Shown: in pieces, positions 1-64,000 of the stretch | How positions within the stretch are numbered: the first letter of the stretch is position 1 | How the letters are laid out: each line of letters opens with the position of its first letter | Origin: Amoebophrya sp. A120 | Lineage: Eukaryota; Protista; Dinoflagellata | Direction of reading: 5' to 3' | DNA length: 64,000 bases | Assembly: GCA_905178155.1 (NCBI GenBank) | Contig: CAJINV010000002.1 | Span: 6,428,476 to 6,492,475, forward strand | Program-made: the position numbers and the translations under genes | Notes under the pieces: generated by a model | Databases searched by the model: none | What the model was told of the DNA's origin: nothing | The model's input: only the letters and a program-made list of their open reading frames with translations

Positions 1-294
1 GAGGTCGATTTGAGGTAGTTGTTACGTGTGGTTGGTCTTTCGGTTCTGCCTGAGTATTTCCTTTTCAGTCAAATATTTAGTCTTCTGAACTTCGACTTCT
101 TATCCTTATTTCTCGCCTATTTATTGGATGAAGCTAAACAGCGCCTCTGACTTATTAATGTTTTTGGCGTATGTGACTCATCCATATATCAATGTGAAGG
201 TCTTGTCGCAGGAGTCTGCATTTTTGTTGCTGTGCTCCTGGTTTTGGCTTTCTATATGTTTAGCGAGTTGGAATTGTTGGCTAAGGTTGGCGTA

Positions 295-454
295 ATTTGG
301 CAAAGTGGGATATGTTGGTGTGAAGTGTGTTGGAATCGTGGCCGGGAGATGATGGTGATGGCACTTCGGTGTCCGCCTGACCTACCTTCCCTGCGTGACA
401 GCCATCTGCGGCTGTTTACAAAGGGGGAGGCAAAGTGTGCCGCACTTCTGTTTA
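295..454 (+). mobile_element. Nested structured element, copy 1 (left limit unknown)
   Basis: Homologous to ~10425-10583; ends ...CACTTCTGTTTA directly before GCATGACAA of the host introner. Confidence 0.7.
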
Positions 455-660
455 GCATGACAAATTTGGATTCGTAGTGTAGTGCTGTTTGAGCTAGCCC
501 AGCAGCATCACGGATCTAGTTCATCATGCTGATTGGTGGAGGACAAATTGCAAAACGCGACGTGATCATGCTTCTCGTACGTGGGGCTCCGCATGAGAAA
601 CATTTTCAGCATGCAGATTTGCATTACAGCTATGGGTTGGGGACGTTTTTAAATACGATG
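455..660. mobile_element. Introner family B, right part only (left end outside window, interrupted by nested element)
   Basis: Aligns by eye to 7408-7612; ends GGGGACGTTTTTAAATACGATG. Confidence 0.75.
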
Positions 661-3600
661 CACAACCCTTGCAGTTCATCAAGCACAACGCGAAGCACCC
701 GGCGGCGGACACCGAAAACGCACAGCAGCAATTGAACATTCAGTGGGAATGGGACGACGTGCTCGTCAACCTCGGGTCCGGGGGGACGCCGGCCGGAAAC
801 CGCCCCAACCAAAACATCCGCGGGTATGTGAACGGCTTTTCGTGGCGACCGTCCGCGGAGTACGATTCCCGGCAGGGAACCACGGGTATCCTGTTCACGT
901 TCGGCTTCCGGTTCTACGGGACGCTGCGGGCGCCGCAGGGACGGGCGATCTTTTTATCGCAACCGAGTCACGTGTGGGAGGTCGCGACCTTGTCAACGGA
1001 TGGGGGCGCGACGGAGTGCGTCGGGGTGCAGTACAACCCGGGCGTGGGGCTCAAGTGCAACACGTTCAAGTACCCGGGGTACCAGGGGAATAACTTCGCC
1101 AACGGGATTTTCTTCTTCTACGACAGCGCCGCCACGGTTGCGATCGACACGAAGATCTCCCTAAGGCTGAACAACCCGAACGTGGCGGTCAACATGTTCT
1201 GGCTGGCGTATTCCTACCAGTACATGAACGGAATTATGCGGGCGCCGTTCACCATGGAATTAGACAAGCCGATCGCGTATCAACTGCAAATATGTCTGGG
1301 TCTGGAAAAGTTGGAATCTGTATTGCGTGTTTTGCACTCCTGTAAAATCTGCATTGCGTGACCGACAAAAGCGGGAATACTTTGTCATGCAAAAACGTAG
1401 TTTCTCATGCGCATTTCACATGAGGAAGCGTCCTGAAAATTTGTCATGCTTGGCTGCGCTCAGGAGTACGCTCAGTCATCGCAACTTAGCATCACAAGTT
1501 TCCAGACCCAGACATATATGCAATGCATATCGCGACGCAGGGGTACGGCAGTGGGGACGTGATCTCCACGACCTCCTTGGCGGTCAACGAAAAGAACAAG
1601 GTGACGCTGCTCTTCCGCCCGGGAAATACGGTGATTCCGATGTCCTCGGTTTTAATTTCAGGCTATCTCGTGATACTGCCGCCGACCGGCTTCCAAGTGG
1701 ATAGGACGGGTACGGGATTTTTTATTGTTTCATTTGCTGGAATTACAATTATGAATTAGAATTGTCGTCTTTGTTGTATGTAGTGAGGTCACCGAACGGT
1801 TCTAACCGGGGAGTTTTTTTGCCATCCAGCCAGCAAAACGCCCGGCAGTTTCCAAGCGGCCGGAGGGCTTTTTGCACAAAAAAAAATTTCAATTATCAAG
1901 CGGCTCTGGCTATGTCGGCACCGAATCGCCAGCGGATTCTATCGATCGCCGCTTGGTAAAACGACGCAGAGAAGCCAGCAAAAGGGGCGCCCTTCTGAGG
2001 CGCCCGGCGCACCTAATTCCGCCGATTTGGGGCGCCCAAAAAGGAGCGCGAAAAAAACGCGCCCAAAATCAGAACAGCGAAACAGCATGGCACGGCCGCG
2101 ATTTCGCAGCATTTTGGGCTTCCGCGAAAGCGGCCGCATTTTCGCCGGTTTCAGAGCCTGGGAAGCTTTGCAAAAAGCGCCGGCTAGAAAAATAAAAACG
2201 CAGAAAAGCAAAAGCGCGCCAGACACGCAAAGCCAATCCGCATGCTATGGGCCCGATTTTTCTTCGCTTTTTGGTCGCCCCCCGTGGCACCCGGATCGGC
2301 CCCATAACATGGGGGCTGGCTTTCGGAAAGGAACATCGGGAATTTGCCGAAATTTGCGACGTTTATCAAGCGGCCGCCATACCGTGCGGCCTAACGTTAC
2401 TCACGGCGGTGTGGCGAGCCCAGAAAAAGCAACGCCGCGGCCAAGGCGACGGCCGGCAAGAAAACGCCCACGACCTCACTACCTCCGCCCCGGCGGCTAT
2501 ATTTGGTAATGATCGTTTTCATACGAGAACTCGTTCTTGTACTAGGCACATGCATGCTGCAACGAAATATTAAGCGAAATGGTGTCCATCTCCTAAACTG
2601 TCAAATACAAAACTCAGCCGCCCCCTCTTCTGTCGCGGGCTACAATACCCTTCCGTGTTCCGAGTGGCCCGATGCGGACCAGCAGCAGAACCGGTGGCTG
2701 TGCAACCTTCGGGACATGGCCCTCTTTCGGGATGCGCAGTATGCCGTGCAATTGGGCGTGATCAACCCGCCACAGCCCATGATCAACACGGCGTGGCGGG
2801 TGGAGGTGTGGCAACTGGACAGGTCAAAGCCGCTTGCGACTACCCGGGAAATCCGAGGCATTTCCATCTCCGGCACCATGGTCGCGTCGTTTGAGCCGTT
2901 TAATCAGGTGCTCGGGAACACCAACAAGATCACGTTCAAGTTCCAACCCTCCCGAGATGTCACTATCGCCGCCAACGCAACCTTCGCCATCACGGCGCCC
3001 GCCGGGTTCCAAATCAGCAAACGGTGCGCGGGCTTTGAGCGAGGAACCTTGCCGGCCGACACGGTGTGCAAGGGCACCGATGACGTCGAGGCGCGGCTGC
3101 GGTTCCCGGGGCAGAACGCGATCAAGGGCGGGGAGCTGTACGAGTTCAAATTGGACGTGATCAACCCGAGCCAAAACTTGCTGAACACGCCAAACGTGTG
3201 GCGGTTCGACACGGTGCGCCCGGACGGCATTGTGAGCGATACGACGAACTATCCAGGTATAAGAAATTTTTTGCATTGAAGATTCATCTTGAGATCATGA
3301 TGTTCATGGGTTGCTAAATAAAGCGCAAGCATGATGATATCAGATCACAAGCCTTTTTGTACGTGCATAGAGAAGAATGGAGCGCAGCAGGCACGTGCTT
3401 ATAGAACCTCTACTTGCAGCCAATAAAACTTCCACCAGGTTTTTTTCTGTACCCCTCCGAGTTCGCCTCGTTTACCGTCGTCCCCAGCAGCCGGTTAGCC
3501 GGGGTGACCAGATTAGACGTTCGCTTTGTTTCAAAGGTGGGGATCGCCACCGGCTCTTACATCCGAATTATGGCCCCGATCGGGATCAAGTGGCACCGAA

Positions 3601-6600
3601 CGAATCCAGCGTTTTCCACCGCCTCCTCCGTCACCGGGACGAATTCCATGTCCACGGAAAGTCCAGTGATTGGCTCCAGCTCCGCGACGGACAACACGTT
3701 GGATAACATGCTCCTACTCCGGTTAACGCAAAACCTGTTTGCGGACTTCGAGTACGGTGTGGCGCACAACATCCTTGTCCCAGCTCTCACGCCGATCCCG
3801 AACCGGTACTGGATTGACACGTATGTGGAGACCGGCGACCCGACGGCCGGGGACTTCGACTACATTGCCAGTCTCGGCGCGCCAGGGTTCCGGACGCAGG
3901 CGCTGTTTAATACAGAGGTGATATCAAATGTAACAATGTCTGGGTCTGGAAGATTCCGGGATTTGTCATGCTAGTCCGGCATGACTCTGAGCTCTGTATT
4001 GCGTGGCCGCAAACGGCTTCTCTTGCCTGTCATGCAAAAACGCAGCTTCTCATGCGGAGTACGCAACTCTGAACCTAACCACGGAAAGACTTGTCATGCT
4101 TGGCAGTGCATTTTTACAGTATGCGCATTTTTCCCTGACTGGCATCACAAGTTTCCAGACCCAGACATTTTTGCACTTGATAGGTGAATGCGTACAACAA
4201 CGTGGAACTCGCTTGGAACAACCCGACGACCATACAGTTCGAGACCACGACCGCGGTGACGTCGATCTTGTCCGAACAGGGCACGGTGTTGAAGCAGGCC
4301 GAGCTGTACATCCAGGCCCCCCCGGGGTTCACTTTCATCTGCCCCACCGGCGGGTGGAACCCACCCACGCAGGTCATTCCGGACGGGTTCACGAAACTGC
4401 CCACGGACGCGGAGTGTTACATCAACCACCAGGTAGCGGAGGAGCGGCGCGTGGTGCACATTTTGTTCAAGACGGTTGGTTTGGCCATGAACACGAAGTA
4501 CATCTTCTTGGTGGAAATCGTGAACGCCGCGAGTGTGAACCCGACGACCAACAAGTTCGTCCTGGAGTCCCGGTTTGACAATGTGAAAGTCGAGGGAATC
4601 ACGATCGACGGCTACGATTTGGCGAAGCCGATGGCGAACACCCGGTACGCCGCGGCGGGCATGTTGGACACGGGCGAGGACAGAACGGTCGACGCCTACG
4701 ACAACCAAGTTTCTTTTGTCATGGGCGTCACGCAAAGGATGATCGCGAGCAGTGTGGTGGAGGTACTCAATAGAATCAACGCATAGCGTTGTATGATTTT
4801 TTTCTGCTAGTAGTACTAGTAGATCTACGCTATCTTCAGGACACCCATGACGCGGCAGATTGATGTGATGTGTGTGTCGGTTTCTTCTCTCTATTCACCC
4901 CATGGAAGTATCGTTGGGATGTTGGTGCTGAATTCATTGTACTGAACAGTGGAGCTGAGTTATTTTCAGATCGCTGATGAAATGACAGTAATTGCAACTC
5001 AACATCAAAATGTGATTCAAAAGGTCGGCGGCCCGACCGGTTTCCTGTTTTCCCCGCGTTGCATCGGGCACGTGGGGTGGGCCCAGAAGTTCGCCTCTGC
5101 CGAGACGCTGGTTTTCCCCGACGTGACGGAGTGCGTCTCAATGGCCGCGACCACCGGCGAGGGAAACAAGATCCGGATCACGGTGGCGACCGCCATGGAG
5201 ATCGGAGCCTATCCGTTCTTCGTGAAGGTGCAAAACCCGAATTTCAACATTCCCACGGAAAAAAACTACTGGACGATCCGAATCTACGAACCGGGAAGCA
5301 GCGTCGCCACCATGGCAGAGGCCTGGGTGGTCGGGTTCGATATTCAGGTATGGTTAGTTTGTAGAGTGAAGAATGGTGGACGAGGTCTTCTTCAGTATTC
5401 GGTTTTTGCTTTGTTATCGCGTTTGAAATGCAATTTCATTTTGTGTGTTGTGATGCAGTCGGTCGGAATCAATATCAATTGTATGCAAAATAAAAATATC
5501 TAGTGCCTATGTACTTATCATTTACAGGTCGTGAAAGACGTGGAGGTGTTCCCCTACAACCCGGGCAACGGCATTCCCGGCGAGGCCGCCCCGAACCCGC
5601 TGGACATTCGGTTTAAGCTGACCACGCGATTACCCTCGGTCTCCGAAGAAGCTAATGGAGCGCTGATATTGGTCGTGCCGCCGTTCGGGTTTCACTTCCC
5701 AAGTGTGTGCCGCACCTTCATGACGGACCCATACGCGGGGGATGCGACGAGCCCGTACATGGCTATTCCGTCCACGACAATTTGCAATCCGCCGGACTTG
5801 TACACGCCGGAACTGATTAATCTTTACTACAGGCTGGGACACCCGAACTTCTACCTGGAATTCGGACAGACGGAAACGGCGGTATAGAACAGCTACAATG
5901 ATGAATACCAGCTTTTTTGTTATTCGTTTCGCGAGGTGGAGGTGAATGAAGATCGGAAGTGGTTCATCTGTCACGGCACTTACTCACAATGAACTAGCCG
6001 TGCTCTACTTGTTGATAGAAAATGCCTGCTTTCTTCATTCAACATTCATATATGCAACAATCGGTGAACAATCTGCATATCAAAAGTTTCAACGATCGGC
6101 TACAGATTTCCGACGACATCCGTTGGGAGATTTATTTCCGGGAGGAACCTCCAGGCACGATTACGCGGATGTTCCGGGTGCGATCTGTGCCTGCCGGCGG
6201 GCCAGCGTACGCCAGATTAGTCCGCGCAGGGTACATCTTGGAGTCGATGACCTGCTTCCCCGAGGCCACGGGGGCGAACGGGGTGACCAGGCAAGAGGAC
6301 TGTCTGAACGCGGGGAAAAATTTCGCCGCCCTTGTGGAATCGAACTGCGGAACGATCGACGGACAGGTTGCGCTGGGCGCGACGCCGGCGATTCACGAGG
6401 CCTTTCTGAACAAGTTCGCGGATCGGGAAGTCGCGTTGGACCAAATTTCGGACTGCATCGCGCAGAAGGTGTGGAAGATCCACTTCGACGAGTTGTTGGT
6501 CCCCGTGGAGATGCGGCTCTCCGGCCCGGCACTGATTTTGAAGTTGGGAGAAAACACCCACATGGTGGCGGAGCAGCTGTACGCCTTCCGCGTGATGGTA

Positions 6601-9600
6601 GAGAACCCGATGCAGACCTTCGACAACGTGCACGATTTAACCCGGTGGTGGACCATTGAGACCCGCACGATGCCGAAGCCCAGCGTAAACAAGCGGTCGC
6701 AGATCAAGGACCGATTGGACTTGAATTACAAGGTGCACAGTTTCGCGGTGTACCCCAGGATCTCGTTGTTTCAGCTCCAAACCTTGAACTACATTGGGCA
6801 AAGCGAGACCGATGTGAAAATCTCCTTCGACATCATTTCTGATTTAGCCCCGCAAGCGACCATTCTCATCACCGCCCCCACGGAGTTCCAGTTCCGCGTT
6901 TGGCGGGGCGAGAACTCGCTGACTTTCGGCGACCCACCGTTGCCCAGCTACCCCTGGAACCCGCCACGCGATGGGTCGACCGGCCTGTTTTTGAACGTTT
7001 TACCGGACGGCACGGCGCACAGGCCCTGCATCTCGCCGTCGATAAGTGCGGCGGACTACCAGGTGATGGACCAGTTGTTCCCCAGGAGTGCGATCAAGGA
7101 CATCACGCGGTTGCCCGAGTACGTGTCGTGTGTCGTGATCAATGCGTACCAAATTATGATCACCAACACGGAGCCCGTTCGTGGCGGCCGGACTTTGATG
7201 GCCGGACCGGTGTATGAGTTTCTGATTGATGAAGTAGTGAACCCGCCGCGCACACCCTTCACCGCTTCAAACCTGTGGCGGATCGTTGCGAATACCACTA
7301 CCGCGCTCGGGCAGGAGGTGTGGGCGACGTATCCTGAGTAAAAACATCCCCACCCCATAGTCAAGATGGGGAATCTGCTAGACAAATCAACAAGCTTAGG
7401 TTGTTGCGCATGACAAATTTGGGCTCCTAGTGTAATGCTGTCTACGTCGTCCAGCAGCATCACAAATCTAGCCTATAATGCTGATAGATTGGAGCATTAC
7501 AAATTCCAAAACACGACTTGGAAATGCTTCCCATGGGTCTCCGCATGAGAAACATTTTGAGCATGCAAATTTGCATGACAGCTATGTGCTGGGGACGTTT
7601 TTACATAGGATACGACAGAGGGGTGGGTCATCTTTCCGGAATTGGCCATCACGCGAATCTCCAGCGACAACCCGGCCAATGGGCTGTTTACGACGTTCAC
7701 GATTCAAGTCGGAGTGTTGACCACAGTCCCCGGCCAGGGATCGATTCTGCTTCGCGCCCCGCGGGACGACTTTTACTTCGGGCCACGACTGGCGTTTGAC
7801 GGACCGCCGCCGGATCTGCTGAACCCGATCCCCCGCGCGTCTGGGGGCAGCCCGCCGAGGCCGGCGAAGGGCGGCCCGGACCTGCCCTGCACCATCGAGG
7901 CGCCGCAGCCGCAAGGGAATCTGCAGTTTATCTGCCCGATAACCAAGACGCCCTGCGAAGAGGTATGAACATAGGATTTGGGCCGTTTATCGTTTTAGTG
8001 TAGAAGTTGTAAGTTGTCTAAGTGCACTCTTACGTACAAGAATCAATTTGATGTTCTTGACAAGGGGGAGTATCGTATGAAAGATGAAACATAAATTACT
8101 AGTAGTAGCATCCTGGTGTCTACTGTTCCTTTTGTTGAACAAATCACAGAAAGCGCGGCTCGAGGCCTTGGACCTCGGGCGTTCTGCGAAGGACCAGCTG
8201 TATGCGCAGGAAATTCAGGCCCTGGAATTTCCCTGTCAGCAAGTGACCGCGGACTGCGCGTCGCGGCGGTACGACAAGTTGTTCTCCTGCAAGTACCGAA
8301 CGATTTTGAAGGAACAGGTAATGACGCCCGCGGAGCTCCAGGCAAACCAGGACCTCGTGACCGCGTGGAACTCGGCGAACACCAAGCAACTGACCTGGGA
8401 ACCTTTCGAGGCCCAACTGGAGATCACGCTCGCGACGGACATTTCGATGAAGCAGGACCAGGTGTTGACATTCTTGCTCACCGGGTACAACACGCTGTAT
8501 CGGAATTTCACCGCGTGGCAGAACGAATTTACGTTTTCCACCAGAAACGCGGACTCGGGGAAGACGACCCTGGATGAGCGAAAAGGCGTGCCCGGCTTCA
8601 AGCTTTTCGGTGTGGTATGGATTGCAAAAATGTCTGGGTCTGGAAGAATCCGAGTTTGTCATGCTAAATCTGATCGATGCAAAAATCTGTATTGCGTGAC
8701 CAGCAAAAGTCCTCAGTTTTGGTTACCAGAAGCCGGCATTTCTCATGTGGACTTAGCATTGCATAGCCTTCTCAAAACTTGTGATGCTAGAGCCCACATT
8801 CCAGACCTTCTGGGTCAAGCAAAATATGGATGACAAACCCGGCAACATTCCAGACCCAGACATTTTTGCATTTGATATGTGGTCTACGTCAGCAAAATCG
8901 ACGCGCAGGAGACGAAAGTGTCGAACACCTACAACCGGGTGGAGATCACCTTCCGGCTGACCAATCCGGTGAAGCAACGAGGGCTAATTATTCTGAGGAA
9001 AAACATCCCCACCCCAGAGTTGCCATGCAAATCTGCATGCCAACAAAGTTGCTCATGCGAAGCCCCATGAGAAGCTATTTCTAGTTGTGTTTTGGGATTT
9101 GTGATGCTAGGAATAGCATGATATGCTAGATCTGTGATGCTGCTGAACTAGCTAAACAGGTTTGCACTACGAGGCCAAACTTGTCATGCGAAGCAACCAA
9201 AGTTGGCTGATTTGTCTAGCAGATTTCCCATCTTTATTCTGGTATGGGGACGTTTTTACTCAGGATATTAATCCGGATCCAATACCCTACGAAGTTCGAA
9301 CTCCCGCCGCAGTCCGGCGGCGGCGCGGGAACCAACACGATTGATGTCAGTGAAACCGTGCCGAGAAAGGCGAAGCGGAGCCAGAGGGGGAACATCATCG
9401 AGTTAGACAGTGAGGACGAGGACTTCCCAGCTGGGTTAGACATGATGATCACGATCACTTTGTCCAATCCCGACATCTCCCCCGGGCCATCGGAGAACAT
9501 CTGGATCTTTGAGACGTTTGAGGTGTCGCCACAAGCACCAACGGGAACGACTCCGCCCGCCTCAGCGCTGACCATGATCGATTTGAACCGAGACGTGCAG

Positions 9601-12600
9601 GGATTCCGTATAGGCTCTTTTCGAAGTAGAAGGAAGATGCTTTTTTGTTCGTATGACTGAAGTGTCTGAAGATGCAGATGCTGATTCAGTATGACAGTAG
9701 TCGCATGAGATGTGGTTTTTATTTTGCCCAGCAAGACGCCAGTAAAACAATTTTAAGGTATTTACGGCGCGTTCCGTTCGACGAACGTAATTTCCACCAT
9801 TGACTCTCCGACTGTGGTGAACAAAGTCGCCGTCATATGCGAAGAAAAAAGTGTTACATTTACACATGGTGTTGCAGGCAACGCAAGACAGACAAGTTGT
9901 GTCATGCTGGATATGCTTAGGAGCCCGCTTCCATATTACGTGTTTATTTATTCCCTAGTGGTCTCTGCACTGCAAGTTTTCTCTGTCGTGCGGAGAAAGT
10001 TCTTTGTGTTGCTGAAGTTGCAACAAGCGTGTAACTACTGTAACATTTTTTTCTTGGGATACGGGACTTTCGTCCTCGAATCCGATCTCCGGTTTATTCC
10101 GTGCAAAAACGTCCCCACCCCAGAGTCAAGATGGGAATTTTGCAAAACAGATCCAGAAGTTTTTGCGGTTGTGCATGACAAGTTTGGGTCAGTAGTGTAG
10201 TGGTCCTTGGCTAGTGAAGGCACATCACAAACCTAGCTCCTTATCCTGATTGGAGCATGACAAAGTCCAAGACAGCATGAGAAAATGCTTCTCATGGGCC
10301 TCCGCATGAGAAACATTTTGAGCGTGCAGGTTTGCATGACAACCGCGTCGTTGTACTTGAGGATGTGTTATATGTCTCGGGCGCACGTACATACTAGCCT
10401 GCAGGGACGGCGGAGCCGGAAAAAATGGCACAGTATGGTTGGTGGCGAAATCAGAGTTGGAATATAGTGGCCGGGAGATGATGGTGATGGCGCTTTGGTG
10501 TCCGCCTGACCCACTCGCCCTGCGTCTCAGGCCACCTGCGGCTATGGCACAATGGGGGGGCAAAGTGCGTCGCTTTTTGTTTAGCATGACAACAACGGGG
10601 TGGGGACGTTTTTACATAGGATACGGCTCGACCCAACCGCGCGCTTGCAGATCTACATGCCTGTCGGCTTCATGCCCGTCGAGCTCTGCGGCGACTGGTC
10701 CCGGTCTTACCAGGACGGGAATCTAGTCTACACGGAGATCCCCCGTGGAACGTCCTGCCGCGCGATTAGCGACCCACTGGAGCCGGCGATCGAGTTGCGG
10801 CCCGGGGCGGTCTATGGATTGCAAAAATGTCTGGGTCTGGAAGGTTGCAACTTGTCATGCTAACTTTGGATGCTAAAAAAATCTGTATTGCATGACCAGC
10901 AAGGGGAACCAAGTTTGTGCTACGTGGGGAGGGCATTTGTCATGCTGTAGGGGCATCACAAAGCGCTCTAAAAATCTGTGATGCTACGGCATGCATCACA
11001 GACATCATGGGTCATAGAAAATATGCATGACAAATCTAGAAATCTTCCAGACCCAGACATTTTTACATTTGATACGGTCATCCAGTACGGGTTGGACTAC
11101 GCGTTTCAATTTGAGTATGGGACTGTCAGGATCGAAATCGACAAAATCGAAAAACTTGTGATGCACAAAATCGATGCCAGTTAGACCCACAGTTTGTAGT
11201 CGGCGCATGACAAATTTCCCTCGTCCTGGAAGCGAATCTGTCATGTGGTTTAGGACAAAAGAGCTTCCCTCTGTCATGCTTGCCACCAGCCCAATTCTTG
11301 ACCCTTAGCAGGACTACAATCTGCCTCCTTTGCGTTCTCTGCAATAGAGTCACTTTTTGTGTCGCATTTTCTGCATGACAGATTATTTCGACTTTGTCGA
11401 TTTCGATCCTGACACATCCATATTGAGGTCATCAATGCGGCTTATATCACGGACGAAAACAACTGGCGGTTCCAAACCATGCTGAACAACGTGGTCCTGC
11501 ACTTGGACAGAAACGTCTTTGGGTTCTCGCTGCAGGAACTGCAGGACGTATAGTTTTGTTTTTTGATTTGATCTTGAACTTGATCATGAAGAAGAAGTTT
11601 GTCCCACCCCCCGGGTGGCATAATTTTGGATGTTACAGGTCTACTTGTTCCTTTGTGTATGATTTATTACACGGGTCGTTTTGAGCAACTACGTAGATAT
11701 TTATGATGTCATTGGAGTACTTCTTGTGGTTCTGTAGTGGTACTAGTAGAATCCATGCTCTCGTCAACATCAATCAGATTTCCGTCCAACCCTACGACAC
11801 CACTCGTTCCGTGATGGGTCGATTGGCCGTGCAGATGCGAAGTACAAAGCTCATCACCGGCGCCTTATGGGAGTGTCAGGTTTGAAATCGACAAAGTTGA
11901 AACAACTTGCAATGCAGAAAATCGATACCAGTTGGAAGCCCAATTTTCAAGCAATGCATGACAAATTTTCCGAGCACCGGAATCCAATTTGTCATGCTGT
12001 TTGGGCACAGACGACTGCTTTTGTCATGTTACTTTAGCAGCTCTATCTCAAACCCTAAGCAGGCTGACAGTCGGCCTCACTTGCCATCCCGGCAAGACAG
12101 GCACTTCGTGCCTTGCATTTTATGCATGACAAACTATTTCAACTTTGTTGATTTCAAACCTGACGCTTCCATACGCATCCGACATTGTGATCACCGCGCC
12201 CATCGGGTTCAAGCCGCTGATATCGCAAGAAAAAACTGTTTCACTGTAAACTTGTAATGCAGAAACTGCATCTCAGAAGTGTTTGTCTTGCTACACATGC
12301 AAGACAGGCGATTTTTAGCTGTGTTTTCCCTTAGGAACCTCGCATGGCAAGTTTTCCCTGTCATGTGTAACGAACTTGTCATGCCAAACTTGCAAAATCC
12401 TTACAGTGAAACACTTTTTTCGCGCGATAGCTGAACACGCTGTTCACCATCCTGAACATTCCCGGCGGACACACGCTCGCTTCCACCACCACGTCGACCA
12501 AGGATAACAACAAGGTGACCTTCACTTTAGATTCCCAGGACCGCGTCGAGCCGAATCTGATGTTCGGGGTGGAAGTGTGGATCACCAATCCCGAGTTCAC

Positions 12601-14281
12601 GCCCGCAGATAACGTGTGGAAGTTCGAGATCACGGATCAGGCCAAGAATTTCATCGATATCAAGCAGCAGTTATCAAATGCAAAAATGTCTGGGTCTGGA
12701 AGATTGGAACAGTTGTCATGCACATTTTGCATGACCCATGACGCCTGTACTGCATGACCCAGCATCACAGATTTTGTGAGGGCTTTCTGATGCCTGAATA
12801 CCCCCTCCGCTGAGCAAAAACTGGACTCCTCTTGCTGCTTACGCAATACAGATTTTTTTCGAATCCAAAGACAGCATGACAAGTTCCATCCTTCCAGACC
12901 CAGACATATTTGCATTTGATAGCAGTACCCGGGTTACGACATCACGGGCGCCATGTTCACGGACGTGAAGGCGTATCGCAAGAAAAAACTGTTTCGGTGT
13001 AAGCTTGTGATGCAAAAAATGGAAGAACACAGAGGCATTTGTCTTGCTACCCATACAAGACGAGGGATTTTCAGCCGTGTTTTCCCTTAGGAATCTCGCA
13101 TGGCAAATTTTCTTCGTCATGTGTAACGAACTTGTGATGCAGAACTTGCACAATCTAAATCCATGCCGTGAAACACTTTTTTCGTGCGATAAGGCGGGGT
13201 TTCCCACAAAGTCCAGGGCAAACGTGATTGAGGTGATCTTCGTGCCGACCACCATCATGAACCAGGCGGACTTCGAGAACATTTTTTTCCTGAAGGGCCC
13301 GGCCGGGTACCGGTTTCCGCAGGTGTGCAACCCGGAAATTTTCGACCTGAAGTACACGAACCCGATGGAATATCCAGGAAAAAAAAATGTGCAAGTGTAA
13401 CTTCATAATGAAGAGTGGCATCTACTTCACAAATTCGTTTTGCATTTTTACGGTCAATAACCTGTCATGCGCAGCTAGTACGTGGAAACGCGTATGAAAG
13501 TTGTGGCCTATGACACACATCCAGCATGACAAGTGTAAACAGTGTTGCATTTTCTGCATTTCAGACTTACATCTACACATTTTTTTTCTTGCATATGGAA
13601 CTGGAAACGAGTTCCATGGGCCAGCAGGCCAAGGACACGGTGTTCCCGCCGGACAATCTGCAGTGCATCGGCTCCGGGAACGAAACGGTCACCATCAAAT
13701 TCCCACGCGGCTCGGGGCTGTTGGTTTTCAACTACACATTGACCCTGGAAGTGATGAACGTATCACATGTGCAAAAGAATATCATACTTCTTTCGATACT
13801 TTAATTGCAATCTTCTTGCATGACGGATTTGTGTTTGTCTCCCTCCGAAGGCAAATCAGCATTTACAAAATCCACATCAATATTTGCTCAGCAAGATCTA
13901 CTTGAGTAAATTTGTCACGGAGAAATTTCATACAGATAGATAGTGCGATCATACTTTTGCAATGCATAGAAGGCAGCGGAAGATCACGTGGAGAACATTT
14001 GGCACTTTGAGACCAGGAAGAAGGGCTCCTCAGCGGAAACGGCTTACACTATTGTCGATGCAAACCGGACGATTCCCGGCTTCAGACTGCAGGACTTGGA
14101 ACTCGCACCGGAGGAAGCGGGGTACGCGAGTGGGCGGTTTGGGGTCTCGGTCTGGAACACGATAGTTCCTTTGCTGAGTGCATTGCTGCTGGTGATGCTG
14201 AGCAGTGGCGGGACATTCTTTGGGGGGCGGCTTGGAGAGGACCAGCAGGGGACGAGAGCGGGGCGAGGCAGGAGGCGATAG
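661..14281 (+). CDS. Giant repeat-module surface/secreted protein (5'-partial, >2380 aa, 24 exons in window)
   Basis: Exons 661-1277,1535-1709,2618-3256,3439-3921,4188-4762,5024-5347,5528-5881,6106-7329,7618-7962,8150-8615,8883-8988,9273-9607,9758-9835,10067-10094,10629-10812,11080-11115,11428-11547,11778-11865,12179-12220,12435-12671,12927-12973,13197-13370,13601-13760,13974-14281 join in one frame (8 GT-AG introns, 15 TIR elements). Recurrent module I-x-x-P-x-G-F..C..LP..C..Y-x-F..V-x-NP..N-x-W. C-terminal hydrophobic stretch IVPLLSALLLVMLSS. Function unknown. Confidence 0.85.
1278..1529. mobile_element. Introner family A (TIR TATCAAATGCAAAAATGTCTGGGTCTGGA)
   Basis: TSD TCGCG/TCGCG; removal gives PIA-TQGYG. 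Confidence 0.92.
1790..2510. repeat. GC-skewed, homopolymer-rich insert inside canonical intron 1710-2617, probable decayed TE
   Basis: Abrupt compositional shift from the AT-rich intron flanks; weak end similarity TCACCGAA..CCGGGG / CCCCGG..TTGGTAA; boundaries approximate. Confidence 0.45.
3922..4182. mobile_element. Introner family A
   Basis: TSD GGTGA/GGTGA; TEV-NAY; can be read as GT-AG 3918-4183. Confidence 0.93.
7330..7612. mobile_element. Introner family B (TIR TATCCTGAGTAAAAAC[AG]TCCCCAC)
   Basis: TSD CGACG/CGACA; WAT-EGW. Confidence 0.92.
8616..8877. mobile_element. Introner family A
   Basis: TSD TGTGG/TGTGG; FGV-VYV. Confidence 0.92.
8989..9267. mobile_element. Introner family B, opposite orientation to 7330
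   Basis: TSD CTAAT/TTAAT; GLI-RIQY. Confidence 0.9.
9836..10061. mobile_element. Introner family E-like, aged
   Basis: TATGCGAAGAAAAAAGTGTTACA / TGTAACATTTTTTTCTTGGGATA; TSD CGTCA/CGGGA; frame restored. Confidence 0.78.
10095..10623. mobile_element. Introner family B carrying a nested 250-bp insertion
   Basis: TSD CGGTT/CGGCT; 529 bp minus 250 bp gives 279 bp, the normal family size. Confidence 0.88.
10344..10583 (+). mobile_element. Nested structured element, copy 2
   Basis: Flanked by direct repeat GCATGACAAC (10334-10343, 10584-10593); 3' ~160 bp homologous to 295-454. Confidence 0.8.
10813..11074. mobile_element. Introner family A
   Basis: TSD CGGTC/CGGTC; GAV-IQY. Confidence 0.93.
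11116..11422. mobile_element. Introner family C (TIR TATGG..TGTCAGGATCGAAATCGACAAA)
   Basis: TSD TTGAG/TTGAG; QFE-VIN. Confidence 0.93.
11866..12173. mobile_element. Introner family C
   Basis: TSD CGCCT/CGCAT; TGA-SDI. Confidence 0.92.
12221..12429. mobile_element. Introner family D (TIR TATCGCAAGAAAAAACTGTTTCAC)
   Basis: TSD GCTGA/GCTGA; KPL-NTL. Confidence 0.93.
12672..12921. mobile_element. Introner family A, opposite orientation to 10813
   Basis: TSD GCAGT/GCAGT; KQQ-YPG. Confidence 0.93.
12974..13191. mobile_element. Introner family D
   Basis: TSD AGGCG/AGGCG; VKA-GFP; GC-AG reading possible. Confidence 0.93.
13371..13595. mobile_element. Introner family E (TIR TATCCA[AG]GAAAAAAA..GTGTAA)
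   Basis: TSD TGGAA/TGGAA; PME-LET. Confidence 0.9.
13761..13968. mobile_element. Introner family H-like, aged
   Basis: TAT..TGCAAAAG / CTTTTGCAATGCATA; TSD GAACG/GAAGG gives GT-AG 13760-13972. Confidence 0.8.
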
Positions 14282-15774
14282 CGAAGGAGGTCATGATCCG
14301 TCGGGGACGGTACCTATTTCGTGGTGTCAAAACAACTTCGTTGTAGTAGGAACTAGGAACAAAGATGCACACAAACAGCTACTGCTGGACTTTTTGTACG
14401 CAAAAAGAAAAAATTTCTGTTGAAACCGAGAGCATAACTCTACCTTAACGAAGATCTTCACTGTCATTGTCAAACCCTTGTAAGAATTCTTCAAGGCTTG
14501 CCGTTTCCGCCCAAGCCCTCTGATAAGTTTCTGCCAAATAACAAAGAAAACCCATGCGCTTCCGACGGATAATAAATAGGTCAAGAATATAGCCTACGCA
14601 GCTTATTGGAATTGATGAACTTGCACTGGAAAGAGTCGTCGAAATCTTTTGTAACTGAGCTCAACCTGGTTCTTGCTTTTTTTCCCTCATATACAACAAA
14701 CTGCGACCTTTTTTTTGTCTCTTGAATTCATCACACTTTGAAAATGAGTAAATGCAAATAGAATTGACGAAATTATCACAACCAGCAGGCTTGTTGTCCT
14801 GGAAGTTCAGGCACATGTGCTCTCCATTTGCTCCTGTGCGCTGTGGTTCTAGGGCATACAACCCGCTGGTTGCAGTCACTAGGTAAAAATGAGTTAATAT
14901 TCCTCAGCGGTTTTTCCGCAAGACTTCTGATCTTTCGATTATACGCAACCAAATTTGATGAGGAGAATCTTCTATCAATATTTACAACCTCCAATTGGGT
15001 CCTCCGATGCAATGGTTCTTAATCTACTCTTCACAAAAGTCGAGAGGTGGTAAGTATCTATCTTCTACAGTATGAAGCAAGAGGACGCTGAGATGCAGAC
15101 GGCGACCCATGCTGACGTACCCAAAGTCAGGATGCTTTGTTTCCTCGATGGTTGTTGTTCTTTGTGGAAGGACAAAGGACCAGGTTCCTGCGCAGGAGCA
15201 GCATATCAGTATGCAGAGAACTAATGTGCTGCACCTACTGGTGAAAAGCACCGACAGCACAGGAAGAAGATCTCCAACACACCACACGAAAGATCTGTTT
15301 TTCTCTCAAAAAAGAAGTTGTCCAGTCTTCGTCGACGACGATCTCCCAAACACGACCTACGTCAATTGTTTCACTATTTCCAAAAAGCGCAGCAATAGCC
15401 AGCAACAGATGTAGGAAGGGGTTTAATTAGTGTTGAATCTGCGTGGTCTGCCGCACAGTAGGAGAAACAGTTCGCGGTGATATCTCTCCAGATACTTGTT
15501 TACAAACTGATTAGGAATATTGTAGTAAATGTAAATGTACGTCGTACGTAATTACACAAAAAGGCAAACTCGACGTCCGTGCGAGCTTGACTTTTCTGAA
15601 ATTTTTTTTCGCTTCAGGCCGTAGCTCGGCTGAGTTCTCTTGCCTGCGGTTCGATATAGTAACTACTTCATCACAGAAGTAGTCCACCTCAGTTGCTTGC
15701 GACTCTGCTGTACAACAACTTCCGGATTTTTTCAATTTTTTTGTAGCCCCATAAGCGTAAAACTTGTCGCAAAG

Positions 15775-18700
15775 ATGACGACGATTCTCGCCTCCGGGCT
15801 GCAGGTCAACTTCGAGAAGTTGTACCAGTCGATGCTATATGCATTGCAAATTTGTCTGGGTCTGGAAACTTGTGATGCAAGGAAGGAAATAGTGACAGTA
15901 AGCACACTGTTGTAATGCGCTGCCAAGCATGACAAGTTTTCTCGTGGTTCTGAGTTGCGTACTCCGCGTCAGAAACCGCGTTTTTGCATGACAGGCAAGA
16001 GGAGCTCTCTGCGGCCACGCAAAATACAGAGTTCGGAGTCCCGTGCCAGACTAGCATGACAAATTTCGCAATCTCGCAAAGGACCGACACAGACATATTT
16101 GCAGTCGATATGGGATTCAACAATTTTCAGCTGAGCATGAAACTTCCCAACAACTGGCTGACCAACGAGCTCGATGTGTCCAAATTCCTGAACGCGAAGA
16201 TTCAGAACGAGATTTTGAAAATCTCTCGGTCCCACAGCCAAAGAATCAAGCCGATTTCCACCGCGGCGCAGAAGAAGCTGGAAGACGAAAATTACTATGG
16301 TGATAATCATAATATTAACGTGACCCCGGAGCAAATTATCGAGGAGGAAAACCGCATTGAGACGCGGAGGATTTTGTTCCTAAAACCAACCCGGATAAAG
16401 TTCTCGCAGCTGGTAGTGTACCCAGTTTTTGGAAGCGGGAAGCGCGGGCGGGAGACGAAGGAGCACGGCGGGCAGGCGCTGCAAGAGGCCGAGGCGACCA
16501 TTACTTGCAGCGCGTTCACCGGGTTCACGGAGGAGATGATGGATCTGCAGGAGAAGGAGCGGGACACGTTTCAGACGTTGCTGCAGGAACAAAAAAACCG
16601 GATCCGGGAAGAAGGATGGAAAAAGGCGGAGGAGAAGATAATTGCGCCGGCAGCTGCACCAGGTACGTACTGAGGGTTTGCATTTGATTGTATGTACTTA
16701 TTCGAATTTAATCATAATCTACCGACGTAAAGATCGTTTTTTGAAACGACAAACAGAACAAGGGATCAGACGGTAGATTATATACTCGACACGTTTCAGC
16801 AATCAAATGCGGCTGAATTTTTGTCCACTCGACACACGTCGACCACAGGAGCCTCATCCATTCAAGTACCGCTCGCGGGTAGTTCAAAGGAATCGGTGGC
16901 AGGGCAGATCGCGCAATCGAACGAGCAGCCGTTGCCGTCGCCGCCGATCGAGTCCGGGCCGGATTGGAATTCTGCTGAGGGGGTTGCAAGGAAAGACATG
17001 GCGGAAAATGTCGCCAAAGCAGGGCTTATCAGATGCAAAAATGTCTGGGTCTGGAAGAAATCAGACGTTTGTCATGCATTTTCTACATCTACAAAAAGGT
17101 CTGGAATGCACACAGAGCATGACAAACTCTGTGGAGGCTTCTCCATGCCTATTCCGCATGACAAATGCCCTCTTCTGGAGACAAAATTCGGGTACCTTTC
17201 GCTGACTACGCAATACAGATTTTTGCCTGTTCCAGAATCCGCATCACAAGTTCGCATCCTTCCAGACCCAGACATTTTTGTATTTGATAGGGCTTTTGGG
17301 GCAAGGTAAAATATCTTTGATGTTGGGCTTGTTGTTGTCATGAAACGATGAAAAATCCGCGGGCCACTACATCACTACGTCTTTTTCGATTTTTGGGTTT
17401 GGTTTTGGTTTTCCATGGAAGTATGGCGGCGCGAGCTCATTTTTTTTGAGAAATTTTTTTTTTTCATATGCCATTTAAATGCCTAGCAATATGTGCATTT
17501 ACTGGCCCCATTACTGTAGCGCCCCATTACTGGCTAAGCTTCGCGCGCCCGTCTTGTTTTAGGGCTCGGGGGATTCCGTTTTGCCTTCCTGCGGAAGGTG
17601 TCTCGGGGGCCGCCATTTCGCCTTCCTTGCCCTCTGGTAGGTCTCTCCCTGGCGGAAGGACCGCTGCTTGATTGCCTCTCTGGGGAGTGTGAGTTGTTTA
17701 TTTCCTGGCTGGCGCGAAGCTTTCGCCATCGACTCCAGATTGATAAATGGCCCGAGCTTATTGACACCTCCTGCGCGACGTGGGTGGTTCGGGGTTTTTC
17801 TGTGCCCGGGCTCGCCGAGGCGTTTTGGATTCGGCTTCGGAGCGCGCAGGTTTGCGGCTGTCCGGGGCTGTGCGCGTGTGCTTACAGCTTTTGCGCCGGG
17901 GGCCCCGGGTTTTTTCTTTTGTGTCCCGGGGCCTCGTCGGCCTCGTCACATCTACGCCCCGGGTCCCCGGAACATGCATGGCCCGTCGGAAGGCAGGCCA
18001 GCCTTCGGTAAAGGTAGGAAGGTGAGGGGGTTGCAAGGAAAGACATGGCGGAAAATGTCGCCAAAGCAGGGCTTTTGGGGCAAGGTAAAATTGCTTTGAT
18101 GTAAGTGGTTGAGCTTGTTGTCATGATGAAACGGTGAAAAATCCGCGGACCACTACATCACTACGTCTTTTTCGTTTTTTGGGTTTGGTTTTCCATGGAA
18201 GTAGTTCCAAATGCAAAAATGCCAAGAATCATGATGGCGACACGACTGACACCACCAGTCAATAAAAAAAAAACAGTGAACATCCTAAACGAGCCCTGGA
18301 TTCGGAACCATGAGTGTTTCAGGAAGGTTTCATATCCAAGAAAAGAACATTGTGGGTGTAACTTTGTTGGAGGAACAGCATTACAAATGTGTCTGGCATG
18401 ACAGCAAAAACCTGTCATGCGCAGATAGTACGTGAAAACGCCCTTGAATGGGCTCTACAATGCATGCCCAGCATGACAGACGTAATCATCTTGCATGTTG
18501 CGCATCACAAATTTACACTAGCAACGTTTTTTTGTTGGATATTTCAACGTGGAAAATGGTCCACCGCTACGTGTCGTCCGTGGCGCTCACGTACGTGCAG
18601 ATGTTCGGAACTGAAAAAGCTGCCGAGGCAGTGAAAAAGCGCACCACCCCCGCGTACGTATCAACGGACCCGAAAGAGCTGATTTTGGGACCGGACCACA

Positions 18701-21700
18701 GGGATCACCACAAGATCCAGCACCAACTCGACCCGCAGAGAATCGACCACGATGTGGACCCGGCGAAATTCATCTCCCTCGAGGAAGCTCTGGGAACACA
18801 GGTAATAACGGATTACGCGTTCACGGATATGCGCCACTTGCGAATTCCCGCGCAGAACGCGAACTACATCCGAGATGAGTTCCGGAAAGTCTTGAAGGAG
18901 TGTGTGGAGCACTATCACAAGCACTACGACAACCGAGGAATTTCGCGGGCACTTCCGCCTGACAACACGGAATTCAGTGGTGAGCGAAGCTTTCCGGCGG
19001 GCGTTATAAAAACATCAAAGGGCGGACCACAACACGAAGTTCCAACTTTCGCACAAGAGCAGGCGGGAGGCAGTAGCAGCAGTAGTTACTACCACAAGAA
19101 TCCTGCTCCTACTAGCGCAGCACCTCCGAACGGCGACGCGGCCCTGCGGGACTATATGGTCCACCAGAGTAATAAAAACAAGGGAAATATTAAAAATGCA
19201 GCAGCGGCTGCATCTATGCAACAGCAGAGCAACATGAAAGGCGGCGGGGGCAAAGGTGCGAAGGATAAACAATACATGATAGAGCAGTACCACCTCGCTC
19301 TGCAACGGGAAAGAGAGCAGAAAAAGATGCAAACACAGCAAATACCGACCAATTCTTCGATGTTGGCCAATCAGTCGCAAGACGAGCAAGCTGCTGCAAT
19401 GCGACGGCCAGAGGCGATGGTTCCTCCGGCGCCGGGGGGTGGTATTGGTTTTCCACCAGGTTACGAAGCTGCTGCTGGGCCGCCGCAACCGCCATCCTCG
19501 CAGTACATTCTGCAACAGCAGCAGAACTACGCGCAGATTCCACCTGGGATGAAGCAGGGTTTTATTGCAGAGGAAGAGCTAGGAACATCAAACGGAAAAG
19601 GCAGTGGAATGAAGGGACTGTATCAACAACAGCCAGGAGCGCAACAGCAGCAGCTGCAGCAGCAATTTAACATGCACCAGACGGAGCAGAGTTTCTACAA
19701 AGGCGGGCCGCCCATCATGAATAGTAAAGCTACTCCTGTTCATGTTCATCCTGCTGGGAGCAGTAGTTTCGGAGGTGGTGGTGGAAAACAAGGCGGCAAT
19801 AAAAACGGCAAGGACCAGCAAACCTACTCCAAGGGCGATTACGTGCGCATGCTGCAAGAGAAAGGGTACCGAATTCAGAAGGAGGGGCAGCATCAAGCGT
19901 GTCCGCCCGAAGATGAAGGGATACAAGGTAGATTACGTGAACAAGAAGACGCTGAAGGAAATTCTGCAGCCATGAGAAAGAGCACCGCTAGTACTGGGAG
20001 GAAAACAAGTGCATCTTCACGAGCAGGGCCTTCTGTTGTTGACAACCAGGAAATGAAGCAACGCTACTTGTTCTCCAACACGGACGAAGGACCAATTGTG
20101 AAACAAGAGCAGGCTACTTTGTTAGAAGAGGACGCCATGGACCGTGAAGAAGTTGAGCTTCCCATCGAGCAAACTCGGTTGATTCCCTTTTACGACGAGG
20201 GCGGAGCAAAAATAAACCTAGAACAACCTCTGCTGTCACGAAGACTCTTCGAGGGCGAGCACACGATGCAGGAACAAAATGATAGAAGAGACAACAACAC
20301 CTACAACAGTCCGGCGGCTACTGCAGGAAATAAAGAACAAAAGAAAAACTACCAAAAAACTACTCCCGCGCATTTCTTTTCCCCCACGAAACGGAACCAG
20401 AAAGCCGACCGGCCGAAGTACCTGCTGACCCACCCGTTCCCGGTCATCCGGGTGATGAAGCACCGGCCGAAGATCCGGGATTCCAATGGAAAACCGGTTA
20501 TGGACAAGAGAACGAACCAAGTGAAATTGGGGAAAGAGGAGTGGTTCTCCGTCGACAACCGCAGATTGCTCTGCTTGCAAAGGCGAGCGGTTCTGTACGA
20601 AGAATTGTTTGACATTGACTGCTATCAAATGCAAAAATGTCTGGGTCTGGGAGCTTCCGAGACTTGTCATGCAGATTTTCCATGATCCATGTCGTATGGA
20701 ATGCAGCACCTAGCATGACAGATTCTGTGAGATCCCTACCATGCGTATCCTGCGTGAGAAACTCCCTGCCAACTTGGTCGAAAGTGGACAGCTTTTGGCA
20801 CGCATGCAACACAGATTTCTGCATGATCCAGAATTAGCATGACAAGTTGCAACCTTCCAGACCCAGACATATTTGCAATCCATAACTCCTACGTGACCGG
20901 CGTCGAGATGTTCGACGACACCCACTTCTCCGAGATCAAAAAGTTCCGCACGCGAACCAACGGGGAAACCATCGAAATTGGGTTTTACAAGGGCCACGGC
21001 CGGGCGAACGTCGGGCGGGATACAAAAAACAACGGGGGGGCCATATTGCAATGAAAAATGCCCCCACCCCCGAACTCGGGAGCATTTGTATTGCAAACCT
21101 TTCCAAATGAAACATTCGCCCTCTTACATCTATCAGCATCACAGATTTCCGATCGTGAATAGCAAAAGTTTGTATTGCAAAAGATCCTAGCAAGAGCGGC
21201 GCTTGTCATGCAAGCGATGCGACACACACCTAGACTCTGCATCAGAAAGGTTTATACTCCTTTCATGCATGACAGAAAGTTTTCATTTGGAAACTTTGCA
21301 TCACAAATTTTTGCAACTTTGGGGGTGGGGGCATTTTCCTCGCGATAGACCAGCACGGATAACGAGCAGGCGGAGAAGAAAGATGAGCGGTGGTACTGGT
21401 GTTGGGAGGCGAACGACTGGAAGTTGCACGTCACTGAGAAGAAGGAGAAGAAGATCGGCATGCACAATTACATGTGGGATCACCTGCAGGCAAGGGATTT
21501 TGTCAAAACCTACGTCCGGAAGAACAAAAGGTATACTATACAGTTTTCACAACTTATCTAAAGTACTTTCTGAGAGACTTGTTGCAGCACTGGATTTGAG
21601 ACAAAATGACGAAGATTATTCGATTATAAAGACACTACATTTTTATGTAAATTAAAATTACAAAACTACAGCGACCTGCCCGACCCGGGTGAACTGCTGA

Positions 21701-22125
21701 AGCCACACATCTGGATCGACCCAGAAGCGATCCAGTGTGTCCACCTGGACTGCGGGTTGTGGGAGTACCGGGTAGGCAACGAGTCTTTCGGGCCTTTCTC
21801 GAACATGCAAATGCAAACCTGGGCGGCCCAAGGGAGGCTTCCGCCGAGTCTGCCCTGCCGAAGGAAGGTGCACGAGAAGCTCCGCCTCGAGGCCGCGGAC
21901 AGCACGGAGGGTGGGTCGTACTCGTCGCCTGAAAGGGTACTTGGCACGGTGGACGGCACCGGGAGGCGCAAGCAGCTCGCGAGTCCGCAGCTGCTGCACG
22001 AACACAAGACGTGGCACCCCGTGTCGAGCTACCATGGGTTCCAAGCTAGTGTCGAGTACGATGACCCGCTCTTGTGTCCGGTCGACGCGGACGACCAAAC
22101 CCTGCAGGACCTGCAGGGAGAATGA
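15775..22125 (+). CDS. ~1240-aa protein with split ParB/Srx-like motifs, Q-rich linker and C-terminal GYF-like domain
   Basis: Exons 15775-15837,16116-16662,16849-17026,17295-17305,(optional 18022-18084),18277-18332,18547-20622,20890-21043,21353-21530,21672-22125 join in frame. Motifs KPTRIKFSQ..YPVF, FPVIRV, FSVDNRRLLCL, KFRTRTNG; GYF-like WEYRVGNESFGPFSNMQMQTW. Domain calls are by motif recognition only. Confidence 0.7.
15838..16110. mobile_element. Introner family A, opposite orientation to 3922
   Basis: Interior is the reverse complement of the 3922 copy; TSD TGCTA/TGGGA; frame restored. Confidence 0.85.
16976..18203 (+). repeat. Direct duplication (16976-17423 vs 18023-18203) flanking a ~600-bp GC-skewed insert
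   Basis: Both copies run TGAGGGGGTTGCAAGG...TTCCATGGAAGTA; only the first contains the introner; insert 17424-18022 has T-runs near its left end. Confidence 0.9.
17027..17289. mobile_element. Introner family A
   Basis: TSD GGGCT/GGGCT; empty-site paralog at ~18069-18073. Confidence 0.95.
18333..18541. mobile_element. Introner family E
   Basis: TSD TTTCA/TTTCA; KVS-TWK. Confidence 0.9.
20623..20884. mobile_element. Introner family A
   Basis: TSD ACTGC/ACTCC; sister of 63169. Confidence 0.92.
21044..21347. mobile_element. Introner family G (TIR TAT.GC...GAAAATGCCCCCACCCCC)
   Basis: TSD GGCCA/GACCA; GGA-STD. Confidence 0.88.
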
Positions 22126-22699
22126 TCGTTGATGAAGAGGATAAGTCGAAGAGAGTTTGTTTGCGCTTCGAGCAGAAGGTTTCGAAGACAAAAATGTTGC
22201 GACGTATAATTTGGTGGAAAAAGTATCTGAGTACTACGGCAGCATCGAATGTCAACAGAACATCGGCCTCGACGAGCGTATCAGATTCATCCTCGGCGTG
22301 TGCTTACTGTGTGATGTCGGAGGGGGTGACACGTGGGAGAATATCCAGCGTTCCAGTGTGAACCCATTCCTGTATAAGTACAACCGAACCACTTTCCTGT
22401 GTCGAATCAAACGAGAATAATTGTCCTTCCCTGTGGTCTTTGCCACGACCAAATCGAAAAAGCAAAGGTCTACCTTGACAACTAGTGATCTTCTTGTGAC
22501 TGTAAAAAACAATCTTCAATAGATTGATTTACAACAAAACTACAACGCCCTGTGCTAGTTCCCCTGCTGTTTCGTCTATTTGTAACCCTCGGAAAGTTTT
22601 CCAGTCTTTTTATTCGGTGCTGTGTGAAAACAGGTGCTCTCCCTCTTGCTCATTCTTTTGTTGGCCCGTTGTTGCCCTAACAAGTCAAGTGGCCAGTTT

Positions 22700-25000
22700 T
22701 GCTGTTTTGTTGCACGATGCGTTATGACCAGGGGCCAAACTTGAGTCCAGGCCGTTTGCGTCTTTTTTGTATCACGTTGCTCAGATCGTGATCGAGATCT
22801 TGATCTACGTCGATAACGGTATGAGTCTCAAGGAGAGTGCTGCTGAAAGATAAAAACTTTCTGACGTTTTTGCTGAGGCAGACTGGTTGACGGGTTTGCT
22901 GGATCACGTCCCGAATGAGCCAAGGCGTTCACTATCGGGCGCGTATTCGTAATATATTGCCTGACCTTGTCGACTGTGCTGGTCAGTGTCGGGGGCGTCC
23001 GTGAAAGCACTCCCCCACTGCGCCCTGTGTTCTGCAAACATATCCGCTTTTTTTGGGACGACTCGTGTGTTGGGCTGCCGGCCTTCTATTTTTGTCGTTT
23101 CTTGTACGATGCGGCAAGCGCCGGAGACGGGGCTGGGAATCTATCAGCCGGCCGCCGCTCCTAGGGTGGCTAGGCATTGCCTTGGGACCGCTCGCGTGTT
23201 TTCACGCCGCGCCGAGCTGATGCGCTGCCGAGCTGATGCGATCGGCCTGGCGCTCTGTGCCTTCTGGCGTTCCGCGGGGCCGGGTGTGTTTTCGGTCCGT
23301 CGGCGGGTGGCGCCCTCGTTGGGGCCGATTCCGGCCGAAAGGCCGCCGGCCCACGAAACAGAAGAGCGCGCAGACGCGGGCCCGGCTACACGGCTCGCAG
23401 TCTTAAAGCTGAGGGCCTCCCGATGTGTTGTGGCGATTAGGAGGGGCGCCGACGAAGATCAGCCTGACAGGGAGCACGCTTCCCGTTGGCGTTTCTCCGC
23501 ACGTCACCAGGCGGGGGCCGGGCCGCGCACGGGCGGAAAAACCGAGGCAGCCGCGCGGCCTCTTCGCTTGATGCCAACACCAATAGCCTGGCACGCCTGG
23601 GCGGGTAGCGCCGGGGGGGCCGGGAAGGGGCCGGGCCGGGCGGGGGGATCCCAAAAGAGCCGGACGACGACGACGGCCCCTGGCCAAACCAACACGGAAG
23701 CAACGGGCCGGACTACCGGGGAATGGGCACGCAAGTAGTGCCCAAGCGATGGGGCGCGCGCCTTCGAAGCACTCGCGGGCAGCCGGGGCGCGAATGGCGC
23801 TGCCCCTTTCCCGCCCGGGCCGCGAAGTTCCGCCCCGCCCCTGCGCCCCCGGCTCTTTCTTCAGCCTCGGCGGCGCTAGGCCAGCCGGCCGCAGGGCCGC
23901 CGGGTCTGGCGGCGCGCGGCCAACTCGCAGCAGAGGCGGCTGTGCTAGGGCAGGGCAGGCGCCCAGCCTTCCGGCGGCGGGTGGGGCTCCAGGCAGCCGC
24001 GTCGAAGTTCTGCGCGAAGTTAATGAAAGCAGCCGGGCAACAGGCGCTCGAGAATTATCGCAGAGGCGAAAAATTTACCGGACCCGCACAGACGCCGGCG
24101 CGAAGATACCAACTGGACGGCCGGCCAGGCGCGGCGCGGCCGGGGGCTGGATGCACCAAGGGCAGCCCCCCCCCCCACGAGGGGCATCAGGAGGGAGCGC
24201 CCCTGGCGCCCGGAGAGCCGGGGGCGCCCGCAAAAGCAAGGGCCCCGGCCTGGCCCATCAGCAAGCGGGCCGGCGGCGCAGCCCGGGGCGCGCGTCTCCG
24301 TGTGGAGAGGTGCGCGCCGGGCCTTTGCGCCGCACGGCGAAAGGGGGCCCCGTTCGCTTGGTGTTTGCTGCATGTTCTCAGCGCCCGCGCCCCTGCGCCA
24401 GTATTGGGGGCGCGGGGCATCGTGCCCCGTCGCGCCCGCCCTTATTCATTGGGGCCCCCCGTGCGCGCTTTCTTTTGTGTTCTGTGGCGCCGCCGGAGTG
24501 CAAGGGCAGCCCGGCATCGCCCGGCCGTCCTAGTATGGCGCCGCGCCCCTGCGGGGTCCGCGGCCGAATGCCAGTCCTGCCTCAGTCGGGGCAGTATGTG
24601 GCTGCGCCCGGGTACATCGCATATGCGGCCCGGCATTTTTGCAGACGCATGTGCTCGCAGGCGCCCCAGGTTGCGGTTTGCCTCGATTTGAATACACACT
24701 CGCTGTTCTTATTCGGCGTAGGCATTGACAGCGTGACTGCGCCCTGACTCTGCCGTGGAGCATGTTAATGACCACGGGAACCTGGTGCGCAGCCATATCT
24801 GATGTTGTCCATAGCAAAGAACATCAGTTGCTTTTTGTCAGACGATCTGACACCTTTTCTCATCAATGATGTTCGCTAGTGCGTTGATGTTGTCGAGGGA
24901 AACCGAGTCCGAAACAAGATGACGCTGCAAAACTGCTGTCGCATTCGCTTTCGAAACCAAATTGCCCAATACGTTTCATCGTTGTCGCTCGATTTGTTTC
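22700..25000. repeat. Intergenic probable TE relic with extremely GC-rich core (~23100-24700)
   Basis: Open in many frames only because of GC richness; broken ORF-like minus-strand flanks; family not recognisable; boundaries approximate. Confidence 0.4.
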
Positions 25001-25610
25001 ATCAGAATGTCTTCCCGGCAAAAGAAAAGAGGCACTGCTGGTGCTCTAGCTGATCACTACAAAGAAGTGTAAACCTTTTTGATGTTGCATTTTTCTCCAT
25101 TCCTGGAACACAATCTGGATGAGATGAAAATAGTCGAGGGTTGTAATATACTTACTAATCTTCACCACAACGTGAACATTTCGTGGAGAAATTGTTGTCG
25201 AAAGTTCTAAAACTGCATAGGACAACAAGCGCAGGCAGTAGAGAAGTGGAAGCAAGAACCTACATGATAAAAAGCGTGGTCCATCATGTAAGGGCCCGAA
25301 GCGGCTGGTTAGGGATATCGATAGGGCAGTATTTTCTTCAAAGCGGAATGCTAGACAATTTTTGCTGCATTTTTAGAAGGGCTACTAGATCTCCTACAGT
25401 ATAATGTCGCCGCCGTCTTCATCCGCTACGGCGAACTACTGGCCGCGCGGCGCCGCTGCTCACCTGTAGTGCGCACCAGAGTCCCCCTCCACCTCCTCTG
25501 TCTGTACTTACAACCAGAGCGATTCCTCTGACAGCAGTTGGCCACAAGCGGGCGCGGGAATTGGAGGCACGGGGAGCTTCCTTAATTATAGCAGCACCGC
25601 TTTCACCGCA

Positions 25611-27522
25611 ATGGCCGCTTCGTCCACCACCACCGGTGGGGTCCACTGGCGCGGAAACCCCCTGACACCGCCCAACCCGAACGGCAGGTCCGGCTCGGGT
25701 CCCCGCCCCGTAAAGGGTGTGGATGCCAACGGGGTAGGTCTCGTGAACCGGGGCAGGCCCGCGGACATCGATAAGACGATGGGAAAAGTAAACCAGCAAC
25801 TCTTGAAGATCATCGGGGTTTCTCCGCACTATGTTACACTCATGGGAAACTGTCTGGCAAAAAAGACCACGTTCACAGTGAAGGTACTTTTTTTCTTGAA
25901 TGTTTTTGTAGTTTTCAGCTTGTTTGAAGACTGGCCACCATTGCTTAGGTTTTTTCTGCCGTGATGATAGACATAGATGTCATTTGCTTGTTCAAGTTTG
26001 GGATCGTTAAAGCAGTTGAGCACTGCGATTGCAGCTTCTGCTAAACTAAGGCAGCACGGGGACGAGCCTCAATTGTACAGTTAGCGAAAAATTAAATTGA
26101 AGTTCAAGGTTCGCAAAATCTATGTGTGAAGGTAGTTTCCTAAAGGTTGACTGATGTTGCCCCTTATTTCGAAAACTAAGTACTTCAATACAACCCGCCT
26201 GCTCCTTTCGAAAACTTGTCTGAGACGGCATCAGCCGCGAAAGCTAGCCTTTCTTTTCTAAATTCTTTTGGTCTAAGAGTAAATTCTCAGAAGTCCTCTT
26301 TGTCCATCTAAATTAAGGTCGCATCGAATTTCAGAATCATCACTGCAGGGACGCAATGCCTAATGTATTGATTAGAAAGATTATAGCAAGGTTTTCATCG
26401 TAATCATCTTCTCGCCGGGCCAGTTGTGAATACCATGATTGTTGCAGCAAACGCGAGCGGTCAACAATTCGTGGCCACAGCACCAGAGATATAGTTAATA
26501 AGAAACATGTTGACTTTATTGTGTAACTACAGCTTTGACAAGATAACGATTAAATTTTACGTCTGCAAGCAGCGGAGGGGCCAAAAAGGAGGGGGAAAAA
26601 AATAGAATGATAAATAGTGTTGAACCATCACAACTACGAGCTGCTCGCCGATCATTGCGAGACCCTGTACTAGTTGCGCGACCGCCTGTCGTGGAGTTCG
26701 AGCCGGGGCGATTTTTGCCGGTGAAAATATCTAACCGAGCAAACGCTTTTTTCTATTTTCCAGAAGAAGAAGATGATAAACATAAAAGGCAACTCGAAAC
26801 AACTACAGGGGAAGAAGTTTGCGACCAGCGTTGTGCGGCAGTTTTACGAAAACTACGACGAGAACCTGCACACGTTGGGCGGCAAGCCGAACCCGTACTT
26901 GGTTCACCCTACGGAGCGGCCCCTGGCGGAAAAAAACCGAGAACTCGCACGAAAGGCCGGCACCTGGAAAATGCCGTCTGACCAGCAGGTCCCGGCCTGC
27001 TGGCACACAAGCACGGCGGGAACTTCTGTAAGTGGCAATAAATTGGTGCCAGGCAGCGGCACCATGCAGGCCGGGGGATCGAGTTCCTCCACGAGTAAGC
27101 CAAACTTTCACGGCGACGGTCCGGTGTTTAACATGGATCCCGACGACCCACGCTCCCCCCTGTACCAGGATACGGGCAGCAGTACACTCGGAGGCTCAAC
27201 AACATCTATGCTCGGCGGTAATGTCAAGATGCCGCCGGGTGCCGGGGTGGACCAAAACAGCCGGAGCCGCCCAATTTCCGCCCGGGGCGGCGGGGGCCGG
27301 GAGAGCACCGGACAGATCGGCGAGGGGCGGGGGATGAACAGCCGGAAGGGTGGCGACCAGGGCGACAGCAGCGGCAGTGCGGACAATGTGAACAACAATT
27401 CCTACACGAACGGCATGATGGGCGTGCGAAGCAATTTGAATGCGGCGAAGATGACAAACAACAATCCGGCCTTCTCCATGAGCGGAAACAAAAAGAAGCT
27501 CCTCAAGCGACAGAAGTATTGA
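25611..27522 (+). CDS. Hypothetical protein (~343 aa, G/S/N-rich C-terminus)
   Basis: Exons 25611-25883 and 26764-27522 joined by a phase-0 GT-AG intron; coding-like composition; no TIR element. Confidence 0.7.
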
Positions 27523-27646
27523 TGTTTAGTTCGTTTGATAGCTATTTCGACACGCATGAAGCTCTCGCTTTTCGTTCTTCACCTCACTGTGGCCCATAGC
27601 AGTGCGCTTTGTTGAACCTTTGTTCAGTTTTACTATGGACGCATCC

Positions 27647-30509
27647 ATGCCGAATCGCAAAACTTATCGCAGATCTGGCCCCCTCGGCGGGGATGCGTCG
27701 GGTGACAGCAGCGAGCCGGAACTTGTCGAACCAGATAAGAAACGGGCTAAAACCGACACAGGAGTGCCGAGGCTGCCTTCGCGAGGTACTAATGCGTTTT
27801 TGCATAGCGGCAGCAAACATGCTGGATTTTTTTCTGCAAAAGGAGTTCATTTTGACGTGCTGTGCGACTTGTTGTGCGACATCATACGTTGTGATCTACG
27901 TCATCTTGTCACAATCGATTGCCACATCAACAGGTAACAGTCGCAACCAGTCCCCGCTCGCGGGCAACAAGAAGGCGGCGCGCGGCAATGCGTTTCCACA
28001 CGCGCGCGCCGGTACGGTGGGGAATAGTAAGGACAACAGGGGGCAGAATTCCGCGATGAAAAATAAGAAAAAAGGGGAAATTCCCGGGGCGAATCTTACA
28101 CAAGTGTCGGATCTGAAACAGTTTTTCAAAGAGCACAACATTCCCATCAACCACTTGCTTGAAAAGTCGGACTACTTTGCCATGAAAATGCAGTTTGACG
28201 AGCTCTACAAGGAGTTTGGCAGCACGGGCATCGCCGCAAAGAAACTCCGCGAGTCGCTCATAGAAGTGCAAGCGAGAGGCGGGGCCGGGGCGAATAACGC
28301 TGGCGGCACAGCACAAAAACAGATGAATCCGAACATACTATCAAAAGGAAAAATCCCCCCTCCCCATATCGAAAACGAGATTTGTGATGCTGTATTTGAG
28401 TACACAAATCGACTTGTAATGCTAGAAGGCCAAGAGACGCATCGCAGCTGCGGCCGCGTTTGCAGGCAATTTGTCATGCTGTTTCCCACTTCCAGCTGCC
28501 CCCTGTCATGCTGAAGATGCAAGGCTTTGCCACGCCATCCAGCACTACAGTCCGCATCTTTTCTATTCTAGCATGACAAAGCTGATTTGTGACCACAAAT
28601 CTGCATCAGGGTATGGGGTGGGGGGATTTTTCACTTTGATACATACCCGCTGGCGTTCCATCTGCTTCCTCCGCCGCTTTCCGCAGCAACTTGTTCGAGC
28701 CCGAGAATGCGCGGCAGGAGCGCCTCGCCGCCATCCGAAGCGCCAGCTCCATTGGCGGCACGAAGGGGCCGGTCTTCATGAGCACATCGAAACCTGTTTT
28801 CCAACCTAACATTCGGGCGGGTTCCGGGGGTCCGGGCAGCAGTAGCTCCTCGAGCTCCTCCTCGAATCTCGTCAGCACCGGCCCGGTCTCTGCAAAAGAG
28901 CTGGACATCGTGCAAACGGCGAAAAAGATTGTGCAGACGCGAGAATACGGAAAGTGGGCCTACGACGTGCTGCAGCTTTCTTGGAGAACCGCGGAAATGA
29001 AGGACATACAGAAGCAATACAAAATATTCATGATGGTACAGAATTTATTTCTTCGCGTGATGCTGATCGAAGTGCAGGTCTTGATAAGTTTAAGTACTAG
29101 TACGTCGACCCCCAGCACAGTTCTTTGCTAGGAAAAAGAGCTCAGGACTCCACGATGATGTCATAAATGTGTATGAAAAACAAAAACAGAAACTTCATCC
29201 GGATAAGCACGTGGGTCTGAGTGGCAACAACGCAGAGCTGCTGTCCCAGGCGCTTGAAAAAATCAAGCGAGCGAAGTCCGTTGCCGAGGACGAGCTTAGC
29301 AGGATGAAGCACGACCCACCTGAGATGATACGAGGTACTTTGTTTTCGTACCATTAGCGTTGGCGATAAAGCGCGACTCTGCCGCTGGAGTTCTGCGCTT
29401 TATTAATTGTCATTTTAGGGGCGAACGGCTACGGCATTGGAAGAATGATACCAGTAGCACCTCGTGAGGATGTTCATGCGTCTGAAAAGTAAGAATGCAC
29501 ATCCACCATGAAAAAACTAAAACACTGAACAGGTATCAAAGCCACTTGCCTGAACGACACGCGTGGACAGCGGATTTTCAAGATCTCTTGGGACCAACCG
29601 CGAAACCGCGACGAGAACGCGCCGATCGAGAAGTTCCACGTGCAAGTCCACGACCCGAAGTACGGAAAGTTCTTAACTTTGTCCGTGATCGAAGGAGATT
29701 ACGACGAAGCGGCGAAACGGGTTTTGAAAATTGAGGAGCTGAACTACTTCAAAATGGAGGAGAAAAACATGGGAAAACTGTCCCACATCTTCAACGAGCA
29801 GGAGATTTCGGTCCAAGTCTGCGCCCAGAACAAGATCGGGATGGGGACCTACGGGAAGTGCACTTTCCGTTCAAACCTAAAAGCGTCGAACAACAGACCC
29901 GCCGTGGAGAAGTTCGCAACGCTTCCCCCGCCCCAGCAGATCGACTACAACGCGCGACTGCGGGGGCAGAACCGAGGCCAAAAAGAGCAAAGCAGTGCGA
30001 CGAAGAAAAAGACCGGTGGTAGTTCCCCCAGTAAGAGCAACCTGTTCGGGTACATGTCTGCGGGGGCGGCCAATGTGTATAAACCCCAGCCGGCTAGTGT
30101 GAATAGCGGCACAACTTCTTTTAAAACCATCTCCGGTTCAGGGTCTGGCACCTCTTCGCACGTCGGACTTCTGAACCAGCTCCGCGGCCAGGTGCAGTAT
30201 CCGCCGGGGCCTGGGGGTGCGAACACTAGTAGGCCCGGTGAACAGCCGCAGCAGTTGTCGCAGCACGCTGTGAAGGCGAAGATGCGCGTCGAGCAATTCG
30301 GGAACGAGTGCGACGAGATCTTTAAACGCACACGGCAACTTCCCGAGGACAAACGGCAGGAGGATCGGCTGAAGTGGATACGGACACAGCCGGTGCCGGT
30401 GTTGCAGAATTTTCTGAAAGCCAACGCCTGGCCGCACAAAAACCCCGCGGACGACATCGGGCGAAGGGTGCTGACGTTTATGGAGCTGAAGATGAGAAAT
30501 GCCCAATAG
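27647..30509 (+). CDS. J-domain (DnaJ/Hsp40-like) protein with fibronectin-III-like domain (~684 aa)
   Basis: Exons 27647-27785,27934-28338,28647-29035,29190-29334,29533-30509 (alternative ATG at 27635). AYDVLQL..KDIQKQYK..KLHPDK J-domain with HPD; FKISWDQP..VQVCAQNKIGMG is FN3-like. Confidence 0.85.
28339..28641. mobile_element. Introner family F (TIR TATCAAAAGGAAAAATCCCCCC.CCCCATA)
   Basis: TSD CATAC/CATAC; PNI-PAG. Confidence 0.92.
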
Positions 30510-31604
30510 TACAAGGCAGGGTCGTTTCCACTCCACTTCGCGAATCTCCTATGAAGCCACTACTTAGTTGTACTACCTTGTGGGAAAAATTGTATTCCGG
30601 TCAACCACGACAACGACTAAATTGCGACTTTTTGCAGTTTTATAATGTAAGAACTGAATTATTTGAGCCACTACATTACACACGGATGTAGATCCTGCCG
30701 AGCTTATATTTCTTCGACAGATACAGATTGATAGGGGGTCGGACGAGTATTTTTCGAGATCCTGTATTTTCCAAATGAACAACCGCTGGGGACGTGACGG
30801 AGAGTAGAGATGTAGTTCTTTTGTCTTGTAATAATCGCAGAGCTGCTGGGACTGGAAAAATTATCCAGAACTTTTGTAAACACAGCTTGTACTTCTAGAA
30901 CTAGATGAAGGGTTCTCCTTCGGGAGTCATCCGCTGAAATTGGGATGATACAGAGATGAGAACAGCTAGGTCTTTGTCTAGCGACGTGCGACCATAAGCG
31001 ACTGGTAGGAGCGGAACTCCAGCTTGTTTTTAACTATTGACGACTTACGACGACTTAAACTTTGACTTCAAAAGCGACGACGCGACTCCTTTGTTGAGAA
31101 AAGATTGACGGAAATTTTTTTGGATCAGTATACAGTTACTGATGTTGGCGACCTAGCACCGTCGGCGACCGTAGTACTATCGCAAAGATACGACAAAATG
31201 CTGTAGCGACGCCGCGATGAAAGGGCGACTCATTTACGCAAGGAGAGAGCTTGCTGCTCGTGGTGAAGCTGCATCGTTTGTTCCTGTTTCAAGTGGATGC
31301 TGTTGTTTCAGCATTGAGAAGCCTTCGTTTGCCGTTTTTCCCTGGAGTTGTTTTTTCGTACATTGTACATTTCTGTTGCTTAGAAATTTTTTTTTCCAGG
31401 GTTCGGAGCATCAGACGCAAAAAAGGTTGCCCGACCGGTGGATAATAAAAGTGAAAGCTTTGTAGTTCTGCTTCCATGTTTGTCATTTTTTGAGTACACA
31501 TCAATGCAGTCGCCCTGCTCCGTGAAGACGATTCGAGCCTTAAAGTTTCGCTTTAACAAGTTTCTTTTCGAAGATACCTAGCAAATCAAGATCAAATAAA
31601 GAAG

Positions 31605-34600
31605 ATGCTGTACCTGTGGTTGATTCGTTGCTTTCCGGAGTCGTACGGTTATTTTGTCGTGTTAATTGCAACCATTGGGGCCATGCTGTCCACTCCCGGG
31701 CAGGCTGGGTGTGTGGGGACCACAATCTCCTACGTCGTCCGTGACTTGGATGTGTCTCGCACAAGCGTGTCGATGTTGTACACGTGTGCCACAATGACCG
31801 CAGCCGTCACGCTACCATGTCTGGGTTACTGTTGGGATTAGAATTCCATGTGGGATAGTATAGGTTTTTGCGGCCGGTGGCGACATGTCCATGTGCATGG
31901 AACACAGTTTTGTTGATTGGCAGACATCAAGCAGGAGAACAAAGACGGAATCTGAGGATTTCTGTCGTGTCCCCTCGATGAACATGAAAGGGCCAACTAA
32001 AGGTGGCAACGACCACCTGTTCTAGCTCTCTCCTGCAGGATAAGTCTCAAGTACACAGGACATCATGATGCAAACAGGAATAAACGCGTGGGCGCTTCAC
32101 CCGCCATCTGCGCGAATAAAATCTGTCCCACCCGGAATGTTTTTCTATCGCCATACCTGGCATCGACTCCTTCGGCCCGAGAATAACTTTCCTTACCTTC
32201 GTCGCCTGTCTCGGCGTGGCCTGCGAACTGTATTCCACGTTCACAATTACCTCCATCGACACGTATTTCTGGCTCTATTTCCTGCGCTTGTTCGGGCAGG
32301 GCGGGGTCTATCTGGTTTCCATGAACGCCATAAACCAGTGGTTCATCCGGAAACGGGCCAGGATCATGTGTTTCGTGCAGTTCTTTCTCGCCTTGGCAAT
32401 CACGGGCGGCGCCGCGTCCGTCGTGTACTACTGGACAACGTCGGTTTACGCAGACGACTGGCGGTTAACCTACAGTTTACTCGCGAAGTTTGAGTTTTTC
32501 CTACTACTCCCGCTAGTGTGGTTGTTTATTCCGAACAAACCGGAATTGTACGGGGTGTCGGTCGACAACGGAGGTTGGAAAGAAGGAGAAGAGGACGTCG
32601 AGGACTTCCCAACGGCCGCAAACAACGCCGGAAGGAGCTCCACTGTGCGAATAAAGAGCCGCGTGCTGGAGGGGAGAATTTTTACGAGCAAGAAGATAAA
32701 TAAATCTTCTACAAATACCGCAGCGGCTGCGCAGCAGCTGCAAGGTGTAGTTTTTGGCACAACCAAAAAGAGCAAGATCGTCCGATTTGTCAGCAAGAGC
32801 CTGCGGGAATTGCGGCGGCGAGAGGAGAGAAGACGGGAGCAGCTGTGTGCGGTAAATAGTACATCGGAGTCCGATATTTTTGACAACGCAAGAAAACAAC
32901 ATCCAAACTCTGCTTCTTCGAAAAGCGACTCTCTCAAAGCCGAGTATCAGAAGCAGATCGCGTTTCTGCGGGAGTTGCAGGAGAGAGAGGATAGTTGCTC
33001 GCGGAGGAAGCGAATACGGAACAAGGACCGATTATGGAAGTAGAATCGAAATCAACAAAATCGAAATAATTTCTGATGCATGAAATCGATACCACTTGGA
33101 GCCTCAGTTTCCAAGTGGCGCATGACAAATTTTGGGAGCACCAAAATCCAGTCTGTCATTCTGTTTGGGCAAAGAAGACTGCTCCTGGCGTGCTGCTCCG
33201 GCAGCACATCGCCTTCCCCTAATCAGGCTTGCAATCGGTCTCATTTGCCTACTCCTCAACACAGGCCTTACATACTTGCCCTACATTTTACGCATTACAA
33301 ATTTTTCGATTTTGTCGATTTCGATCCTGAGACATCCATACCGATTTGGACAGACCTTCGTGCTGGAATCCACAACGTCGCCAGAGAAGGCTCTTGCCAC
33401 TACTTCGCCGGAGAAACAGCTGTTAGAAATAAATAGCAGTAGTATATCAAAGACGACGCATGATGGCAGTGCAGCAAGAACTGCGGTAGGTGAAACTACA
33501 CAACGAGTTTTTACACAACGACCAGCATCAGCTCGCAGTATCACAACCGAAAAGCTACCATGTCAAGAAGTCGCTGTGAACAACACGGACGAGGACCACC
33601 GCACGGAGCTGCAAGAAGGGGAGTCAAAAATCACCGGCCGCGTGCACCCCGACGAAGCAGCACTTCTGGTGGCCGTAGATCAAGTAGAACAAGAAGTCAC
33701 AGCACGAAACAGCAATCCACCACGGCAGTTCGAGGCTGAGCACAACACAGCAGCTCCCGAAAGTAAAACCATAGCTGAAGTAGGGCCGCTTGAAAAGGAA
33801 GACGACACGCCAGAAATAGACACCGGCGCAGCACCAGCACAAGAACCTCATCTCGAGGATCTTCGCGCGGAGAACAATGCGGCGGTGCCCCCCTGTTTCT
33901 CGCCGACCTTTCTCTTCGAGGGGGAGAGATCGAAGGAGTGCGGCGGCAGCGAGCTAGTTCAGGCAGAGCAATTGTCGCCGCTGGAAGATGAGTCAGAAAT
34001 CGACCAGAGGAGGCGGGAAGTAGATGTAAATGCACCACAAGGCCGCGGCGATGTTCTCCTTGGGAACAAAGCCTCACCAGGAGATGAGCCTCTTCCCGGA
34101 GAAGGGAATGGCAGTAGAAATACGGCAAAAGGAGCGGCAGCATCTTCCTCGTTTTTCATGCAATTGTTTCACCGAAACAAAAACGCTGGAGGTAGTGTAG
34201 CAAGAACTTCTTCTTCATCATCCTCATCTGCTACGGCCGCAAGGGCTGCTGTTGTCGGACTGACAGCGAACAATACAGGCGTTTCACCAGTGATCTGCGG
34301 GGCGAGTAGTTTTTGTGTTGTGAATGAAGATCGTGCTGCTCCGAATGTGGCGTCTGCGCTGCAGGAGGAGAGTAGAGGCGGGATTGTTCTTGATCATCTC
34401 GTTGTAGACGTTGTGCCAGATAATGATAAAGAAGACACTCATGCAGTAAAAAACGAGCCGCACCACAACTGCGAGGAGATCACCATAAACGACCCAGGTT
34501 TAAGAACAGCTTCATTCCTTGGCAAATCGTCAACCGTCGAAATAAACAGTAAACCGCAGCTCCTCCTCCTCCCAGGTGGAGCACAACTACAACAGACGAA

Positions 34601-37466
34601 AGAGAACAATAAGATTGCCACGAAACTTCTGCGTGCCGGCCCGCAACAAGCCTCTGCCGCGCTGGGCCGCATGTTTCTCCGCAGGAAGTACGAGAAATTG
34701 CATCAAGACGGTAGAAATGATGGATGCTCTGTCGTACTACCGGCAGACGACGGGGCAAGTAGTCCCGATGTTCTTGTCACAGAACCAGCATCAGAAAAGC
34801 AAAATACAAAAGCCATAACCACGATCGCCTCGTCCTCGTCGAAAAAACAGCGTGTGGTCCCCGATCTGCGTTTACCGAAGCCGCGCAAAGTGTTCCTAGA
34901 GGACGTGGATCCAGAGTTCGCGGCGACGCCAGCGAGCTCGAGCCGCTCGTTGAGCAAGGTATCAAATGTAAAAATGTCTGGGTCTGGAAACTTGTGATGC
35001 TGGGTGGCGTATCATCAGGAGGCCACAAGTGCTGTCTCAGCATGACAAGTTTCTGAGCTTCTAGGTGTTGCCTATTCTGCATGACAGACTGCGTTTCTGC
35101 ATGACAGAAAAGTGGCGCTCTTGGGTAACGTGCATGACAGCTTTGAGAGTCATGCCAGACAAGCATGACAAACATACACTCTTCCAGACCCAGACACTTT
35201 TACACTTGATACATGGCGAGACTCGGCAATAAATTCAACGACTTCAAGAACTTGATCTCGGAAAAGACACTGAATGTGAGGAGCACAACTCTGGTGGTAA
35301 ACAAGGCGAAAGAAATCGCTGCGAGAATACACGTGGGAAGAAGCGGTGGAGGTGGGCAGCATCTCTTGTTGAATTCGAAAAAAAAAGACGCAGAGGAGCA
35401 GGCACGACGAGAGCACGGCGGTGGACGGAAAAAGGCATACGCCATTCTAGAACATCCTCGGATGACCGAAGTGCGCCAACAAGACTACTCCGTGCTTTCG
35501 GGGGAGGATCCTCCTGATAGGGAACCGCACGACGATTTTTGTTCTAGCACCAAACTGCAGTACCGGTACAACGGAATAAGCGCGGTTTGTTCGAGAGGAA
35601 GAGAGAACGGCCTCGAAAAACATAGTACTCATTGCCATTTTGACCGTGGTTCCAGCAGTGCAATGCCTCCCGATATGAAAAAGCAGGCCCCTCGTCAAGA
35701 AATAAACTCGCCGCGGCCTTCAGGAAAAATATTAAACACCGAGGACCCAGAAGCCGAAAAGAATTTCACTCTTTCCCAAGCCTCCCGGACGCAAGAGTTT
35801 TGGGTTTTTGTCACGACGAACGGCGTTTCCGGGGGCTGTCTCGCGTGTATTTTGATTCACCTCGATTCTATCCTCTTCCCGTTTCGCGGGGAGCTTCTTA
35901 CCTACTTTTACGCCACCATGTCGGTCAATGCTGGGTTGTCCGCGGTCTTTGTGTCCACCGCGTTAGACTACCAGAAGTTTTCCATGCTGCAGATCTGCGC
36001 GCAACACAATTTTCTGATGGTCTGCTGCTTCTTCGGCTTGGCGTTTTTGCTCAAATTGTACTTTGATCAAATCGAGGAAGACAATCTGGACTACTTGGTG
36101 GAGCAGGAGGAAAATTTGTTCCCAGAAAAAGCCCATGGCCGCGTTGAAGACAGTAATAATTTGCTGCAGCTCCGGGGGCTACTCACTATGCGATCACGTG
36201 AAGAGGACATAACAAGATCTACCATCCGAGGGCGGGCGCTGTTTGCCGAGGCCAGTAGTTCGACAGCAAGTAATATTAAAAAGGATTTCGGTTATAATTT
36301 GAACGCGAGAACGATCGACCTCGAGGAACAGCACCACCACATTCCCACCGACGTCATTCTCGCGCACGCAGCCAGGACCTCCAAAGTCGGTTCTTTATCG
36401 CCGGGTGCCAGCAGCTCAATCGGCCGCGACGCCGGGGGAGGGGAAGAAGTGTTCAGTAATATGTCGCGGCCCGAGAACGCCAACAACAAGCCTGCGGACG
36501 CCCCCGCATCGGAATCTACTTCGACGACCTTTTTACTGAACAGTTTTCTCCTTTTTATCGGCATGATTACTGGCTGGACGGCGGGCTACACCATGGTGAT
36601 CCAGGCGTTCGCGTACGCAAACCAGTTCGGCTATGGAAGCGTCAGGACCGAAATCAACAAAATCGAAATAACTTGTGATGCATAAAATCGATACCAGTTG
36701 GAGCATCAGTTTTCAAGTGGCGCATAACAAATTTCGGCAGGACGACCAAAATCCAGTCCGTCATGCTGTTTGGGCAAAGAACACTGCTCCTGTCATGCTA
36801 CTCGGGCAGCACATCGCCTTCCCCCAAACAGGCCTGCAATCGGTCTGCGTTGCCTCCTCCCCAACACAGGCCATACGTGCCCTACATTTTATGCATCACC
36901 AACTATTTCGATTTTATTGATTTCGATCCTGACACTCCCATACCGGCCGCAAGCATTTGGGGAACATCAGTTCCGTGGCGAAGTCCATCATGGTTGTATC
37001 AAAAGGAAAAATCCCCCCTCCCCATATCGAAATGGAAATCTGTGATGCGGGACTTGTGTACACAAATCGGCTTTGTCTTGCAGTAAAAGACTGCAGGCAG
37101 ATACAAAGCCGGAATAGGGGCGTTTTGGTGTAGGCGCCTAGCAAGGCAGGCATATTCTCCGGAGGCCATAAAGCATTACAAAATGCCTGCAGAGCGCGGC
37201 GGGGTTTTTGGATTTGCCTTCTTGCAATACAGAGACGATTTGTGGTCTCAAATCAGCATCGCAAACTTTCGGAAGTATCCCGTTTTGGTATGGGGAGGGA
37301 AGATCTTTCCTCGCAATAGGTTGTGCACTCCGCGATCTTTCCGACGCTGCTGTCCGTTTTGCATTCGTATTTCGAGAAGAACTATATCTACGCTCTGTCG
37401 TTTCTGAACTTGTACCCAATTTTTGCTTTCGCTTTCGCCTTGTATTGTGCCATGATGAAGGAATAA
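31605..37466 (+). CDS. MFS transporter with very large hydrophilic loop insertions (~1440 aa)
   Basis: Exons 31605-31830,32160-33032,33346-34959,35217-36631,36948-36996,37324-37466. STPGQAG..DLDVSRTSVSMLY..LGYCIDSFGPR, LRLFGQG..NQWFIRKRAR and FGRKHLGNI motifs plus TM segments. Confidence 0.85.
31830..32155. mobile_element. Degenerate introner (non-canonical intron)
   Basis: Residual TIR ATTCCATGTGGGA / TCCCACCCGGAAT..CCATA; removal gives the MFS motif LGYCIDSFGPR; no AG acceptor in frame. Confidence 0.6.
33033..33340. mobile_element. Introner family C
   Basis: TSD CCGAT/CCGAT; KDR-FGQ. Confidence 0.92.
34960..35211. mobile_element. Introner family A
   Basis: TSD CAAGG/CATGG; near-identical to 45886-46137. 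Confidence 0.92.
36632..36942. mobile_element. Introner family C
   Basis: TSD TCGGC/CCGGC; FG-RKHLG. Confidence 0.92.
36997..37318. mobile_element. Introner family F
   Basis: TSD GGTTG/GGTTG; GT-AG reading 36993-37319 possible. Confidence 0.9.
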
Positions 37467-38390
37467 CTGAAGAACGGAACTACAACTGCTTTGGTTGCGC
37501 ATGTTATCAACACCAGCGCGAAGAAAATCAAAATGAATGGGATGTTGATTTATCTAAAAATCGTTCCTGTAAGGTGCTGTGTCTTGTAACTGCTACTGCA
37601 TGGTTGTTCTTTTTCTAGATGCACGGTCCGTTGTTGCGCAGAAAAGATATCACTGGTGGTGCAATGTGTCGCAGCACGATAGTTGTATGGAAACGAATTT
37701 CATGGTAGCTCAAGATCTCTCGTCGCCCACGGTCGTCGTTGAAAACACGTTCTCTGGTGATTAGTGCCACCTCTGTTCTATTGCCAGAGCTAGTACAGAT
37801 ACAGTGGGAGGTTCGTCCCGATAAAGAAGCGCTCTTTTCCTGGCGGAAACAACTTTGTTGCTTGAGCTTGAAGTCGTAAGGCGGCACAATTTCAGAAGAG
37901 TTTTGTCGCCGGGGGGCGAGGTTGTGGAGATGAATTGAAATTATCTGTGCACATTGTTGTTTTCGTGGATTGTACGTGTTTTCGTCTTGTTGTGCCTTTG
38001 GGTTGTTAGATGAACGTAAGGCTAGGGATAAAAAATCATGCGCACAAAAATCATCCTGTTTTAGACGTATTGAAATGTTCTGTGATGTGTTGGGTCGTGT
38101 TGAAATAGACTGTTGGCCCTGTGCTTAAGGCTAGTAGCAAATAGAAGTCGAACAAAGTAATAGTAAAAATCAATCTTCATGCAGCTCACATTTTTTTAGA
38201 AACAGGTTTTGAAAAGTTGTTGTGTATGCTTTTTTGGCCTTGATATCTATTAGTTCTCATTTGTATGACGGGTTTAGGGTTTGATAGCAGGGACGAACAA
38301 CATCAAGATGGTCAACGAACCAGCGAAAGCATTCGATTCTCATAAGTAAATGCCTTCGAAGAACAGAAGAGCTGAAAGAAGAGTAGTGCC

Positions 38391-41300
38391 ATGATGGCTT
38401 CCGAAGCAGTTTCCTCCTCCGTGCGCGTGAAGCACGAACACGCGCACGAACGCATACCCGTGCCTTCGCAGTACGTCGATAGCTTCGACGAGCATGAGCC
38501 CCGGCCGACGTCGTACAACAAGCGCGTCACAGCGCCCTCTTATTCCCAGGCGGAGAAGGTTCTGCATATGCATGACGACTTCCAGATCTTCCACCCCGCA
38601 CCCTGGCAAATCGTGGAGGCCCCGGAGGGCGCACGCGCAGAAGAGAACAAGGAGGACGATATCCGCGCTTACATGAGGACGGGCATGACGCGCGAGCAGG
38701 CGGAACGGCAATGGCATGAGGTCAATGACGAAACACCTGGGCGGCGGCGGAACAAGAGAAGGGGGCGCGTTAACCTGCACGCAAGGCGGAATGGGAGTAA
38801 CGAAGGAGCGGAACAAACTAGACAGCAACTCGAACAAGAACGTCCACCCGCCTCCACGTCGTCCAGCTTTATGTCGCAGGACTCCAATGTGTATCCGCCA
38901 TCGGGAAACGAAATCATGGTAGAGAATCTGTTCGAGGAGCTGTTTGAGCGAGAGGAAGCAGAAGAAGCGGAATTGAAACGACTGCGACAAGAGCGGGATG
39001 AGGAGAAAGAGCGGACGGAGAAAAATTCGATGTCTATTTCGGTGGCTGCGAACAACGACGAAAATAAAATCATGATCGCGGTGGAAAACAACGTCGCTGG
39101 TGCAAGTTCAGCTTCAGGCTCAGCCGCAGCTTCGGCGTCGGGCTCCGTAAATTATGGAGTCGCGGCCGCGAACCACAGCACTACAAGGAACTGCAATAAG
39201 ACTGTTCTTGAAGAGAGCACAACCATCCGGTCGGCCGACGGAGACGTCGACCCCACGGAAAGTCAGAGCAATATCATTAACAAGGATGGTGTGATTGGTA
39301 TGGAAAATAAACAGGAGATCATGGTGGAGAATACGACAAATCCCGTATCGTCCAAGAAGCCTCCGGTCAAAAACAAGTTCACCGTAAAAAAGACCGGCAC
39401 CGAGCAGCTTGAGCGACTGCTCTTCGGGGATGATGATGAAGATGACGGAACTTCTCCGGCAGGAATGATGAATGCTGAAGACCAGAGGTGTAATTCTGTT
39501 TCTGCATCGTCGCACGAGCAGAATCTAATACTTCATTCTGCTCGTGCTCCCGCCAATGGAGATGCTCTTGTTCCTGCTGCTCCGCTAATTCCCGTATCGA
39601 CGAACAATAATTTTAGGACGTACAATCAAGGCAAAGACGACGACGACGACGATGAGTTGTTTGATCAAATCGACAAGTTGAAACGACAAGAGGTGGCGGA
39701 GTCCAAGCAGAACAAAAATCTTCCAGGCGGGCAACACGGTGCCTTCCTCGGAGGCACCGCGTCTTGTTTCACCACTTCGTTTCCACCCGGTGCTCGGGGG
39801 CAAACGGCCCAACCTTTTCAGTTCAACCAGCCACTGCCAGGACAGAACATGGCTCCGCAACGGAGTCGGAACGTTCTCACCGACGAAGAGGCGAGACAGA
39901 AGCAAGCAGAGCTCGTCGCAGAAGCAAGCAGAGGAAAACAGCCACAAGTTGAAGTTCATCCAATTGCAGGAGCCACGACGGGCGATATTACTAGTTGTGG
40001 CAATAGGACGGGTGCTGACCCAAAGCAGATTTTGATCTCTTCGTCGCCTTCGCCTTGCAGACACGACCCCGTTGCACTACAGGACGCCCTGCGACCGCAG
40101 GGTGTTGTAGGGGCACAAGCACAACAGGAGCAGCAAAGCAGCCATGATGTATTCATGCAACCACAACCAGGGTCAGGGTGTGCAGCTGCGCCAGCAGTAG
40201 TTATGTCTGAAAATAACAACCTCATCCAGCATGATGTTGACCTCCAGAAGAGACTGTCCGAAAGTCAGAATGCTAACCCCTATGCCGGAGTTCTTACAGT
40301 GGCTGCAGTTCCGGCAGACACTGCTGCGTCGCAACCCCTCCCGGGGGATATCGCTAGAAGTTCCGTTGCCGGGAGTAGAGTGAGTGCGACCAACAACAAT
40401 CCCTACAGCAATGGGAATTTCAACAACACTCATTCCGGGAACGTGAATCAAACAACGCGCTTACCAGACCAACCGGCATGCTTCAACCCGAGTCGGTCGC
40501 AGGGCGGTGCGAGCAACGACAGCAATGATTTCATGGGTAAGGTTGGGGGAATTGTCACGGGGCTGGCAGGTGCAGTTCCTGTGCCTGTTGGTTCGGGAAT
40601 GAACAAGGGAACCAATGACATGGCGTTGAACACGACGACAATGACAGGTGCTGCACAGTTCGGAGGGGGGAATACAGCTGCACATGTTGGGATGAGGATG
40701 TTTGCCTCTGCTTCTGCTGCAGCAGGGCCGGGGCACCACAACTTTCCGCATACCATGCAGGGCCCCCCGGCTTTCAATACGCCTAGTAACGGAATGATGC
40801 TGCCGCAGCAGAACCAACAGCAACAAAACCAACAGCAGCAGCAGCAGGCAGTGCTATTTGGTAGTGGTTTTCTGAACAATAGCTCGGGAATTGCGCCGCA
40901 CCAGCACAATCCGGGCAGTTTTGGAGGTTTTCAGCAAAGCGGTAGTTTCAGTTTCCCGACTAATCAGTTTCAGTTTGCGCACGCACAGGGACAGCAGCAG
41001 CAGCGGCAGCAGCAGCAATATCAGGCCGCGCCGCAGCTCGGGCAACAACATCAGGTCGATGTACAAGGTCATCATCAACAAATGCACGGCCAGCTGCAAC
41101 AAATGCACGGCCAGGGTGGGCACCAAATGCAGGGTCAACAACTACACCAGGGGGCGCAAGCTGCGCATTTCCCGCAGCTGCCGCAACAGCAACAGCAGGA
41201 ACATGTGAATACGGGGGGACAGTTCGGCGCAGCAGCCCAGCACCAGCCGCAGCTCGGACAAGCACAGCAGGCGTTCGCAGCGCAACAGCCGGGCTCTTCG

Positions 41301-43117
41301 CAGCCGCCAAACCCGCTACCACCCGTGAGTCAGTTTGTGAGTTGTACTAGTGGCAACCAGCAGTTTGCGTTTGGATCCACATTCGGAACTGGGGCTCCAC
41401 GTGCGCCCGCAAACCAAGGAGGTTTTTTTGGCGCCGCGGGAACGACCGGCTTCGGGGGATCGGGAACAACTTCGAATTTTTGCGTGCGTCCGGGGCCTTA
41501 CGGAGCAGGCGGGGCAGCAGCACCAGCAGGTTTTCGTGCGCCGGGAATGACAACAGGAGTAGCTGCCCCCGCAGGTGGTGGATCCAAGTCAGTGGTGTCT
41601 TTCGCGCAAAGCTATCCACAGTAAATTTCCTGTACACGTACAAATGCAGTCTCTGCATGACAAAACTTGCCTTCAGTCCTAGTGTAGCATGACAAGTTGG
41701 ACACTGCAAGTTAGCGAAATTTGTCATGCATTTATGTACATGTGCAGGAAATTTACATTGCATAAAAGCAGCATGGCCGGGTCCACGTCGTCCGCGTTCC
41801 CAAGCATAGCGGAGGTCGCCCAGCAACTGCAGCTCCAGCCGTATTCCCTAGCTGACGCGCGAGTACCCAGAGACACTATGGCGGTCCAGCTCGTCTGCGC
41901 CGGCGACTACTTGGCCGCACGACGCGCCATTGAGTATCAAAAGTAAAATAAATCCCCCCTTCTCCCGCCGCCCATATGAAAATCGAAATCTGCGATGCGG
42001 GATTTGTGTACACAAACCGAATCTGTCTTGCGGTAGAGCACTGCGCGCTGATCTTAACGAAGCCTGGGTAAGGGTCTTGTGGTGTAGGCGCTTAGAAGCA
42101 TGACAGACGTCTGCACTGTAGGCCTTACAGCGTTACGAATCGCCTGCATCACTCGGCGGGCTCTCTGGGTTTGCATTCTTGTAAAACAGACGAGATTTGT
42201 GTTGACAGATCTGCGGCGCGAATTTTCAAAAGGCTGCGCTTTCGATCTGGCGAGGGGGGATTTTTCCTCACAATATCGAGCACATCCTGCGGTGGCCGGT
42301 GGTGAGCTGTGTTTGCCTCGCTGCGGATGACGCGGAAGAGGCCGCGATCCGGGCGCAGATACAGAACGCAGACCGGGAAAGGGCTAGTGCGACTGGTGGA
42401 AGCGCCACCAGCCAAGCTCTGAACGACTTCTGGACCAAGACCACGCACATCGAACGAATCGACTTCCGGCAGCTGCTGACGACGCAACAATCCGGGGAAC
42501 AACAAGAGGGCACTAGTAGTACACCTACGTCGAGTAGTTGTGCGCAGATTTTTGAGCAGATTCGGAAAATCACCGAGGAGGACTCTGTTTTGTCCCAGCA
42601 CGCGACCTGTTTCCTGGACTGCATGCCGCCACAGAATGTTTACCACGTGGCGCGATTGCTAGTTGTCAGCGACCCGATCAGCGCGACGAGCCAGCACGAG
42701 ACCACGAAGCTCCCCTTCGTACTGCAAGGGATGGAGCGGGACAGGGCGGTCGCGCCGAGTCGACGGCTCGCGATCCAGCGCAATTTGCTGCAAATCGTGG
42801 ACCAATTGCACCTGCAACAGTTTGTGTCCTGCTCCGGTCAGCGGCTGCACTTTCTACCTGGCAGCAACCTCGGCGTTTTGTTTTCTTCCAGTCTCGGAAA
42901 CCTCCTGGCGGCCAAGGCCAACTCCCGTGCCTGCCGCGGGGGCCGGGGGTACTTCACAAATTTCGGAAAAACCGGCGCCGGTCCGATTCCGCTGCCGGAA
43001 CCGGGAATGACGCAGAACCTCGGCGACAGTGGCTTTTTGCCAAGCGGAATGTCGCCGGGAGAAGATGTGCCGCCTTTGGAGCACTTGGCAGCTGTGCTGC
43101 AGATGTTGCTGCAGTAA
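38391..43117 (+). CDS. Hypothetical ~1407-aa protein, Q/N/G-rich low-complexity region plus globular-looking C-terminus
   Basis: Exons 38391-41612,41770-41934,42281-43117 join in frame after removing two TIR elements. Confidence 0.8.
41613..41764. mobile_element. Introner family I (TIR TAT.CA..GTAAATTTCCTG.ACA.GTACA)
   Basis: TSD AAAGC/AAAGC; 152 bp, largely self-complementary. Confidence 0.92.
41935..42275. mobile_element. Introner family F
   Basis: TSD TTGAG/TCGAG; AIE-HIL. Confidence 0.88.
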
Positions 43118-44660
43118 TGTTGATGTAAAGAGATGGAACTGGAGGTGCAGGTTCTTCCTGTGTTGACAAGACTGTTTCTGGTGCATGTGTGAAAGCAGGA
43201 CGACCGCCGGGGAGAACTTGAACTTCTACTCGCGATGGATTTGTTGTTTTGCGACCTCCATCTATGGATTTGTTGTTTTGCTGATGCCGCTTTAACATAG
43301 TCGCGGTTCTTGCAGGTCAGCGGAACTACGGCGCATACACGAAGCAACACGACAATCACGGCTTTTTTGAAAGAGAATACTATGATAACAACATAGAGAA
43401 GCCGAGGATCTCCTTCCTGAAGATGTGCGGAGCGGTAGGCGCTTGCATGTCGCAGATGATGGTCGCTCCTTCCTTGAACTTATTTCCTCATTTACATACC
43501 AGTACTGCTACTGTTGATTTTTGAGCTTTGTGAGTCATGTTGCAAGATTTTTGGGGATAAAAATTGAAAAAGAGGAAAACTGTATGTACAAATGTCGCCA
43601 GAGGAGGTTGCGGCCTGACAATTTTTTGTTCTTCGCGCGTACGAAGGAAAGTAAGTATTTAGCAGTCTTCCGAGCTGTTGGCGTTTTCATACTAACCATG
43701 AGAGATAGCTGAGGGCGCGAAAGAGTAGAATCCCAAGACGAAGAGCATTTGGCGAGTAACGACAGTGGTGTTGGCGTCCTCTTCCTCGCTGCTTAAGCCA
43801 AGAAGTACGGCATATCTACAGTATGATCGGAGATGAAAAGTACGAGAGTCTTAAATGTTTTCAATGCGTGTTGTGTGAATCTGAATCCAAAGCTGTCGTC
43901 GTTGCTAGTACTTGGAAAATCCCATCGCTGTGAGAGATTGTTGCGTTCCGAAAATAAAGTAGCTGCTCTACGCCTCCCCTCGCATTATCAATCTCACGAC
44001 CCTCGTCTCGTAGAATTTTGAGTTTGTCAAGGGCGTCTCGTAGAACTTGAGTTTATCAAGCGATTCGTTGCTTCACTCCACAACCCCCGTATTCTATTCT
44101 TTCACATCGTGGGTATGAAAACATCATTTGCATCAAGGACTTGACAATGTAGTGCCACTCGTTTTATTACTCTCGCGTTTCCAGAAGATGGAACTGCTCC
44201 TAGAAGATTATACCAAGCGCACCTACAGTAGTCAGTGTAGTGAAATTGAAAGACAAAGCGTCGTTTGGAAACGAGGTTTGAGGTTTCCGTCGCTCATGGT
44301 ACAGGGACTGCCTCTGTCTTATCCTCAATCTTCTGAATAAATAGAAATGGCACAATTTGAAAATAAACGTATGAATCATAGATCTTTTTTTCGACGATTC
44401 GGGACGGGGAGCAAGAAAACTGCAGCAGAATCGCGAATGCGATCAGCGGTTTTCTTCGGATATCCACAGGGAGTGAGAAGAAATAAAAAAATCCAGAGAG
44501 GGTAAGGAAGTGTAAGTAGTTGACAACGTAATTGTACTGATTCCATCACGTAAATAAAACTGGGTTTATCGCTCATTGTGCTGGCCCGTTACCGTACTTT
44601 TGTAACCATATTTTCCTCTACATTTGCTGGCGCTTTTCACGACCTGCGGTAGAAACTACA

Positions 44661-46203
44661 ATGTTTAGCGGTGGCGTGCATCATTCCCCGGTGCGGCCGC
44701 GCGCCAAGACGCAGTGGGGGCGCGACTGGACCAAGGTCGGGTACCAGCAGAATCTGGGCACGAATCTTTCAAGCGTGCAGAAGTCGGCCGTCCCCACGAA
44801 GCAGCACCATCATCATGCTACCACGGCGATGAAACAAGCCACGAAGAAAACGGGTGGCGCGAGTGCTGCGGCTGCGGTGCCAGCTCCGCCGAGGGTGATC
44901 GGTGCGACGCTCCCGATGCTGGTTAACAATAACCATGGCATGCCGAAGCTGAAGCCGTATCAAACCATCGTGGTGCAGCCGCTGACGGGGAAAAAGATCG
45001 TCCTAGACTCCCGGACCATGCAGCCGATCGCGGTACTGAAGATGTTTTGTTGTCGTGGTCACATCCGCGATGCTACATTTCTTGAACCAAAAGGCTGCTA
45101 GACATGCTTTTGCTTTTATAGTAGGTGCCATTTTTGGTTCTCGACATCTGTACTGAGATACTTATTTAACACGACAGGATTCCGTGCGACTATCAGTAGA
45201 CTATGATGATGTTTCAAGTTGAACACGTCTTCAAGACTTGTTTTATGCAGGTTTCACTTTATTGCACGACCACGATTGCATTGTCGACAAAGAATCGAAA
45301 AATCGCAGGACCTAACCACCTATGAAATGCAAAAGCATCGTACTAGTATAAATCGCATGACAAATCACCTCAGCATGAGAAATAGAATTTGTAATGCGGA
45401 TTCAACTTGAGAAAGAAATTTGTAATGCATGAATGCGATCAGTACGACTACGATACTTTTGCACAGGATACCACCACCGAAAGCGGGAAAGTGAAGATGG
45501 TGCCGATTCGTGCTGACCACGTCGTGGACAAGGAGAACCAGAAGCCTATCCTGAGTAAAAACGTACCCACACCAGAGTTGTAATGCAAATCTGCATGCTG
45601 AAAATGTTTCTCATGCGGAGCCTCATGAGAAGCATTTTCTAGTCGTGTTTTGCAATTTGTCATGCTCCAATCAGCATGGTATGCTAGGTCTGTGATGCTG
45701 CTGAGCTAGCTCAAACAGCACTACACTACGAATCCAAATTTGTCATGCAAAACAGCCAAAACTTGTGGATTTGTCGAGCCGATTTCCCATCTTGACTATG
45801 GTGTGGGTACGTTTTTACTCAGGATAAAGCCGAGCCAGCAGCAGGCAGTGGTGAGCAAGATGAACAATGGCACCACCCGCAACCCTATCAAATGTAAAAA
45901 TGTCTGGGTCTGGAAACTTGTGATGCTGGGTGGCGTATCATGAGGAGGCCACAAGTGCTCGCTCAGCATGACAAGTTTCTGAGCTTCTAGGTGTTGCTTA
46001 TTCTACATGACAAACTGCGTTTCTGCATGACAGAAAAATGGCGCTCTTGGGTAACGTGCATGACAGATTTGAGAGTCATGCCAGACAAGCATGACAAACA
46101 TGCAATCTTCCAGACCCAGACATTTTTACATTCGATAAACCCGCACACGCACCTGTCTCCGGCGACCACGGCGCACCTGTCTCCGGGTGACCACTCTCCC
46201 TGA
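44661..46203 (+). CDS. Hypothetical ~189-aa protein
   Basis: Exons 44661-45032,45309-45320,45476-45546,45832-45885,46143-46203 (one GT-AG intron, three TIR elements) join in frame to TGA. Confidence 0.7.
45321..45470. mobile_element. Introner family H (TIR TAT...TGCAAAAG.ATCGTA)
   Basis: TSD CCACC/CCACC; 150 bp. Confidence 0.9.
45547..45826. mobile_element. Introner family B
   Basis: TSD AAGCC/AAGCC; perfect ~27-bp TIR. Confidence 0.94.
45886..46137. mobile_element. Introner family A
   Basis: TSD AACCC/AACCC. Confidence 0.93.
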
Positions 46204-46209
46204 GGGACC

Positions 46210-46473
46210 TATCAAATGCAAACATGTCTGGGTCTGGAAGAATGCAAATTTTTGGCATGGTGTTTTTGCATGACACAGAGGGTCGGTCATGGAAGCCCTC
46301 GCATCACAGATTTCGAGAACGTTCCGTGATGCTTCATCCGCATGACAAATGCACCTGTTTCGTGACAGAAAATGGGAGCCTTTTGCGGCATATGCATGAG
46401 AGAGTTGTGCGTGTTGTGGAATTTGCACAACAAATTCGGATCCTTCCAGACCCAGACATTTTTGCATTTGATA
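46210..46473. mobile_element. Introner family A in putative 3' UTR
   Basis: TSD GGACC/GGACC; starts 6 nt after the inferred stop codon. Confidence 0.9.
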
Positions 46474-48656
46474 GGACCAGTAAGGATACAATTTGGGTAC
46501 ACTACTTTAAGCCACAGTTTGATTTTATTGTCGTTTGAACGAGGAAGATTTTTGTCCGTCGCAAAAAAAAAAGAAAGCAAAAAAAACTAAAAACTGAAAA
46601 AAAAAATTATTTGACACTCAGTTGAAAGTGCAACAGACAGAACTATTTCATGAAAGCAGTGGATCCTAAATTTTCATTTTTAATATCGCACTACGGGAAC
46701 TTGAACTTCTACACAGTTAACGCAAAAAAAAATTATCTTTTACTAGTACTGAGAAATGACGACGAACAGCACTCCTCGTCGCAAAATTTTCCTTGAGGTC
46801 GCTTTCATTGTGAAGCAGTACAGCTTGGTACAGATTCTATTTTCCAAAGAAATGTAGCAGTTTCATTTGTTATTTCCGCTGTATAACAGAACATCATGAA
46901 AATAAATTGCAGCAGTTTATTTCGTACGTTTCCGTAACAGCCCGAAAACAGTACTGAAAATTACTCTCGCAGTTTTTATGTATATTCAATACAGGAGTTG
47001 TTGTCGCTGTCGCTGACGACATTGATAGGAAAAATAAAACTGTAGCGGCTGCATTTCGGGAAAATAGTGAATGCGTATCAGCATGACCCACGACGCGATT
47101 TCCTTTTTAGAAATACTCAACAAGACTCGACGATCCATCGGATAGCACCATCTCTTTTACTGCAAGACCGCGTTTACTATTGTGTCATAAAATTTATAGA
47201 CCAAAGTTTGACCACGAACTTACTTGTTTCCCAAACCTCAAATTTGATTTCCAAGGAGGAAAGTCTCACTTATTTGCAATGCGATTTTAATACTTTCAGG
47301 GTCATACTGTTACAGTTGAAGTTCTTCTGCATTGTCTGTGGGGATAGAACTCGGCTTTGTATGTGTATGATTCATTTCAACATCAACTACTTACTTTTTC
47401 TTTGGTCAATTTATTTCTTTGTCTTCTCGCTTTTTTCGATGTTGTGGTCTTTTCAGCTGCCAACTGCGCTCCAGACTACTTACGAACTTGCTCAAGCGCG
47501 AAGGAGGCTGCTATGAGTTGTGCTTGATTGGAGTGCGTTACATCCTGCTGGAAAGGCTGCATGGTACAGCAACAAGAGAGCTTTGCACCGAAGTCCTTAT
47601 CCAACTTTGTTGGCATGAACTCACACGGGCGGGGAATAAGAACTGAATAAGGAAAGAGTACTGCTGGAGTTGATTTCTTCTCAAGACCTTGCGTAGCATA
47701 GCTCGCCCAAGATTCTATGATTGTATCTAGACGAAAAGCTGAGCTACGACGTAGAACAAATTCGTTCGTAAGTAGGAGTTTCTTTCTTCTGGATTGAGGT
47801 AGTTTATTCAGGCCGTTTTTCGATGATCAGCAACTTCGATAAGTAGAGAAGGACCCGAATCGCAAGAAAGTATGTGTAATTGGACAGATGAGCATGATGG
47901 ATTTTGTATATTATTTCACGCGCACATGTTGTTAGAATGATCAGTATCCGCACGATGGTAAATGTTGGAGCTGGTCGTTGTGCCCTGTGCGTTGATATTA
48001 ATATATGTAAATTTATCATTTGCAACATGTCACTCGTCTTGTGTGTAAAATCCGATTGCTCTCTAGCATGCTGGTTCGCAAAATATCAGAAAGAAACCCG
48101 GAAAAGACCATTGGAAGGAATTCTTTTTCAGCCGATGAAGGTATGTGCAAGAAGAGAGCCCCATCCAGGAAAATTGCAATACGAAGAATTATACTGCTTT
48201 TGAGAATGAAGCAAGTGGTATCTGCTTCTAGGATGCTAGGCCCGGGTTCACAAAGCACTTTCTTTCTTTTCCTGGTTCACGGAGGCAACGAAAAAAATGA
48301 GTTCGCTTCTACGTACCTTTTTTTTCGAAAAAAATATTACGTAGCGGCCACCATGCAAAAGACTCACAAAAACAAATTGAAGATCGGTGAGTATGAAACT
48401 GAGATTGATGTTTAATGGAAAGTTGCTTACGAGCGAGGTGGGGATCTTCCTCTTCGTCTTTATCACGCCAGGTTCTTCCACTTGAGAGGTGCACAAGCAC
48501 GACGAAGTGCTGGCGCACGGAATGTTGTACCATGGTGATGTACTTCGGAACTACCCTAAAGTCAAACCGCTAGACCAAACACTCGACCGACACTGCGAAA
48601 ATTTTGAACGCTGCATCGGACGACTCGGCACCAATTCCTCCTAGAAAAACACCAAA

Positions 48657-51600
48657 ATGCCGAGTCTCCAGCCCCCAATAGGCATTGCATATTACTGTGT
48701 CTGGGTCTGGATGGAAGTGCAACAAGGGTGCAAGCTTGTGATGCTGGTTCTGGAATTGAGTTTGTGTTTGACAGAAACCTGTTTTGCAGACTGAGTCAGC
48801 CGCAAGAGGCGTTTCCACCAGTGAGGGTATTTTTCATGCAGGCTGGGGTTGAATGACGTGTACGGCAGATGAACTTGTGAAGATGCTCTGCGTGCATTCC
48901 AAACCTTGTCGCAGATCCAGAAACTGCAACATCGCAGATGTATCAATGTACATTTTTGCCGACCCAGACAGGTGTGGTTTGCCGTTGATACCCGGATGCG
49001 GACATCGATTTCGAGTCTCTGCCTTGGAATGTGAACTGCAGTGAGAAGTCACACATCGTGGTATGCACCACCAAAAAAGACTGGAAAGAGGGAGAGCACT
49101 ACAACGTCAATATCGCAAGAAAAAACTGTTTCACCGTGAACTTGTGATGCATAGAATGGAACACAGAACTATTTGTCTTCCCACACCTGCAAGACCTTGA
49201 CTCTTTAACGGTGTTTTCCCTTTGGAAGATGGCAAATTTTCTGACTTATGTGTAAAATCTTGTGATGCAGATCTTGCAAGATCATCACAGTGAAACAGTT
49301 TTTTTGTGGGATAGTCAACTATGCGACTGCAATAAACCAAGAAGTGCAGTGCATAAAAACGACCCCCTATACCGGTTTCCCGGACATTTTCCCTTCCTGC
49401 ACCAGCTTGAATTACGGAACTACGGTATGGGAAGGTTTGAAAGTGTTCCGCACGTCGAAACAGCGCGCGGTGGTTTTCCGCCCAGACAAAAACTACGACA
49501 GGATGTCCAACGGGGCGCAGGCCATGGTATAGAATGATGGATACAAGAACAACTAACTTCTGCTTTCTGAGATCAAGAAATGTTTATGTTTTTAATGAGC
49601 AAATCTATGGAAATCGAAGATCAAGATCTTCGATGTTGCCCGCTCTGTTGTCGCCCGAATTTTAGAAAGAACTGTGCCTAGTAGAGACCACTTCTAGTTG
49701 TACTCGCTCGTGCAGTTTTTGCCATCTCAGCTCCCCGTTGTCTTCTTCTTTGTTGTGAGCCCGATCTAAGATGTTATACCGTTCCAATATGATTTTAGGC
49801 TGATGAAGCTGCTGTTACTTATTTTTTCCAATGGCGCCATTGTCAGCTCCTCCCCGTGCCGCCACGGGAAATGTGGTTCAAGCAGCTGCAGACGGTGATC
49901 CGGGAGAATTCCACTCTGATACCCCCCTGCGGGGAGGGGATGAAGCTCTACGTGCGCCCGATACTGTTCGGCAGCGGGCAGCAGCTGGGGCTATACCCCA
50001 GCCCGCAGTTTACGCTGGCGATGTACGTCGCGCCAACCGGCAACTACTTCAAGTCGGCCACGTCCGGCCTGAAGTTGCACCTTGAGAAGCACCACGCGCG
50101 GGCGACAAGGGGAGGATTCGGCAGTGTGAAATGCAGCGGAAACTACGCGGTTTGCCTGTTGCCCCTGAGCAAGACCAAGGAGAAGGATACGGGACAATCG
50201 AAAAAATCCACCGCACCTTCACCAGCAAGATCAACATATATATAAAGTTAAATTTTTCGTATTGAGTGTGTGAATGCGAATGCGTTGTATGCGAATGGTG
50301 TAGTTTGGTGGTATGGGCAATGTTTTTATGGCTGACTTGTCGAACAAGAGCAGCGAAAGCGCATAGAAGTTGTAGGTCATCCTCTCGGCAGACGTTTCTA
50401 CTAAAGTTGCGAAGATGGTCCGATGTGCATCCCAGCATGTACCTAGCAGACGCTTCTGAAGTGCAAGTTTATGATTTTCAGTATTCGATGAATCTTTAAA
50501 ATACTTCTACTGTCATGTTCATGACTAGCGGATGGTGCTTTTCTTTCCATACACGGTTTCTCCGACAACATGTATGTTGAGCTGGACTCCTTCCACGCTG
50601 GTACGATTATGTAAATGTATGTTGAAGATTTGCGAACAGATTTCTTCGCTACCTGTAGCTTCCTCTGCTTTCTGGTGAACAGTACAAGAATCGTTCTATG
50701 TGGTCATCGAACAAACAACGTCGGGCATCATGATAGACCGCTCCAACATACGGCGTGTTTACGTTGTATCTATCGTCCTCTATATTATGTACGATATAAT
50801 CACGACATTAGATGAAATTTTGTTGCAATTTTCCGCACTATTTCCACAGGTAAGGAGATCCACAAGCACGACACGAAGACGGCACTTCTGAATTCCATCG
50901 TGCAAGAGATGTCCGCCGCCAACGTGTTTTTTGTGCAGAAGGCAAAGAAGCGCATTCTTACACCCTCTCTGAAAAGGAAAACGATCCTGCCCGGTGTCAC
51001 GCGGGACAGCGTCATCCAAATCGTATCCTGTGCAAAAGTATCGTACTCGTATGAATTGCAGTCATGCATGACAAACCGACCTTTTTACCTGAATTAGCAT
51101 TACAAATTCCATTTTTCTTTCTGATAAAATTTGTAATGCAATTTATACTAGTACGATACTTTTGCAATGCATAAATCGTGAAAGCGTACAACGAAGAAAT
51201 TGCAGCGGCCCTGTTCACGGCACCGGAACTCGACGAGATTAAGGAAAAGGAAGGCGGGAAGTTTCCGGTCATCGAAATGCTGGAAACCGATGTGCAGGTG
51301 GCGGACATCGCGGACTGCTCTGAAGTATGCATTGCATACTACATCAAAAGTTGTACGGATGCCGCGATGCTAGGTTGCATGATATATTATCACGCAGCGA
51401 GAAGTACTAACAATAAAATCAAAATTTTGATGTCACCAGAAAAGTCTTGCATGCAAACATATTCTGGCAATCAGTTCAAGAAGCGCGATACTCGTACCGC
51501 TTTTTTAGTGGATATGAGGCATTTGGCACGGGCACGGCCGCGGAACTAGTGCCGATCAAGGAGTTCGCCGAATATTTGAACAGTGAGGATGTCGAGGAGG

Positions 51601-51995
51601 GGCTATCAATTGCAACCATGTCTGGGTCTGGAAGACTGCGCAGTTTTTCAATATGCTTCTGGTTCTGCAAGATGTGCTGGAACCAATGCACGCAGGGCAT
51701 CATCAGCACAAGTTCTGCGGAAGCTTCTCCATCCTTCCTAGATTCAGCAGCAGAAAAACTAACAACAGTTGGCATTGTCCTTCCAAACCCAGACATGCTT
51801 GTTTATCCTTGATAAGGCCGCACGGAAGCTGATTTAATACAGTTTAACAGTGAAACGAGCGGTTTGACGGACAACGGGCCGGTGACGAAGAAAATTCTGC
51901 AGATTCTGCGGGAAATCATGATGGAGGTGCGTGAGGATAAGTTTGGCTGGCTTCGTGATCCGTTCCTGGACGCTGACGAAGTTTTTTTCAAATAA
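48657..51995 (+). CDS. ilvE: Branched-chain amino-acid aminotransferase (fold type IV PLP enzyme, ~436 aa)
   Basis: Exons 48657-48678,48996-49110,49319-49526,49847-50187,50557-50600,50850-51023,51179-51324,51519-51603,51820-51995. LNYGTTVWEGLKVFR, FRPDKNYDRM, LYVRPILFG, GSVKCSGNY (PLP lysine), EMSAANVFFV, ILPGVTRDSV, EAFGTGTAA, GPVT..DKFGW. Confidence 0.95.
48679..48990. mobile_element. Introner family A, aged
   Basis: TGTCTGGGTCTGG / GACCCAGACA cores; TSD CCCAA/CCCGG; frame restored. Confidence 0.8.
49111..49313. mobile_element. Introner family D
   Basis: TSD GTCAA/GTCAA. Confidence 0.92.
50188..50551. mobile_element. Degenerate introner (non-canonical intron)
   Basis: TACGG.. / ..TTTCCATA; TSD AAGGA/CACGG; removal gives KEKGFSDNMYVE, as expected for BCAT; no GT-AG. 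Confidence 0.6.
51024..51173. mobile_element. Introner family H, opposite orientation to 45321
   Basis: TSD AATCG/AATCG; 150 bp. Confidence 0.92.
51326..51514. mobile_element. Highly decayed introner, now a GT-AG intron (51325-51518)
   Basis: TATGCATTGC...GTGGATA ends; TSD TGAAG/TGAGG. Confidence 0.6.
51604..51814. mobile_element. Introner family A, aged
   Basis: TSD GGGGC/AGGCC; frame restored to the BCAT C-terminus. Confidence 0.82.
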
Positions 51996-52809
51996 GTACC
52001 CCTTCCTCAAAATGAAAACATTGATCATTGGGCTCTGATATATAAATGCTGTGATGTGGTCGTGCTTGATTTCGAATAAGTAGCGTTTTGCGCAGTAGAT
52101 TTTTTTAGCATGCTTTCGAGTGGAGATTCCTAGACTTCTCAAGTGCCAAGTGCTAAAAATCCAATATGATGTACGCAGACGTCGACCGCACTCTTGGTTG
52201 CAGCTGTTCTGTTTGAGTACGATCCTGGCGCCGACGACGCGAATCAGTTTCGCTTAGGAATGACGACAAAGGCGAGGGATAAGAACTCATTTGAGTGTTT
52301 GGTTTCCGAAGATCAAGATTTACCACAAGTTGCAGCTACTTGAGATCCCCGGCAGTCACCAGCAGCTGGTGTTGTGATGATACAATTTTTTTCAGGAGCA
52401 GATCATCTTCTCGCTCCTGTGGATCGTCGATTGCCTGGCTGTAAAGAACTATAAAGCCAGCATCTGAAGAAGAAGATCCTCCAATGGCAGTGATTTCCAT
52501 AGTGTGCTGTCGTCGTATTAATGCTGCAAATCGAGAAGTTACAGCCTCACGAAGTCTGACAGGTCGATATTGACATCATTTTTCCCCCAATAATGTAATT
52601 TTTTTTTCCGACTCTGAAACGTTCAGAAAAGGACCCATCCCGTCGTTTCTTCCTTTTTACATTTCTAGAAGATTATACCTCATCAGATATAGCTGGTGTG
52701 GTCCTCAGTACAACTAAAGTCCGATCACCTCCTCATCAGAACACTCCGCAAGTTTATTTCCAAGCTATTTTTATATTTCTTTACCTCTAGTACTAGTACA
52801 TTCAACCCC

Positions 52810-55800
52810 ATGGGGCGCGGTAAAGGCGGCAAGGGCAAAAAGGGCGGCGGTGGGGGCGGCGCTTTTTCGGAGACGCCTGCACTGTATGTGGATTTTCGCT
52901 TCGATACTCCCTCGGCGCACCCGCCCACTATCAAAGGCTACTTCTACCTGGCGGGGCGCAAGCGCTACCCGGAATTTCGCGCGTACCCGTACGTACTGCG
53001 GCCGGACGACAAGTGTCTCACACCCGAGCATCACGAGCCTATCGTCGGCAATTTTGACACGCCCGAGGAATTTTACGACAGAAAGTGGCAAACCCGCGTC
53101 CTCTGGACGCTGTACGACTACAGCAAGGGAGACTTGAATTACGTGCCGATCCTGTCGTCTTACGAATCAAGGCTTACTGTCCGTGTAGAGGACGCGAGCT
53201 GGGAGGAGTGGGAAAAAAGGAACCCGGATTCGCCACGCAAATTATCCTGAGCAAAAGCAGGGTCCCCATCGCATCCTGGAGAAGTCAAGATGGCAAATCT
53301 GCTATACAAACCAACAACTTTTGGCTGATGTTGCGCATGATAAGTTCGGGATCGTAGCAAAGTCGTCTTTATCTGGTCGTGCAGCAGCATGTCAGATGCT
53401 TAACGTCGTGATTCAAGCATGACAAATTTCATTTTCAACAATAAAACACGACTGGAAAAAATAAATGCCTCTCGTGGGGCTCCTGCGCATGAGAAACATT
53501 TTCGGCATGCAGATTCGCATGACAACAACAAGAACTCTGGGATCGTGGGGACGTAGTTTTTACTCAGGATGCAGGTACTCCGTCGATTACTTTTCGACGA
53601 CCAGCGGACAAAACAAAATTCCTCGCGGCCGGGAAGAAAAGCTGTCCCGGAAGTTGTCCGAGGTCTTGCGGCACCGGGCGGAACATTTAGGGTTGCAGAT
53701 CGACGCCGCCGGATTTGTGTTGATTTCGGACTTGCTGAACTGCAACGACTACCCTCTGCAAATGTTGTGTCGCACTAGTAAAAATCGCAGTCATGCAAGA
53801 CAAATTATCTCTTTTTCGAGCTAAATCAGCGTGAAAAAGTGCATTTGTTACTGTTATGTTGGTGACCTGATCATGCTGATTTGTTGTACTGTAATTACCA
53901 ATAGGACTAGTATTTGGGGCTCGCGCCGCCGTGTTGGCACAACGGCGCGGGGATCTGCGCATAACAATAGAAAAAGCAGTACTGCAGCAACTAGAAACAG
54001 TTCGAAGAGGCTTGGTTGAAGAGCTGGAGCGTGCTTTCTCTGGGGCTGACTGTTCCCGGAAGGGCGGCCGACGCACTAACGCCGCGCGATGATGGCAAAC
54101 AGCTTGATGGCAACAAAGTACAAAAACAAAAAGGAAGAGCACGCGTAGCCAGGAACATAAAATGAAGAAGAAATGGCGGCCAGTAGAGCGACCGGCCCAC
54201 CAACTGCAGCCCAACGCCTAGCGCGCCAGATCCGGCCGGCCTCTGTACTGCCAAAAGCCGGGTCAGGTAGAGGTAGATAAGGGCACGCACTTCCGCTTGG
54301 TGCGCGGCAAGGTAGCCGTGCCTCCTACCTTCTAGGAAATGTAAAGCAGACCCGTGCCGGGCGGCGTCCCCCCTTTCTACTTCAGCTACCCAGCAAGCGC
54401 AGGCAGCTAGGGCGAGAACGCGAGCCCTTGGGGTCCGCAGGTAGGCTCTTTTTTTAGGTGCGACTCCTGGCCGCCGCGCTGGTACTCGTCGTAGCAGGTG
54501 GCCGGCCAAAGCGCTGCAACCTGCCGAAGGCGCCGGCGCCGCTGCACGGATGTAATCTCTGTGGCGGCTGGCATCTGTTGCCTTCGCATCAAGCCGCCCC
54601 CTGTGCGCCGAGAGTTTCTCTTGCGTTTGGTCTTGCGCTTGTTGTGTGCATGCTTTTCCATCCGGGCTGCCCATCGGCGAGGCTTGGCCCGATACCCTGT
54701 AGCAAGTAGCAGGACCACGCAACTGCTGGCGGTTGCCTCCCAACAAATCTAACTAAGAGGCACGCCTGCCAGGGGTGTTTTTGAGTTTTACTCTCGGCGC
54801 CGGCGGCCACACCTCAAAGCATGGAGGCAACAGCCATGCGGCTGGCTGTTTCTGATGTGTTAGCCACAGCCCCATTGCGGTTGGTTCGTTGTTTCTGTGC
54901 TCGGTTTCCTAGGCAAGCACCAGGGGCAGCAGATCGCCCGGGTAGCTGCGGTTGCTCAGTGTCAAAAACGATAAAAAAAGGCTTTTGGCTGTCGAGCTGT
55001 AGATGCTCGCTATAGGCGGAAGCTGTAGAGCTTAGGCTCTAGAGCATCACCAAACAGCTGTAGAGATTCAGCTCTAGAGATTGAGCTCTACAGGTTTTCG
55101 AGCTATAGAGGCGCTCGCCCTAATCGTTATCAATCTTTTTTCGCAGTAGCGTGGTGATTCGCCAAAAAAAATTAGAAAAAAAAAGGTCATCTCTAGAGAT
55201 TTGATCCTTCTTTGCCCAGATTTGAGCCTAGTCTGCACCACAGTAGCATGCAGATTTCAGAAACAAAGCAAGTAGCCTTCTTTGAGCCTTCTTTGGTTCC
55301 AGGTTTGACCCTAGTTGCTGCAAGTACTATAGTTCTCTTGGCTAAACGAAAACGATACAACTTCATCAATTCATAACGCTTTCAAGCACTTCGCCCAGTC
55401 GTTGGTGGGGCAACACGCGGTCGGCAAGCAGGAGATCGTTTGGCTGGTGAAGGCGAACCAGAAGCAGCGCTTATCAAATGCAAAAATGTCTGGGTCTGGA
55501 AGAATGCAACTTGTGATGCTGCATTTGGATTCCAAAACAATCTGCATTGCATGAGTACCAAAGGGAATGCAATTTTTGCTCCGCCGAGAAGGCATTTGTC
55601 ATGCGGAATAGGCATCAGGAAGCCCTCAGAAAATCTGTATTGCTAGGGTATGCATCACAGACATCATGGCTCACGCAAAACGTGCATGACAACTGTCAGA
55701 ATCTTCCGGACCTAGACATTTTTACAGTTGATAGCGCTTTGAGTTGGACAATGCTTCCGATCCGGCCAAGATCCGCTGCACCCAGGGCCATTCGGTGAAA

Positions 55801-56595
55801 GCGGTCGACGTGGCAATGACGGGAGAATTGATCAAGGACGCAGTGCATTACTTCCAACTGATAAAAAAGAAGGGGAGCAGCGACAAGAACGACAACAGAG
55901 ATAAAGATGGCGACGTGGCGATGTTGTTGAACCCCGCCGCGCCCGGCGTTAGTCGGTCAACCCAGAAGGATGAGATTTCCACAGGAGCAAGTTCAACATC
56001 CACGTTTGGAGGGAACAATTCCATCAGGGCCCAGGTCGAAGCGCGAAAGAGGGCGGTGATGGAGAATAAATCTGGAAATGATTTGAAAGTCAATACTGTT
56101 GGAGCATCATCCGCTGTGGAGGTTGGGATGGCGTTGGAAGATAATGCAACAAGTGGACGAATTGGTACTGGTGCTGGATCCAGTTCCAGTGCGACTTCCA
56201 GTTTGTTCTCTCCCGCTAGCCGAAACAACACAGCGAAAGTCGTCCATGGCACGTTCCCGAAATCGCTACAAAAAATCCTCGAGTCGGGCGGCTTGTCGAA
56301 AATGGAGCGCAACGAAATCCACTTTTGCGCCTCCGCCCCGGAGGACGGGAGTGTTATGTCGGGGATGCGACAGGAAGCCAGCGTGGTGATCGAGGTGGAC
56401 CTGGAGAAATGTTTGAAACACAAGATCAAATTCTACTACGCGAGCAACGGCGTCATTCTCTCTCCCGGGGAGGAATCGAGTGGGAAAATCGGCCCGGAGT
56501 ACTTCTTGAATGTGTACGACCGGTGGACGAAAAAGACGCATCCGTTCTGGACGCAATTCCGTGAGAGGGAAGCGCAAGCAGTGAGAAATAAGTAG
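52810..56595 (+). CDS. TPT1: RNA 2'-phosphotransferase Tpt1/KptA with N-terminal extension (~517 aa)
   Basis: Exons 52810-53242,53577-53749,55381-55471,55739-56595. LSRKLSEVLRHRA..GLQIDAAGFV, NQKQRF, IRCTQGHS, VHGT..GLSKMERNEIHF, SGMR, FYYASNGVILSPG. Confidence 0.93.
53243..53571. mobile_element. Introner family B, aged
   Basis: TATCCTGAGCAAAA / TTTTACTCAGGATG; TSD CAAAT/CAGGT. Confidence 0.82.
53991..54746 (-). pseudogene. Possible degenerate Ty1/copia-like reverse transcriptase fragment
   Basis: Minus-strand translation has, in copia order, HRGRLDAKA (KARLVAKG-like), KKRAYLRTP (D..AYL-like), LIYLYL and LVGRSLYW (L.KSLYG-like); heavily decayed. Confidence 0.35.
54993..55110. repeat. Array of about 8 AGCT[C/G/A]TAGAG motifs
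   Basis: Seen directly; near-palindromic unit with 10-20 bp spacing. Confidence 0.75.
55472..55733. mobile_element. Introner family A
   Basis: TSD GCGCT/GCGCT; splits the conserved KQRF motif of Tpt1. Confidence 0.94.
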
Positions 56596-57671
56596 TTGTC
56601 ATCGTACGGACCTGCAAATGTGGAAAGTGCTTCACCATGTATGTATTCGAAAATGTACGTCGGGAAGGGGAGAAGCAACAGCAAATCTTCTCTTTGTTTT
56701 CTACAAGAGCGACTTGAAGGATGAACCGTAGCCGTACCAGTACCTTCAAAACACTGTGGATAATAAGAAATCATCATGCTGATGAAAATTTGAATTGCTG
56801 CCGTCACTTACATTTGTTCAGTTTTCAATGGCGTATCTTGCTCGTTGTGCATGTTGGATCATCCGGTTCGATCAACACTCGAAGCAGCAGTGATGCAATA
56901 GGATCTAGAAGTAGGAGGTCTAACTGGACAGTTGGAGTTGGTCAAGTATTTCTGTTGGGCGGGCGGCTACTGGCGACACACGATGATGAAGATGAAGATC
57001 TACAGAGGCAGTTCATGTTCTGATTTCAGAAAAAAGCTCTCCTCTGTTTCCAACCTGACGAAGATCTTTTTCCACCATTGTGGTCCAGTGAAGTACATTG
57101 ATTCTCTACTGCTTGAAGTAGACGTTTTCTTTGCAATTGAAAATGTTGCTCTGTGCTGCCTTTTTTTCCGACAGAACCCCCCTCCTGCCAAAGAATTTCA
57201 TCTTTGATAGTGAGGATCCTTTCATATTCATCGCTGATGCTGCTCTGGTTGTGTTTCGCCTTCGCGATGTGTATCTTTTCTTTTCGAAAAAAATTACTTC
57301 TACGTATGATCCTGATGTTTTCAGTTTATTTCCGATCTTCATCAACATTGTGAATGACCAGTGCAGGCAGGGACCACGACTCCACCTCGATCTATCGAAG
57401 TAATTTGTTGTTCTTGCATGCATTCTGCAGTTGTTTTTCCGCGATGCACTTGCGCGATTGAATGACAGCTGTCGCTACTTAGCCGGAAAGACAAAACCGA
57501 TCGTAGCTCCTTTTATTGATGCATTTTCTACTACGTCTGAGAGCGACGAGGGATCGTTTTTGATTGTTGAACACGACCGAAAAGAACCGCCTATCTCTTT
57601 CTTTTTGTGTGGAATACCCCGCCTGACCGTTACAACTGCTTGAGCCAAAGAACTTGGTGCAGCCTGCAAGA

Positions 57672-60600
57672 ATGGCTCGAAAAAGAACGCCGCAACTGCC
57701 TCCCCGCAGCAGAACTGCGAGCCTCGCAGTTCTGAGCCTGTATTTGGGCGCTGGCGCGGGAATATTTTTTTCGACGCCAACAAGTGCGCGGAGAGCTGCA
57801 GGTGCGGGTGGGACGAAAGCGAATACAAAATTTCTGGCAAGCAGGACCACACCGAACATCAAAGGCGAGCAGCTGATATTTACGACTAGGGGAGGTGGAC
57901 CACGAGGGGTGGAAGCTCCTGCAGCGTTGGAGGCACATGTTGAAACCCCATATAATTACCAGATTGCCAGCCAACCCGTTCCACCTTACAACTCCGCGGA
58001 TCTTCAAACTGCCGCTTCCTATGCTCCTGCTGCCTCCTCGCAGTCGCAGGGACAAGAAGGAAACTTGTTCGAGGACGTGCAAGAGGCACGACGAGCGATG
58101 GGAAAAAGATTTTCTGCGGCTCCTGCCACAAGAACGTCCGCCTTTCAGGCCAGGCCGCCACGTGGCGACTTGACGAAGATTCTATTGCAAAAACCTAGCA
58201 ACGAATACCACCTCCAATACATGGCCCACGTGATGCAAAGTATGCAGCACGCGCAAAAAGAGTACAACAATGTCGCACGCGCACAGGCGGAACACGAACC
58301 AGGGCGGGACATCAAGGGTTCCGCTTCGGGTTCGGGGACGCAACCGACACAGCAGCTCGTCCACTACGACAAACAAGATCGCGCATCTGCCAGTAATGAT
58401 CAAACGCAAGGACAAGAAAATCAATCGACTTCTGAAGGAAGGAATGCAATAACGACATCTCCACCAGAACTTGAAATTTCCGAAGAGGCAGACCGCCACG
58501 GAAGAACCTACGCCATGCAGCTTCCAGACACGAGTATGCAGTACCTGGAGCAGCAGTTTGAGAAGCTGTTCCTCGAGGAGCCGAAAAACGAGATGTCTGC
58601 GGCAGAGATCGCGACAAATCGTCAGGTGCTCCTGAATTTCTTCGCGAACAAGGACGAGCTTTTCTCTTCGCGCGCACAGATGGAGCATCTAGATCACGCG
58701 TTGCGGGAAATTTTTTTCCGCTATTGGCACGTGGTGCAGATGGGAAAATCTCTTAATATTGTGAGTGATGTTGAAAGAACAGATACGGACGAAACACAAA
58801 CAGCTCTGGAGGTTGATGACGTGGAACAAGTAGAAGACGAAGCGGGAAATATGAAATGCCAAACACCAATTATCACCACCGCAGCTGCTGCAGCAACCGA
58901 CTCAGTAGCGAAATTCGACCAGATTCCCGCCGGCGATTTGGCCAATCTGGAAGCGATTTTGCGGGTGTATCGGGCGAAACAGCCGGACAGGTTCAGAACT
59001 TTAGACGACCAGGTACGGCGGACGGTGACGCGTAACGGCAAAAGCTGGGATTACTGGTCCGGGATGCTGGCCTTTGTGCATCACTGGCGAAAGATCGCCA
59101 AAGTTCCTTGCAGTCATCTTGCGTCGAGTCAGCAAGCAAAAGCAAATACGAAAACAGGAACAGCAGTGTTGGCACGATCTCGAGATGCGAGCAGTTTTTT
59201 GACGGGAAAAATTAACCTGGTTGAAGATCCTGGTCGGGGCCGTGCGGATGAGGGCTCGCCTTCGATGCGGGAACGTATGGATTGCAAATATGGCCCTGGG
59301 CGGTCTGGAAATTATATGCAAGGTTCTACTTTCTCATGCGGATTTTGGATGACCCACCGTGTCATAATGTTCACAGGGCATCTTGAAAGGGCTTCTGCAT
59401 GCCTATCCACCGATAAGAAATGCCCTTGTCTGCCGCGTAACTAAGTAGCAAAAACGCGGCTGCCTTTGCTGTTCGTGCAAGAATGCAGATTTTCATTTTT
59501 GTAGTATCGGTATACAAAGGGAAGGCAAGGCAGCATCACAAGGTTGCATCTTTCCAGACCCAGATCGATGTTTGCACATGATAGGACGCGGAGAATCTGG
59601 TTCTTCCACTTCGTTCCCGACGGTGACGAGAAGGCGGCTTGATGGCGCGGCTTCCTCTGTGCGCCAACAAGAAGATGGCTCTGGTTCCTCGTCCTTCATC
59701 CCCAAGGACGATGTAGGTGAGGAATGCGAAGAAGCGAAGTCACAGACTCCACTCGCTGTACTAGCCAGCGAGAATCTCGTTCTCGACGAGAAGGAGCTAC
59801 AGGTTCGTGAAAATTATGATCCCGCGCGCGTGGAAGATCCGCTACCAAAGGACCACCCCGAGGAACAAGACGATAAATCGAAATCCTCTGCTACAGTAGA
59901 AATTTCATCAGAAAGAGAACCTTCAGAGGAGGACCAGAAGAACGCACCATCCGAACAAGCGTTTCCGGCTTTGGAAGCCGCGTCTAAACCGTCCAAAAAG
60001 AAGAACAAGGACGGTGGAGGTGGAGCTCCGGGTGCGCGAACTCTGAGGACCCCTTCCTCGACGTCATTCGACAAAGCAAATCATTCGACAAAGCAAGGCT
60101 TCTCGTGGTCTGAACGGTTGCAGCACAGCATTGTGGGCCCCCAAGGTGGGGGCAGTGCTAACGCTGACAAGCCGAAAGGGGAGCAGCAGACGGGGAAGAA
60201 CGGGGAGATGAAAAAGTCCGGCGGCACTAGCCCACCGGGCGCAGCGACAGAGAAGAGTAGTGGGAAGCAGCAGACAAGCAGTGGCATTGCAGATGGCAGC
60301 GCTAGTACAGAAGGAGACAAACCGCCGGGAAAAACTTTTACTACGAAAAATGGGATCGAGAAGATGAGCGGGGCTTTGACAGCCGTTCCTTCCTCGTCCC
60401 CCACTCCGATTGCTGCTCGTCCTCCAGAACGGGCTGGCACCAACGCGTTGTACACAAAACGCACCGAGCAATTGCGCGCGAAAGCCCGTGCGGGTGTGGT
60501 CCACGCTGGGGGGCTCGTGCCGGGGATGGTCTCTACCGTGCCGATGGACCACATAATTCCAAGCGGCGTTGCACACGACTTCCACGGAGATGATGCCTCA

Positions 60601-63600
60601 CCTTTATCCGCTGGCATTGTAGAGGACTTCGCAAATGGAAATACAGCATCAAACATCGGTTTCGGCACTAGTGCCACCCCCGGGGGCCAGGCCTTTTACA
60701 GTCAAGTGTCGCCCGATCGCCATGGAGTTGCCCTGCCTTTCGGTGAGGAGGGCTCATTGGAGGCCCGGCAGGGGGTTGCGGCCACGCCGGCAACCAATAA
60801 AGTGGACATCCTGGTCGAGAATTTTAGAGCAGGGTCAGTTTGCCAGCTTCCACACGCTATTTCCGGCAGTACGGCCGTGTATTCAAGTAGCTCCCGGTGC
60901 AGCACACCTAGGTTGGTGGAGAAGGCCATTCTTTTACCAGAGAGCGAAGAACAGGAGGAGAAGAATTGCGGCGGGATTCGTCTGGATGATCAAGTTGGTG
61001 AGATCGAAAATGACCGGAAAAAGAGCTGGGACAAGATGAACCTGAAAAAGAACAAGGGATCTGTTGAAAAATCTGTTGCGGCGGTGAACAAAGACACCAG
61101 TGTTGGTCGTTTAGAAGCTGCGGATGATGATGTTCACGGCGAGAAGAAAAACCGGAGGCGGGAGATCATTGCTGATCCTCCGTATCGTGACGGTGTTGAA
61201 GGAGAGAAGATGGAGCTGGATTCGCAGCCCGAGGCCGAGCCAGAAGAACCGGATGAGGCACAATTTTTGGCTGCGTCTGCTGCCCTGGATCCTGCGACGA
61301 GTCAAAATGCTGTTGTAGTAGTCCCAACAGACCACGAGGCTTCGGCTGCTCAGGAAGTAGAGACTCCTCTTCGGCCTGATGATATTACAGAAGAAGCCTT
61401 GATGGCAACATCAAACATTCGTCAAGAAGATGCCGTGCACGATACCTTGCAGCTCCCCGCGACTTCTGTGAAGAACACGCAGCGCATGCTATTCTGTGTA
61501 AAAATGTCCCCACGCCAGAGTTGTCATGCAGATTTGCGATTACAGGAACATTTGTAATGCGCAGATCCAAGAGAGGCATTTTCAATCGTGTTTTGGTATT
61601 TATAATGCTGAAACAGGATGAGCAGATGATTTTGTGATGCGGTTTCCGTTGCTACCCTTCACTACACTACGGACTGCAACTTGCCATGCGTGGCTCCCAA
61701 AACTTCTGGATTTGTGTTGCTAAGTTCCCAACTTGACTAAGTGGTGGGGACGCTTTTACAGATGATACATGCTGGAATCTTCCATGCGACTCGGCTGTGC
61801 CATCACCGACGTATTGCTGCGCAAAGAGCAACAGGCATCCAAGAAAAAAACTGGGTTAGTGTAACTTTCTTTGGCTGATAGCATCACAAATTTGCTTTAC
61901 ACGACGGAGAAAACCTGTCGTGCGTGGTTTGTAAGGGAAAACACACATGAAAAGAGGACTGCGTGGCTGTCTGGCATGACAGGCGTAACTCTGTATGCAT
62001 GTTCTGCATCACAGATTTACACTTACACAGTTTTTTTCATGCATAACAAGACCACGCCGGCGATGAAACCTACAGTTTGCACCAAGCCTGGCAGGAACTG
62101 GAGGCCGCCGAAGACGGACCCGTCTGCGAAACGGAGGTGTTGGGGCTTGTTTCCACTGGTCCTTGCGACCACGCCGGCTTCCACATTGAAGGGCTGGACA
62201 ACGATGGAGAGGAAAATGCCGCGACCACTCCAGGAGCAAGAGGATCGAAAGTTGTTTCGCAGCAAACCACGACACCGAAAACGAAAGGCAGAGCGAGCCC
62301 TGGTGGAGCTGCCGGGGGTAAAAAGACCAAAAAAGAGAAGCGGAAAATGAAGAAGGAAAGTTTACTCCAGGCCGGTGCAGCAGCAGACGATGATGTCGAA
62401 TTGACAGGCACTGCGGCGTCCTCCGGTTCCGGTTGTGCAACAACTAAAAATTTGGATTTTTTTCCAACCGGTTGTAGTAAGCGCTTTTCGACGTCGTCTT
62501 GTCAAGAAGAAGGTCAGGACGTTGACCTCCACGAGGAACAATCGCTCCAGGAAGCAATAAGGTTGCGGCCTGGTCGGCAGAAGGACACGGTCCGAGCAGT
62601 GAAACGCGTGATCGAAGAGGAGACGGCCGCGTTTTTGGACAACATCCAGGAAAGGGAGAAGCAGGCCACCAAGAATCTGGTCAGCGGCATGGCCGTGCTG
62701 GAGCTCGCTATTCGCCGCCCTGATTTCTCCTTTCTGGTTAACGCAGAATTTGCGAATACAACCGCAGATGATGGAACAAACGGAAACACAAATGACAATA
62801 AGGCAGGAGGAACATCTTCAGATGCGAATGCCACAGCAGGTCCAAAAGTTGACTTGATCGCGCAACTCGGGACGAAGTTGGAATTTTACACGACCTACCA
62901 CAAGAGTTTAGAAACGGTGTTGGAAGTGTGCCGCGCGTTTTCGAAGAATAAACAATCGGCGGAGAAGAAGGATTTGTGCTTTCAAACGTACAAGAAGCAC
63001 ATGGAAAACTTCTTTTTTCCGGATCCCGTGGTTCTAGCAACGGGGGACAGAGCCGCGGTCGAGGCGGAGATGGAGCGGAAAATGCCGTTTTTGGAGCGGG
63101 GAATCACCGCTATAACGAATGATATAGAGAAGAAGTTCGGGAGACTGCTTTTGCAGCAGATGGTAACATATGGATTGTAAAAATGTCTGGGTCTGGAAGA
63201 ATGCAAGATTTGTGATGCAGGTTTTTTATGACCCATGAGGTCTGGAATGCGAGACCCAGCATGACAGATTCTTTGAGGTCTTTATCATGCCTTTCCTGCA
63301 TGAGAGACTCCCTCTCAACTTGGTCAAAAGCGAACAGCTTTTGGTACTCACGCAACACAGATTTTTGCATCATTCAGATTTAGCATCACAAGTTCTAATC
63401 TTCCAGACCCAGACACTTTTACACTTGATATAACATCCGGCTCGGTGCCGGACGCCGTTGCCGCCCTCTACCACGAACTGAAACAGAGCGCCACGAACGC
63501 GGTCGCCGGGGAGATGAAGAATGTCTCAGCTCCCGAAAAATGCGGTCGTGCAACGGATCTTTCGAATAAAACTACGGATAGTGCGCCGGGGGAAGAAAAC

Positions 63601-64000
63601 TACGCCGAAAGGACCGCTTCATCTGGTAGTTCTGGAAGTAGTGCGAGCTTTTCTACTGCTGCTCGTCAACAAGATGGGGAGTCAGAAGGTGCTGCTGCTG
63701 GTGTTGTATCGGCAAACAAGCAAGGGGACGACAGCGGGGTACGACTTGGGTTGCAGTACACGGCCAAGGAGTTGGTTAGTCGGATGGACAATTTGGTCGA
63801 GCAGAACCGAGCTTCTGCGTCACAGCAGGTTCATCAATGTGCAGCGCAACACCACCCGGACCCCTTGCTGGATTTGAACATCATGCAAAACGTCCTCTCC
63901 CGGATGGAAAAGCACGCGAGAGACAAAGCGAAGCAGCGACAGAGCAAGCACGCCCACCTGCGCGACAAGAAACAAGTGAAGCAGCAGCGGCAACACGACC
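57672..64000 (+). CDS. Large low-complexity hypothetical protein with N-terminal hydrophobic segment (3'-partial, >1700 aa)
   Basis: Exons 57672-59275,59589-61489,61773-61835,62051-63168,63436->64000 join in frame after removing four TIR elements; LAVLSLYLGAGAGIFF near the N-terminus. Confidence 0.8.
59276..59583. mobile_element. Introner family A, aged
   Basis: TSD GAACG/GGACG. Confidence 0.82.
61490..61767. mobile_element. Introner family B
   Basis: TSD CATGC/CATGC. Confidence 0.9.
61836..62045. mobile_element. Introner family E
   Basis: CATCCAAGAAAAAAACTG / CAGTTTTTTTCATGCATA; TSD ACAGG/ACAAG. Confidence 0.86.
63169..63430. mobile_element. Introner family A
   Basis: TSD TAACA/TAACA; sister of 20623. 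Confidence 0.93.

Follow-up and report, generated by a model that had tools for sequence, protein, structure and literature searches.

The window analysed here, by which we mean the whole 64-kb stretch of DNA, is eukaryotic and carries short exons interrupted by repeats of 250-280 nt with terminal inverted repeats (TIRs). The ends of these repeats read TAT, seven variable bases and a run of A, and the repeats fit the published description of the introner elements of Amoebophrya A120, in which the inverted repeat is composed of TAT, seven variable bases and at least three A (PMC7789003). In one contig guessed to be RNA-derived (X3), a neighbouring introner is skipped, with position 1271 joined to 1529, as would fit splicing of these repeats. 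Both insertions found in the window (copies 1 and 2, see below) lie in one very large gene (about 600-17000) that has many exons and repeated segments rich in beta structure; there was no Pfam match among those of its frames that were scanned. Elsewhere, Pfam matches were obtained for a Tpt1/KptA RNA 2'-phosphotransferase (55744-56595; PF01885, E 5e-27) and for a GYF domain (21610-22122; PF02213, E 3e-10).

Seven introner copies in the window belong to one family, here labelled family B, of which five are empty and two contain an insert. The copy at 45547-45826 (- strand) served as pre-insertion reference in the alignments, and further empty copies lie at 7330-7612, 8989-9267, about 53245-53570 and 61490-61768. 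The right part of the introner that hosts copy 1 (455-659, + strand) is 88% identical to the reference, and the introner that hosts copy 2 spans 10095-10623 (+ strand). Introners of several families contain the motif GCATGACAA, which occurs 51 times in the 64-kb window when about 0.5 occurrences are expected. Related internal 9-mers are found in unrelated introner families, namely GCATCACAA (27 times in 64 kb) and GCATTACAA (13 times), again with about 0.5 expected for each, and a 9-mer common to unrelated families may be a site for a transposase, for chromatin or for a splicing factor.

The earlier note on this DNA had placed the fixed end of a nested element close to the start of the window, and this end could be assigned to the junction 454|455. 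The sequence to its left is a multicopy element that sits inside TIR introners of the Amoebophrya A120 type, with 338-454 as its conserved 3' end. Copy 1 occupies 1-454 (+ strand), has its 5' end to the left of the window start and carries neither a poly(A) nor a simple-repeat tail. Copy 2, which by alignment to the empty host is a 5'-truncated insert of 240 nt (10344-10583, + strand), agrees with the second copy of the structured region that had been proposed, present at 10426-10592 with 77-80% identity. Together with two copies from metagenome contigs (L001 and L002), four copies were fully read. Copy 1 and L002 form one subfamily (A, 98% identity), copy 2 and L001 the other (B, 93%), and identity between the two is 78-82%. 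When a covariance model built from these four was run over 84,787 bases, nothing beyond them was recovered, the next best score being 10.9 bits.

The 3' end of the element is constant, as TGTTTA directly abuts GCATGACAA in all four fully read copies. Alignment to empty hosts identified the motif as host sequence, duplicated to the left of each complete insert. For copy 1 the target motif at the 3' junction, GCATGACAA-N-T-Y-TGG (455-469, + strand), is the first motif site of the host introner; copy 2, L001 and L002 each used the last site of their host. Both types of used site share a 15-nt consensus that has six matches in the window, all in family B, where the target site is written GCATNACAA. 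Every filled site (4/4) is in a family-B host, though this family holds just 11 of the 50 distinct motif sites in the window. Two of the three long contigs of X1 that reach the 3' end, among those listed, run on into the motif; the match of the third (record 7) ends at 454, which confirms the end and indicates that target specificity is probably imperfect. A few extra bases, resembling a local duplication of AACAAG, follow the last motif of the family-B introner at 53517-53545, the site that the nested element uses, and are a possible abortive insertion or footprint.

The 5' ends differ among the three complete copies, with inserts of about 98, 130 and 240 nt, and copy 1 exceeds 454 nt; the shortest insert, L002, begins at the equivalent of 356, within the structured and conserved block described below. 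Target duplications also vary: 10 nt in copy 2 (left 10334-10343; right 10584-10593, the last motif site of the host; both + strand), 12-14 nt in L002 and about 6-9 nt, with one mismatch, in L001, so that insert plus duplication amounts to 250, 111 and 138 nt, respectively. Contigs of X7 showed 5' junctions at about 236 and 354, each with the target motif just before it, and contigs also break at 366, 382, 419 and 422 among those listed, where mixed loose ends were unreadable. A contig of X1 contains a tandem joint from 463 to 338, and the letters in between start with the continuation of the target, which we read as a duplication of 17 nt. Another X1 contig joins 383 to 361, with six letters added, so that the hairpin 1 region is duplicated internally.

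Comparison of inserts with their hosts showed that the element pair with 98% identity resides in hosts that are 76% identical, at two different motif sites, and that the 93% pair resides in hosts that are 65% identical. Near-identical inserts in diverged hosts indicate separate insertions, each after host divergence, and together with the different motif sites they rule out hitch-hiking with the host. A TIR DNA transposon was rejected as well, given that copy 2 lacks inverted repeats at its ends and that 5' ends vary. There was no L1-type poly(A) or simple-repeat tail in any of the four copies, all of which end in TGTTTA on the target. All four are in sense orientation to the host gene, as are two of the five empty hosts, and this bias is not significant. 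The signature of target-primed reverse transcription is a 3' end shared by all copies, with ragged 5' ends and duplications of variable length (PMC4640811; PMC8557442), and the fixed 3' junction, varied 5' ends and varied duplications observed here point to a sequence-specific form of this process, from which we infer that the enzyme is a reverse transcriptase (RT). The left duplication of L001 (about 1419-1430) reads GCATAACA and the right one GCATGACA, and the loose end at 354 in X7 has on its left GCATAACAA, a variant with just three sites in the window. This left/right mismatch in L001 and the independent X7 junction raise the possibility that the 3' flank was copied from RNA.

Summed DNA contig depth was 3000-8800 over the core (338-454), 86-366 over the upstream part and 41-46 for single-place contigs. 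Contig sets X1, X2 and X7 derive from one DNA sample, perhaps from the same source as the window, and summed depth in X1 jumps from 366 to 5957 at 337, a 16-fold step that together with the copy alignment delimits the core common to all subfamilies. These values suggest that the core is present in copies on the order of 100 and the upstream part in a few, as a rough figure, given that depth is no copy number. A step this abrupt need not mean gradual truncation: the upstream parts may have diverged, or one 5' end may be preferred. Upstream sequence is homologous between subfamilies over at least 40 nt and again at 123-186, so the element unit exceeds the core. This second conserved, foldable block (123-186, + strand) belongs to the low-copy part, and record 17 of X6 matches both 123-186 and 329-412 with unlike sequence between them. 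The stretch, which was picked post hoc, folds as a long stem-loop (z -4.3), and the indels of other copies within it fall in the apical part.

The element does not appear to encode a protein. Its frames are broken and shifted between subfamilies and its indels are non-triplet, and on these grounds we rejected it as coding sequence; the two longest + strand frames of the copy 1 region (19-147 and 151-477) had no Pfam match. No RT or endonuclease open reading frame was detected among 95 translated frames compared with Pfam, a subset of the 288 frames of at least 95 aa, and none is expected in the copies read because they are truncated. Viral contigs gave just two isolated 18-nt matches with unlike flanks, and bacterial and archaeal genomes gave no match. 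Contigs guessed to be RNA-derived (X3 and X6) span parts of the core and are uninformative on ends, strand and level, while the raw-read runs X9 and X10, with one matching read each, missed the exons too and are uninformative on expression.

Conservation between subfamilies is concentrated in the block 338-382, where 43 of 45 and 44 of 45 positions are identical, versus 49 of 72 and 52 of 72 in the rest of the core. Part of the lower identity outside the block stems from imperfect gap placement at 413-432, and the Fisher p of about 3e-4 applies to block limits set by eye after viewing the sequence. For this block, the best conserved of the element, we predict a protein-binding kink-turn of the snoRNA box C/D type (344-383, + strand; pair table and shuffle test). 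The modelled structure comprises a short C-stem, in which G344-G346 face C381-C382-Y383 (344-346/381-383), and a 4-nt loop (347-350); the noncanonical pairs G351.A380, A352.G379 and U353.U378, which lie outside the NC stem; and the NC stem itself (354-357/374-377), with an AU bulge and capped by hairpin 1. Stem and hairpin were also obtained independently with RNAalifold. The C-like box AUGAUGG (349-355) is invariant in the three copies that reach it, the D box CUGA (377-380) is invariant in all four, and the succession of tandem G.A/A.G, U-U and G-C (351/380, 352/379, 353/378, 354/377) is present, at the level of sequence, in the three copies that contain both strands. Stem changes at 383 (U/C), 363 (A/G) and 372 (U/C) all preserve pairing.

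A C/D descriptor, written post hoc after viewing the sequence, matched once among 20,000 dinucleotide shuffles (15 times when its limits were loosened) and in one of 547 tiles of the window; that tile contains copy 2, and copy 1 is divided by a tile edge. The C-stem has 3 bp and the loop 4 nt rather than the canonical 3. In single-sequence folding, the ensemble probability of the C-stem and kink-turn pairs is 0.00-0.19, owing to a competing hairpin, and the standard folding program leaves sheared pairs unscored. Box C/D kink-turns stay unfolded unless protein is present (PMC5689011). Typical members have G-C at -1b/-1n, U-U at 3b/3n and G-C at 4b/4n, and the block carries these same values (PMC5689011). 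A SNORD62A construct that bound 15.5K, whose oligonucleotides we paired here, has the same GGG-AGAU-GA / CUGA-CCC junction with a 4-nt loop (PMC5579392). The D box and the C that follows it (within 377-382) create a GAC, and in some human snoRNAs methylation of the adenine in this context prevents 15.5K from binding (PMC5579392). A name search of one supplement file gave no host Snu13. Judged by its sequence, and given the retroelement class, the block probably holds a box C/D kink-turn. Neither this motif nor the target specificity had featured in the earlier note.

That note had described three hairpins kept in the copies, and these fared unequally. Hairpin 1 (360-373, + strand; RNAalifold and pair table), with a UUCG or UUUG loop, retains all five pairs in the four copies, and hairpin 3 (433-447, + strand; consensus fold), located 7 nt before the 3' junction, retains pairs in 23 of 24 cells; the positions given for both stand. 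Hairpin 2 as a 6-bp stem at 398-415 is specific to copy 1: just a 3-bp GCC/GGC core (401-403/410-412) is kept in all four copies, and position 413 is C, with loss of the pair, in 1635 of 2582 of the X1 contig depth. The C-rich/G-rich helix that had been seen to enclose it is maintained, with one two-sided change (387/428, U-A versus C-G). Outer helix and 3-bp hairpin (401-412) together form what we call domain 2 (385-430, + strand; RNAalifold consensus), the inner arms of which are unlike between subfamilies and which alone gives z values of -3.6 and -2.2 in subfamily A and -0.1 and -0.6 in subfamily B. The reported compatibility of substitutions with G-U pairing on the + strand holds for one-sided changes, and the consensus fold is slightly better on the + strand (-23.7 versus -21.2 kcal/mol). 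The fold energy of 340-454 is not beyond chance (z = -1.12, 28 of 200 shuffles as good), nor is that of three copies beyond shuffles (z = -0.9, +0.3 and +0.8). Covariation, the check that the note had proposed, is not significant on four copies (71 of 500 shuffles reach the score), as expected because the four sequences represent two effective lineages, the two subfamilies.

Three identities had been suggested for the structured end, and of these an RT-recognition 3' end fits the fixed 3' junction, the variable 5' ends and the target duplications. The proposal of a ribozyme found no backing, since the Rfam search put forward with it returned no match over 340-447 even at E up to 10 and no descriptor matched. 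Across the 64 kb, Rfam gave no match at gathering score, five weak matches in 1-700 and none for copy 2. Loose descriptors for hammerhead, HDV-like, twister and pistol ribozymes gave 0 of 20 hits in strand-pattern tests, blank on both strands, in line with the observation by eye that no hammerhead or HDV core was evident. An intronic ncRNA gene is not supported as an identity for the copies, as they are cut inside the structure (L002 from the equivalent of 356), and an intronic ncRNA is conceivable only as a route by which the template RNA arises.

Other known classes were considered. Terminal C and D boxes flank a guide of 10-21 nt in box C/D guide snoRNAs, and the element was rejected as one of these because its boxes enclose a self-paired hairpin, because no second CUGA precedes the 3' end and because there was no Rfam match. 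It was also rejected as a SECIS element, which has an upper helix of 11-12 bp and unpaired AA in the apical loop, its own arm being 4 + 5 bp with a UUCG/UUUG loop. No SINE head (tRNA, 5S, 7SL or snRNA) was matched by Rfam in the available parts, which end short of the element's 5' end. The hammerhead motif found near the 3' end of Penelope-like elements was absent from the 454 nt of copy 1 (Rfam and descriptors), as it is from some Naiads and most Chlamys (PMC8557442), and, of the partial tandem or inverted arrangements typical of these elements, one tandem joint and no inverted copies were seen.

We consider it highly probable that the structured region is the 3' terminus of a target-specific retroelement, one that is parasitic on introners. 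As a whole, our preferred reading, to which we assign a probability of about two in three (0.68), is that 338-454 is the right end of an introner-homing element, likely inserted by target-primed reverse transcription, with a predicted C/D kink-turn. The + strand RNA, derived from a full-length copy or a host intron, would end at or just past TGTTTA, and an RT/endonuclease of non-LTR type (or Penelope type), the product of another locus, would bind its 3' end. This enzyme would nick the bottom strand at the G of GCATGACAA, before the motif, reverse transcription would halt early at variable points to give ragged 5' ends, and a second nick 6-17 nt downstream would give the target duplication. 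Since insertion restores the target on its right side, tandem copies can form, and because the target is a spliced-out repeat, the insertion niche is safe, transcribed and very abundant. Hairpin 3 and domain 2 are predicted to be the RT-facing 3' signal, and the predicted kink-turn may bind a host protein of the L7Ae family (Snu13/15.5K), by which the template RNP would be stabilised, protected or localised.

A bolder version of the same idea, which we regard as unlikely, is a promoterless retroelement that mimics snoRNAs, in which sense copies would be freed by splicing, the kink-turn would stop trimming near 338 and the flank would guide homing. Bound by Snu13, the kink-turn would halt 5' trimming such that any copy with an intact core could become a new template, and read-through into GCATGACAA would allow the RNA to pair with the nicked target, and so to home to introners. 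On this view, the 16-fold depth step at 337, the invariance of the kink-turn, the four sense copies out of four and the mismatch in L001 would all be accounted for. Conversely, the retroelement could be the same with its C/D-like boxes and hairpins merely incidental, the block being a primary-sequence binding site for the RT or recently homogenised, with no binding of an L7Ae-family protein. The near-zero fold z-scores, the rarity of kink-turn pairs in the ensemble, the non-significant covariation and the post hoc origin of the descriptor all favour such a reading; we nonetheless find it doubtful, as boxes, U-U/G-C signature, a 9-pair NC arm and C-stem lie in register within one invariant block and box C/D kink-turns remain unfolded in the absence of protein (PMC5689011).

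The core might also be a host small RNA gene (snoRNA-, snRNA- or klRNA-like), with one intact source locus that serves the cell, for instance in this lineage's unusual splicing, and with retrocopies spread by a target-specific RT, as in SINEU. The sharp depth step at 337, which leaves a core of about 117 nt, the C/D boxes, the placement of all four copies sense to the host gene and the report that U1 snRNA was undetected in Amoebophrya (PMC7789003) would agree with this. We hold it to be quite improbable, however, given that upstream homology between subfamilies (at least 40 nt, and 123-186) makes the unit longer than the core, that at least two subfamilies are about 20% diverged, that Rfam gave no match, that both a terminal D box and a guide arrangement are absent and that the sense bias is not significant compared with empty hosts (2/5 sense). 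A DNA-based element (HUH rolling-circle, IS200/605-Fanzor-like or target-specific cut-and-paste), with the hairpins as ssDNA structures or a guide scaffold, would explain a fixed end beside a constant motif and the lack of an RT in the frames scanned, but variable duplications with variable 5' ends are unexpected for these classes, there are no terminal inverted repeats and variants favour G-U pairs on one strand, all of which makes it very improbable. Still harder to credit is a new self-cleaving ribozyme that releases the element RNA from the host transcript: R2-type elements co-transcribed with their target require such a release by self-cleavage and the block is invariant, but it is located at the fixed 3' end, it matches no known model or loose descriptor and the kink-turn already accounts for its invariant nucleotides.

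Retroelements that home into non-autonomous DNA transposons are already known (PMC4494074). The closest precedent for an introner-homing retroelement is crocodilian SINEU-3/Tx1-Mar in Mariner MITEs, where 313 of 347 SINEU-3 copies lie beside Mariner-N4_AMi (Kojima 2015, PMC4494074) and where 5'-truncated copies, a 16-nt duplication, tandem copies that sandwich the duplication and two preferred host sites have been described. Both systems place a retroelement at fixed sites of a non-autonomous TIR DNA transposon, with 5' truncation, tandems and two sites; in contrast, the element described here resides in an alveolate, in introners that are spliced, and is targeted to a short motif of which each host has several. 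Its RNA is predicted to carry a C/D kink-turn, and no head derived from an snRNA was detected. Tx1L of Xenopus homes to Tx1D and Tx1-9_AMi to Harbinger (summarised in PMC4494074), Tx1 being an animal clade, and these elements, as well as RLE-type R2 and Utopia, share with ours a precise 3' boundary, a variable 5' boundary and a multicopy safe-haven target (PMC4494074; PMC4640811). The likeness to Tx1, R2 and Utopia lies in the ends of the copies. Penelope-like Naiad and Chlamys elements similarly combine target-primed insertion, variable duplications, strong 5' truncation and tandem copies, whereas the target here is neither a microsatellite nor a telomeric repeat (PMC8557442).

The predicted RNA motif resembles the kink-turns of box C/D snoRNAs and of klRNAs/ktRNAs in its RUGAUG/CUGA boxes, tandem G.A pairs and U-U followed by G-C (PMC5579392; PMC5689011), and klRNAs/ktRNAs in its intronic location (bioRxiv 10.64898/2026.08.03.742641). 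The searched text of the latter held no link of klRNAs to transposons. The element differs from snoRNAs and klRNAs in that its boxes close a 21-nt hairpin without a guide, in that 75 nt of a longer, mobile RNA separate them from the 3' end, and in that it is likely spread by retrotransposition. A snoRNA-derived retroposon of platypus is a further partial precedent. The word "nested" is absent from the main texts of PMC7789003 and PMC12130899, and a search through the text of supplement files (12 of the 14 of PMC12130899 and one more) gave no match to the conserved motif of the element. Word searches of the open-access literature returned no description of insertions nested in introners or, mostly from listings, of a kink-turn in a retroelement RNA. 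What is new is the target, an introner, and an RNA with a predicted snoRNP-type motif.

Both claims could be tested at low cost, the target being 15 nt and the RNA end 117 nt long, and builders of R2-type insertion tools would take an interest in a new RT system with sequence specificity. Nested inserts could also explain why automated pipelines gave non-LTR labels to some Amoebophrya introner families, as we infer from supplement rows of PMC12130899. Should the kink-turn prove real, the element would be a mobile RNA that recruits a core protein of snoRNPs and U4, a link that our literature word searches did not return. More generally, the element adds a second tier to the introner story, in which a retroelement homes into the very repeats that created the introns of this lineage, by way of their repeated motif.

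What the first reader, a model, noticed from the sequence alone, without database searches (positions are those of the whole stretch)
455..63430. Window-wide system of ~45 TAT...ATA TIR elements with 5-bp TSDs acting as precisely removable, mostly non-GT-AG introns
Seen: 9 of 10 genes are interrupted. Deleting each element plus one TSD restores the frame, even within conserved motifs (Tpt1 KQRF, MFS FGRKHLG, BCAT). Sliding the junction through the TSD gives GT-AG for only 4 copies (3922, 13761, 36997, 51326), GC-AG for 2 (12974, 21044) and GA-AG for 1 (46210). About 38 have no canonical reading, and six TSDs contain no G at all (CTAAT, TTTCA, CATAC, CCACC, AACCC, TAACA). Established: similar IR/DR introners were reported in Amoebophrya, and to my knowledge their removal mechanism is unresolved. 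Inference: junctions are defined by TIR pairing plus the direct repeat, not by U1/U2-type signals.
Basis: partly seen in the sequence, partly recalled or inferred. Interest (0 to 1): 0.9.

Follow-up and report, generated by a model that had tools for sequence, protein, structure and literature searches.

The report
Fixed cutting rule for Amoebophrya introners
These are the already published transposon-derived introns of the algal parasite Amoebophrya A120, and contigs that appear to be RNA show them cut out at one fixed position (one base before the element's TAT, four bases after its ATA) whatever bases lie there, a rule not found in the papers searched that likely reflects a relaxed host spliceosome.

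Summary
Observation confirmed. There are 43 complete TAT…ATA elements with exactly 5-bp target duplications, in 10 of 11 genes and all in coding frames. Shuffles give none. The window matches Amoebophrya sp. A120 (BCAT exon 100% identical), so these are the introner elements of Farhat 2021: the system is known.

RNA-like contigs support precise removal for 29 of the 32 copies in the stretches tested.

What is new: nine copies with mismatched duplications allow only one cut position. The intron is N-TAT…ATA-NNNN, and two copies fix this exactly. The published work calls these borders variable or unknown.

The direct repeat is not needed at the junction. In this register the 5' end reads N-U-A-Y, the same as +2..+4 of all 17 GT-AG introns here (GUAY). 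The 3' end needs no AG.

Best reading: a U1-less host spliceosome with a free +1 base, and an acceptor set 4 nt past the hairpin's terminal AUA (inferred, about 55%). Main rival: a Euglena-like nuclease/ligase (about 30%). A branch-point A at −7 and selection toward AG were tested and not upheld. The scan noted one similar intron before, in another dinoflagellate.

The parts
1..655 (.). Partial element (family of 7330/45547), right end at 655, with a nested insert; no left end found in the window
660..14281 (+). Gene 1, 5' part missing, >2380 aa, 15 elements and 8 GT-AG introns
   Evidence: one 11-kb contig in X1 and in X3
1278..1529 (.). Element, TSD TCGCG/TCGCG
   Evidence: frame only
3922..4182 (.). 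Element, GGTGA/GGTGA
   Evidence: RNA skips 266 = 261+5
7330..7612 (.). Element, CGACG/CGACA; at most 4 left-TSD bases kept
   Evidence: RNA pieces end 7324 and start 7613
8616..8877 (.). Element, TGTGG/TGTGG
   Evidence: left side seen; length sum
8989..9267 (.). Element, CTAAT/TTAAT
   Evidence: length sum
9836..10061 (.). Element, CGTCA/CGGGA
   Evidence: length sum
10095..10623 (.). Element with nested ~250-nt insert, CGGTT/CGGCT
   Evidence: length sum
10813..11074 (.). Element, CGGTC/CGGTC
   Evidence: length sum
11116..11422 (.). Element, TTGAG/TTGAG
   Evidence: length sum
11866..12173 (.). Element, CGCCT/CGCAT
   Evidence: length sum
12221..12429 (.). Element, GCTGA/GCTGA
   Evidence: length sum
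12672..12921 (.). Element, GCAGT/GCAGT
   Evidence: length sum
12974..13191 (.). Element, AGGCG/AGGCG
   Evidence: length sum
13371..13595 (.). Element, TGGAA/TGGAA
   Evidence: length sum
13761..13968 (.). Element with decayed stem, GAACG/GAAGG; GT-AG in the fixed register; 4 or 5 bases kept
   Evidence: RNA piece starts 13973; length sum
15775..17309 (+). Gene 2 (end of frame uncertain), 2 elements
15838..16110 (.). Element, TGCTA/TGGGA; 4 or 5 bases kept
   Evidence: RNA piece ends 15836
17027..17289 (.). Element, GGGCT/GGGCT; filled site
   Evidence: no RNA row shown
18030..18180 (.). Duplicated segment holding the empty site (one GGGCT) of element 17027
18219..22125 (+). Gene 3, GYF-domain protein, 3 elements
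18333..18541 (.). Element, TTTCA/TTTCA
   Evidence: RNA piece starts 18542
20623..20884 (.). Element, ACTGC/ACTCC; 4 or 5 bases kept
   Evidence: RNA piece ends 20621
21044..21347 (.). Element, GGCCA/GACCA
   Evidence: frame only
25611..27522 (+). Gene 4, the only gene without an element (one GT-AG intron)
27647..30509 (+). Gene 5, 1 element
28339..28641 (.). Element, CATAC/CATAC
   Evidence: frame only
31606..37467 (+). Gene 6, MFS-like transporter (label from recalled motifs; two exons gave no Pfam hit), 4 elements
31831..32159 (+). Candidate decayed intron, GT…ATA-CCTG
   Evidence: frame only; not RNA-tested
33033..33340 (.). Element, CCGAT/CCGAT
   Evidence: frame only
34960..35211 (.). 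Element, CAAGG/CATGG
   Evidence: frame only
36632..36942 (.). Element, TCGGC/CCGGC
   Evidence: frame only
36997..37318 (.). Element, GGTTG/GGTTG
   Evidence: frame only
38392..43117 (+). Gene 7, 2 elements
41613..41764 (.). Element, AAAGC/AAAGC
   Evidence: frame only
41935..42275 (.). Element, TTGAG/TCGAG
   Evidence: frame only
44661..46473 (+). Gene 8, 4 elements
45321..45470 (.). Element, CCACC/CCACC (no G)
   Evidence: loose end at 45470 reads the spliced upstream exons
45547..45826 (.). Element, AAGCC/AAGCC
   Evidence: joint skips 285 = 280+5
45886..46137 (.). Element, AACCC/AACCC (no G)
   Evidence: joint skips 257 = 252+5
46210..46473 (.). Element, GGACC/GGACC
   Evidence: joint skips 269 = 264+5
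48657..51996 (+). Gene 9, branched-chain aminotransferase, 5 elements
48679..48990 (.). Old element, TAG…ATA, CCCAA/CCCGG; fixes the register exactly (intron 48678-48994, AT…CG)
   Evidence: joint 48677>48995, 0 letters fit both sides, X3 only
49111..49313 (.). Element, GTCAA/GTCAA
   Evidence: joint skips 208 = 203+5
50187..50555 (+). Decayed intron without a clear TIR or TSD that fits the rule: A-TAC…ATA-CACG
   Evidence: joint 50185>50555, 1 letter fits both sides
51024..51173 (.). Element, AATCG/AATCG
   Evidence: joint skips 155 = 150+5
51326..51514 (.). Element with decayed stem, TGAAG/TGAGG; GT-AG in register; 4 or 5 bases kept
   Evidence: joint 51324>51519
51604..51814 (.). Element, GGGGC/AGGCC; CT…GC; 4 or 5 bases kept
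   Evidence: joint 51602>51819
52810..56595 (+). Gene 10, Tpt1/KptA RNA 2'-phosphotransferase, 3 elements
   Evidence: PF01885
53243..53571 (.). Element TAT…ATG, CAAAT/CAGGT; TT…GG; 4 or 5 bases kept
   Evidence: joint 53241>53576
53750..55375 (.). Old element TAC…ATA with a ~1.4-kb nested insert, ACGAC/ACGCT; fixes the register exactly (intron 53749-55379, CT…GC)
   Evidence: joint 53748>55380, 0 letters fit both sides, X1 and X3
55472..55733 (.). Element inside the Tpt1 KQRF codons, GCGCT/GCGCT
   Evidence: joint skips 267 = 262+5
57630..64000 (+). Gene 11, runs off the window, 4 elements
59276..59583 (.). Element, GAACG/GGACG
   Evidence: frame only
61490..61767 (.). Element, CATGC/CATGC
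   Evidence: frame only
61836..62045 (.). Element CAT…ATA after G (GC donor in register), ACAGG/ACAAG
   Evidence: frame only
63169..63430 (.). Element, TAACA/TAACA
   Evidence: frame only

Best explanation
These are the non-autonomous TAT…ATA inverted-repeat elements of Amoebophrya sp. A120, flanked by 5-bp duplications in coding exons and missing from RNA-like contigs in one fixed register (intron = N-TAT…ATA-NNNN), likely cut by the host's U1-less spliceosome with relaxed ends. Shown: insertion duplicates 5 bp; removal takes the element plus 5 nt, split 1+4 across the two duplications; any base is accepted at +1 and any dinucleotide at the 3' end; both orientations of a family occur in genes on one strand. 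Inferred: the element's TAT supplies +2..+4 of the host donor consensus (GUAY); the long end-to-end stem brings the far end close; the acceptor is taken 4 nt past the terminal AUA instead of at an AG. Because 1+4 = 5, the messenger is scarless at any target. Inferred: a transposase encoded elsewhere spreads the elements (none found here).
For: Register: 7330 allows at most 4 left-TSD bases kept; 13761, 15838, 20623, 51326, 51604 and 53243 allow 4 or 5; 48679 and 53750 allow only 4. Four is the only value that fits 9 of 9 informative copies. An intron found only by RNA (50187-50555) fits N-TAC…ATA-N4. The gene 1 model reproduces all 8 contig coordinates tested. In register, the window's 5' ends are GT 12, CT 12, AT 10, TT 8, GC 1, with 14 different 3' dinucleotides. 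In 247 oriented copies from other contigs there is no enrichment of G at +1 (79 vs 71 at the mirror position) or AG at the end (21 vs 16). For a spliceosome: 17 of 17 GT-AG introns start GTAC or GTAT; +2/+3 change less often than their mirror positions at the 3' end (2 vs 10 in 21 oriented variants); both confidently oriented CAT starts follow a G and so give a GC donor (61836, L001); two copies with decayed stems are GT-AG in the same register. Published: all 9 top A120 splice pairs in Table S4 of PMC7789003 are NT-NN and all 9 for A25 are TT-NN, where repeats start TTA; U1 was not detected while U2, U4, U5 and U6 were found in A120; a U1-bearing Amoebophrya has mostly GT-AG introns (PMC12005148).
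Against: No intermediate (lariat or circle) was seen, so the machinery is inferred. The register rests on nine copies, two exact, and on contigs that are only guessed to be RNA, from two samples of one study; the 48679 joint is in X3 only. The 24 copies with perfect duplications cannot show their register. The 5'/3' asymmetry is modest: Fisher p=0.03 for 21 variants, 0.14 for the 18 from the termini-blind scan, 0.016 with five window copies added; those outside copies have no RNA check. The window's excess of mismatches at TSD position 4 (12 of 25, p=0.002) did not replicate (20, 13, 12, 17, 7; p=0.13). Weaker stems in GT-AG copies also did not replicate (p=0.36, n=6, in a scan that favours strong stems). 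The GT-AG introns here do not end in ATA-N4, so the 3' rule is not shared with them. A spliceosome accepting any +1 and any 3' dinucleotide departs far from known chemistry (general knowledge).
Confidence: 0.55

Rival explanations
1. A separate, non-spliceosomal nuclease-and-ligase system reads the end-to-end hairpin and cuts 1 nt before and 4 nt after its terminal 3-bp motif, as proposed for Euglena nonconventional introns (closest to the first reader's view).
For: Strong stems in most copies (40/40-nt duplex -19 to -60 kcal/mol for 42 of 43 elements, against -6 to -15 for 9 GT-AG introns). The two outermost pairs are intact or G-U in every RNA-supported copy. No need for G, GT or AG. Precedent: the fixed-spacer code N3CDG…CH'G N5-6|R and circular release in Euglena (PMC12501133); RNase III or tRNA-type routes proposed for diplonemids (PMC12621601).
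Against: The 5' end equals the host donor at +2..+4. End constraints look asymmetric in transcript orientation, where pairing predicts symmetry (modest). Copies whose termini are predicted unpaired, or whose stem is as weak as that of ordinary introns (53750, -12.9), are still cut in register. GT-AG copies use the same register.
Confidence: 0.3
2. A spliceosome with a ruler from a branch point: the first A of the terminal AUA (-7) is the branch nucleophile and the 3' cut is measured from it.
For: A at -7 in 43 of 43 window copies and in 50187. Fixed branch-to-3' spacing is known in Giardia, Trichomonas and Stentor (PMC6679479, PMC9505925).
Against: With the better-validated strand call, 3 of 13 changes at the 3' end are A(-7)>G (L001, L002, L059); the first result of 0 of 9 was withdrawn. 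The bases upstream of that A do not form a U2-type consensus. GT-AG introns here show no fixed A at -7.
Confidence: 0.1
3. The gaps are reverse-transcriptase jumps across hairpins between direct repeats, and the elements stay in the messenger.
For: Hairpin plus direct repeat is the classic setting for such artefacts (general knowledge); only assembled contigs were seen.
Against: Two joints have no repeated letter at the cut. One register fits 9 of 9 copies. Contig depth inside 53750 is 0-1.5 against 12-24 on the exons. BCAT aligns to the A25 protein across the junctions only when the elements are removed.
Confidence: 0.02
4. The elements are excised from DNA in part of the cells rather than from RNA.
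For: They have the ends of DNA transposons; the library type of X1 and X3 is not on record, and the joint table of the DNA-like run was cut (720 rows not shown).
Against: The same contigs also lack ordinary GT-AG introns; the 8 long pieces shown for the DNA-like run X5 are unspliced, and most end 25-30 nt inside elements.
Confidence: 0.02

Closest known systems
Introner elements (IEs) of Amoebophrya sp. A120 (Farhat et al. 2021, PMC7789003; Gozashti et al. 2025, PMC12130899)
   Same: Same organism (BCAT exon 100% identical to an A120 protein); inverted repeats starting TAT with an A-run after seven bases; direct repeats of 3-5 nt; about 240 nt; no transposase; RNA-supported non-canonical borders.
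   Different: The paper reports no clear splice signature and variable or unknown borders. The 2025 dataset gives TSDs of 2-5 nt and conflicting 'carry/co-opt' calls (first 21 of 58 A120 rows seen). Here the duplication is always 5 bp and the cut is always 1+4.
Nonconventional introns of Euglena (PMC12501133)
   Same: Co-dominant non-GT-AG introns with paired ends, direct repeats and a fixed spacer between a 3-nt motif and each cut.
   Different: The motif is CDG/CH'G with spacers 3 and 5-6 and a purine after the cut; it does not resemble the host donor; hybrids are rare. Here the motif is TAT/ATA, spacers are 1 and 4, the 5' end mimics GUAY, and no purine rule is seen.
MITE-type introners of Micromonas, Aureococcus, Symbiodinium and Florenciella (PMC9860276, PMC11282704)
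   Same: TIR plus TSD elements that become scarless introns; enriched in genes; some take part of a splice site from the TSD.
   Different: Those carry or co-opt GY/GA and AG sites, so they need suitable targets. These need neither: only 6 of 247 outside copies are GT-AG in register.
Non-canonical introns of Fritillaria borealis (seen only through the review PMC11282704)
   Same: TIR/TSD-derived non-canonical introns reported to be removed by the spliceosome.
   Different: Preferred ends AG-AC/AG-AT and an exonic TAC target; here the ends are NT-NN with no target preference found.

Membership tests
Amoebophrya A120 introner elements | Host is Amoebophrya sp. A120 | tested here: met
   BCAT exon 100% identical to P0001, named A120; 78% to the A25 protein
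Amoebophrya A120 introner elements | Inverted repeat starting TAT, seven looser bases, then an A-run | tested here: met
   TAT in 40 of 43 left ends; A at positions 11-13 in 37-43 of 43; definition
Amoebophrya A120 introner elements | Direct repeat of 3-5 nt at the borders | tested here: met
   exactly 5 nt; empty site
Amoebophrya A120 introner elements | Removed from transcripts with non-canonical borders | tested here: met
   (contigs guessed to be RNA)
Amoebophrya A120 introner elements | Repeated in families | tested here: met
   five multi-copy families in the window; 290 copies in other contigs, up to 97.5% identical
MITE / non-autonomous TIR DNA transposon | TIR, fixed-length TSD, short and non-coding | tested here: met
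MITE / non-autonomous TIR DNA transposon | Cognate autonomous transposase that assigns a superfamily | tested here: inconclusive
   no transposase Pfam hit in 6 ORFs from inserts and GC-rich gaps; the 972-nt copy in L068 has no frame above 86 codons; no whole genome held
U2-type spliceosomal intron | GT/GC donor and AG acceptor | tested here: not met
   2 of 43 GT-AG in the RNA register
U2-type spliceosomal intron | Donor +2..+4 matches the host consensus | tested here: met
   41 of 43 read N-T-A-Y; 17 of 17 GT-AG introns read GTAY
U2-type spliceosomal intron | Branch-point A and lariat; dependence on U2/U5/U6 | not testable with these tools
   A at -7 is not invariant; no lariat data
Euglena-type nonconventional intron | N3CDG…CH'G N5-6|R signature | tested here: not met
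   motif and spacers differ
Euglena-type nonconventional intron | Release as a full-length circle | not testable with these tools
   contigs cannot show excised forms

The most novel reading that the evidence does not exclude
Amoebophrya A120 runs a second splicing code, N-U-A-Y…A-U-A-N4, on a spliceosome that has lost U1 and no longer checks the first base or the last two bases of the intron. The transposon's own end hairpin stands in for U1 and for AG recognition, and may present the A at -7 for branching. Any TAT-ended element with a 5-bp duplication is therefore a perfect intron from the moment it lands, in either orientation and at any exonic target. A25 meets the same donor rule with TTA ends.
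Probability: 0.35. Interest if true: 0.85.

Novelty: already known. Interest (0 to 1): 0.6.

Why it matters
How A120 removes its many non-canonical introns has been open since 2021, partly because direct repeats hide the true borders. A fixed 1+4 register turns 'no signature' into a short code (N-U-A-Y…A-U-A-N4). That code can be checked genome-wide with existing reads, it tells lariat or circle sequencing where to look, and it lets the genome be re-annotated: the public BCAT protein reads into element 51604, which RNA shows is removed. If the spliceosome does this, it would be an extreme case of active-site relaxation tied to U1 loss, and would explain how one transposon type can fill coding exons without harm.

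Tried and rejected
1. Invariant branch A at -7: supported by a local strand call (0 of 9 changes, p=0.002), contradicted by an ORF-length call, and withdrawn after a regional strand call that was right for 40 of 40 confident window copies gave 3 A>G changes. Five of 26 variant copies were dropped there as not confidently oriented.
2. Selection toward G or AG at the intron's last base: 12 of 25 mismatches in the window, not replicated in 190 copies or 247 copies.
3. Weaker stems in GT-AG copies: seen for 13761 and 51326, not in six outside copies.
4. Target-site preference for G at +1 or AG at the end: none.
5. Transposase or autonomous copy: none found. The TIR pattern had 0 matches in viral contigs.
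6. No listed holder is on record as RNA. The raw-read RNA run X8 laid only 84 reads, on element parts, and gave no information.
7. No whole genome is held. Roy et al. 2023 is not held. The figures of PMC7789003 (Fig. 3, S19-S25) could not be seen and may show part of the register. Supplement files 13-14 and 37 of 58 A120 rows of PMC12130899 were not read.
8. Loci shorter than 700 nt were left out of the outside scans.

Full report
OBSERVATION. Scans for TAT…ATA pairs with inverted arms and flanking repeats, followed by a BLAST of the clear copies against the window, gave 43 complete elements and one partial copy ending at 655. The flanking repeat is exactly 5 bp: mean identity 0.88, 24 of 43 perfect, against 0.17-0.31 for other lengths. 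A strict scan finds 31 pairs in the window and none in 30 shuffles. A duplicated segment near 18030 holds the empty site of element 17027 with one copy of the 5-mer, which shows that the repeat is made on insertion. The copies fall into at least five multi-copy families, and both orientations occur. All 11 genes lie on the + strand; 10 are interrupted. Removing each element plus 5 nt opens every frame. All 43 lie in modelled coding frames, which make up 61% of the element-free DNA (p about 7e-10; most gene models are mine).

ORGANISM. A BCAT exon is 100% identical to a protein named Amoebophrya sp. A120 and 78% to the A25 protein. Farhat et al. 2021 (PMC7789003; abstract, passages, sections 10, 11, 12, 16 and supplement passages read, figures not visible) describe A120 introner elements with TAT-starting inverted repeats and 3-5-nt direct repeats. 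The system is therefore known, in this genome.

RNA. No listed run is on record as RNA, but contigs of X1 and X3 lack ordinary GT-AG introns and so behave as spliced RNA. In 1200-21199 one 11-kb contig in each run skips 3922 (266 = 261+5) and, in X1, 7330 (288 = 283+5). A model that removes 14 elements and 7 GT-AG introns reproduces all 8 contig coordinates tested, including the block of 12 elements between 8610 and 13973. In 45255-56700, 11 elements appear as joints of length+5 and a twelfth as a loose end, including the G-less repeats CCACC and AACCC. The public A120 BCAT protein reads into element 51604, whereas the RNA joint and the A25 protein show it removed.

REGISTER. Let k be the number of left-repeat bases kept in the RNA. 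Copy 7330 gives k<=4. Copies 13761, 15838, 20623, 51326, 51604 and 53243 give k=4 or 5. Copies 48679 and 53750, mismatched at positions 4 and 5, give k=4 with no letter fitting both sides. Only k=4 fits all nine. The intron is N-TAT…ATA-NNNN. An intron that I had not recognised as an element (50187-50555) fits the same rule with no clear stem or repeat. In this register the 43 copies start GT 12, CT 12, AT 10, TT 8, GC 1 and end in 14 different dinucleotides; 2 are GT-AG.

OUTSIDE COPIES. They hold 290 distinct copies, 227 with perfect 5-bp repeats, up to 97.5% identical to window copies. Their flanks score as coding in 193 of 249 cases against 239 of 622 background tiles. In 247 copies oriented by a regional coding model there is no preference for G at +1 or AG at the end, and 6 are GT-AG. 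Among 21 confidently oriented copies with altered termini (5 of 26 dropped), changes at repeat positions 1, 2, 3 are 1, 1, 6 at the 5' end and 7, 3, 3 at the 3' end (Fisher p=0.03; 0.14 for the termini-blind subset). This is modest support for +2U/+3A being read as sequence. An earlier, stronger result with an invariant A at -7 was withdrawn. The window's excess of changes at the last intron base did not replicate.

MECHANISM. Shown: 5-bp duplication, scarless removal, 1+4 register, freedom at +1 and at the 3' dinucleotide. Inferred: the host spliceosome. All 17 GT-AG introns in the window start GTAC or GTAT (9 RNA-supported, 8 from frames), and 41 of 43 elements read N-T-A-Y in register. Both confidently oriented CAT starts follow a G. 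Table S4 of PMC7789003 lists only NT-NN pairs as predominant in A120 and only TT-NN in A25, whose repeats start TTA, although the authors report no clear signature and call the borders variable or unknown. U1 was not detected in either strain, while a U1-bearing Amoebophrya has mostly GT-AG introns (PMC12005148, passages). The 3' site is the weak link. Strong stems are typical and likely bring the ends together, but copies with unpaired termini or a very weak stem are still cut 4 nt after ATA, so the terminal motif seems to matter as well. I give the relaxed spliceosome 0.55, a Euglena-like nuclease-ligase 0.3, a branch-point ruler 0.1, and artefact or DNA excision 0.02 each.

COMPARISON. Membership in the A120 introner class is met on every feature tested. 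The elements are MITE-like, but no transposase was found. They fail the GT-AG test for U2 introns and the Euglena signature (PMC12501133; abstract, passages and section 7), though Euglena is the precedent for a fixed-spacer code. Other papers seen as passages only: PMC12130899 (plus 21 of 58 A120 supplement rows, which give TSDs of 2-5 nt and conflicting calls), PMC9860276, PMC11282704, PMC12621601, PMC9505925, PMC6679479, PMC11453091. Roy 2023 was not held; Henriet 2019 was seen only through the review.

NOVELTY. The system is already known. I found no statement of the fixed register in nine searches. It is implicit in Table S4, may be partly visible in figures I could not see, and subscription journals are not covered. 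It makes an open question directly testable. Interest 0.6.

Noticed in passing
window, all elements: An 8-nt motif family (GCATGACA and variants, both strands) occurs 126 times, 123 inside the 43 elements and 2 more in the partial copy; 39 of 43 elements carry it, across families. Candidate transposase- or splicing-factor binding site.
   Followed up: partly
window 10335-10594 and L068:5017-5988: Nested inserts inside elements are flanked by direct repeats that contain the GCATGACA motif; the L068 insert ends in an A-rich run. A second mobile element may target this motif. A related insert lies at 329-463.
   Followed up: partly
window 51604-51814: The public A120 BCAT protein (P0001) reads into this element and ends there; RNA and the A25 protein show it is spliced out.
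   Followed up: yes
window, non-coding DNA: No element was found in about 20 kb of intergenic DNA and ordinary introns; all 43 lie in coding frames, and outside copies lean the same way. Suggests exon targeting or fast loss elsewhere.
   Followed up: partly
window 53750-55375: A 150-nt-family element expanded to 1626 nt by an unidentified insert is still removed as one intron in exact register; two ORFs in the insert gave no transposase hit.
   Followed up: partly
window 52810-56595: The Tpt1/KptA 2'-phosphotransferase, an enzyme of tRNA-type splicing, lies here and is itself interrupted by three elements; probably coincidence.
   Followed up: no
Likely other repeats.
   Followed up: partly
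window 46474-48268: RNA-like contigs run about 1.8 kb past the stop of gene 8, up to the region before BCAT: a long 3' UTR or a separate transcript.
   Followed up: no

Follow-up and report, generated by a model that had tools for sequence, protein, structure and literature searches.

A helically phased internal motif common to introner families of Amoebophrya sp. A120, a putative double-stranded DNA binding site for shared mobilising machinery

Introduction

The introner elements of Amoebophrya sp. A120 were described by Farhat et al. 2021 (PMC7789003). In the available text of that paper, their inverted repeat begins with TAT, followed by seven loose bases and at least three As; the elements carry 3-5-nt direct repeats and are non-canonical introns of ~240 nt. 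They fall into strain-specific families, and general transposase mobilisation was ruled out, no A120 transposase having been found. The movement of tens of thousands of introners without a recognised transposase, and their exact removal, are questions stated there.

Binding of subterminal repeats by transposases has precedent (available text of PMC5499845, PMC1636448 and PMC6188088). In hAT elements (Hermes, Ac), the MULE Muta1 (PMC5499845) and the pogo-type Lemi1/Emigrant MITE (PMC1636448), multiple short repeats behind the terminal inverted repeat (TIR) are bound by transposase and are required for, or boost, mobilisation. The hAT repeats lie in both orientations. As far as these sources go, the repeat usually belongs to one family, and its spacing in hAT is variable (PMC6188088). 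The ends of the IS607 family, such as IS1535, carry helically phased short motifs back from the terminus, which nucleate a multi-protomer synaptic complex (available text of PMC6188088).

The elements analysed here correspond to the A120 introners of Farhat et al. in TAT inverted repeat, direct repeats and non-canonical removal, as far as the available text describes them. The introners are thus already published; the shared internal motif was not found in the literature searched, and the available text of PMC7789003, which covers terminal inverted and direct repeats only, makes no mention of the motif or its phasing. Like the subterminal-repeat systems, introners have multiple short repeats behind the TIR; unlike them, they have one rotationally phased motif in common across no fewer than 14 families whose inner TIRs differ. 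With hAT they share subterminal repeats in both orientations. hAT elements make an 8-bp target site duplication (TSD), and the 5 bp of introners fits hAT5 only (available text of PMC12730594). At 99% of introner ends the third base is T, TAT having been required in the search, whereas PMC1131882 gives it as ‘always G’ in hAT. With the IS607 family the phasing logic alone is shared: its elements have a bacterial serine transposase, no TIR, no TSD and direct repeats about one turn apart (available text), whereas introners have a TIR and a 5-bp TSD, with sites in both orientations and doublets spanning three turns. Ginger2/TDD-4,5 elements (PMC2836005) resemble introners in 5-bp TSDs, within their 4-5-bp criterion, but introner termini are TAT and not TGTNR. 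Family 38 of the A120 introners, a TIR introner with Copia/Gypsy-like ORFs and no Ginger termini (PMC12130899), may be a lead toward the missing enzyme, on a comparison by description only. Transib and the RAG RSS (PMC1131882) share the 5-bp TSD and have a free spacer differing by one helical turn (12/23), resembling, as an analogy only, the end-proximal introner site at 33-35 versus 41-48 bp. Introners have neither the CACAATG termini of Transib nor a nonamer at RSS positions.

Results

Introners in the window

The window (the whole 64,000-nt stretch analysed) is Amoebophrya sp. A120-type DNA with ~42 MITE-like introners. A 124-aa ORF gave a single match, a protein of Amoebophrya sp. A120, with 100% identity across 40% of the ORF. 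Elements were sought with a motif-blind finder (TAT..ATA, 5-bp TSD, TIR score). Of its 36 window candidates, 3 weak ones were discarded as chance-like (shuffles yield 1-2 each) and 33 were kept; a relaxed search, in regions chosen by eye and so not motif-blind, added 7, giving the 40 counted. In the list below, motifs are exact matches, elements come from the motif-blind finder unless marked, and strand is given where assigned.

1..660, long family B element, right part, cut by the window start; motifs 455, 621; outside the 40 counted
1278..1529, introner A1, TSD TCGCG, 3 motifs; excision by contig arithmetic
3922..4182, introner A1, TSD GGTGA, 4 motifs; spliced exactly, 266 = 261+5 nt
5449..5456, + strand, motif match outside elements, in a canonical intron; within chance
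7330..7612, introner B, 5 motifs; spliced exactly, 288 = 283+5 nt
8616..8877, introner A2, TSD TGTGG, 2 motifs; RNA-like contig piece stops at 8610, at the TSD
8989..9267, introner B, 3 motifs
9836..10061, introner C1, aged, 1 motif; relaxed search
10095..10623, introner B with ~250-bp nested insert, 4 motifs
10813..11074, introner A2, 6 motifs
11116..11422, introner D, 4 motifs
11866..12173, introner D, 3 motifs
12221..12429, introner C2, 2 motifs
12672..12921, introner A2, 3 motifs
12974..13191, introner C2, 2 motifs
13371..13595, introner C1, 2 motifs
13761..13968, E-like introner, aged, 0 motifs, 2 PWM sites; relaxed search
15838..16110, introner A1, aged ends, 5 motifs; relaxed search
17027..17289, introner A2, 4 motifs
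18333..18541, introner C1, 5 motifs
20623..20884, introner A2, 3 motifs
21044..21347, introner G, 4 motifs
28339..28641, introner F2, 5 motifs
33033..33340, introner D, 2 motifs; relaxed search
34960..35211, introner A1, 6 motifs; interior 95% identical to 45886-46137
36632..36942, introner D, 2 motifs
36997..37318, introner F1, 2 motifs
41613..41764, introner H, 3 motifs
41935..42275, introner F1, aged, 1 motif; relaxed search
45321..45470, introner E, 3 motifs
45547..45826, introner B, 4 motifs, every one on +
45886..46137, introner A1, 5 motifs: 45919(+), 45966(-), 46025(-), 46058(-), 46089(-)
46210..46473, introner A2, 3 motifs
48679..48990, decayed A-type element, 1 motif at 48737; ends by eye, outside the 40 counted
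49111..49313, introner C2, 2 motifs
51024..51173, introner E, 3 motifs
51604..51814, A-like element, aged, no motif site left; relaxed search
53243..53571, introner B, aged, 2 motifs; relaxed search
55472..55733, introner A2, 4 motifs
59276..59583, A-like introner, aged, 1 motif
61490..61767, introner B, 3 motifs
61836..62045, introner C1, 3 motifs
63169..63430, introner A2, 3 motifs

The introners have TAT...ATA ends, a 5-bp TSD and family-specific inner TIRs at positions 15-30. TAT termini were present in all 14 families (TAT being also a search criterion), and an A-tract at positions 11-14 in 11 of them, with D, J and K deviating. The TSD was perfect in 334 of 409 candidates, where the finder tolerated at most one mismatch. 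TIR, TSD, size below ~600 bp, absence of coding and high copy are those of MITEs. Contig depth summed over elements was 10^3-10^5 versus ~43 on unique DNA in X1, which is not a copy number. Exact removal from RNA of the element plus one TSD copy was seen directly for two elements, where RNA-like contigs of X3 and X5 skipped precisely 266 and 288 nt, and by contig arithmetic for a third. For the elements that could be tested, introners are removed from mRNA as non-canonical introns. The cut element at 1..660, after which RNA-like contigs pick up again at 661, holds a nested insert in common with 10095-10623, joined at motif 455; within 10095-10623, the 10-bp duplication of this insert includes the motif (10334/10584).

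The motif is concentrated in elements of all families

An earlier note on this DNA had claimed that unrelated TIR families share an internal motif, TGT[CGA]ATGC, that appears rare elsewhere. The motif is real, and the signal stronger than claimed: the whole window held 126 exact matches on both strands, versus a mean of 6.7 and a maximum of 14 in 50 whole-window dinucleotide shuffles, and 200 shuffles of element DNA gave a mean of 2.6 and a maximum of 9. The 33 motif-blind elements contained 111 of the 126 (12.8/kb inside versus 0.27/kb outside) and all 40 elements contained 122 (11.6/kb versus 0.075/kb). The 4 remaining matches were at 455 and 621 (cut B element), 48737 (decayed A element) and 5449; only the last fell outside any element, in ~53 kb of non-element DNA. 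The fuller motif is about AAA[TC][TC]TGT[CGA][AT]TGC[AT]. In 402 further elements from a related second assembly the rate was 12.0/kb inside versus 1.0/kb outside, the latter dropping to 0.33/kb once masked with TIR-only HMMs. Each of the 14 family consensuses built from these elements had 4-7 sites, and at least one PWM site was found in all 395 copies belonging to the 14 families. In favour of a shared mobilising protein (see below), a TIR element with an 8-bp TSD in L016 had no site. Against it, 8 of 47 unassigned candidates had none either, and at least two site-less ones, L036_2386 and a nested foldback of 111 bp in L017 with TAT ends and a 5-bp TSD, resemble real elements.

Several motifs per intact copy, as the note had it, holds for most elements, but 2 of 40 (13761 and 51604) have no exact match. 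Of seven positions quoted for 45886-46137, the five listed above are exact, while 46005 (-, ACATGACA) and 46074 (+, AGTCATGC) have one mismatch each.

The motif core is conserved

Across 375 copies, substitutions per site were 0.069 in the motif core, 0.258 in the remaining interior, 0.082 in the inner TIR and 0.197 in the A-tract flank. The core is therefore as conserved as the inner TIR (whose conservation is inflated in family A, where copies lay in loci chosen by TIR pattern), and it changed 3.7-fold less than the neighbouring interior, or 0.43 of the context-matched expectation for private substitutions. This contrast is not neutral decay, so that the objection which neutral decay would raise to a shared code fails. 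A single ancestor of all families from which the motif was simply inherited is consistent with the TAT termini and 5-bp TSDs common to all 14 families and with several sister families: A1/A2, C1/C2 and F1/F2 cross-match even with motifs masked, and J/K and M/C1 before masking. To call the families unrelated was thus an overstatement, although their inner TIRs do differ. However, site number, order and strand vary among families while phase is kept, and most between-family similarity disappears on masking motifs, which also reduces sensitivity. Such neutral inheritance is extremely improbable and is largely refuted by the conservation contrast.

The core/other rate ratio was 0.18 on internal branches, 0.41 on terminal branches and 0.54 in copies with close neighbours. 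Weaker constraint on terminal branches is expected if selection acts chiefly on transposing lineages. Relative to the interior rate, private core substitutions reached 0.39; for the old-minus-young increment the ratio was 0.40 [0.12-0.79], with age markers confounded with lineage sparsity; some constraint may follow insertion. This residual constraint would suit a dual use, in which a factor sitting on the phased array in the DNA flags copies already inserted, so that they are removed during transcription through polymerase pausing or loading of the splicing machinery. Such a mark would be orientation-neutral, private indels were somewhat rarer inside motifs (38/228 versus 22.6% expected, p=0.03), and U1 snRNA was undetected in A120 (available text of PMC7789003). 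On the other hand, constraint is looser on terminal than on internal branches (0.41-0.54 versus 0.18), the TSD0/TSD1 contrast (ratio 0.84, interval -0.66 to 5.07) is compatible with neutral decay, and copies stripped of most or all sites (13761, 51604, 59276) survive between coding exons, as known here from DNA alone. We regard dual use as doubtful; if true, it would define introns without a splice-site consensus.

Sites are phased on the double helix in most families

Motif sites were phased at 10.5 bp: those on one strand were whole turns apart, and between strands the phase was shifted by half a turn. Coherence was 0.50 for 75 interior sites (135 pairs), with the optimum at exactly 10.5 bp on a grid of 8-14, versus 0.26 for the best of 150 nulls under the identical grid search; the bootstrap put the period at 10.3-10.5 bp. 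Coherence was 0.43 with doublets collapsed (p=0.0005) and 0.32 in 18 held-out elements (p=0.001). Phasing was absent from families B (-0.02) and J (-0.13) in this test and weak in G (0.22) and A1 (0.32). Since the families are not fully independent, part of it may be inherited. The near-whole-turn spacing suspected earlier from family A extends across most families; the family A same-strand spacings of 39/20/33/31 are correct, and the off-phase 37 of family B lies at 7457-7494.

The most frequent unit was a directional doublet of sites 30-33 bp apart with a free spacer: 24 of 70 same-strand spacings were 30-33 bp, versus 3.8 expected, and TTGC stood at the downstream site in 11/24 and at the upstream site in 1/24. 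The end-nearest site lay 33-35 or 41-48 bp inside the element at 27 of 28 ends. An 11-bp deletion common to 12 A2 copies moved the end-proximal site by one turn; by contrast, +3/+6 insertions were mostly private or of differing sequence between copies.

Orientation and phasing point to duplex DNA

No orientation bias relative to the gene strand was found in any of the 14 families. Among 374 copies with a strand call, 47 lacked an exact site in antisense and 42 lacked one in sense. The motif could act in RNA, read by an RNA-binding protein or stiffening the intron hairpin through pairing of opposite-strand copies: when 39 elements of the window were folded in silico, bases within motifs were paired more often (0.77 versus 0.58), with mean motif-motif pairing of 0.38. 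Such pairing is, however, a trivial outcome of both orientations being present, and it was near zero in 4 of 5 folded copies of family B, whose six sites lie on a single strand and whose insertions are oriented 10 versus 11. Nor would single-stranded RNA be expected to show a 10.5-bp period and a strand-specific offset. We consider an RNA-level signal very unlikely. The suggested host factor that marks the sequence for removal is accordingly unlikely to act through RNA, though as a DNA-bound mark it is conceivable. The phasing with its strand-dependent half-turn offset, together with the absent orientation bias, indicates a duplex-DNA site rather than an RNA splicing signal. The motif is most likely a putative double-stranded DNA binding site for shared mobilising machinery. 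Between the transposase and the host factor first proposed, these data favour the DNA-level, mobilisation option; the shared recognition code is borne out by the conserved core and the phasing across families with different inner TIRs.

Discussion

On balance it is probable that the motif common to the 14 tested families is an internal double-stranded DNA binding site for one mobilising protein, most likely a trans-acting transposase. Several protomers would bind along one helix face and bring the two ends of the 110-330-bp element together by bending or wrapping it; cutting at the TAT ends and integration with a 5-bp stagger would follow. What is read in common would be the ends together with the motif array, which would leave inner TIRs free to drift between families while both arms stay matched. 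Concerted changes of both TIR arms were in modest excess (78 versus 45 expected), which suggests that matching of the arms is more important than their sequence. The paired arms, not the motif, would be the likely handle for RNA removal.

Other transposons get help from IHF, HU, Fis or HMGB. A co-opted host DNA-bending or chromatin protein could likewise bend or position the phased array while family-specific transposases read the inner TIRs. This would account for inner TIRs that are family-specific yet conserved within families, fits the phasing and orientation results equally well, and agrees with the absence of a recorded A120 transposase in the available text of PMC7789003. Against it, sites would be expected in ordinary host DNA, but ~53 kb held only one exact match, and many unseen transposases are required instead of one. 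The core rate of 0.069 against 0.197 in the A-tract flank is unlike a degenerate nucleosome-positioning code, and the arm co-changes suggest that matching outweighs arm sequence. We judge this host-cofactor reading possible but rather unlikely. Against the preferred reading, a single trans-acting transposase, none of 275 scanned ORFs (272 coding-scored ones out of 1427, with 3 more from the window, together covering <1% of a genome) matched a transposase or integrase Pfam family. No coding long element that could be the autonomous partner was found in 568 kb plus the window, where long copies were nested insertions.

A motif of fixed geometry that nearly every family carries unites ~2,000 ‘families’ in a single system. 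The ~45-bp doublet is a concrete bait for finding the binding protein, and TAT ends, a 5-bp TSD and a phased array plus an ORF give a rule for recognising the autonomous partner. MITE families can diversify their TIRs while retaining an internal, rotationally phased recognition code. A bolder and improbable reading is that A120 introners are one transposon super-lineage, with its identity in the phased internal code and not in the TIR, and that a single DNA-binding protein both mobilises them and remains on inserted copies, marking these as introns during transcription. If true, this would mean DNA-level intron definition in an organism without U1 snRNA or a splice-site consensus.

Enrichment of the motif in introners

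Short inverted-repeat elements interrupt the gene-dense eukaryotic DNA of the window, whose genes lie on the + strand. The one database match of ORF 51175-51546 was to Amoebophrya sp. A120 (100% identity across 40% of the query). The elements agree with the introners that Farhat et al. 2021 described in A120, which have an inverted repeat of TAT, seven loose bases and As, and direct repeats of 3-5 nt (PMC7789003). Elements were located by a finder blind to the motif (criteria: TAT...ATA ends, 5-bp TSD and 30-bp arm match). Removal of three weak, chance-like candidates from 36 left 33 elements, and a relaxed search of regions selected visually added seven aged copies, which raised the number in the window to 40. 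Family letters are our own and differ from those of the earlier note. The motif, TGT[CGA]ATGC on either strand, has 126 exact matches in the window; 111 lay inside the 33 motif-blind elements and 122 inside all 40, corresponding to 11.6/kb inside and 0.075/kb outside, and three of the four outside matches sit in a truncated or decayed element. Shuffling predicted 6.7 matches in the whole window and 2.6 in element DNA. The information reaches beyond 8 bp, approximately as AAA[TC][TC]TGT[CGA][AT]TGC[AT]. The shared introner motif is real, and the claim of the earlier note that it is concentrated in introners and scarce elsewhere was borne out; of the seven positions quoted there, five match exactly and the other two differ from the motif by one base.

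Removal of two elements was seen in contigs from sequencing runs X3 and X5, which were taken as RNA because canonical introns were skipped there too. These contigs skip 3916-4181 (266 = 261 + 5) and 7325-7612 (288 = 283 + 5), in each case the element and one TSD copy, and the same removal fits the 1278 element by arithmetic. The evidence covers the longest contig pieces, hence these three elements; run X9 contributed 147 partial reads only.

Other features of the window were also observed. Positions 16976-17423 and 18023-18203 are a local duplication of exon-intron DNA, and in the second copy the 17027 introner is missing and GGGCT occurs once, which makes it a natural empty site. GC-rich non-coding inserts lie at 1760-2500, 23000-24700 and 53900-55370; the first was taken as another repeat type because its summed contig depth in run X1 is very high, and the last splits a putative Tpt1/KptA-like gene, so labeled by resemblance.

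Family relations in the related assembly

A metagenome scan with the family-A TIR, which over-samples family A by design, gave at least 163 loci (L001-L163) from one related assembly. Among the matches listed (~560 kb after overlap removal), 402 distinct elements were found, with nearest-neighbor identity to window elements of up to 95%, and host DNA orthologous to the window was not found. Motif density among these matches was 12.0/kb inside versus 1.05/kb outside; masking by TIR-only HMMs lowered the outside value to 0.33/kb. In the window and the matches listed together, 395 of 442 elements belonged to 14 families with at least four copies each, and all 395 carried at least one site by the motif weight matrix. 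Such a site was absent in eight of the 47 unassigned elements, mostly weak candidates; L036_2386 and a nested 111-bp foldback were the real-looking ones. The foldback (approximately L017:1641-1751) is near-perfect, has TAT...ATA ends, a 5-bp TSD and no motif, and is nested in the TIR of a D element. Within an A1 introner lies a nested 523-bp TIR element with TAT ends and an 8-bp, hAT-like TSD (L016:1612-2134), also without a motif site.

TAT ends and 5-bp TSDs were common to all 14 families and an A-tract at positions 11-14 to 11 of them, whereas TIR positions 15-30 were unlike between families and alike between the two arms of an element. Interior HMMs cross-matched widely between families before motif masking; afterwards only A1/A2, C1/C2, F1/F2 and, weakly, D/F still did. 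Because masking lowers sensitivity (E recovered 5 of 52 of its own members), this result means no detectable homology, not independent origin. The families had been called unrelated in the earlier note; little interior homology indeed remains after masking, but the shared ends and TSDs and some cross-matching do not agree with that term.

Geometry and helical phasing of the sites

Phasing was analyzed with one vote per family consensus, each of which holds 4-7 sites. The end-nearest interior site lay at 33-35 bp (8 ends), 41-48 bp (19) or 56 bp (1), and never at 36-40 bp. Same-strand spacings fell at 30-33 bp in 24 of 70 cases (3.8 were expected, and the fullest 4-bp window among 1000 nulls had 15), with further peaks near 52, 75, 83 and 94, and convergent pairs occurred at 15-16, 45-49, 57-58, 67-70, 89-90 and 99-102. 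With one pseudo-dyad offset, the 135 pairs showed a coherence of 0.50, the grid search peaking at 10.5 bp (bootstrap period 10.3-10.5), compared with 0.26 for the best of 150 nulls under the same grid search. Collapsing the doublets gave 0.43 (p=0.0005), and taking a single family from each TIR class gave 0.42-0.52. Eighteen held-out elements, several of them divergent members of fitted families, gave 0.32 (p=0.001), and three new-TIR representatives gave 0.39 on 7 pairs only. No phasing was found in B (-0.02) or J (-0.13); the B array consists of three doublets 49 bp apart.

Doublets, two same-strand sites 30-33 bp apart, have spacers of 22-25 bp that are unrelated in sequence, and they are polar, with TTGC in 11/24 downstream versus 1/24 upstream sites. 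A minimal family of 109-116 bp (L047:2473, L050:1008, L096:552, L016:5734, L017:5259 and L022:12058) has two 30-bp arms that enclose either a single doublet (32-39 bp) or a lone site, and would suit assays as a naturally occurring minimal substrate.

Reading of the motif in DNA or RNA

Gene strand was called for 374 of 442 elements by a codon model trained on the window, where it gave + for 40 of 40. Orientation bias relative to gene strand was absent in all 14 families (all p>0.12); family B stood at 10:11, though all six of its sites share one strand, and motif counts were 707 sense and 643 antisense. In predicted RNA folds, TIR arms would pair in most copies, motif bases would be paired somewhat more than others (0.77 vs 0.58), and motif-motif pairing would be near zero in most B copies. 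The lack of orientation bias, the fold data and the 10.5-bp strand-offset phasing favor a duplex-DNA reader. The first and last of these, with the near-zero pairing in B, also make an RNA signal highly improbable. A DNA-bound splicing mark was weighed as well and is considered unlikely.

Substitution and indel patterns

Rates were estimated from 375 copies in the 10 families that have at least 12 members. In substitutions per site, they were 0.069 in the core, 0.189 at the wobble, 0.197 in the flank, 0.258 in other interior and 0.082 at TIR 15-30, and the core/other ratio on trees was 0.18 for internal and 0.41 for terminal branches. For private changes the ratio was 0.39 (0.43 matched for trinucleotide), climbing from 0.32 to 0.54 with closer nearest neighbor. 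Selection on lineages that transpose, together with decay after insertion, would be expected to give such a pattern; set beside these rates, neutral ancestry of the motif has very little probability. The old-minus-young increment ratio was 0.40 (0.12-0.79), with age markers that correlate with lineage sparsity, and a TSD-only contrast, in which TSD mismatch is an underpowered age marker, gave 0.84 (-0.66 to 5.07), so that some post-insertion constraint is possible. Nucleosome or A-tract positioning alone was given a lower rank, since conservation lies in the core and not in the A-tract. An origin by CpG decay was rejected, as introner CpG sites are not hypermutable (0.0725 vs 0.0705), although the related assembly holds a C-5 cytosine DNA methylase gene (L018:2635-6090).

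An 11-bp deletion in 12 A2 copies (one event) moves the end-proximal site by one turn. Off-phase indels made up 247/339 private versus 27/58 shared classes, many of the "shared" +3 classes being unlike in sequence. Across all families in the loci and the window, private insertions strongly favored multiples of three (+3, 80; +6, 46; +9, 15) over other lengths (+2, 24; +4, 27; +5, 12; +7, 12); these lie inside non-coding elements and are mostly not tandem duplications.

Search for the enzyme and nested insertions

In a Pfam scan, none of 275 ORFs matched transposase families, only host genes being found, and three scanned ORFs of window 1-512 had no Pfam match. Window 1-660 and L021:505-1608 were considered as ends of autonomous elements and rejected, each being an ordinary introner with a nested insert; long elements turned out to be nested insertions. 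Viral contigs gave no match to the family-A TIR or to the end-plus-doublet pattern. Prokaryote genomes gave three matches, regarded as chance because none had a TIR partner or TSD and motifs were few (2-3 per 10 kb).

In all cases examined, nested non-TIR inserts in introners lay at or next to motif sites:

Nested non-TIR inserts in introners
Window, 10334/10584 and 455
L062:571-1051
L063:3862-4492
L031:10314-10770
L029:632-1465
L031:11480-11848
L021:505-1608
L123:1-110

Their junctions showed motif-bearing 8-13-bp duplications, or (ATG)n/(AATG)n tails fused to the motif or ~7 bp upstream. Such nesting may reflect microhomology between retroposon tails and their target, or a site that is exposed or nicked. 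Neither of the two nested inserts of TIR type lay at a motif.

Relation to known systems and possible mechanism

The elements themselves are already known. A shared internal motif or phasing was not found in literature searches or in the parts consulted of the introner literature, namely the text and supplement of PMC7789003, PMC12130899 with its SI and Dataset S2, the 2020 Roy preprint, PMC11282704 and PMC12005148. Dataset S2 has no row with "Amoebophrya". The motif resembles a known kind of sequence, transposase-bound subterminal repeats: transposase binds such repeats in Muta1 (PMC5499845) and Lemi1/Emigrant (PMC1636448), and hAT subterminal repeats and phased IS1535 motifs are further cases (PMC6188088). 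In terminus tests the elements did not fit hAT, Ginger or Transib.

On balance, we lean towards the motif being an internal site for one trans-acting mobilizing protein, probably a transposase. Its protomers would bind motif sites on one helical face and would bend or wrap the 110-330-bp element, which could bring the TAT ends into synapsis. A host architectural cofactor might read the motif array instead, for which IHF, HU, Fis and HMGB provide an analogy; we hold this to be possible but rather improbable. The motif makes the missing mobilizer directly huntable.

Follow-up and report, generated by a model that had tools for sequence, protein, structure and literature searches.

Two-way introner elements of Amoebophrya sp. 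A120 and a likely single register for their removal

Elements and host genes in the window

We analyzed a window of 64 kb (the whole stretch of DNA under study) from the marine parasite Amoebophrya sp. A120; its exons match proteins filed under that name at 100% identity. The repeated elements within it (Table 1) are the introner elements that were published for this organism (Farhat et al. 2021, PMC7789003). As described in the accessible text of that paper, A120 introner elements have inverted repeats that start with TAT and continue into an A-run, form families and hairpins, lie between direct repeats of 3-5 nt, and correspond to non-canonical introns with RNA-seq support. The elements in the window are alike in these respects.

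The element positions given in a preliminary description of this DNA all proved to be the first base of a TAT...ATA element with a 5-nt direct repeat on both flanks. Among 279 unique elements from metagenomes, 236 had an exact 5-nt direct repeat at their borders, and other repeat lengths were near chance (the element finder tolerated up to 2 mismatches at 5 nt). We dropped a target-site duplication (TSD) of 4 nt with one spare base on these counts. In the arm profiles of 252 elements, each arm of the terminal inverted repeat (TIR) is TAT, then about 7 looser bases, and then the A-run. A fold that joins the two ends is predicted for 251 of the 252 elements in sense and for all 252 in antisense; for example, the z-score of the predicted hairpin is -7.6 for 10813 and -10.3 for 12672. 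The elements fall into repeated families and disappear from RNA. Most metagenome elements are 150-360 nt long, which is too short for a transposase gene. One frame inside a 1.6-kb element, which was the sole interior scanned for domains, had no Pfam match. A viral scan gave two single matches.

Table 1. Host gene 1 and introner elements discussed in the text (window positions; X1 and X3 are RNA contigs from two samples)
Feature	Positions	Strand	TSD (left/right)	Register	Contents or evidence of removal
Host gene 1 (part under X1)	2821..15057	+			14 elements, 7 GT-AG introns, 2049-codon frame
Subfamily A1	3922..4182	+	GGTGA/GGTGA		Skipped in X1 (pieces ...3915 / 4182..., record 913/914)
Family B	7330..7612	+	CGACG/CGACA	<=4	Piece end 7324, exact offsets
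Subfamily A2	8616..8877	+			Piece end 8610, exact offsets
Family B, flipped	8989..9267	-	CTAAT/TTAAT	1-5	RNA joint 8984>9269
Family D	9836..10061	+	CGTCA/CGGGA	4-5	RNA joint 9834>10066
Family B, long	10095..10623	+	CGGTT/CGGCT	4-5	RNA joint 10093>10628
Subfamily A2	10813..11074	+	CGGTC		RNA joint 10807>11075 (X1, X3)
Family C	11866..12173	+	CGCCT/CGCAT	4-5	RNA joint 11864>12178
Subfamily A2, flipped, same gene as 10813	12672..12921	-	GCAGT		RNA joint 12665>12921 (X1, X3)
Family D, flipped	13371..13595	-			RNA joint 13364>13595
Element reading GT..AG at register 4	13761..13968	.	GAACG/GAAGG	4-5	RNA joint 13759>13973
Subfamily A1, flipped	15838..16110	-	TGCTA/TGGGA	4-5	Absent from annotated protein P0121
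Subfamily A2, flipped	20623..20884	-	ACTGC/ACTCC	4-5	RNA piece ends 20621; P0121
Family H	45321..45470	+	CCACC		Reading frame only
Family B, flipped	45547..45826	-	AAGCC		Reading frame only
TAC...ATA element, branched-chain aminotransferase gene	50188..50551	.	AAGGA/CACGG	3-4	
Family H, flipped vs. 45321	51024..51173	-	AATCG		Removal gives VTRDSVIQIVKAY, matching P0001 and orthologues
Family B, flipped	61490..61767	-	CATGC		Absent from annotated protein P0123

Flipped copies and their removal from transcripts

The preliminary description had singled out six pairs of copies as reverse-complement sisters. To keep the terminal inverted repeats from driving the result, we cut 30 nt off each end before aligning the pairs. 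All six aligned far better flipped than on the same strand: 75.7% vs. 47.2% for 3922/15838, 74.8% vs. 55.3% for 10813/12672, 78.5% vs. 49.6% for 7330/8989, 82.1% vs. 51.5% for 7330/45547, 66.7% vs. 52.0% for 7330/61490, and 71.7% vs. 55.6% for 45321/51024. Each flipped score exceeded the best of 200 shuffles, with the thinnest margin for the family H pair (76 vs. 16). What had been called family A splits into two subfamilies, A1 (3922/15838) and A2 (10813/12672).

The host genes do lie on the + strand, as had been claimed: a codon model, applied to held-out elements, called + for 43 of 43 window elements, and the frame of gene 1 is +. (The codon model replaced a 4th-order Markov strand caller, which failed validation at 18/27.) The preliminary description had also proposed a genome-wide count of orientation in each family. 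We used 145 metagenome loci instead; among 252 elements, no family was biased, and orientations were about 50:50.

We took the contigs of two samples, X1 and X3, to be RNA, since they skip GT-AG introns and have no depth at 15115-15363. The raw RNA runs X8, X9, and X10 gave no coverage of the exons. The spliced model of gene 1 is 6926 nt, the same as record 1 of X1 (6926 nt), and offsets are exact at 13 of 13. Between 8989 and 13761, all 11 elements of gene 1 are skipped in X1 and in X3, each by the element plus 5 nt. RNA contigs skip either orientation in three families, which bears out the claim that both orientations are tolerated and removed. The two orientations share three features: the 5-nt duplication, the terminal inverted repeat, and the hairpin that this repeat is predicted to form.

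Among the paired copies, RNA shows the removal of 3922, 7330, 8989, 10813, and 12672. For 7330, there is no alternative junction letter among the matches listed. The removal of 15838, 61490, and 51024 comes from public annotated proteins, and for 51024 also from orthologue conservation. For 15838, there is no RNA joint among the matches listed and depth is 0 at 16111-16330, so its removal rests on annotation. For 45321 and 45547, the evidence is the reading frame within a tentative host gene model (44661-46483); a protein search for this gene gave no match, probably owing to the length window. The public gene model misses the element at 51604.

Might these joints be artefacts of reverse transcription, with template switching over the hairpin between short direct repeats? 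Strong hairpins between direct repeats are a classic substrate for template switching, and all of the RNA evidence is from cDNA-derived contigs. However, retention would truncate the frame for 13 of the 14 elements in gene 1, all 14 are missing from a single unbranched contig, and orthologue-conserved residues of the aminotransferase require removal. Also, the same register is seen even where just 1 nt is shared at the join (9836, 10095, 11866, and 13761). We consider an artefact to be highly improbable.

The elements could instead be excised from the DNA before transcription, as are the internal eliminated sequences (IESs) of ciliates, and the preliminary description had allowed for this. TIRs with TSDs are the anatomy of DNA transposons. 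A cell without a separate somatic nucleus would inherit any loss of DNA. We examined X5, which is a DNA-like run (depth 37-45, with introns and intergenic DNA covered). Of the 15 X5 contig ends next to an element, 14 extend into it by 25-84 nt (one sample, contigs only), and whole elements are spanned by two contigs. At the one remaining end (17027), the contig stops at the duplication; its element-free duplicate in the genome, at 18023-18203, serves as an internal control. RNA contigs have just one form of join, without mixed registers. On the other side, a DNA run may cover a single life stage, contigs lose rare variants, and the joints considered are those among the matches listed. Because the DNA-like contigs run through element ends, excision from DNA is not supported, and we give it very little credence.

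The cut register

If the two copies of the target duplication differ, then the spliced product reveals where the cut lies. Seven RNA sites and four protein-based sites with imperfect duplications were informative. The RNA sites allow registers 4-5 (9836, 10095, 11866, 13761, and 20623), 1-5 (8989), or 0-4 (7330), and the protein-based sites allow 4-5 (15838), 2-5 (21044), 0-4 (48679), or 3-4 (50188). For example, at 50188, the orthologue-conserved K-G-F is obtained with registers 3 and 4 only. The sole register common to 11 of 11 sites is 4, so a single cut, N|TAT...ATA NNNN| (1 nt before the element and 4 nt after it), is likely. The upper bound comes from one RNA site and two protein-based sites, and within any one family, informative sites at TSD positions 2-4 come from one orientation at most. 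At 61836, 51326, and 51604, the mismatch is synonymous and hence silent on the register. A codon-usage test of the register with 37 mismatches from metagenomes split 18:19 and so gave no signal. We dropped a candidate GC donor at 48683, as the true start of that element is 48679. In the legend of Fig. 3 of PMC7789003, splice positions are called variable or unknown, whereas the informative elements in the window fit one register. Our search of print, which covered the text of journals available without subscription, found no register rule for Amoebophrya, and nothing on register or orientation in this genus outside the papers cited here.

Register 4 sets the terminal TAT at +2 to +4 of the intron. 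The RNA-supported canonical donors of gene 1 are GTAT in 6 of 7 cases and GTAC in the seventh, with TAT likewise at +2 to +4. Among the 252 elements, T+2 is retained in 251 (the sole exception is GC). At the G+1 position and the final AG, bases vary freely. At this register, the final two bases are AG in just 19 of the 252 and the ends are GT..AG in just 7; GT/GC..AG gave 19 counts summed over all six registers. All nine of the "predominant" A120 motifs in Table S4 of Farhat et al. have T in second place (PMC7789003). A branch-like YTRAY at -7 is present in just 95 of the 252. The first two bases of the TIR vary in 1 of 211 transcript-5' arms (the GC case), compared with 9 transcript-3' arms, and third-base variants of the 5' arm are preceded by G in 5 of 6 cases, but this asymmetry is small, post hoc, and re-counted on overlapping data, with two debatable rows.

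The preliminary description argued that removal depends on symmetric features, since spliceosomal signals are strand-specific. The shared TIR, hairpin, and TSD fit that idea, but the cut itself is asymmetric. Both orientations are indeed removed, but the mirrored ends give the same linear sequence at the 5' end of the transcript, so two orientations alone are compatible with a spliceosome, and two-way spliceosomal introners exist elsewhere. The internal "bidirectional motif" probably does not act as a splicing signal: each family B element carries it almost entirely in one polarity (31:2 vs. 0:41), and both polarities are spliced.

Possible machinery and known systems

In our best reading, a cut at the RNA level takes out the element and one of the two 5-nt TSD copies, probably through a relaxed spliceosome. 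A cut-and-paste transposase, blind to the direction of the gene, would insert the element. The TAT of whichever end comes first would be read as the donor, and the second cut would fall four bases past the other end. The donor N|UAU may be recognized in the same way as the genome's ordinary G|UAU donors, the requirement for G+1 having been lost (the U6 ACAGA box would be involved, and U1 is reported missing). AG may play no part in placing the acceptor, which would instead be measured from the base of the hairpin or from a branch A within the terminal AUA. This reading predicts a lariat branched near A-7. In favor of a spliceosome, the register coincides with the genome's ordinary GTAT donors. 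Also, A120 has nearly all spliceosome proteins as well as U2, U4, U5, and U6, and U1 and snRNP27 were not found, according to the accessible text of PMC7789003. In yeasts, loss of SNRNP27K goes with donors that have U at +4 (PMC10581693, accessible text). Against it, a spliceosome without any acceptor dinucleotide would be extreme, and the 25-bp stem would need to be opened.

Alternatively, an RNA machine other than the spliceosome (one like that of euglenids, or an endonuclease with a ligase) might read the end-to-end hairpin and cut at -1/+4. The lack of AG, the free +1 base, the hairpin predicted in both orientations, and the fixed offsets from the stem would all suit such a machine, and euglenid non-conventional introns, whose machinery is unknown, are a precedent with TIRs and TSDs (PMC11282704, accessible text). 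However, it would not account for the match to canonical GTAT donors; some elements read GT..AG in register 4 itself (13761); and the first two bases are better kept in the 5' arm than in the 3' arm. Positions 4-8 of the TIR pair in just 795/1257 cells, and on the transcript strand G.U pairs are not more frequent than A.C pairs (246:258, which is a weak test). We view this explanation as possible but rather unlikely.

The diversity of splice motifs in A120 might reduce to one rule, which we judge about as easily right as wrong: a U1-less spliceosome that does without G+1 or AG, takes UAU from the first end, and places the acceptor 4 bases past the hairpin. Under this rule, a transposon that lands at any exon site, in either direction, would be a fully working intron from the start and would need no luck in the target site. 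The register gives a handle on the question raised by Farhat et al. of how A120, without U1, removes its tens of thousands of non-GT-AG introns. A single register, set by the transcript, shows where to seek branch points and pairing with snRNAs. It would also explain insertions without a special target or preferred orientation, and it would correct gene models.

Two-way removal is not new: the A120 elements have been described before, and other organisms also have introners that work both ways. (A count of orientation for A120 introners is absent from the searched text of PMC7789003, as distinct from its figures.) According to the accessible text of a preprint (bioRxiv 10.1101/2020.10.14.339549), classes 2, 3, 6, 7, 8, and 10 of the introner-like elements (ILEs) of Polarella glacialis, and the introner elements of Aureococcus, are two-way TIR/TSD introns that leave the mRNA unchanged. 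Like the A120 elements, they make an intron in either orientation, and they do so because the mirrored ends repeat the signals. In contrast, they need GT, GC, or GA plus AG, from the element or the TSD, while in A120 both G+1 and AG are dispensable. Polarella classes 6, 8, and 10 also show an orientation bias, unlike the A120 elements.

The two remaining comparisons draw on the accessible text of PMC11282704. Euglenid non-conventional introns share with A120 a TIR stem that joins the ends, TSD-like repeats, and the lack of GT-AG. They have Y|R junctions and CAG...CTG at +4..6 / -8..-6, and they are released as circles; the A120 elements lack the Y|R and CAG/CTG features, their junction bases are unconstrained, and TAT is at +2..+4. 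In Fritillaria borealis, MITE-derived introns with TIRs and TSDs are non-GT-AG and are removed by an adapted spliceosome, which is a precedent for A120, although their ends are mostly AG-AC or AG-AT, while those of A120 are NT-NN.

Elements in both orientations are removed from RNA

A comparison of the window to itself gave 237 repeat pairs. When we scanned for paired ends, we obtained elements, mostly 150-360 nt long, that start with TAT and end with ATA, with terminal inverted repeats of 25-30 nt and a 5-nt direct repeat on either side. (Later counts used 43 window elements.) Excerpts of PMC7789003 describe the introner elements of A120 as having repeats that begin with TAT, seven looser bases, and then As, with direct repeats of 3-5 nt. 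Exons in the window match proteins labelled Amoebophrya sp. A120 at 100% identity, and the window's elements are members of this published family.

The preliminary description named pairs of reverse-complement sisters, and these are real. With the ends trimmed off first, identity in all six named pairs is higher in the flipped alignment (67-82%) than on the same strand (47-56%), and each flipped alignment was above all 200 shuffles of that pair.

With 14 elements (each together with one copy of its 5-nt repeat) and 7 GT-AG introns taken out, gene 1 (2821-15057) is 6926 nt long and has a 2049-codon frame on the + strand. Retaining a single element leads to an early stop in 13 of 14 cases. Contig 1 from RNA run X1 is also 6926 nt, and 13/13 checked offsets match this model. 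For 8890-16330, we read joints from a single X1 contig (depth 27.3) and a single X3 contig (a second sample from the same study, depth 198.9); minor forms are hidden in contigs. Both contigs skip all 11 gene 1 elements and both GT-AG introns. Skipped both ways round are subfamily A2 (10813 vs. 12672), family B (10095 vs. 8989; also 7330), and family D (9836, 12221, and 12974 vs. 13371). Elements in either orientation are removed from RNA within a + strand gene, one of the two routes that had been proposed. It is very improbable that the joints are artefacts of reverse transcription.

For 15838, the twelfth element of that stretch, no RNA joint is listed. One X1 contig ends there, and the exon behind it has a depth of 0 in X1 and X3, a gap that is evidence neither for nor against removal. 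Its removal is based on an annotated protein (P0121), as is that of 61490 (P0123). 51024 is absent from the annotated protein P0001, and the resulting join agrees with orthologues. For 45321 and 45547, the basis is reading frames only, in a provisional gene model. Exon coverage was lacking in three raw RNA runs. About 80 raw reads from RNA run X8 have family-A ends (8616-8699, 11074) and continue into unrelated sequence that is absent from the collected loci; these reads, which do not cover exons in the window, could stem from a family member elsewhere that is longer or unspliced.

Removal from DNA, which had been suggested as well, is not supported. We took run X5 to be DNA because its depth is even (37-45) across exons, introns, and intergenic DNA. 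In the 8 pieces listed, 14 of 15 contig ends adjoining elements reach 25-84 nt inside the element, which is expected because repeats are where contigs break; whole elements are crossed in two contigs. The sole one of these ends that halts at the target duplication is at 17027, the only place in the window with an element-free duplicate (18023-18203), and illustrates how an empty site would behave. We consider excision from DNA to be extremely unlikely.

Orientation relative to the host gene

The preliminary description proposed a genome-wide count of orientation per family; we counted 252 elements from the window and from metagenome loci. A scan with the family-A end pattern yielded 145 metagenome loci (420 kb when two viral loci are added), which have no exon overlap with the window and may not be the A120 strain. 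They contain 279 unique elements, while 125 kb of shuffled sequence contains none. (The viral-collection loci L146 and L147 have one exact 19-nt match each to the family-A repeat core, which may be chance.) With the gene held out, the host strand predicted by our codon model was right for 43/43 window elements. Of the 279, 217 had confident strand calls and 209 of these had a frame across the join; we left out 70 and added the 43 from the window.

Twelve families account for 226 of the 252 elements, without inconsistent orientation edges, at 38:42, 28:19, 15:8, 10:12, 12:7, 10:4, 4:1, 4:0, 2:2, 3:1, 2:0, and 1:1. Each family is compatible with 50:50 (lowest P = 0.125), and no pooled bias was found (summed chi-square 9.92, 7 df, P = 0.19). 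One window element, 51326, entered this count and the tally of intron end bases with its end misplaced by one base.

The internal motif SCATBACA is specific to elements (123 in 11.4 kb vs. 5 in 52.6 kb). It had been put forward as a bidirectional feature on which removal depends, but elements are spliced with it in either polarity, and it is likelier to be a transposase binding site than a splicing signal.

The cut register

At sites with unequal 5-nt copies, the number p of upstream bases kept can be read from the join. Only p = 4 fits all 11 sites (7 RNA, 4 protein; see table), and the intron is likely N-TAT...ATA-NNNN, in one register. The upstream letter is retained at every one of the 8 sites whose duplication differs at positions 2-4 (5 RNA, 3 protein), whereas geometry tied to the element would give p = 1 in flipped copies. 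If orientation were a coin toss, this would occur by chance 1 time in 32 (5 RNA) or 1 in 256 (all 8), although no single family has such mismatched sites in both orientations. The register appears to be set by the direction of the transcript.

At p = 4, donors of the 252 elements are GT (80), AT (68), CT (61), TT (42), and GC (1). These agree with the nine predominant A120 motifs in Farhat's Table S4, all of which have T second. The legend of Farhat's Fig. 3 (PMC7789003) gives the intron border as variable or unknown.

Cut registers and other features of the window
Position	Feature	p	Remark
9836, 10095, 11866, 13761	RNA register	4-5	
20623	RNA register	4-5	
8989	RNA register	1-5	
7330	RNA register	0-4	Piece ends at 7324, no other letter listed
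15838	Protein register	4-5	
21044	Protein register	2-5	
48679	Protein register	0-4	
50188	Protein register	3-4	Fixed by a glycine invariant in 6/6 aligned aminotransferases
61836-62045	Element		Only one with first T to C at transcript-5' end; G precedes, giving a GC donor
329-659, 10095-10623	Long family-B variants		Common extra segment, ~140 nt or more
11116, 11866, 33033, 36632	Family C		4:0 one way (P = 0.125), too few for meaning
16976-17423 / 18023-18203	Local duplicate		52 nt upstream identical, downstream part 84% alike; element 17027 missing from the second copy, where the target duplication is single (empty site): either insertion after duplication or precise loss
46210-46473	Element		6 nt past stop codon in one candidate frame; possibly 3' UTR
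51604-51814	Element		P0001 runs into it; annotation likely wrong, as removal restores the orthologue-conserved C-terminus
52810-56591	Tpt1/KptA RNA 2'-phosphotransferase gene (PF01885)		Contains three elements; proximity probably chance
53750-55375	Degenerate TAC...ATA element, 1626 nt		One of the three in the Tpt1/KptA gene; removal gives a 517-codon frame
1787-2510, 17424-18022, 22900-24750	GC-rich blocks		No Pfam match; unlike each other or collected loci

Mechanism and comparison with other introners

With p = 4, the terminal TAT falls on +2 to +4, exactly matching gene 1's canonical donors (6 GTAT, 1 GTAC). A relaxed scan for arm variants covered 211 elements. Variation at the first two repeat bases occurs in 9 transcript-3' arms vs. 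1 transcript-5' arm, where it yields GC; third-base variants of the 5' arm are preceded by G in 5 of 6 cases. Both patterns are post hoc and small, with two debatable rows. According to excerpts of PMC7789003, A120 retains almost the full set of spliceosome proteins, along with U2, U4, U5, and U6, while U1 and snRNP27 were not found; in yeasts, +4 U accompanies the loss of SNRNP27K (according to part of PMC10581693). Because of the register on canonical donors, the arm asymmetry, the retained spliceosome parts, and the missing snRNP27, we read the donor as spliceosome-like, and we lean towards removal by a relaxed spliceosome. The terminal TAT would be recognised at +2 to +4. Since the acceptor has no sequence signal, it must be set by position, and it might be placed from the hairpin, which is predicted in both orientations (251/252 and 252/252), or from a branch A within the ATA end.

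A different, non-spliceosomal RNA machine might be guided by the same hairpin. We consider this less likely. Against a purely structural reading, G.U pairs show no excess on the transcript strand (246:258, a weak test), and repeat positions 4-8 are paired in only 795 of 1257 cells.

This system was already published, and the two-way observation is confirmed; the register rule is likely new, and it is testable. In the openly accessible text searched, we found neither the 50:50 orientation nor the register stated for A120. As far as the available portions go, Gozashti 2022 made room in the method for opposite-orientation copies, and Gozashti 2025 describes the diversity of A120 introners without mentioning orientation or register. 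In Polarella and Aureococcus, introns were created both ways round with canonical splice sites and an orientation bias (excerpt of bioRxiv 10.1101/2020.10.14.339549). In contrast, just 19 of the 252 elements end in AG at p = 4, and no family has an orientation bias.

Follow-up and report, generated by a model that had tools for sequence, protein, structure and literature searches.

A protein-coding gene of Amoebophrya sp. A120 contains the end of one of its exons twice, once interrupted by a 263-bp element and once without it. Does the second copy preserve the site as it was before the element inserted, or did its empty site arise in another way? This question was addressed in a window of 64 kb, i.e. 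the whole stretch of DNA that was analysed. The translated exons of the window reproduce the protein of the gene (P0001) letter for letter, and the source label of P0001 is Amoebophrya sp. A120; judged by this match, the genome of the window is that of A120. The features of the locus are as follows:

15775..22125, + strand: host gene; it encodes P0001 (1238 aa, GYF domain at the C-terminus) and contains five TAT..ATA introners besides three other introns
16976..17026, + strand: copy 1, exon part 5′ of the introner, ending with the left GGGCT (17022-17026)
17027..17289, + strand: introner, 263 bp, TAT..ATA ends, 31-bp TIR, no coding role seen
17290..17294, + strand: right GGGCT (target-site duplication, TSD), matching the left GGGCT at 17022-17026
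17295..17305, + strand: copy 1, remaining 11 nt of the exon before the GT donor
17306..17423, + strand: copy 1, intron part, comprising the initial 118 nt of the GT-AG intron, of which the final 3 nt (17421-17423) are shared with another copy of the spacer family
17424..18022, no strand assigned: spacer, a piece of an unclassified repeat family, 599 bp, 58% GC, with a 9-bp tandem repeat at 17930-17947
18023..18084, + strand: copy 2, exon part with the empty site (single GGGCT at 18069-18073); copies of the spacer family share its initial 7 nt (18023-18029)
18085..18276, + strand: complete GT-AG intron of 192 nt (duplicated part 18085-18203), with the acceptor AG ending at 18276

Filled and empty copies of the exon end

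The duplicated stretch is composed of 62 bp of exon and 118 bp of intron, with copy 1 at 16976-17423 and copy 2 at 18023-18203. A preliminary description, made from the sequence, had reported GGGCT-[263-bp element]-GGGCT in copy 1 and a single GGGCT in copy 2, and the coordinates confirm this arrangement. Its term "local duplication" holds for the paired copies, which are however not adjacent, 599 bp (17424-18022) lying in between. With the introner and one GGGCT taken out, the exon copies are identical at all 62 nt. Identity between the copies ends 7 nt into the intron, of which only the first 118 of 192 nt were duplicated. The two intron copies (17306-17423 and 18085-18203) differ, depending on the alignment, at 5 of 110 columns with 5 gaps or at 9 of 112 columns with 2 gaps, much of this difference being slippage in short repeats. 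Both keep the donor start GTAAAA, and its presence in copy 2 bears out the earlier statement that this copy is not a fully spliced cDNA. A search of the window after element masking revealed no second local duplication of such kind. Two dispersed matches (82-88%) remained after masking, 329-427 / 10456-10558 and 580-628 / 53473-53524, and these likely represent other repeat families.

The preliminary description did not identify the element, although its class had already been described in Amoebophrya (PMC7789003). The introners of A120 are repeated non-canonical introns of about 250 nt, with inverted repeats and with direct repeats of 3-5 nt at their borders (Farhat et al., PMC7789003), and the legend of Fig. 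S19 in that paper names 5-bp direct repeats for A120. By its sequence features, the 263-bp element can be assigned to this class. It begins with TAT, 7 nt and an A-run, which fits the A120 introner motif (PMC7789003, section 11), and it shares with the published elements this start, the border repeats, the hairpin and the absence of a transposase; its TIR is 31 nt long, whereas motifs of 8-20 nt were reported. The TIR arms (17027-17057 and 17259-17289, 31 nt each) are 94% complementary, and their mismatches (2 of 31), being possibly inherited, are no measure of the age of the introner. A strong hairpin is predicted (MFE -110.1, z -6.71, none of 200 shuffles as good), as follows from the TIR.

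The element is one of many. Seven near-full-length relatives, at 71-73% identity, were distinguished within the 64-kb window, and the 8002 contigs of sequencing run X1 that matched the window produced depth peaks at the introner ends, indicating that the element is repeated in the genome. The longest relative among those listed (X1 record 4) differs by 12 letters and 15 gap letters in 186, a divergence that sets no lower bound for the age of the introner, as there are 9378 further pieces besides those listed.

Within the window, 31 TAT..ATA candidates (at least 14 of 20 complementary end bases) were identified. An exact 5-bp flanking repeat was present in 20 of them (chance expectation 0.04), and exact flanking repeats of 3, 4, 6, 7 or 8 bp in none. 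This 5-bp rule, together with the single GGGCT at the empty site, upholds the earlier interpretation of GGGCT as a 5-bp TSD. The element thus shows the fixed TSD length of a MITE or TIR DNA transposon, with the empty site as support. The first TSD base varies among the 20 intact cases, so AG is not required at the introners of the window. Introners with TIRs in Micromonas, Aureococcus, Fritillaria and Polarella (PMC11282704, PMC12130899) are likewise MITE-like, carry a TIR and a TSD, and become introns, but their GT/GC or AG splice sites are made up of TSD or element bases, whereas A120 needs no AG.

Three complete introners with intact 5-bp repeats are located within 930 bp at 45547-46473, spaced about 60-70 bp apart. 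At 8989-10400, concentric inverted-repeat pairs (9019/10343, 9048/10314, 9175/10187 and 9209/10153) surround the elements 8989-9267 and 9836-10061, which may be neighbouring introners that are nested or inverted. Run X10 consists of raw RNA reads from a second sample labelled as the same species; 79 of its reads match the window, all at the ends of the introner and none on exons of the host gene. Between 68 and 76 reads of this run carry the TIR 17027-17058 with one difference and in one flanking context; they can be assigned to the same introner family, retained in a transcript from elsewhere, and are uninformative on the host gene.

Splicing of the host transcript

P0001 and the spliced contigs, which are presumed to derive from RNA, contain one exon copy and lack the introner and one GGGCT. 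The clearest coordinates are provided by a contig of run X3 (record 9, presumed RNA) that joins exons across introns and carries 61 nt between 17027 and 18542. These 61 nt equal the prediction for removal of the introner and one GGGCT, with a donor after 17305 and an acceptor at 18276/18277. A contig of run X6 (record 14) has a GT..AG joint at 18082-18275 (cut +2) and continues, at its loose end, with the exon that precedes copy 1. Most simply, the spacer and copy 2 lie in one 971-nt intron, 17306-18276. The RNA cannot tell which exon copy supplies the last 16 nt; as the exon copies are identical, splicing that leads out of copy 1 into copy 2 would give an identical product. The spliced sequence restores exactly the sequence of the empty site.

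Two other arrangements were considered and rejected. An acceptor at 18203-18204 is at odds with P0001, X3 record 9 and X6 record 14, which all use 18276/18277, and the same three sequences contain one exon copy, which argues against copy 2 being an extra in-frame exon.

Three other introners of the host gene, 15833-16115, 20618-20889 and 21039-21352, have unequal 5-bp repeats, and the left repeat copy is the one retained in their product: for 15833-16115, X3 record 9 matches up to 15836 and resumes at 16115, while for the other two P0001 carries the left-copy codons. The right repeat copy seems to be mostly intronic and free to drift, a pattern that sets the splice register without GT or AG.

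The spacer and the assembled arrangement

The spacer has no second match within the window, where the run-on motif of its family was likewise not found; it gave no matches in Rfam, and none in Pfam among the five ORFs searched of seven listed. Summed contig depth in X1 was 222-917 on 17472-18056, against about 44 on the flanks; this depth is not a copy number, and it indicates that the spacer belongs to a repeat family. Contigs of this family differ from the spacer by 0-3% and run beyond its ends. A rough hand count from contig tables, which omit 9 rows with indels and the differences close to contig ends, gave about 8 differing sites in 599 (~1%). The 9-bp tandem repeat (17930-17947) is missing from several other copies of the family. 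Few family contigs include the left portion of the spacer (17424-17570), and alternative left segments begin at 17520, 17533, 17563-17567 and 17648; the family is a putative mosaic repeat. Elsewhere in the window, a GC-rich block at about 23000-25400 has long open frames in several phases, no TAT..ATA element and no spacer match.

At the left join, one spacer-family contig (X2 record 1) matches up to 17421, which gives a 3-nt overlap with the duplicated intron end. At the right join, two contigs (X2 record 7 and X3 record 11) match up to 18029, i.e. 7 nt into copy 2, before unrelated letters follow; the spacer-family contigs of X7 and X8 stop matching at 18022, so the 7-nt overlap is not found in every variant. 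The chance of such overlaps is 0.057 for 3 nt and 0.0005 for 7 nt. Copy 2 stops exactly at the position matching the start of the spacer in copy 1. A foreign piece between duplicates, with microhomology at the joins, is the signature of iterative template switching (FoSTeS/MMBIR, PMC5120786). Here the insert was copied from elsewhere in the genome and microhomology was found at both joins (on the left in one contig, and with X7 and X8 variants lacking it on the right), so that the duplication with its foreign insert is likely the product of a template switch. The locus differs from the duplications of PMC5120786 in being of sub-kilobase size and from a protist, and its template, presumed to be DNA, might be RNA. 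A non-LTR retro-insertion with a long TSD would be expected to leave poly(A) or an element 3′ end at one junction, together with RT-family sequence; the spacer has a T-rich stretch 15-40 nt inward from its left end rather than at that end, none of the five ORFs searched matches Pfam, and one other family copy extends to the left end.

Sequences from 8 of the 12 listed runs (X1-X3 and X6-X10) were compared with the window, and the empty site is represented among the read-derived contigs. One of them (X2 record 8) bridges it without differences over 18023-18332. An X1 contig covering 18045-18405, also with 0 differences, has a depth of 41.2 compared with 43.2, 44.5 and 43.3 for flanking contigs (about 95%), which argues against a second haplotype at half depth, although these runs represent one sample, possibly the assembly's own source, and so test the assembler rather than the strain. 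Mis-assembled haplotypes, named in the preliminary description as the case that would refute its reading, are on this evidence unlikely.

For the filled copy, no contig covers 17290-17394 (the copy-1 intron) in any of the four runs examined in detail, the X1 depth of 37.1 in the bin 17355-17471 is unassignable to one contig, and none of the read-derived pieces listed spans the whole stretch. The join of the introner to the first intron copy, the join of that copy to the spacer, and the order of the pieces are given by the assembly alone. The shared 52 nt are crossed by two contigs, and each of these pairs its ends in a manner opposite to the window. X2 record 8 carries 930 further letters before 18023, a length reaching 16046, and then copy 2, while X7 record 22 comprises the spacer end, the shared exon and the introner start, with 30 and 28 letters on its outer sides, below the 31-letter rule of the tool. 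Short-word assembly graphs are unable to phase such a repeat, and they prune short links into high-depth repeats.

The opposite pairing would be expected if the gene were single and element-free here and the exon-introner-intron piece had come from a minor haplotype or from elsewhere, inside a repeat. Such an assembly artefact is very improbable, because the graphs cannot phase the repeat and Nanopore reads were used to check the published scaffolds. X7 record 22 itself contains the spacer-to-exon and exon-to-introner joins, and the depth of the empty-site contig argues against a half-and-half mix. In the published A120 assembly, scaffolds were cut at breakpoints after the Nanopore check; short-read gap closing, which would leave room for an artefact, was also used (PMC7789003).

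Origin of the empty site

The pair of copies had been presented as direct evidence for insertion. This is too strong, since four routes yield the same empty site and no outgroup was found. The three routes considered in the preliminary description (later insertion, removal at the DNA level and a partly processed RNA template) stay, but it omitted an origin from two alleles, which is the best fit to the divergence. In metagenomes, a pattern search with P0001 gave 24 pattern hits, none of them confirmed, and a site-pattern scan gave no matches; the protein homologs P0002 and P0003 are alignable at the protein ends and poorly at the insertion site.

We see about an even chance that the introner arrived after the duplication, copy 2 being the pre-insertion state; the probabilities given to the routes are a matter of judgement. 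Later insertion is ranked first, since it calls for nothing beyond ordinary events and the genome shows a net gain of introners. Net gain in A120 is the published reading, in a paper that treats gain versus loss as undecidable and the origin of introners as undeterminable (PMC7789003), and given this reading one insertion is likelier than one precise loss.

As suggested by the junctions, DNA synthesis would have passed through the exon and 118 nt of the intron and then switched, by way of a 3-nt match, to a repeat at another place in the genome. After 599 nt of the repeat had been copied, it would have jumped back at a 7-nt match to a point 62 nt before the donor, and the exon end and intron start would thereby have been copied twice around a foreign piece. 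To judge from the mRNA product, the extra 780 nt could have been accommodated without cost inside one longer intron (17306-18276). Next, copy 1 would have received a TIR element at a staggered 5-nt cut, with duplication of GGGCT. Departure of the introner and one GGGCT from the mRNA would restore the empty-site sequence seen in the product.

The divergence of the parts is a poor fit to later insertion. The intron copies, with 5-9 differing sites and 2-5 gaps, appear older than either the exon copies, which do not differ in 62 nt even though copy 2 should be under no constraint, or the spacer, which is at about 8 of 599 sites from its family. In a test of this mismatch, P was 0.006-0.21 over six ways of counting (0.06-0.17 for the exon alone), 8 intron substitutions being taken where the gap-poor alignment has 9; P is 0.21, not significant, when intron slippage is counted as such. 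The mismatch would be explained if the template switch had returned to a diverged allele that never carried the introner, the insertion then being older than the duplication. Diverged introns, an identical exon (both copies selected until they were joined; P of no differences 0.33-0.49) and a young spacer would all follow in one step. We nevertheless consider such a two-allele chimera rather unlikely. It needs two genotypes in one nucleus, and three 151-nt pieces from an estuary metagenome (X9 records 14, 18 and 19) show 0 differences from the host gene in 453 nt, a hint of low allele diversity. Moreover, much of the intron difference is slippage, under which the mismatch loses significance; the figure for the spacer is approximate, and repeats are open to homogenisation. 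Under either of these routes, later insertion or two alleles, the empty site is true pre-insertion DNA, and jointly they make this the probable state of affairs. If true, the two-allele reading would be a fossil of DNA exchange between genotypes, with a frozen presence/absence polymorphism of the introner, and would bear on sex in Syndiniales, which is described as unknown in PMC13693241.

The introner is also spliced out and its paralog lies in the same intron, so an RNA template or a second allele can yield the empty site that insertion predicts. In the RNA-templated case, a break in the intron would have been repaired with nascent RNA of the gene itself as the template for reverse transcription, at a stage when the introner had already been spliced out and the downstream GT-AG intron had not; the enzyme would have jumped at the 7-nt match to a repeat transcript, so that spacer, copy 2 and empty site came from one event. 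No second event would be needed, and the exact coincidence of the copy 2 end with the spacer start in copy 1 is in agreement with this route, as are the spacer-family pieces in the presumed-RNA runs X3 and X6. A120 also contains both LTR and non-LTR retroelements (PMC7789003, section 5). The age mismatch applies here too, and neither spacer junction has a poly(A). DNA replication is, moreover, the mechanism to which duplications of this local kind with templated inserts are mostly attributed, as in PMC5120786. On balance, we regard the RNA-templated route as quite unlikely.

A similarly low probability is given to precise loss, in which the introner was once in both copies and left copy 2 either by cut-and-paste excision, with the 5-bp repeat serving in the repair, or through conversion with spliced cDNA. 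Conversion would leave the exon copies identical, with identity ending near the exon end, as observed 7 nt into the intron. However, only 16 nt of exon behind the site were available for pairing, there is no footprint, and elements at 71-73% identity persist in the window, from which loss seems slow.

The paralogous empty site is a standard test of transposition, applied e.g. to the MITE Submariner_Ps1 (PMC4495683). Homologous flanks, one target-site copy and the resulting evidence of transposition and TSD length are common to both cases; here the distance to the paralog is 1 kb, within a single intron, and splicing removes the element from the transcript as well. The literature examined contains no DNA-level empty site for an Amoebophrya introner, and the datasets of PMC12130899 and the preprint 10.1101/2020.10.14.339549 may hold such cases. 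Gain could be weighed against loss by searching the whole A120 genome for pairs of this filled-and-empty type, which one pair alone does not allow. The introner class, the 5-bp repeats and the method of the paralogous empty site were already known, and the locus is a clear though unexceptional case of an element already described. The filled and empty pair in one genome, together with the strict 5-bp rule, backs staggered-cut insertion as in DNA transposons.
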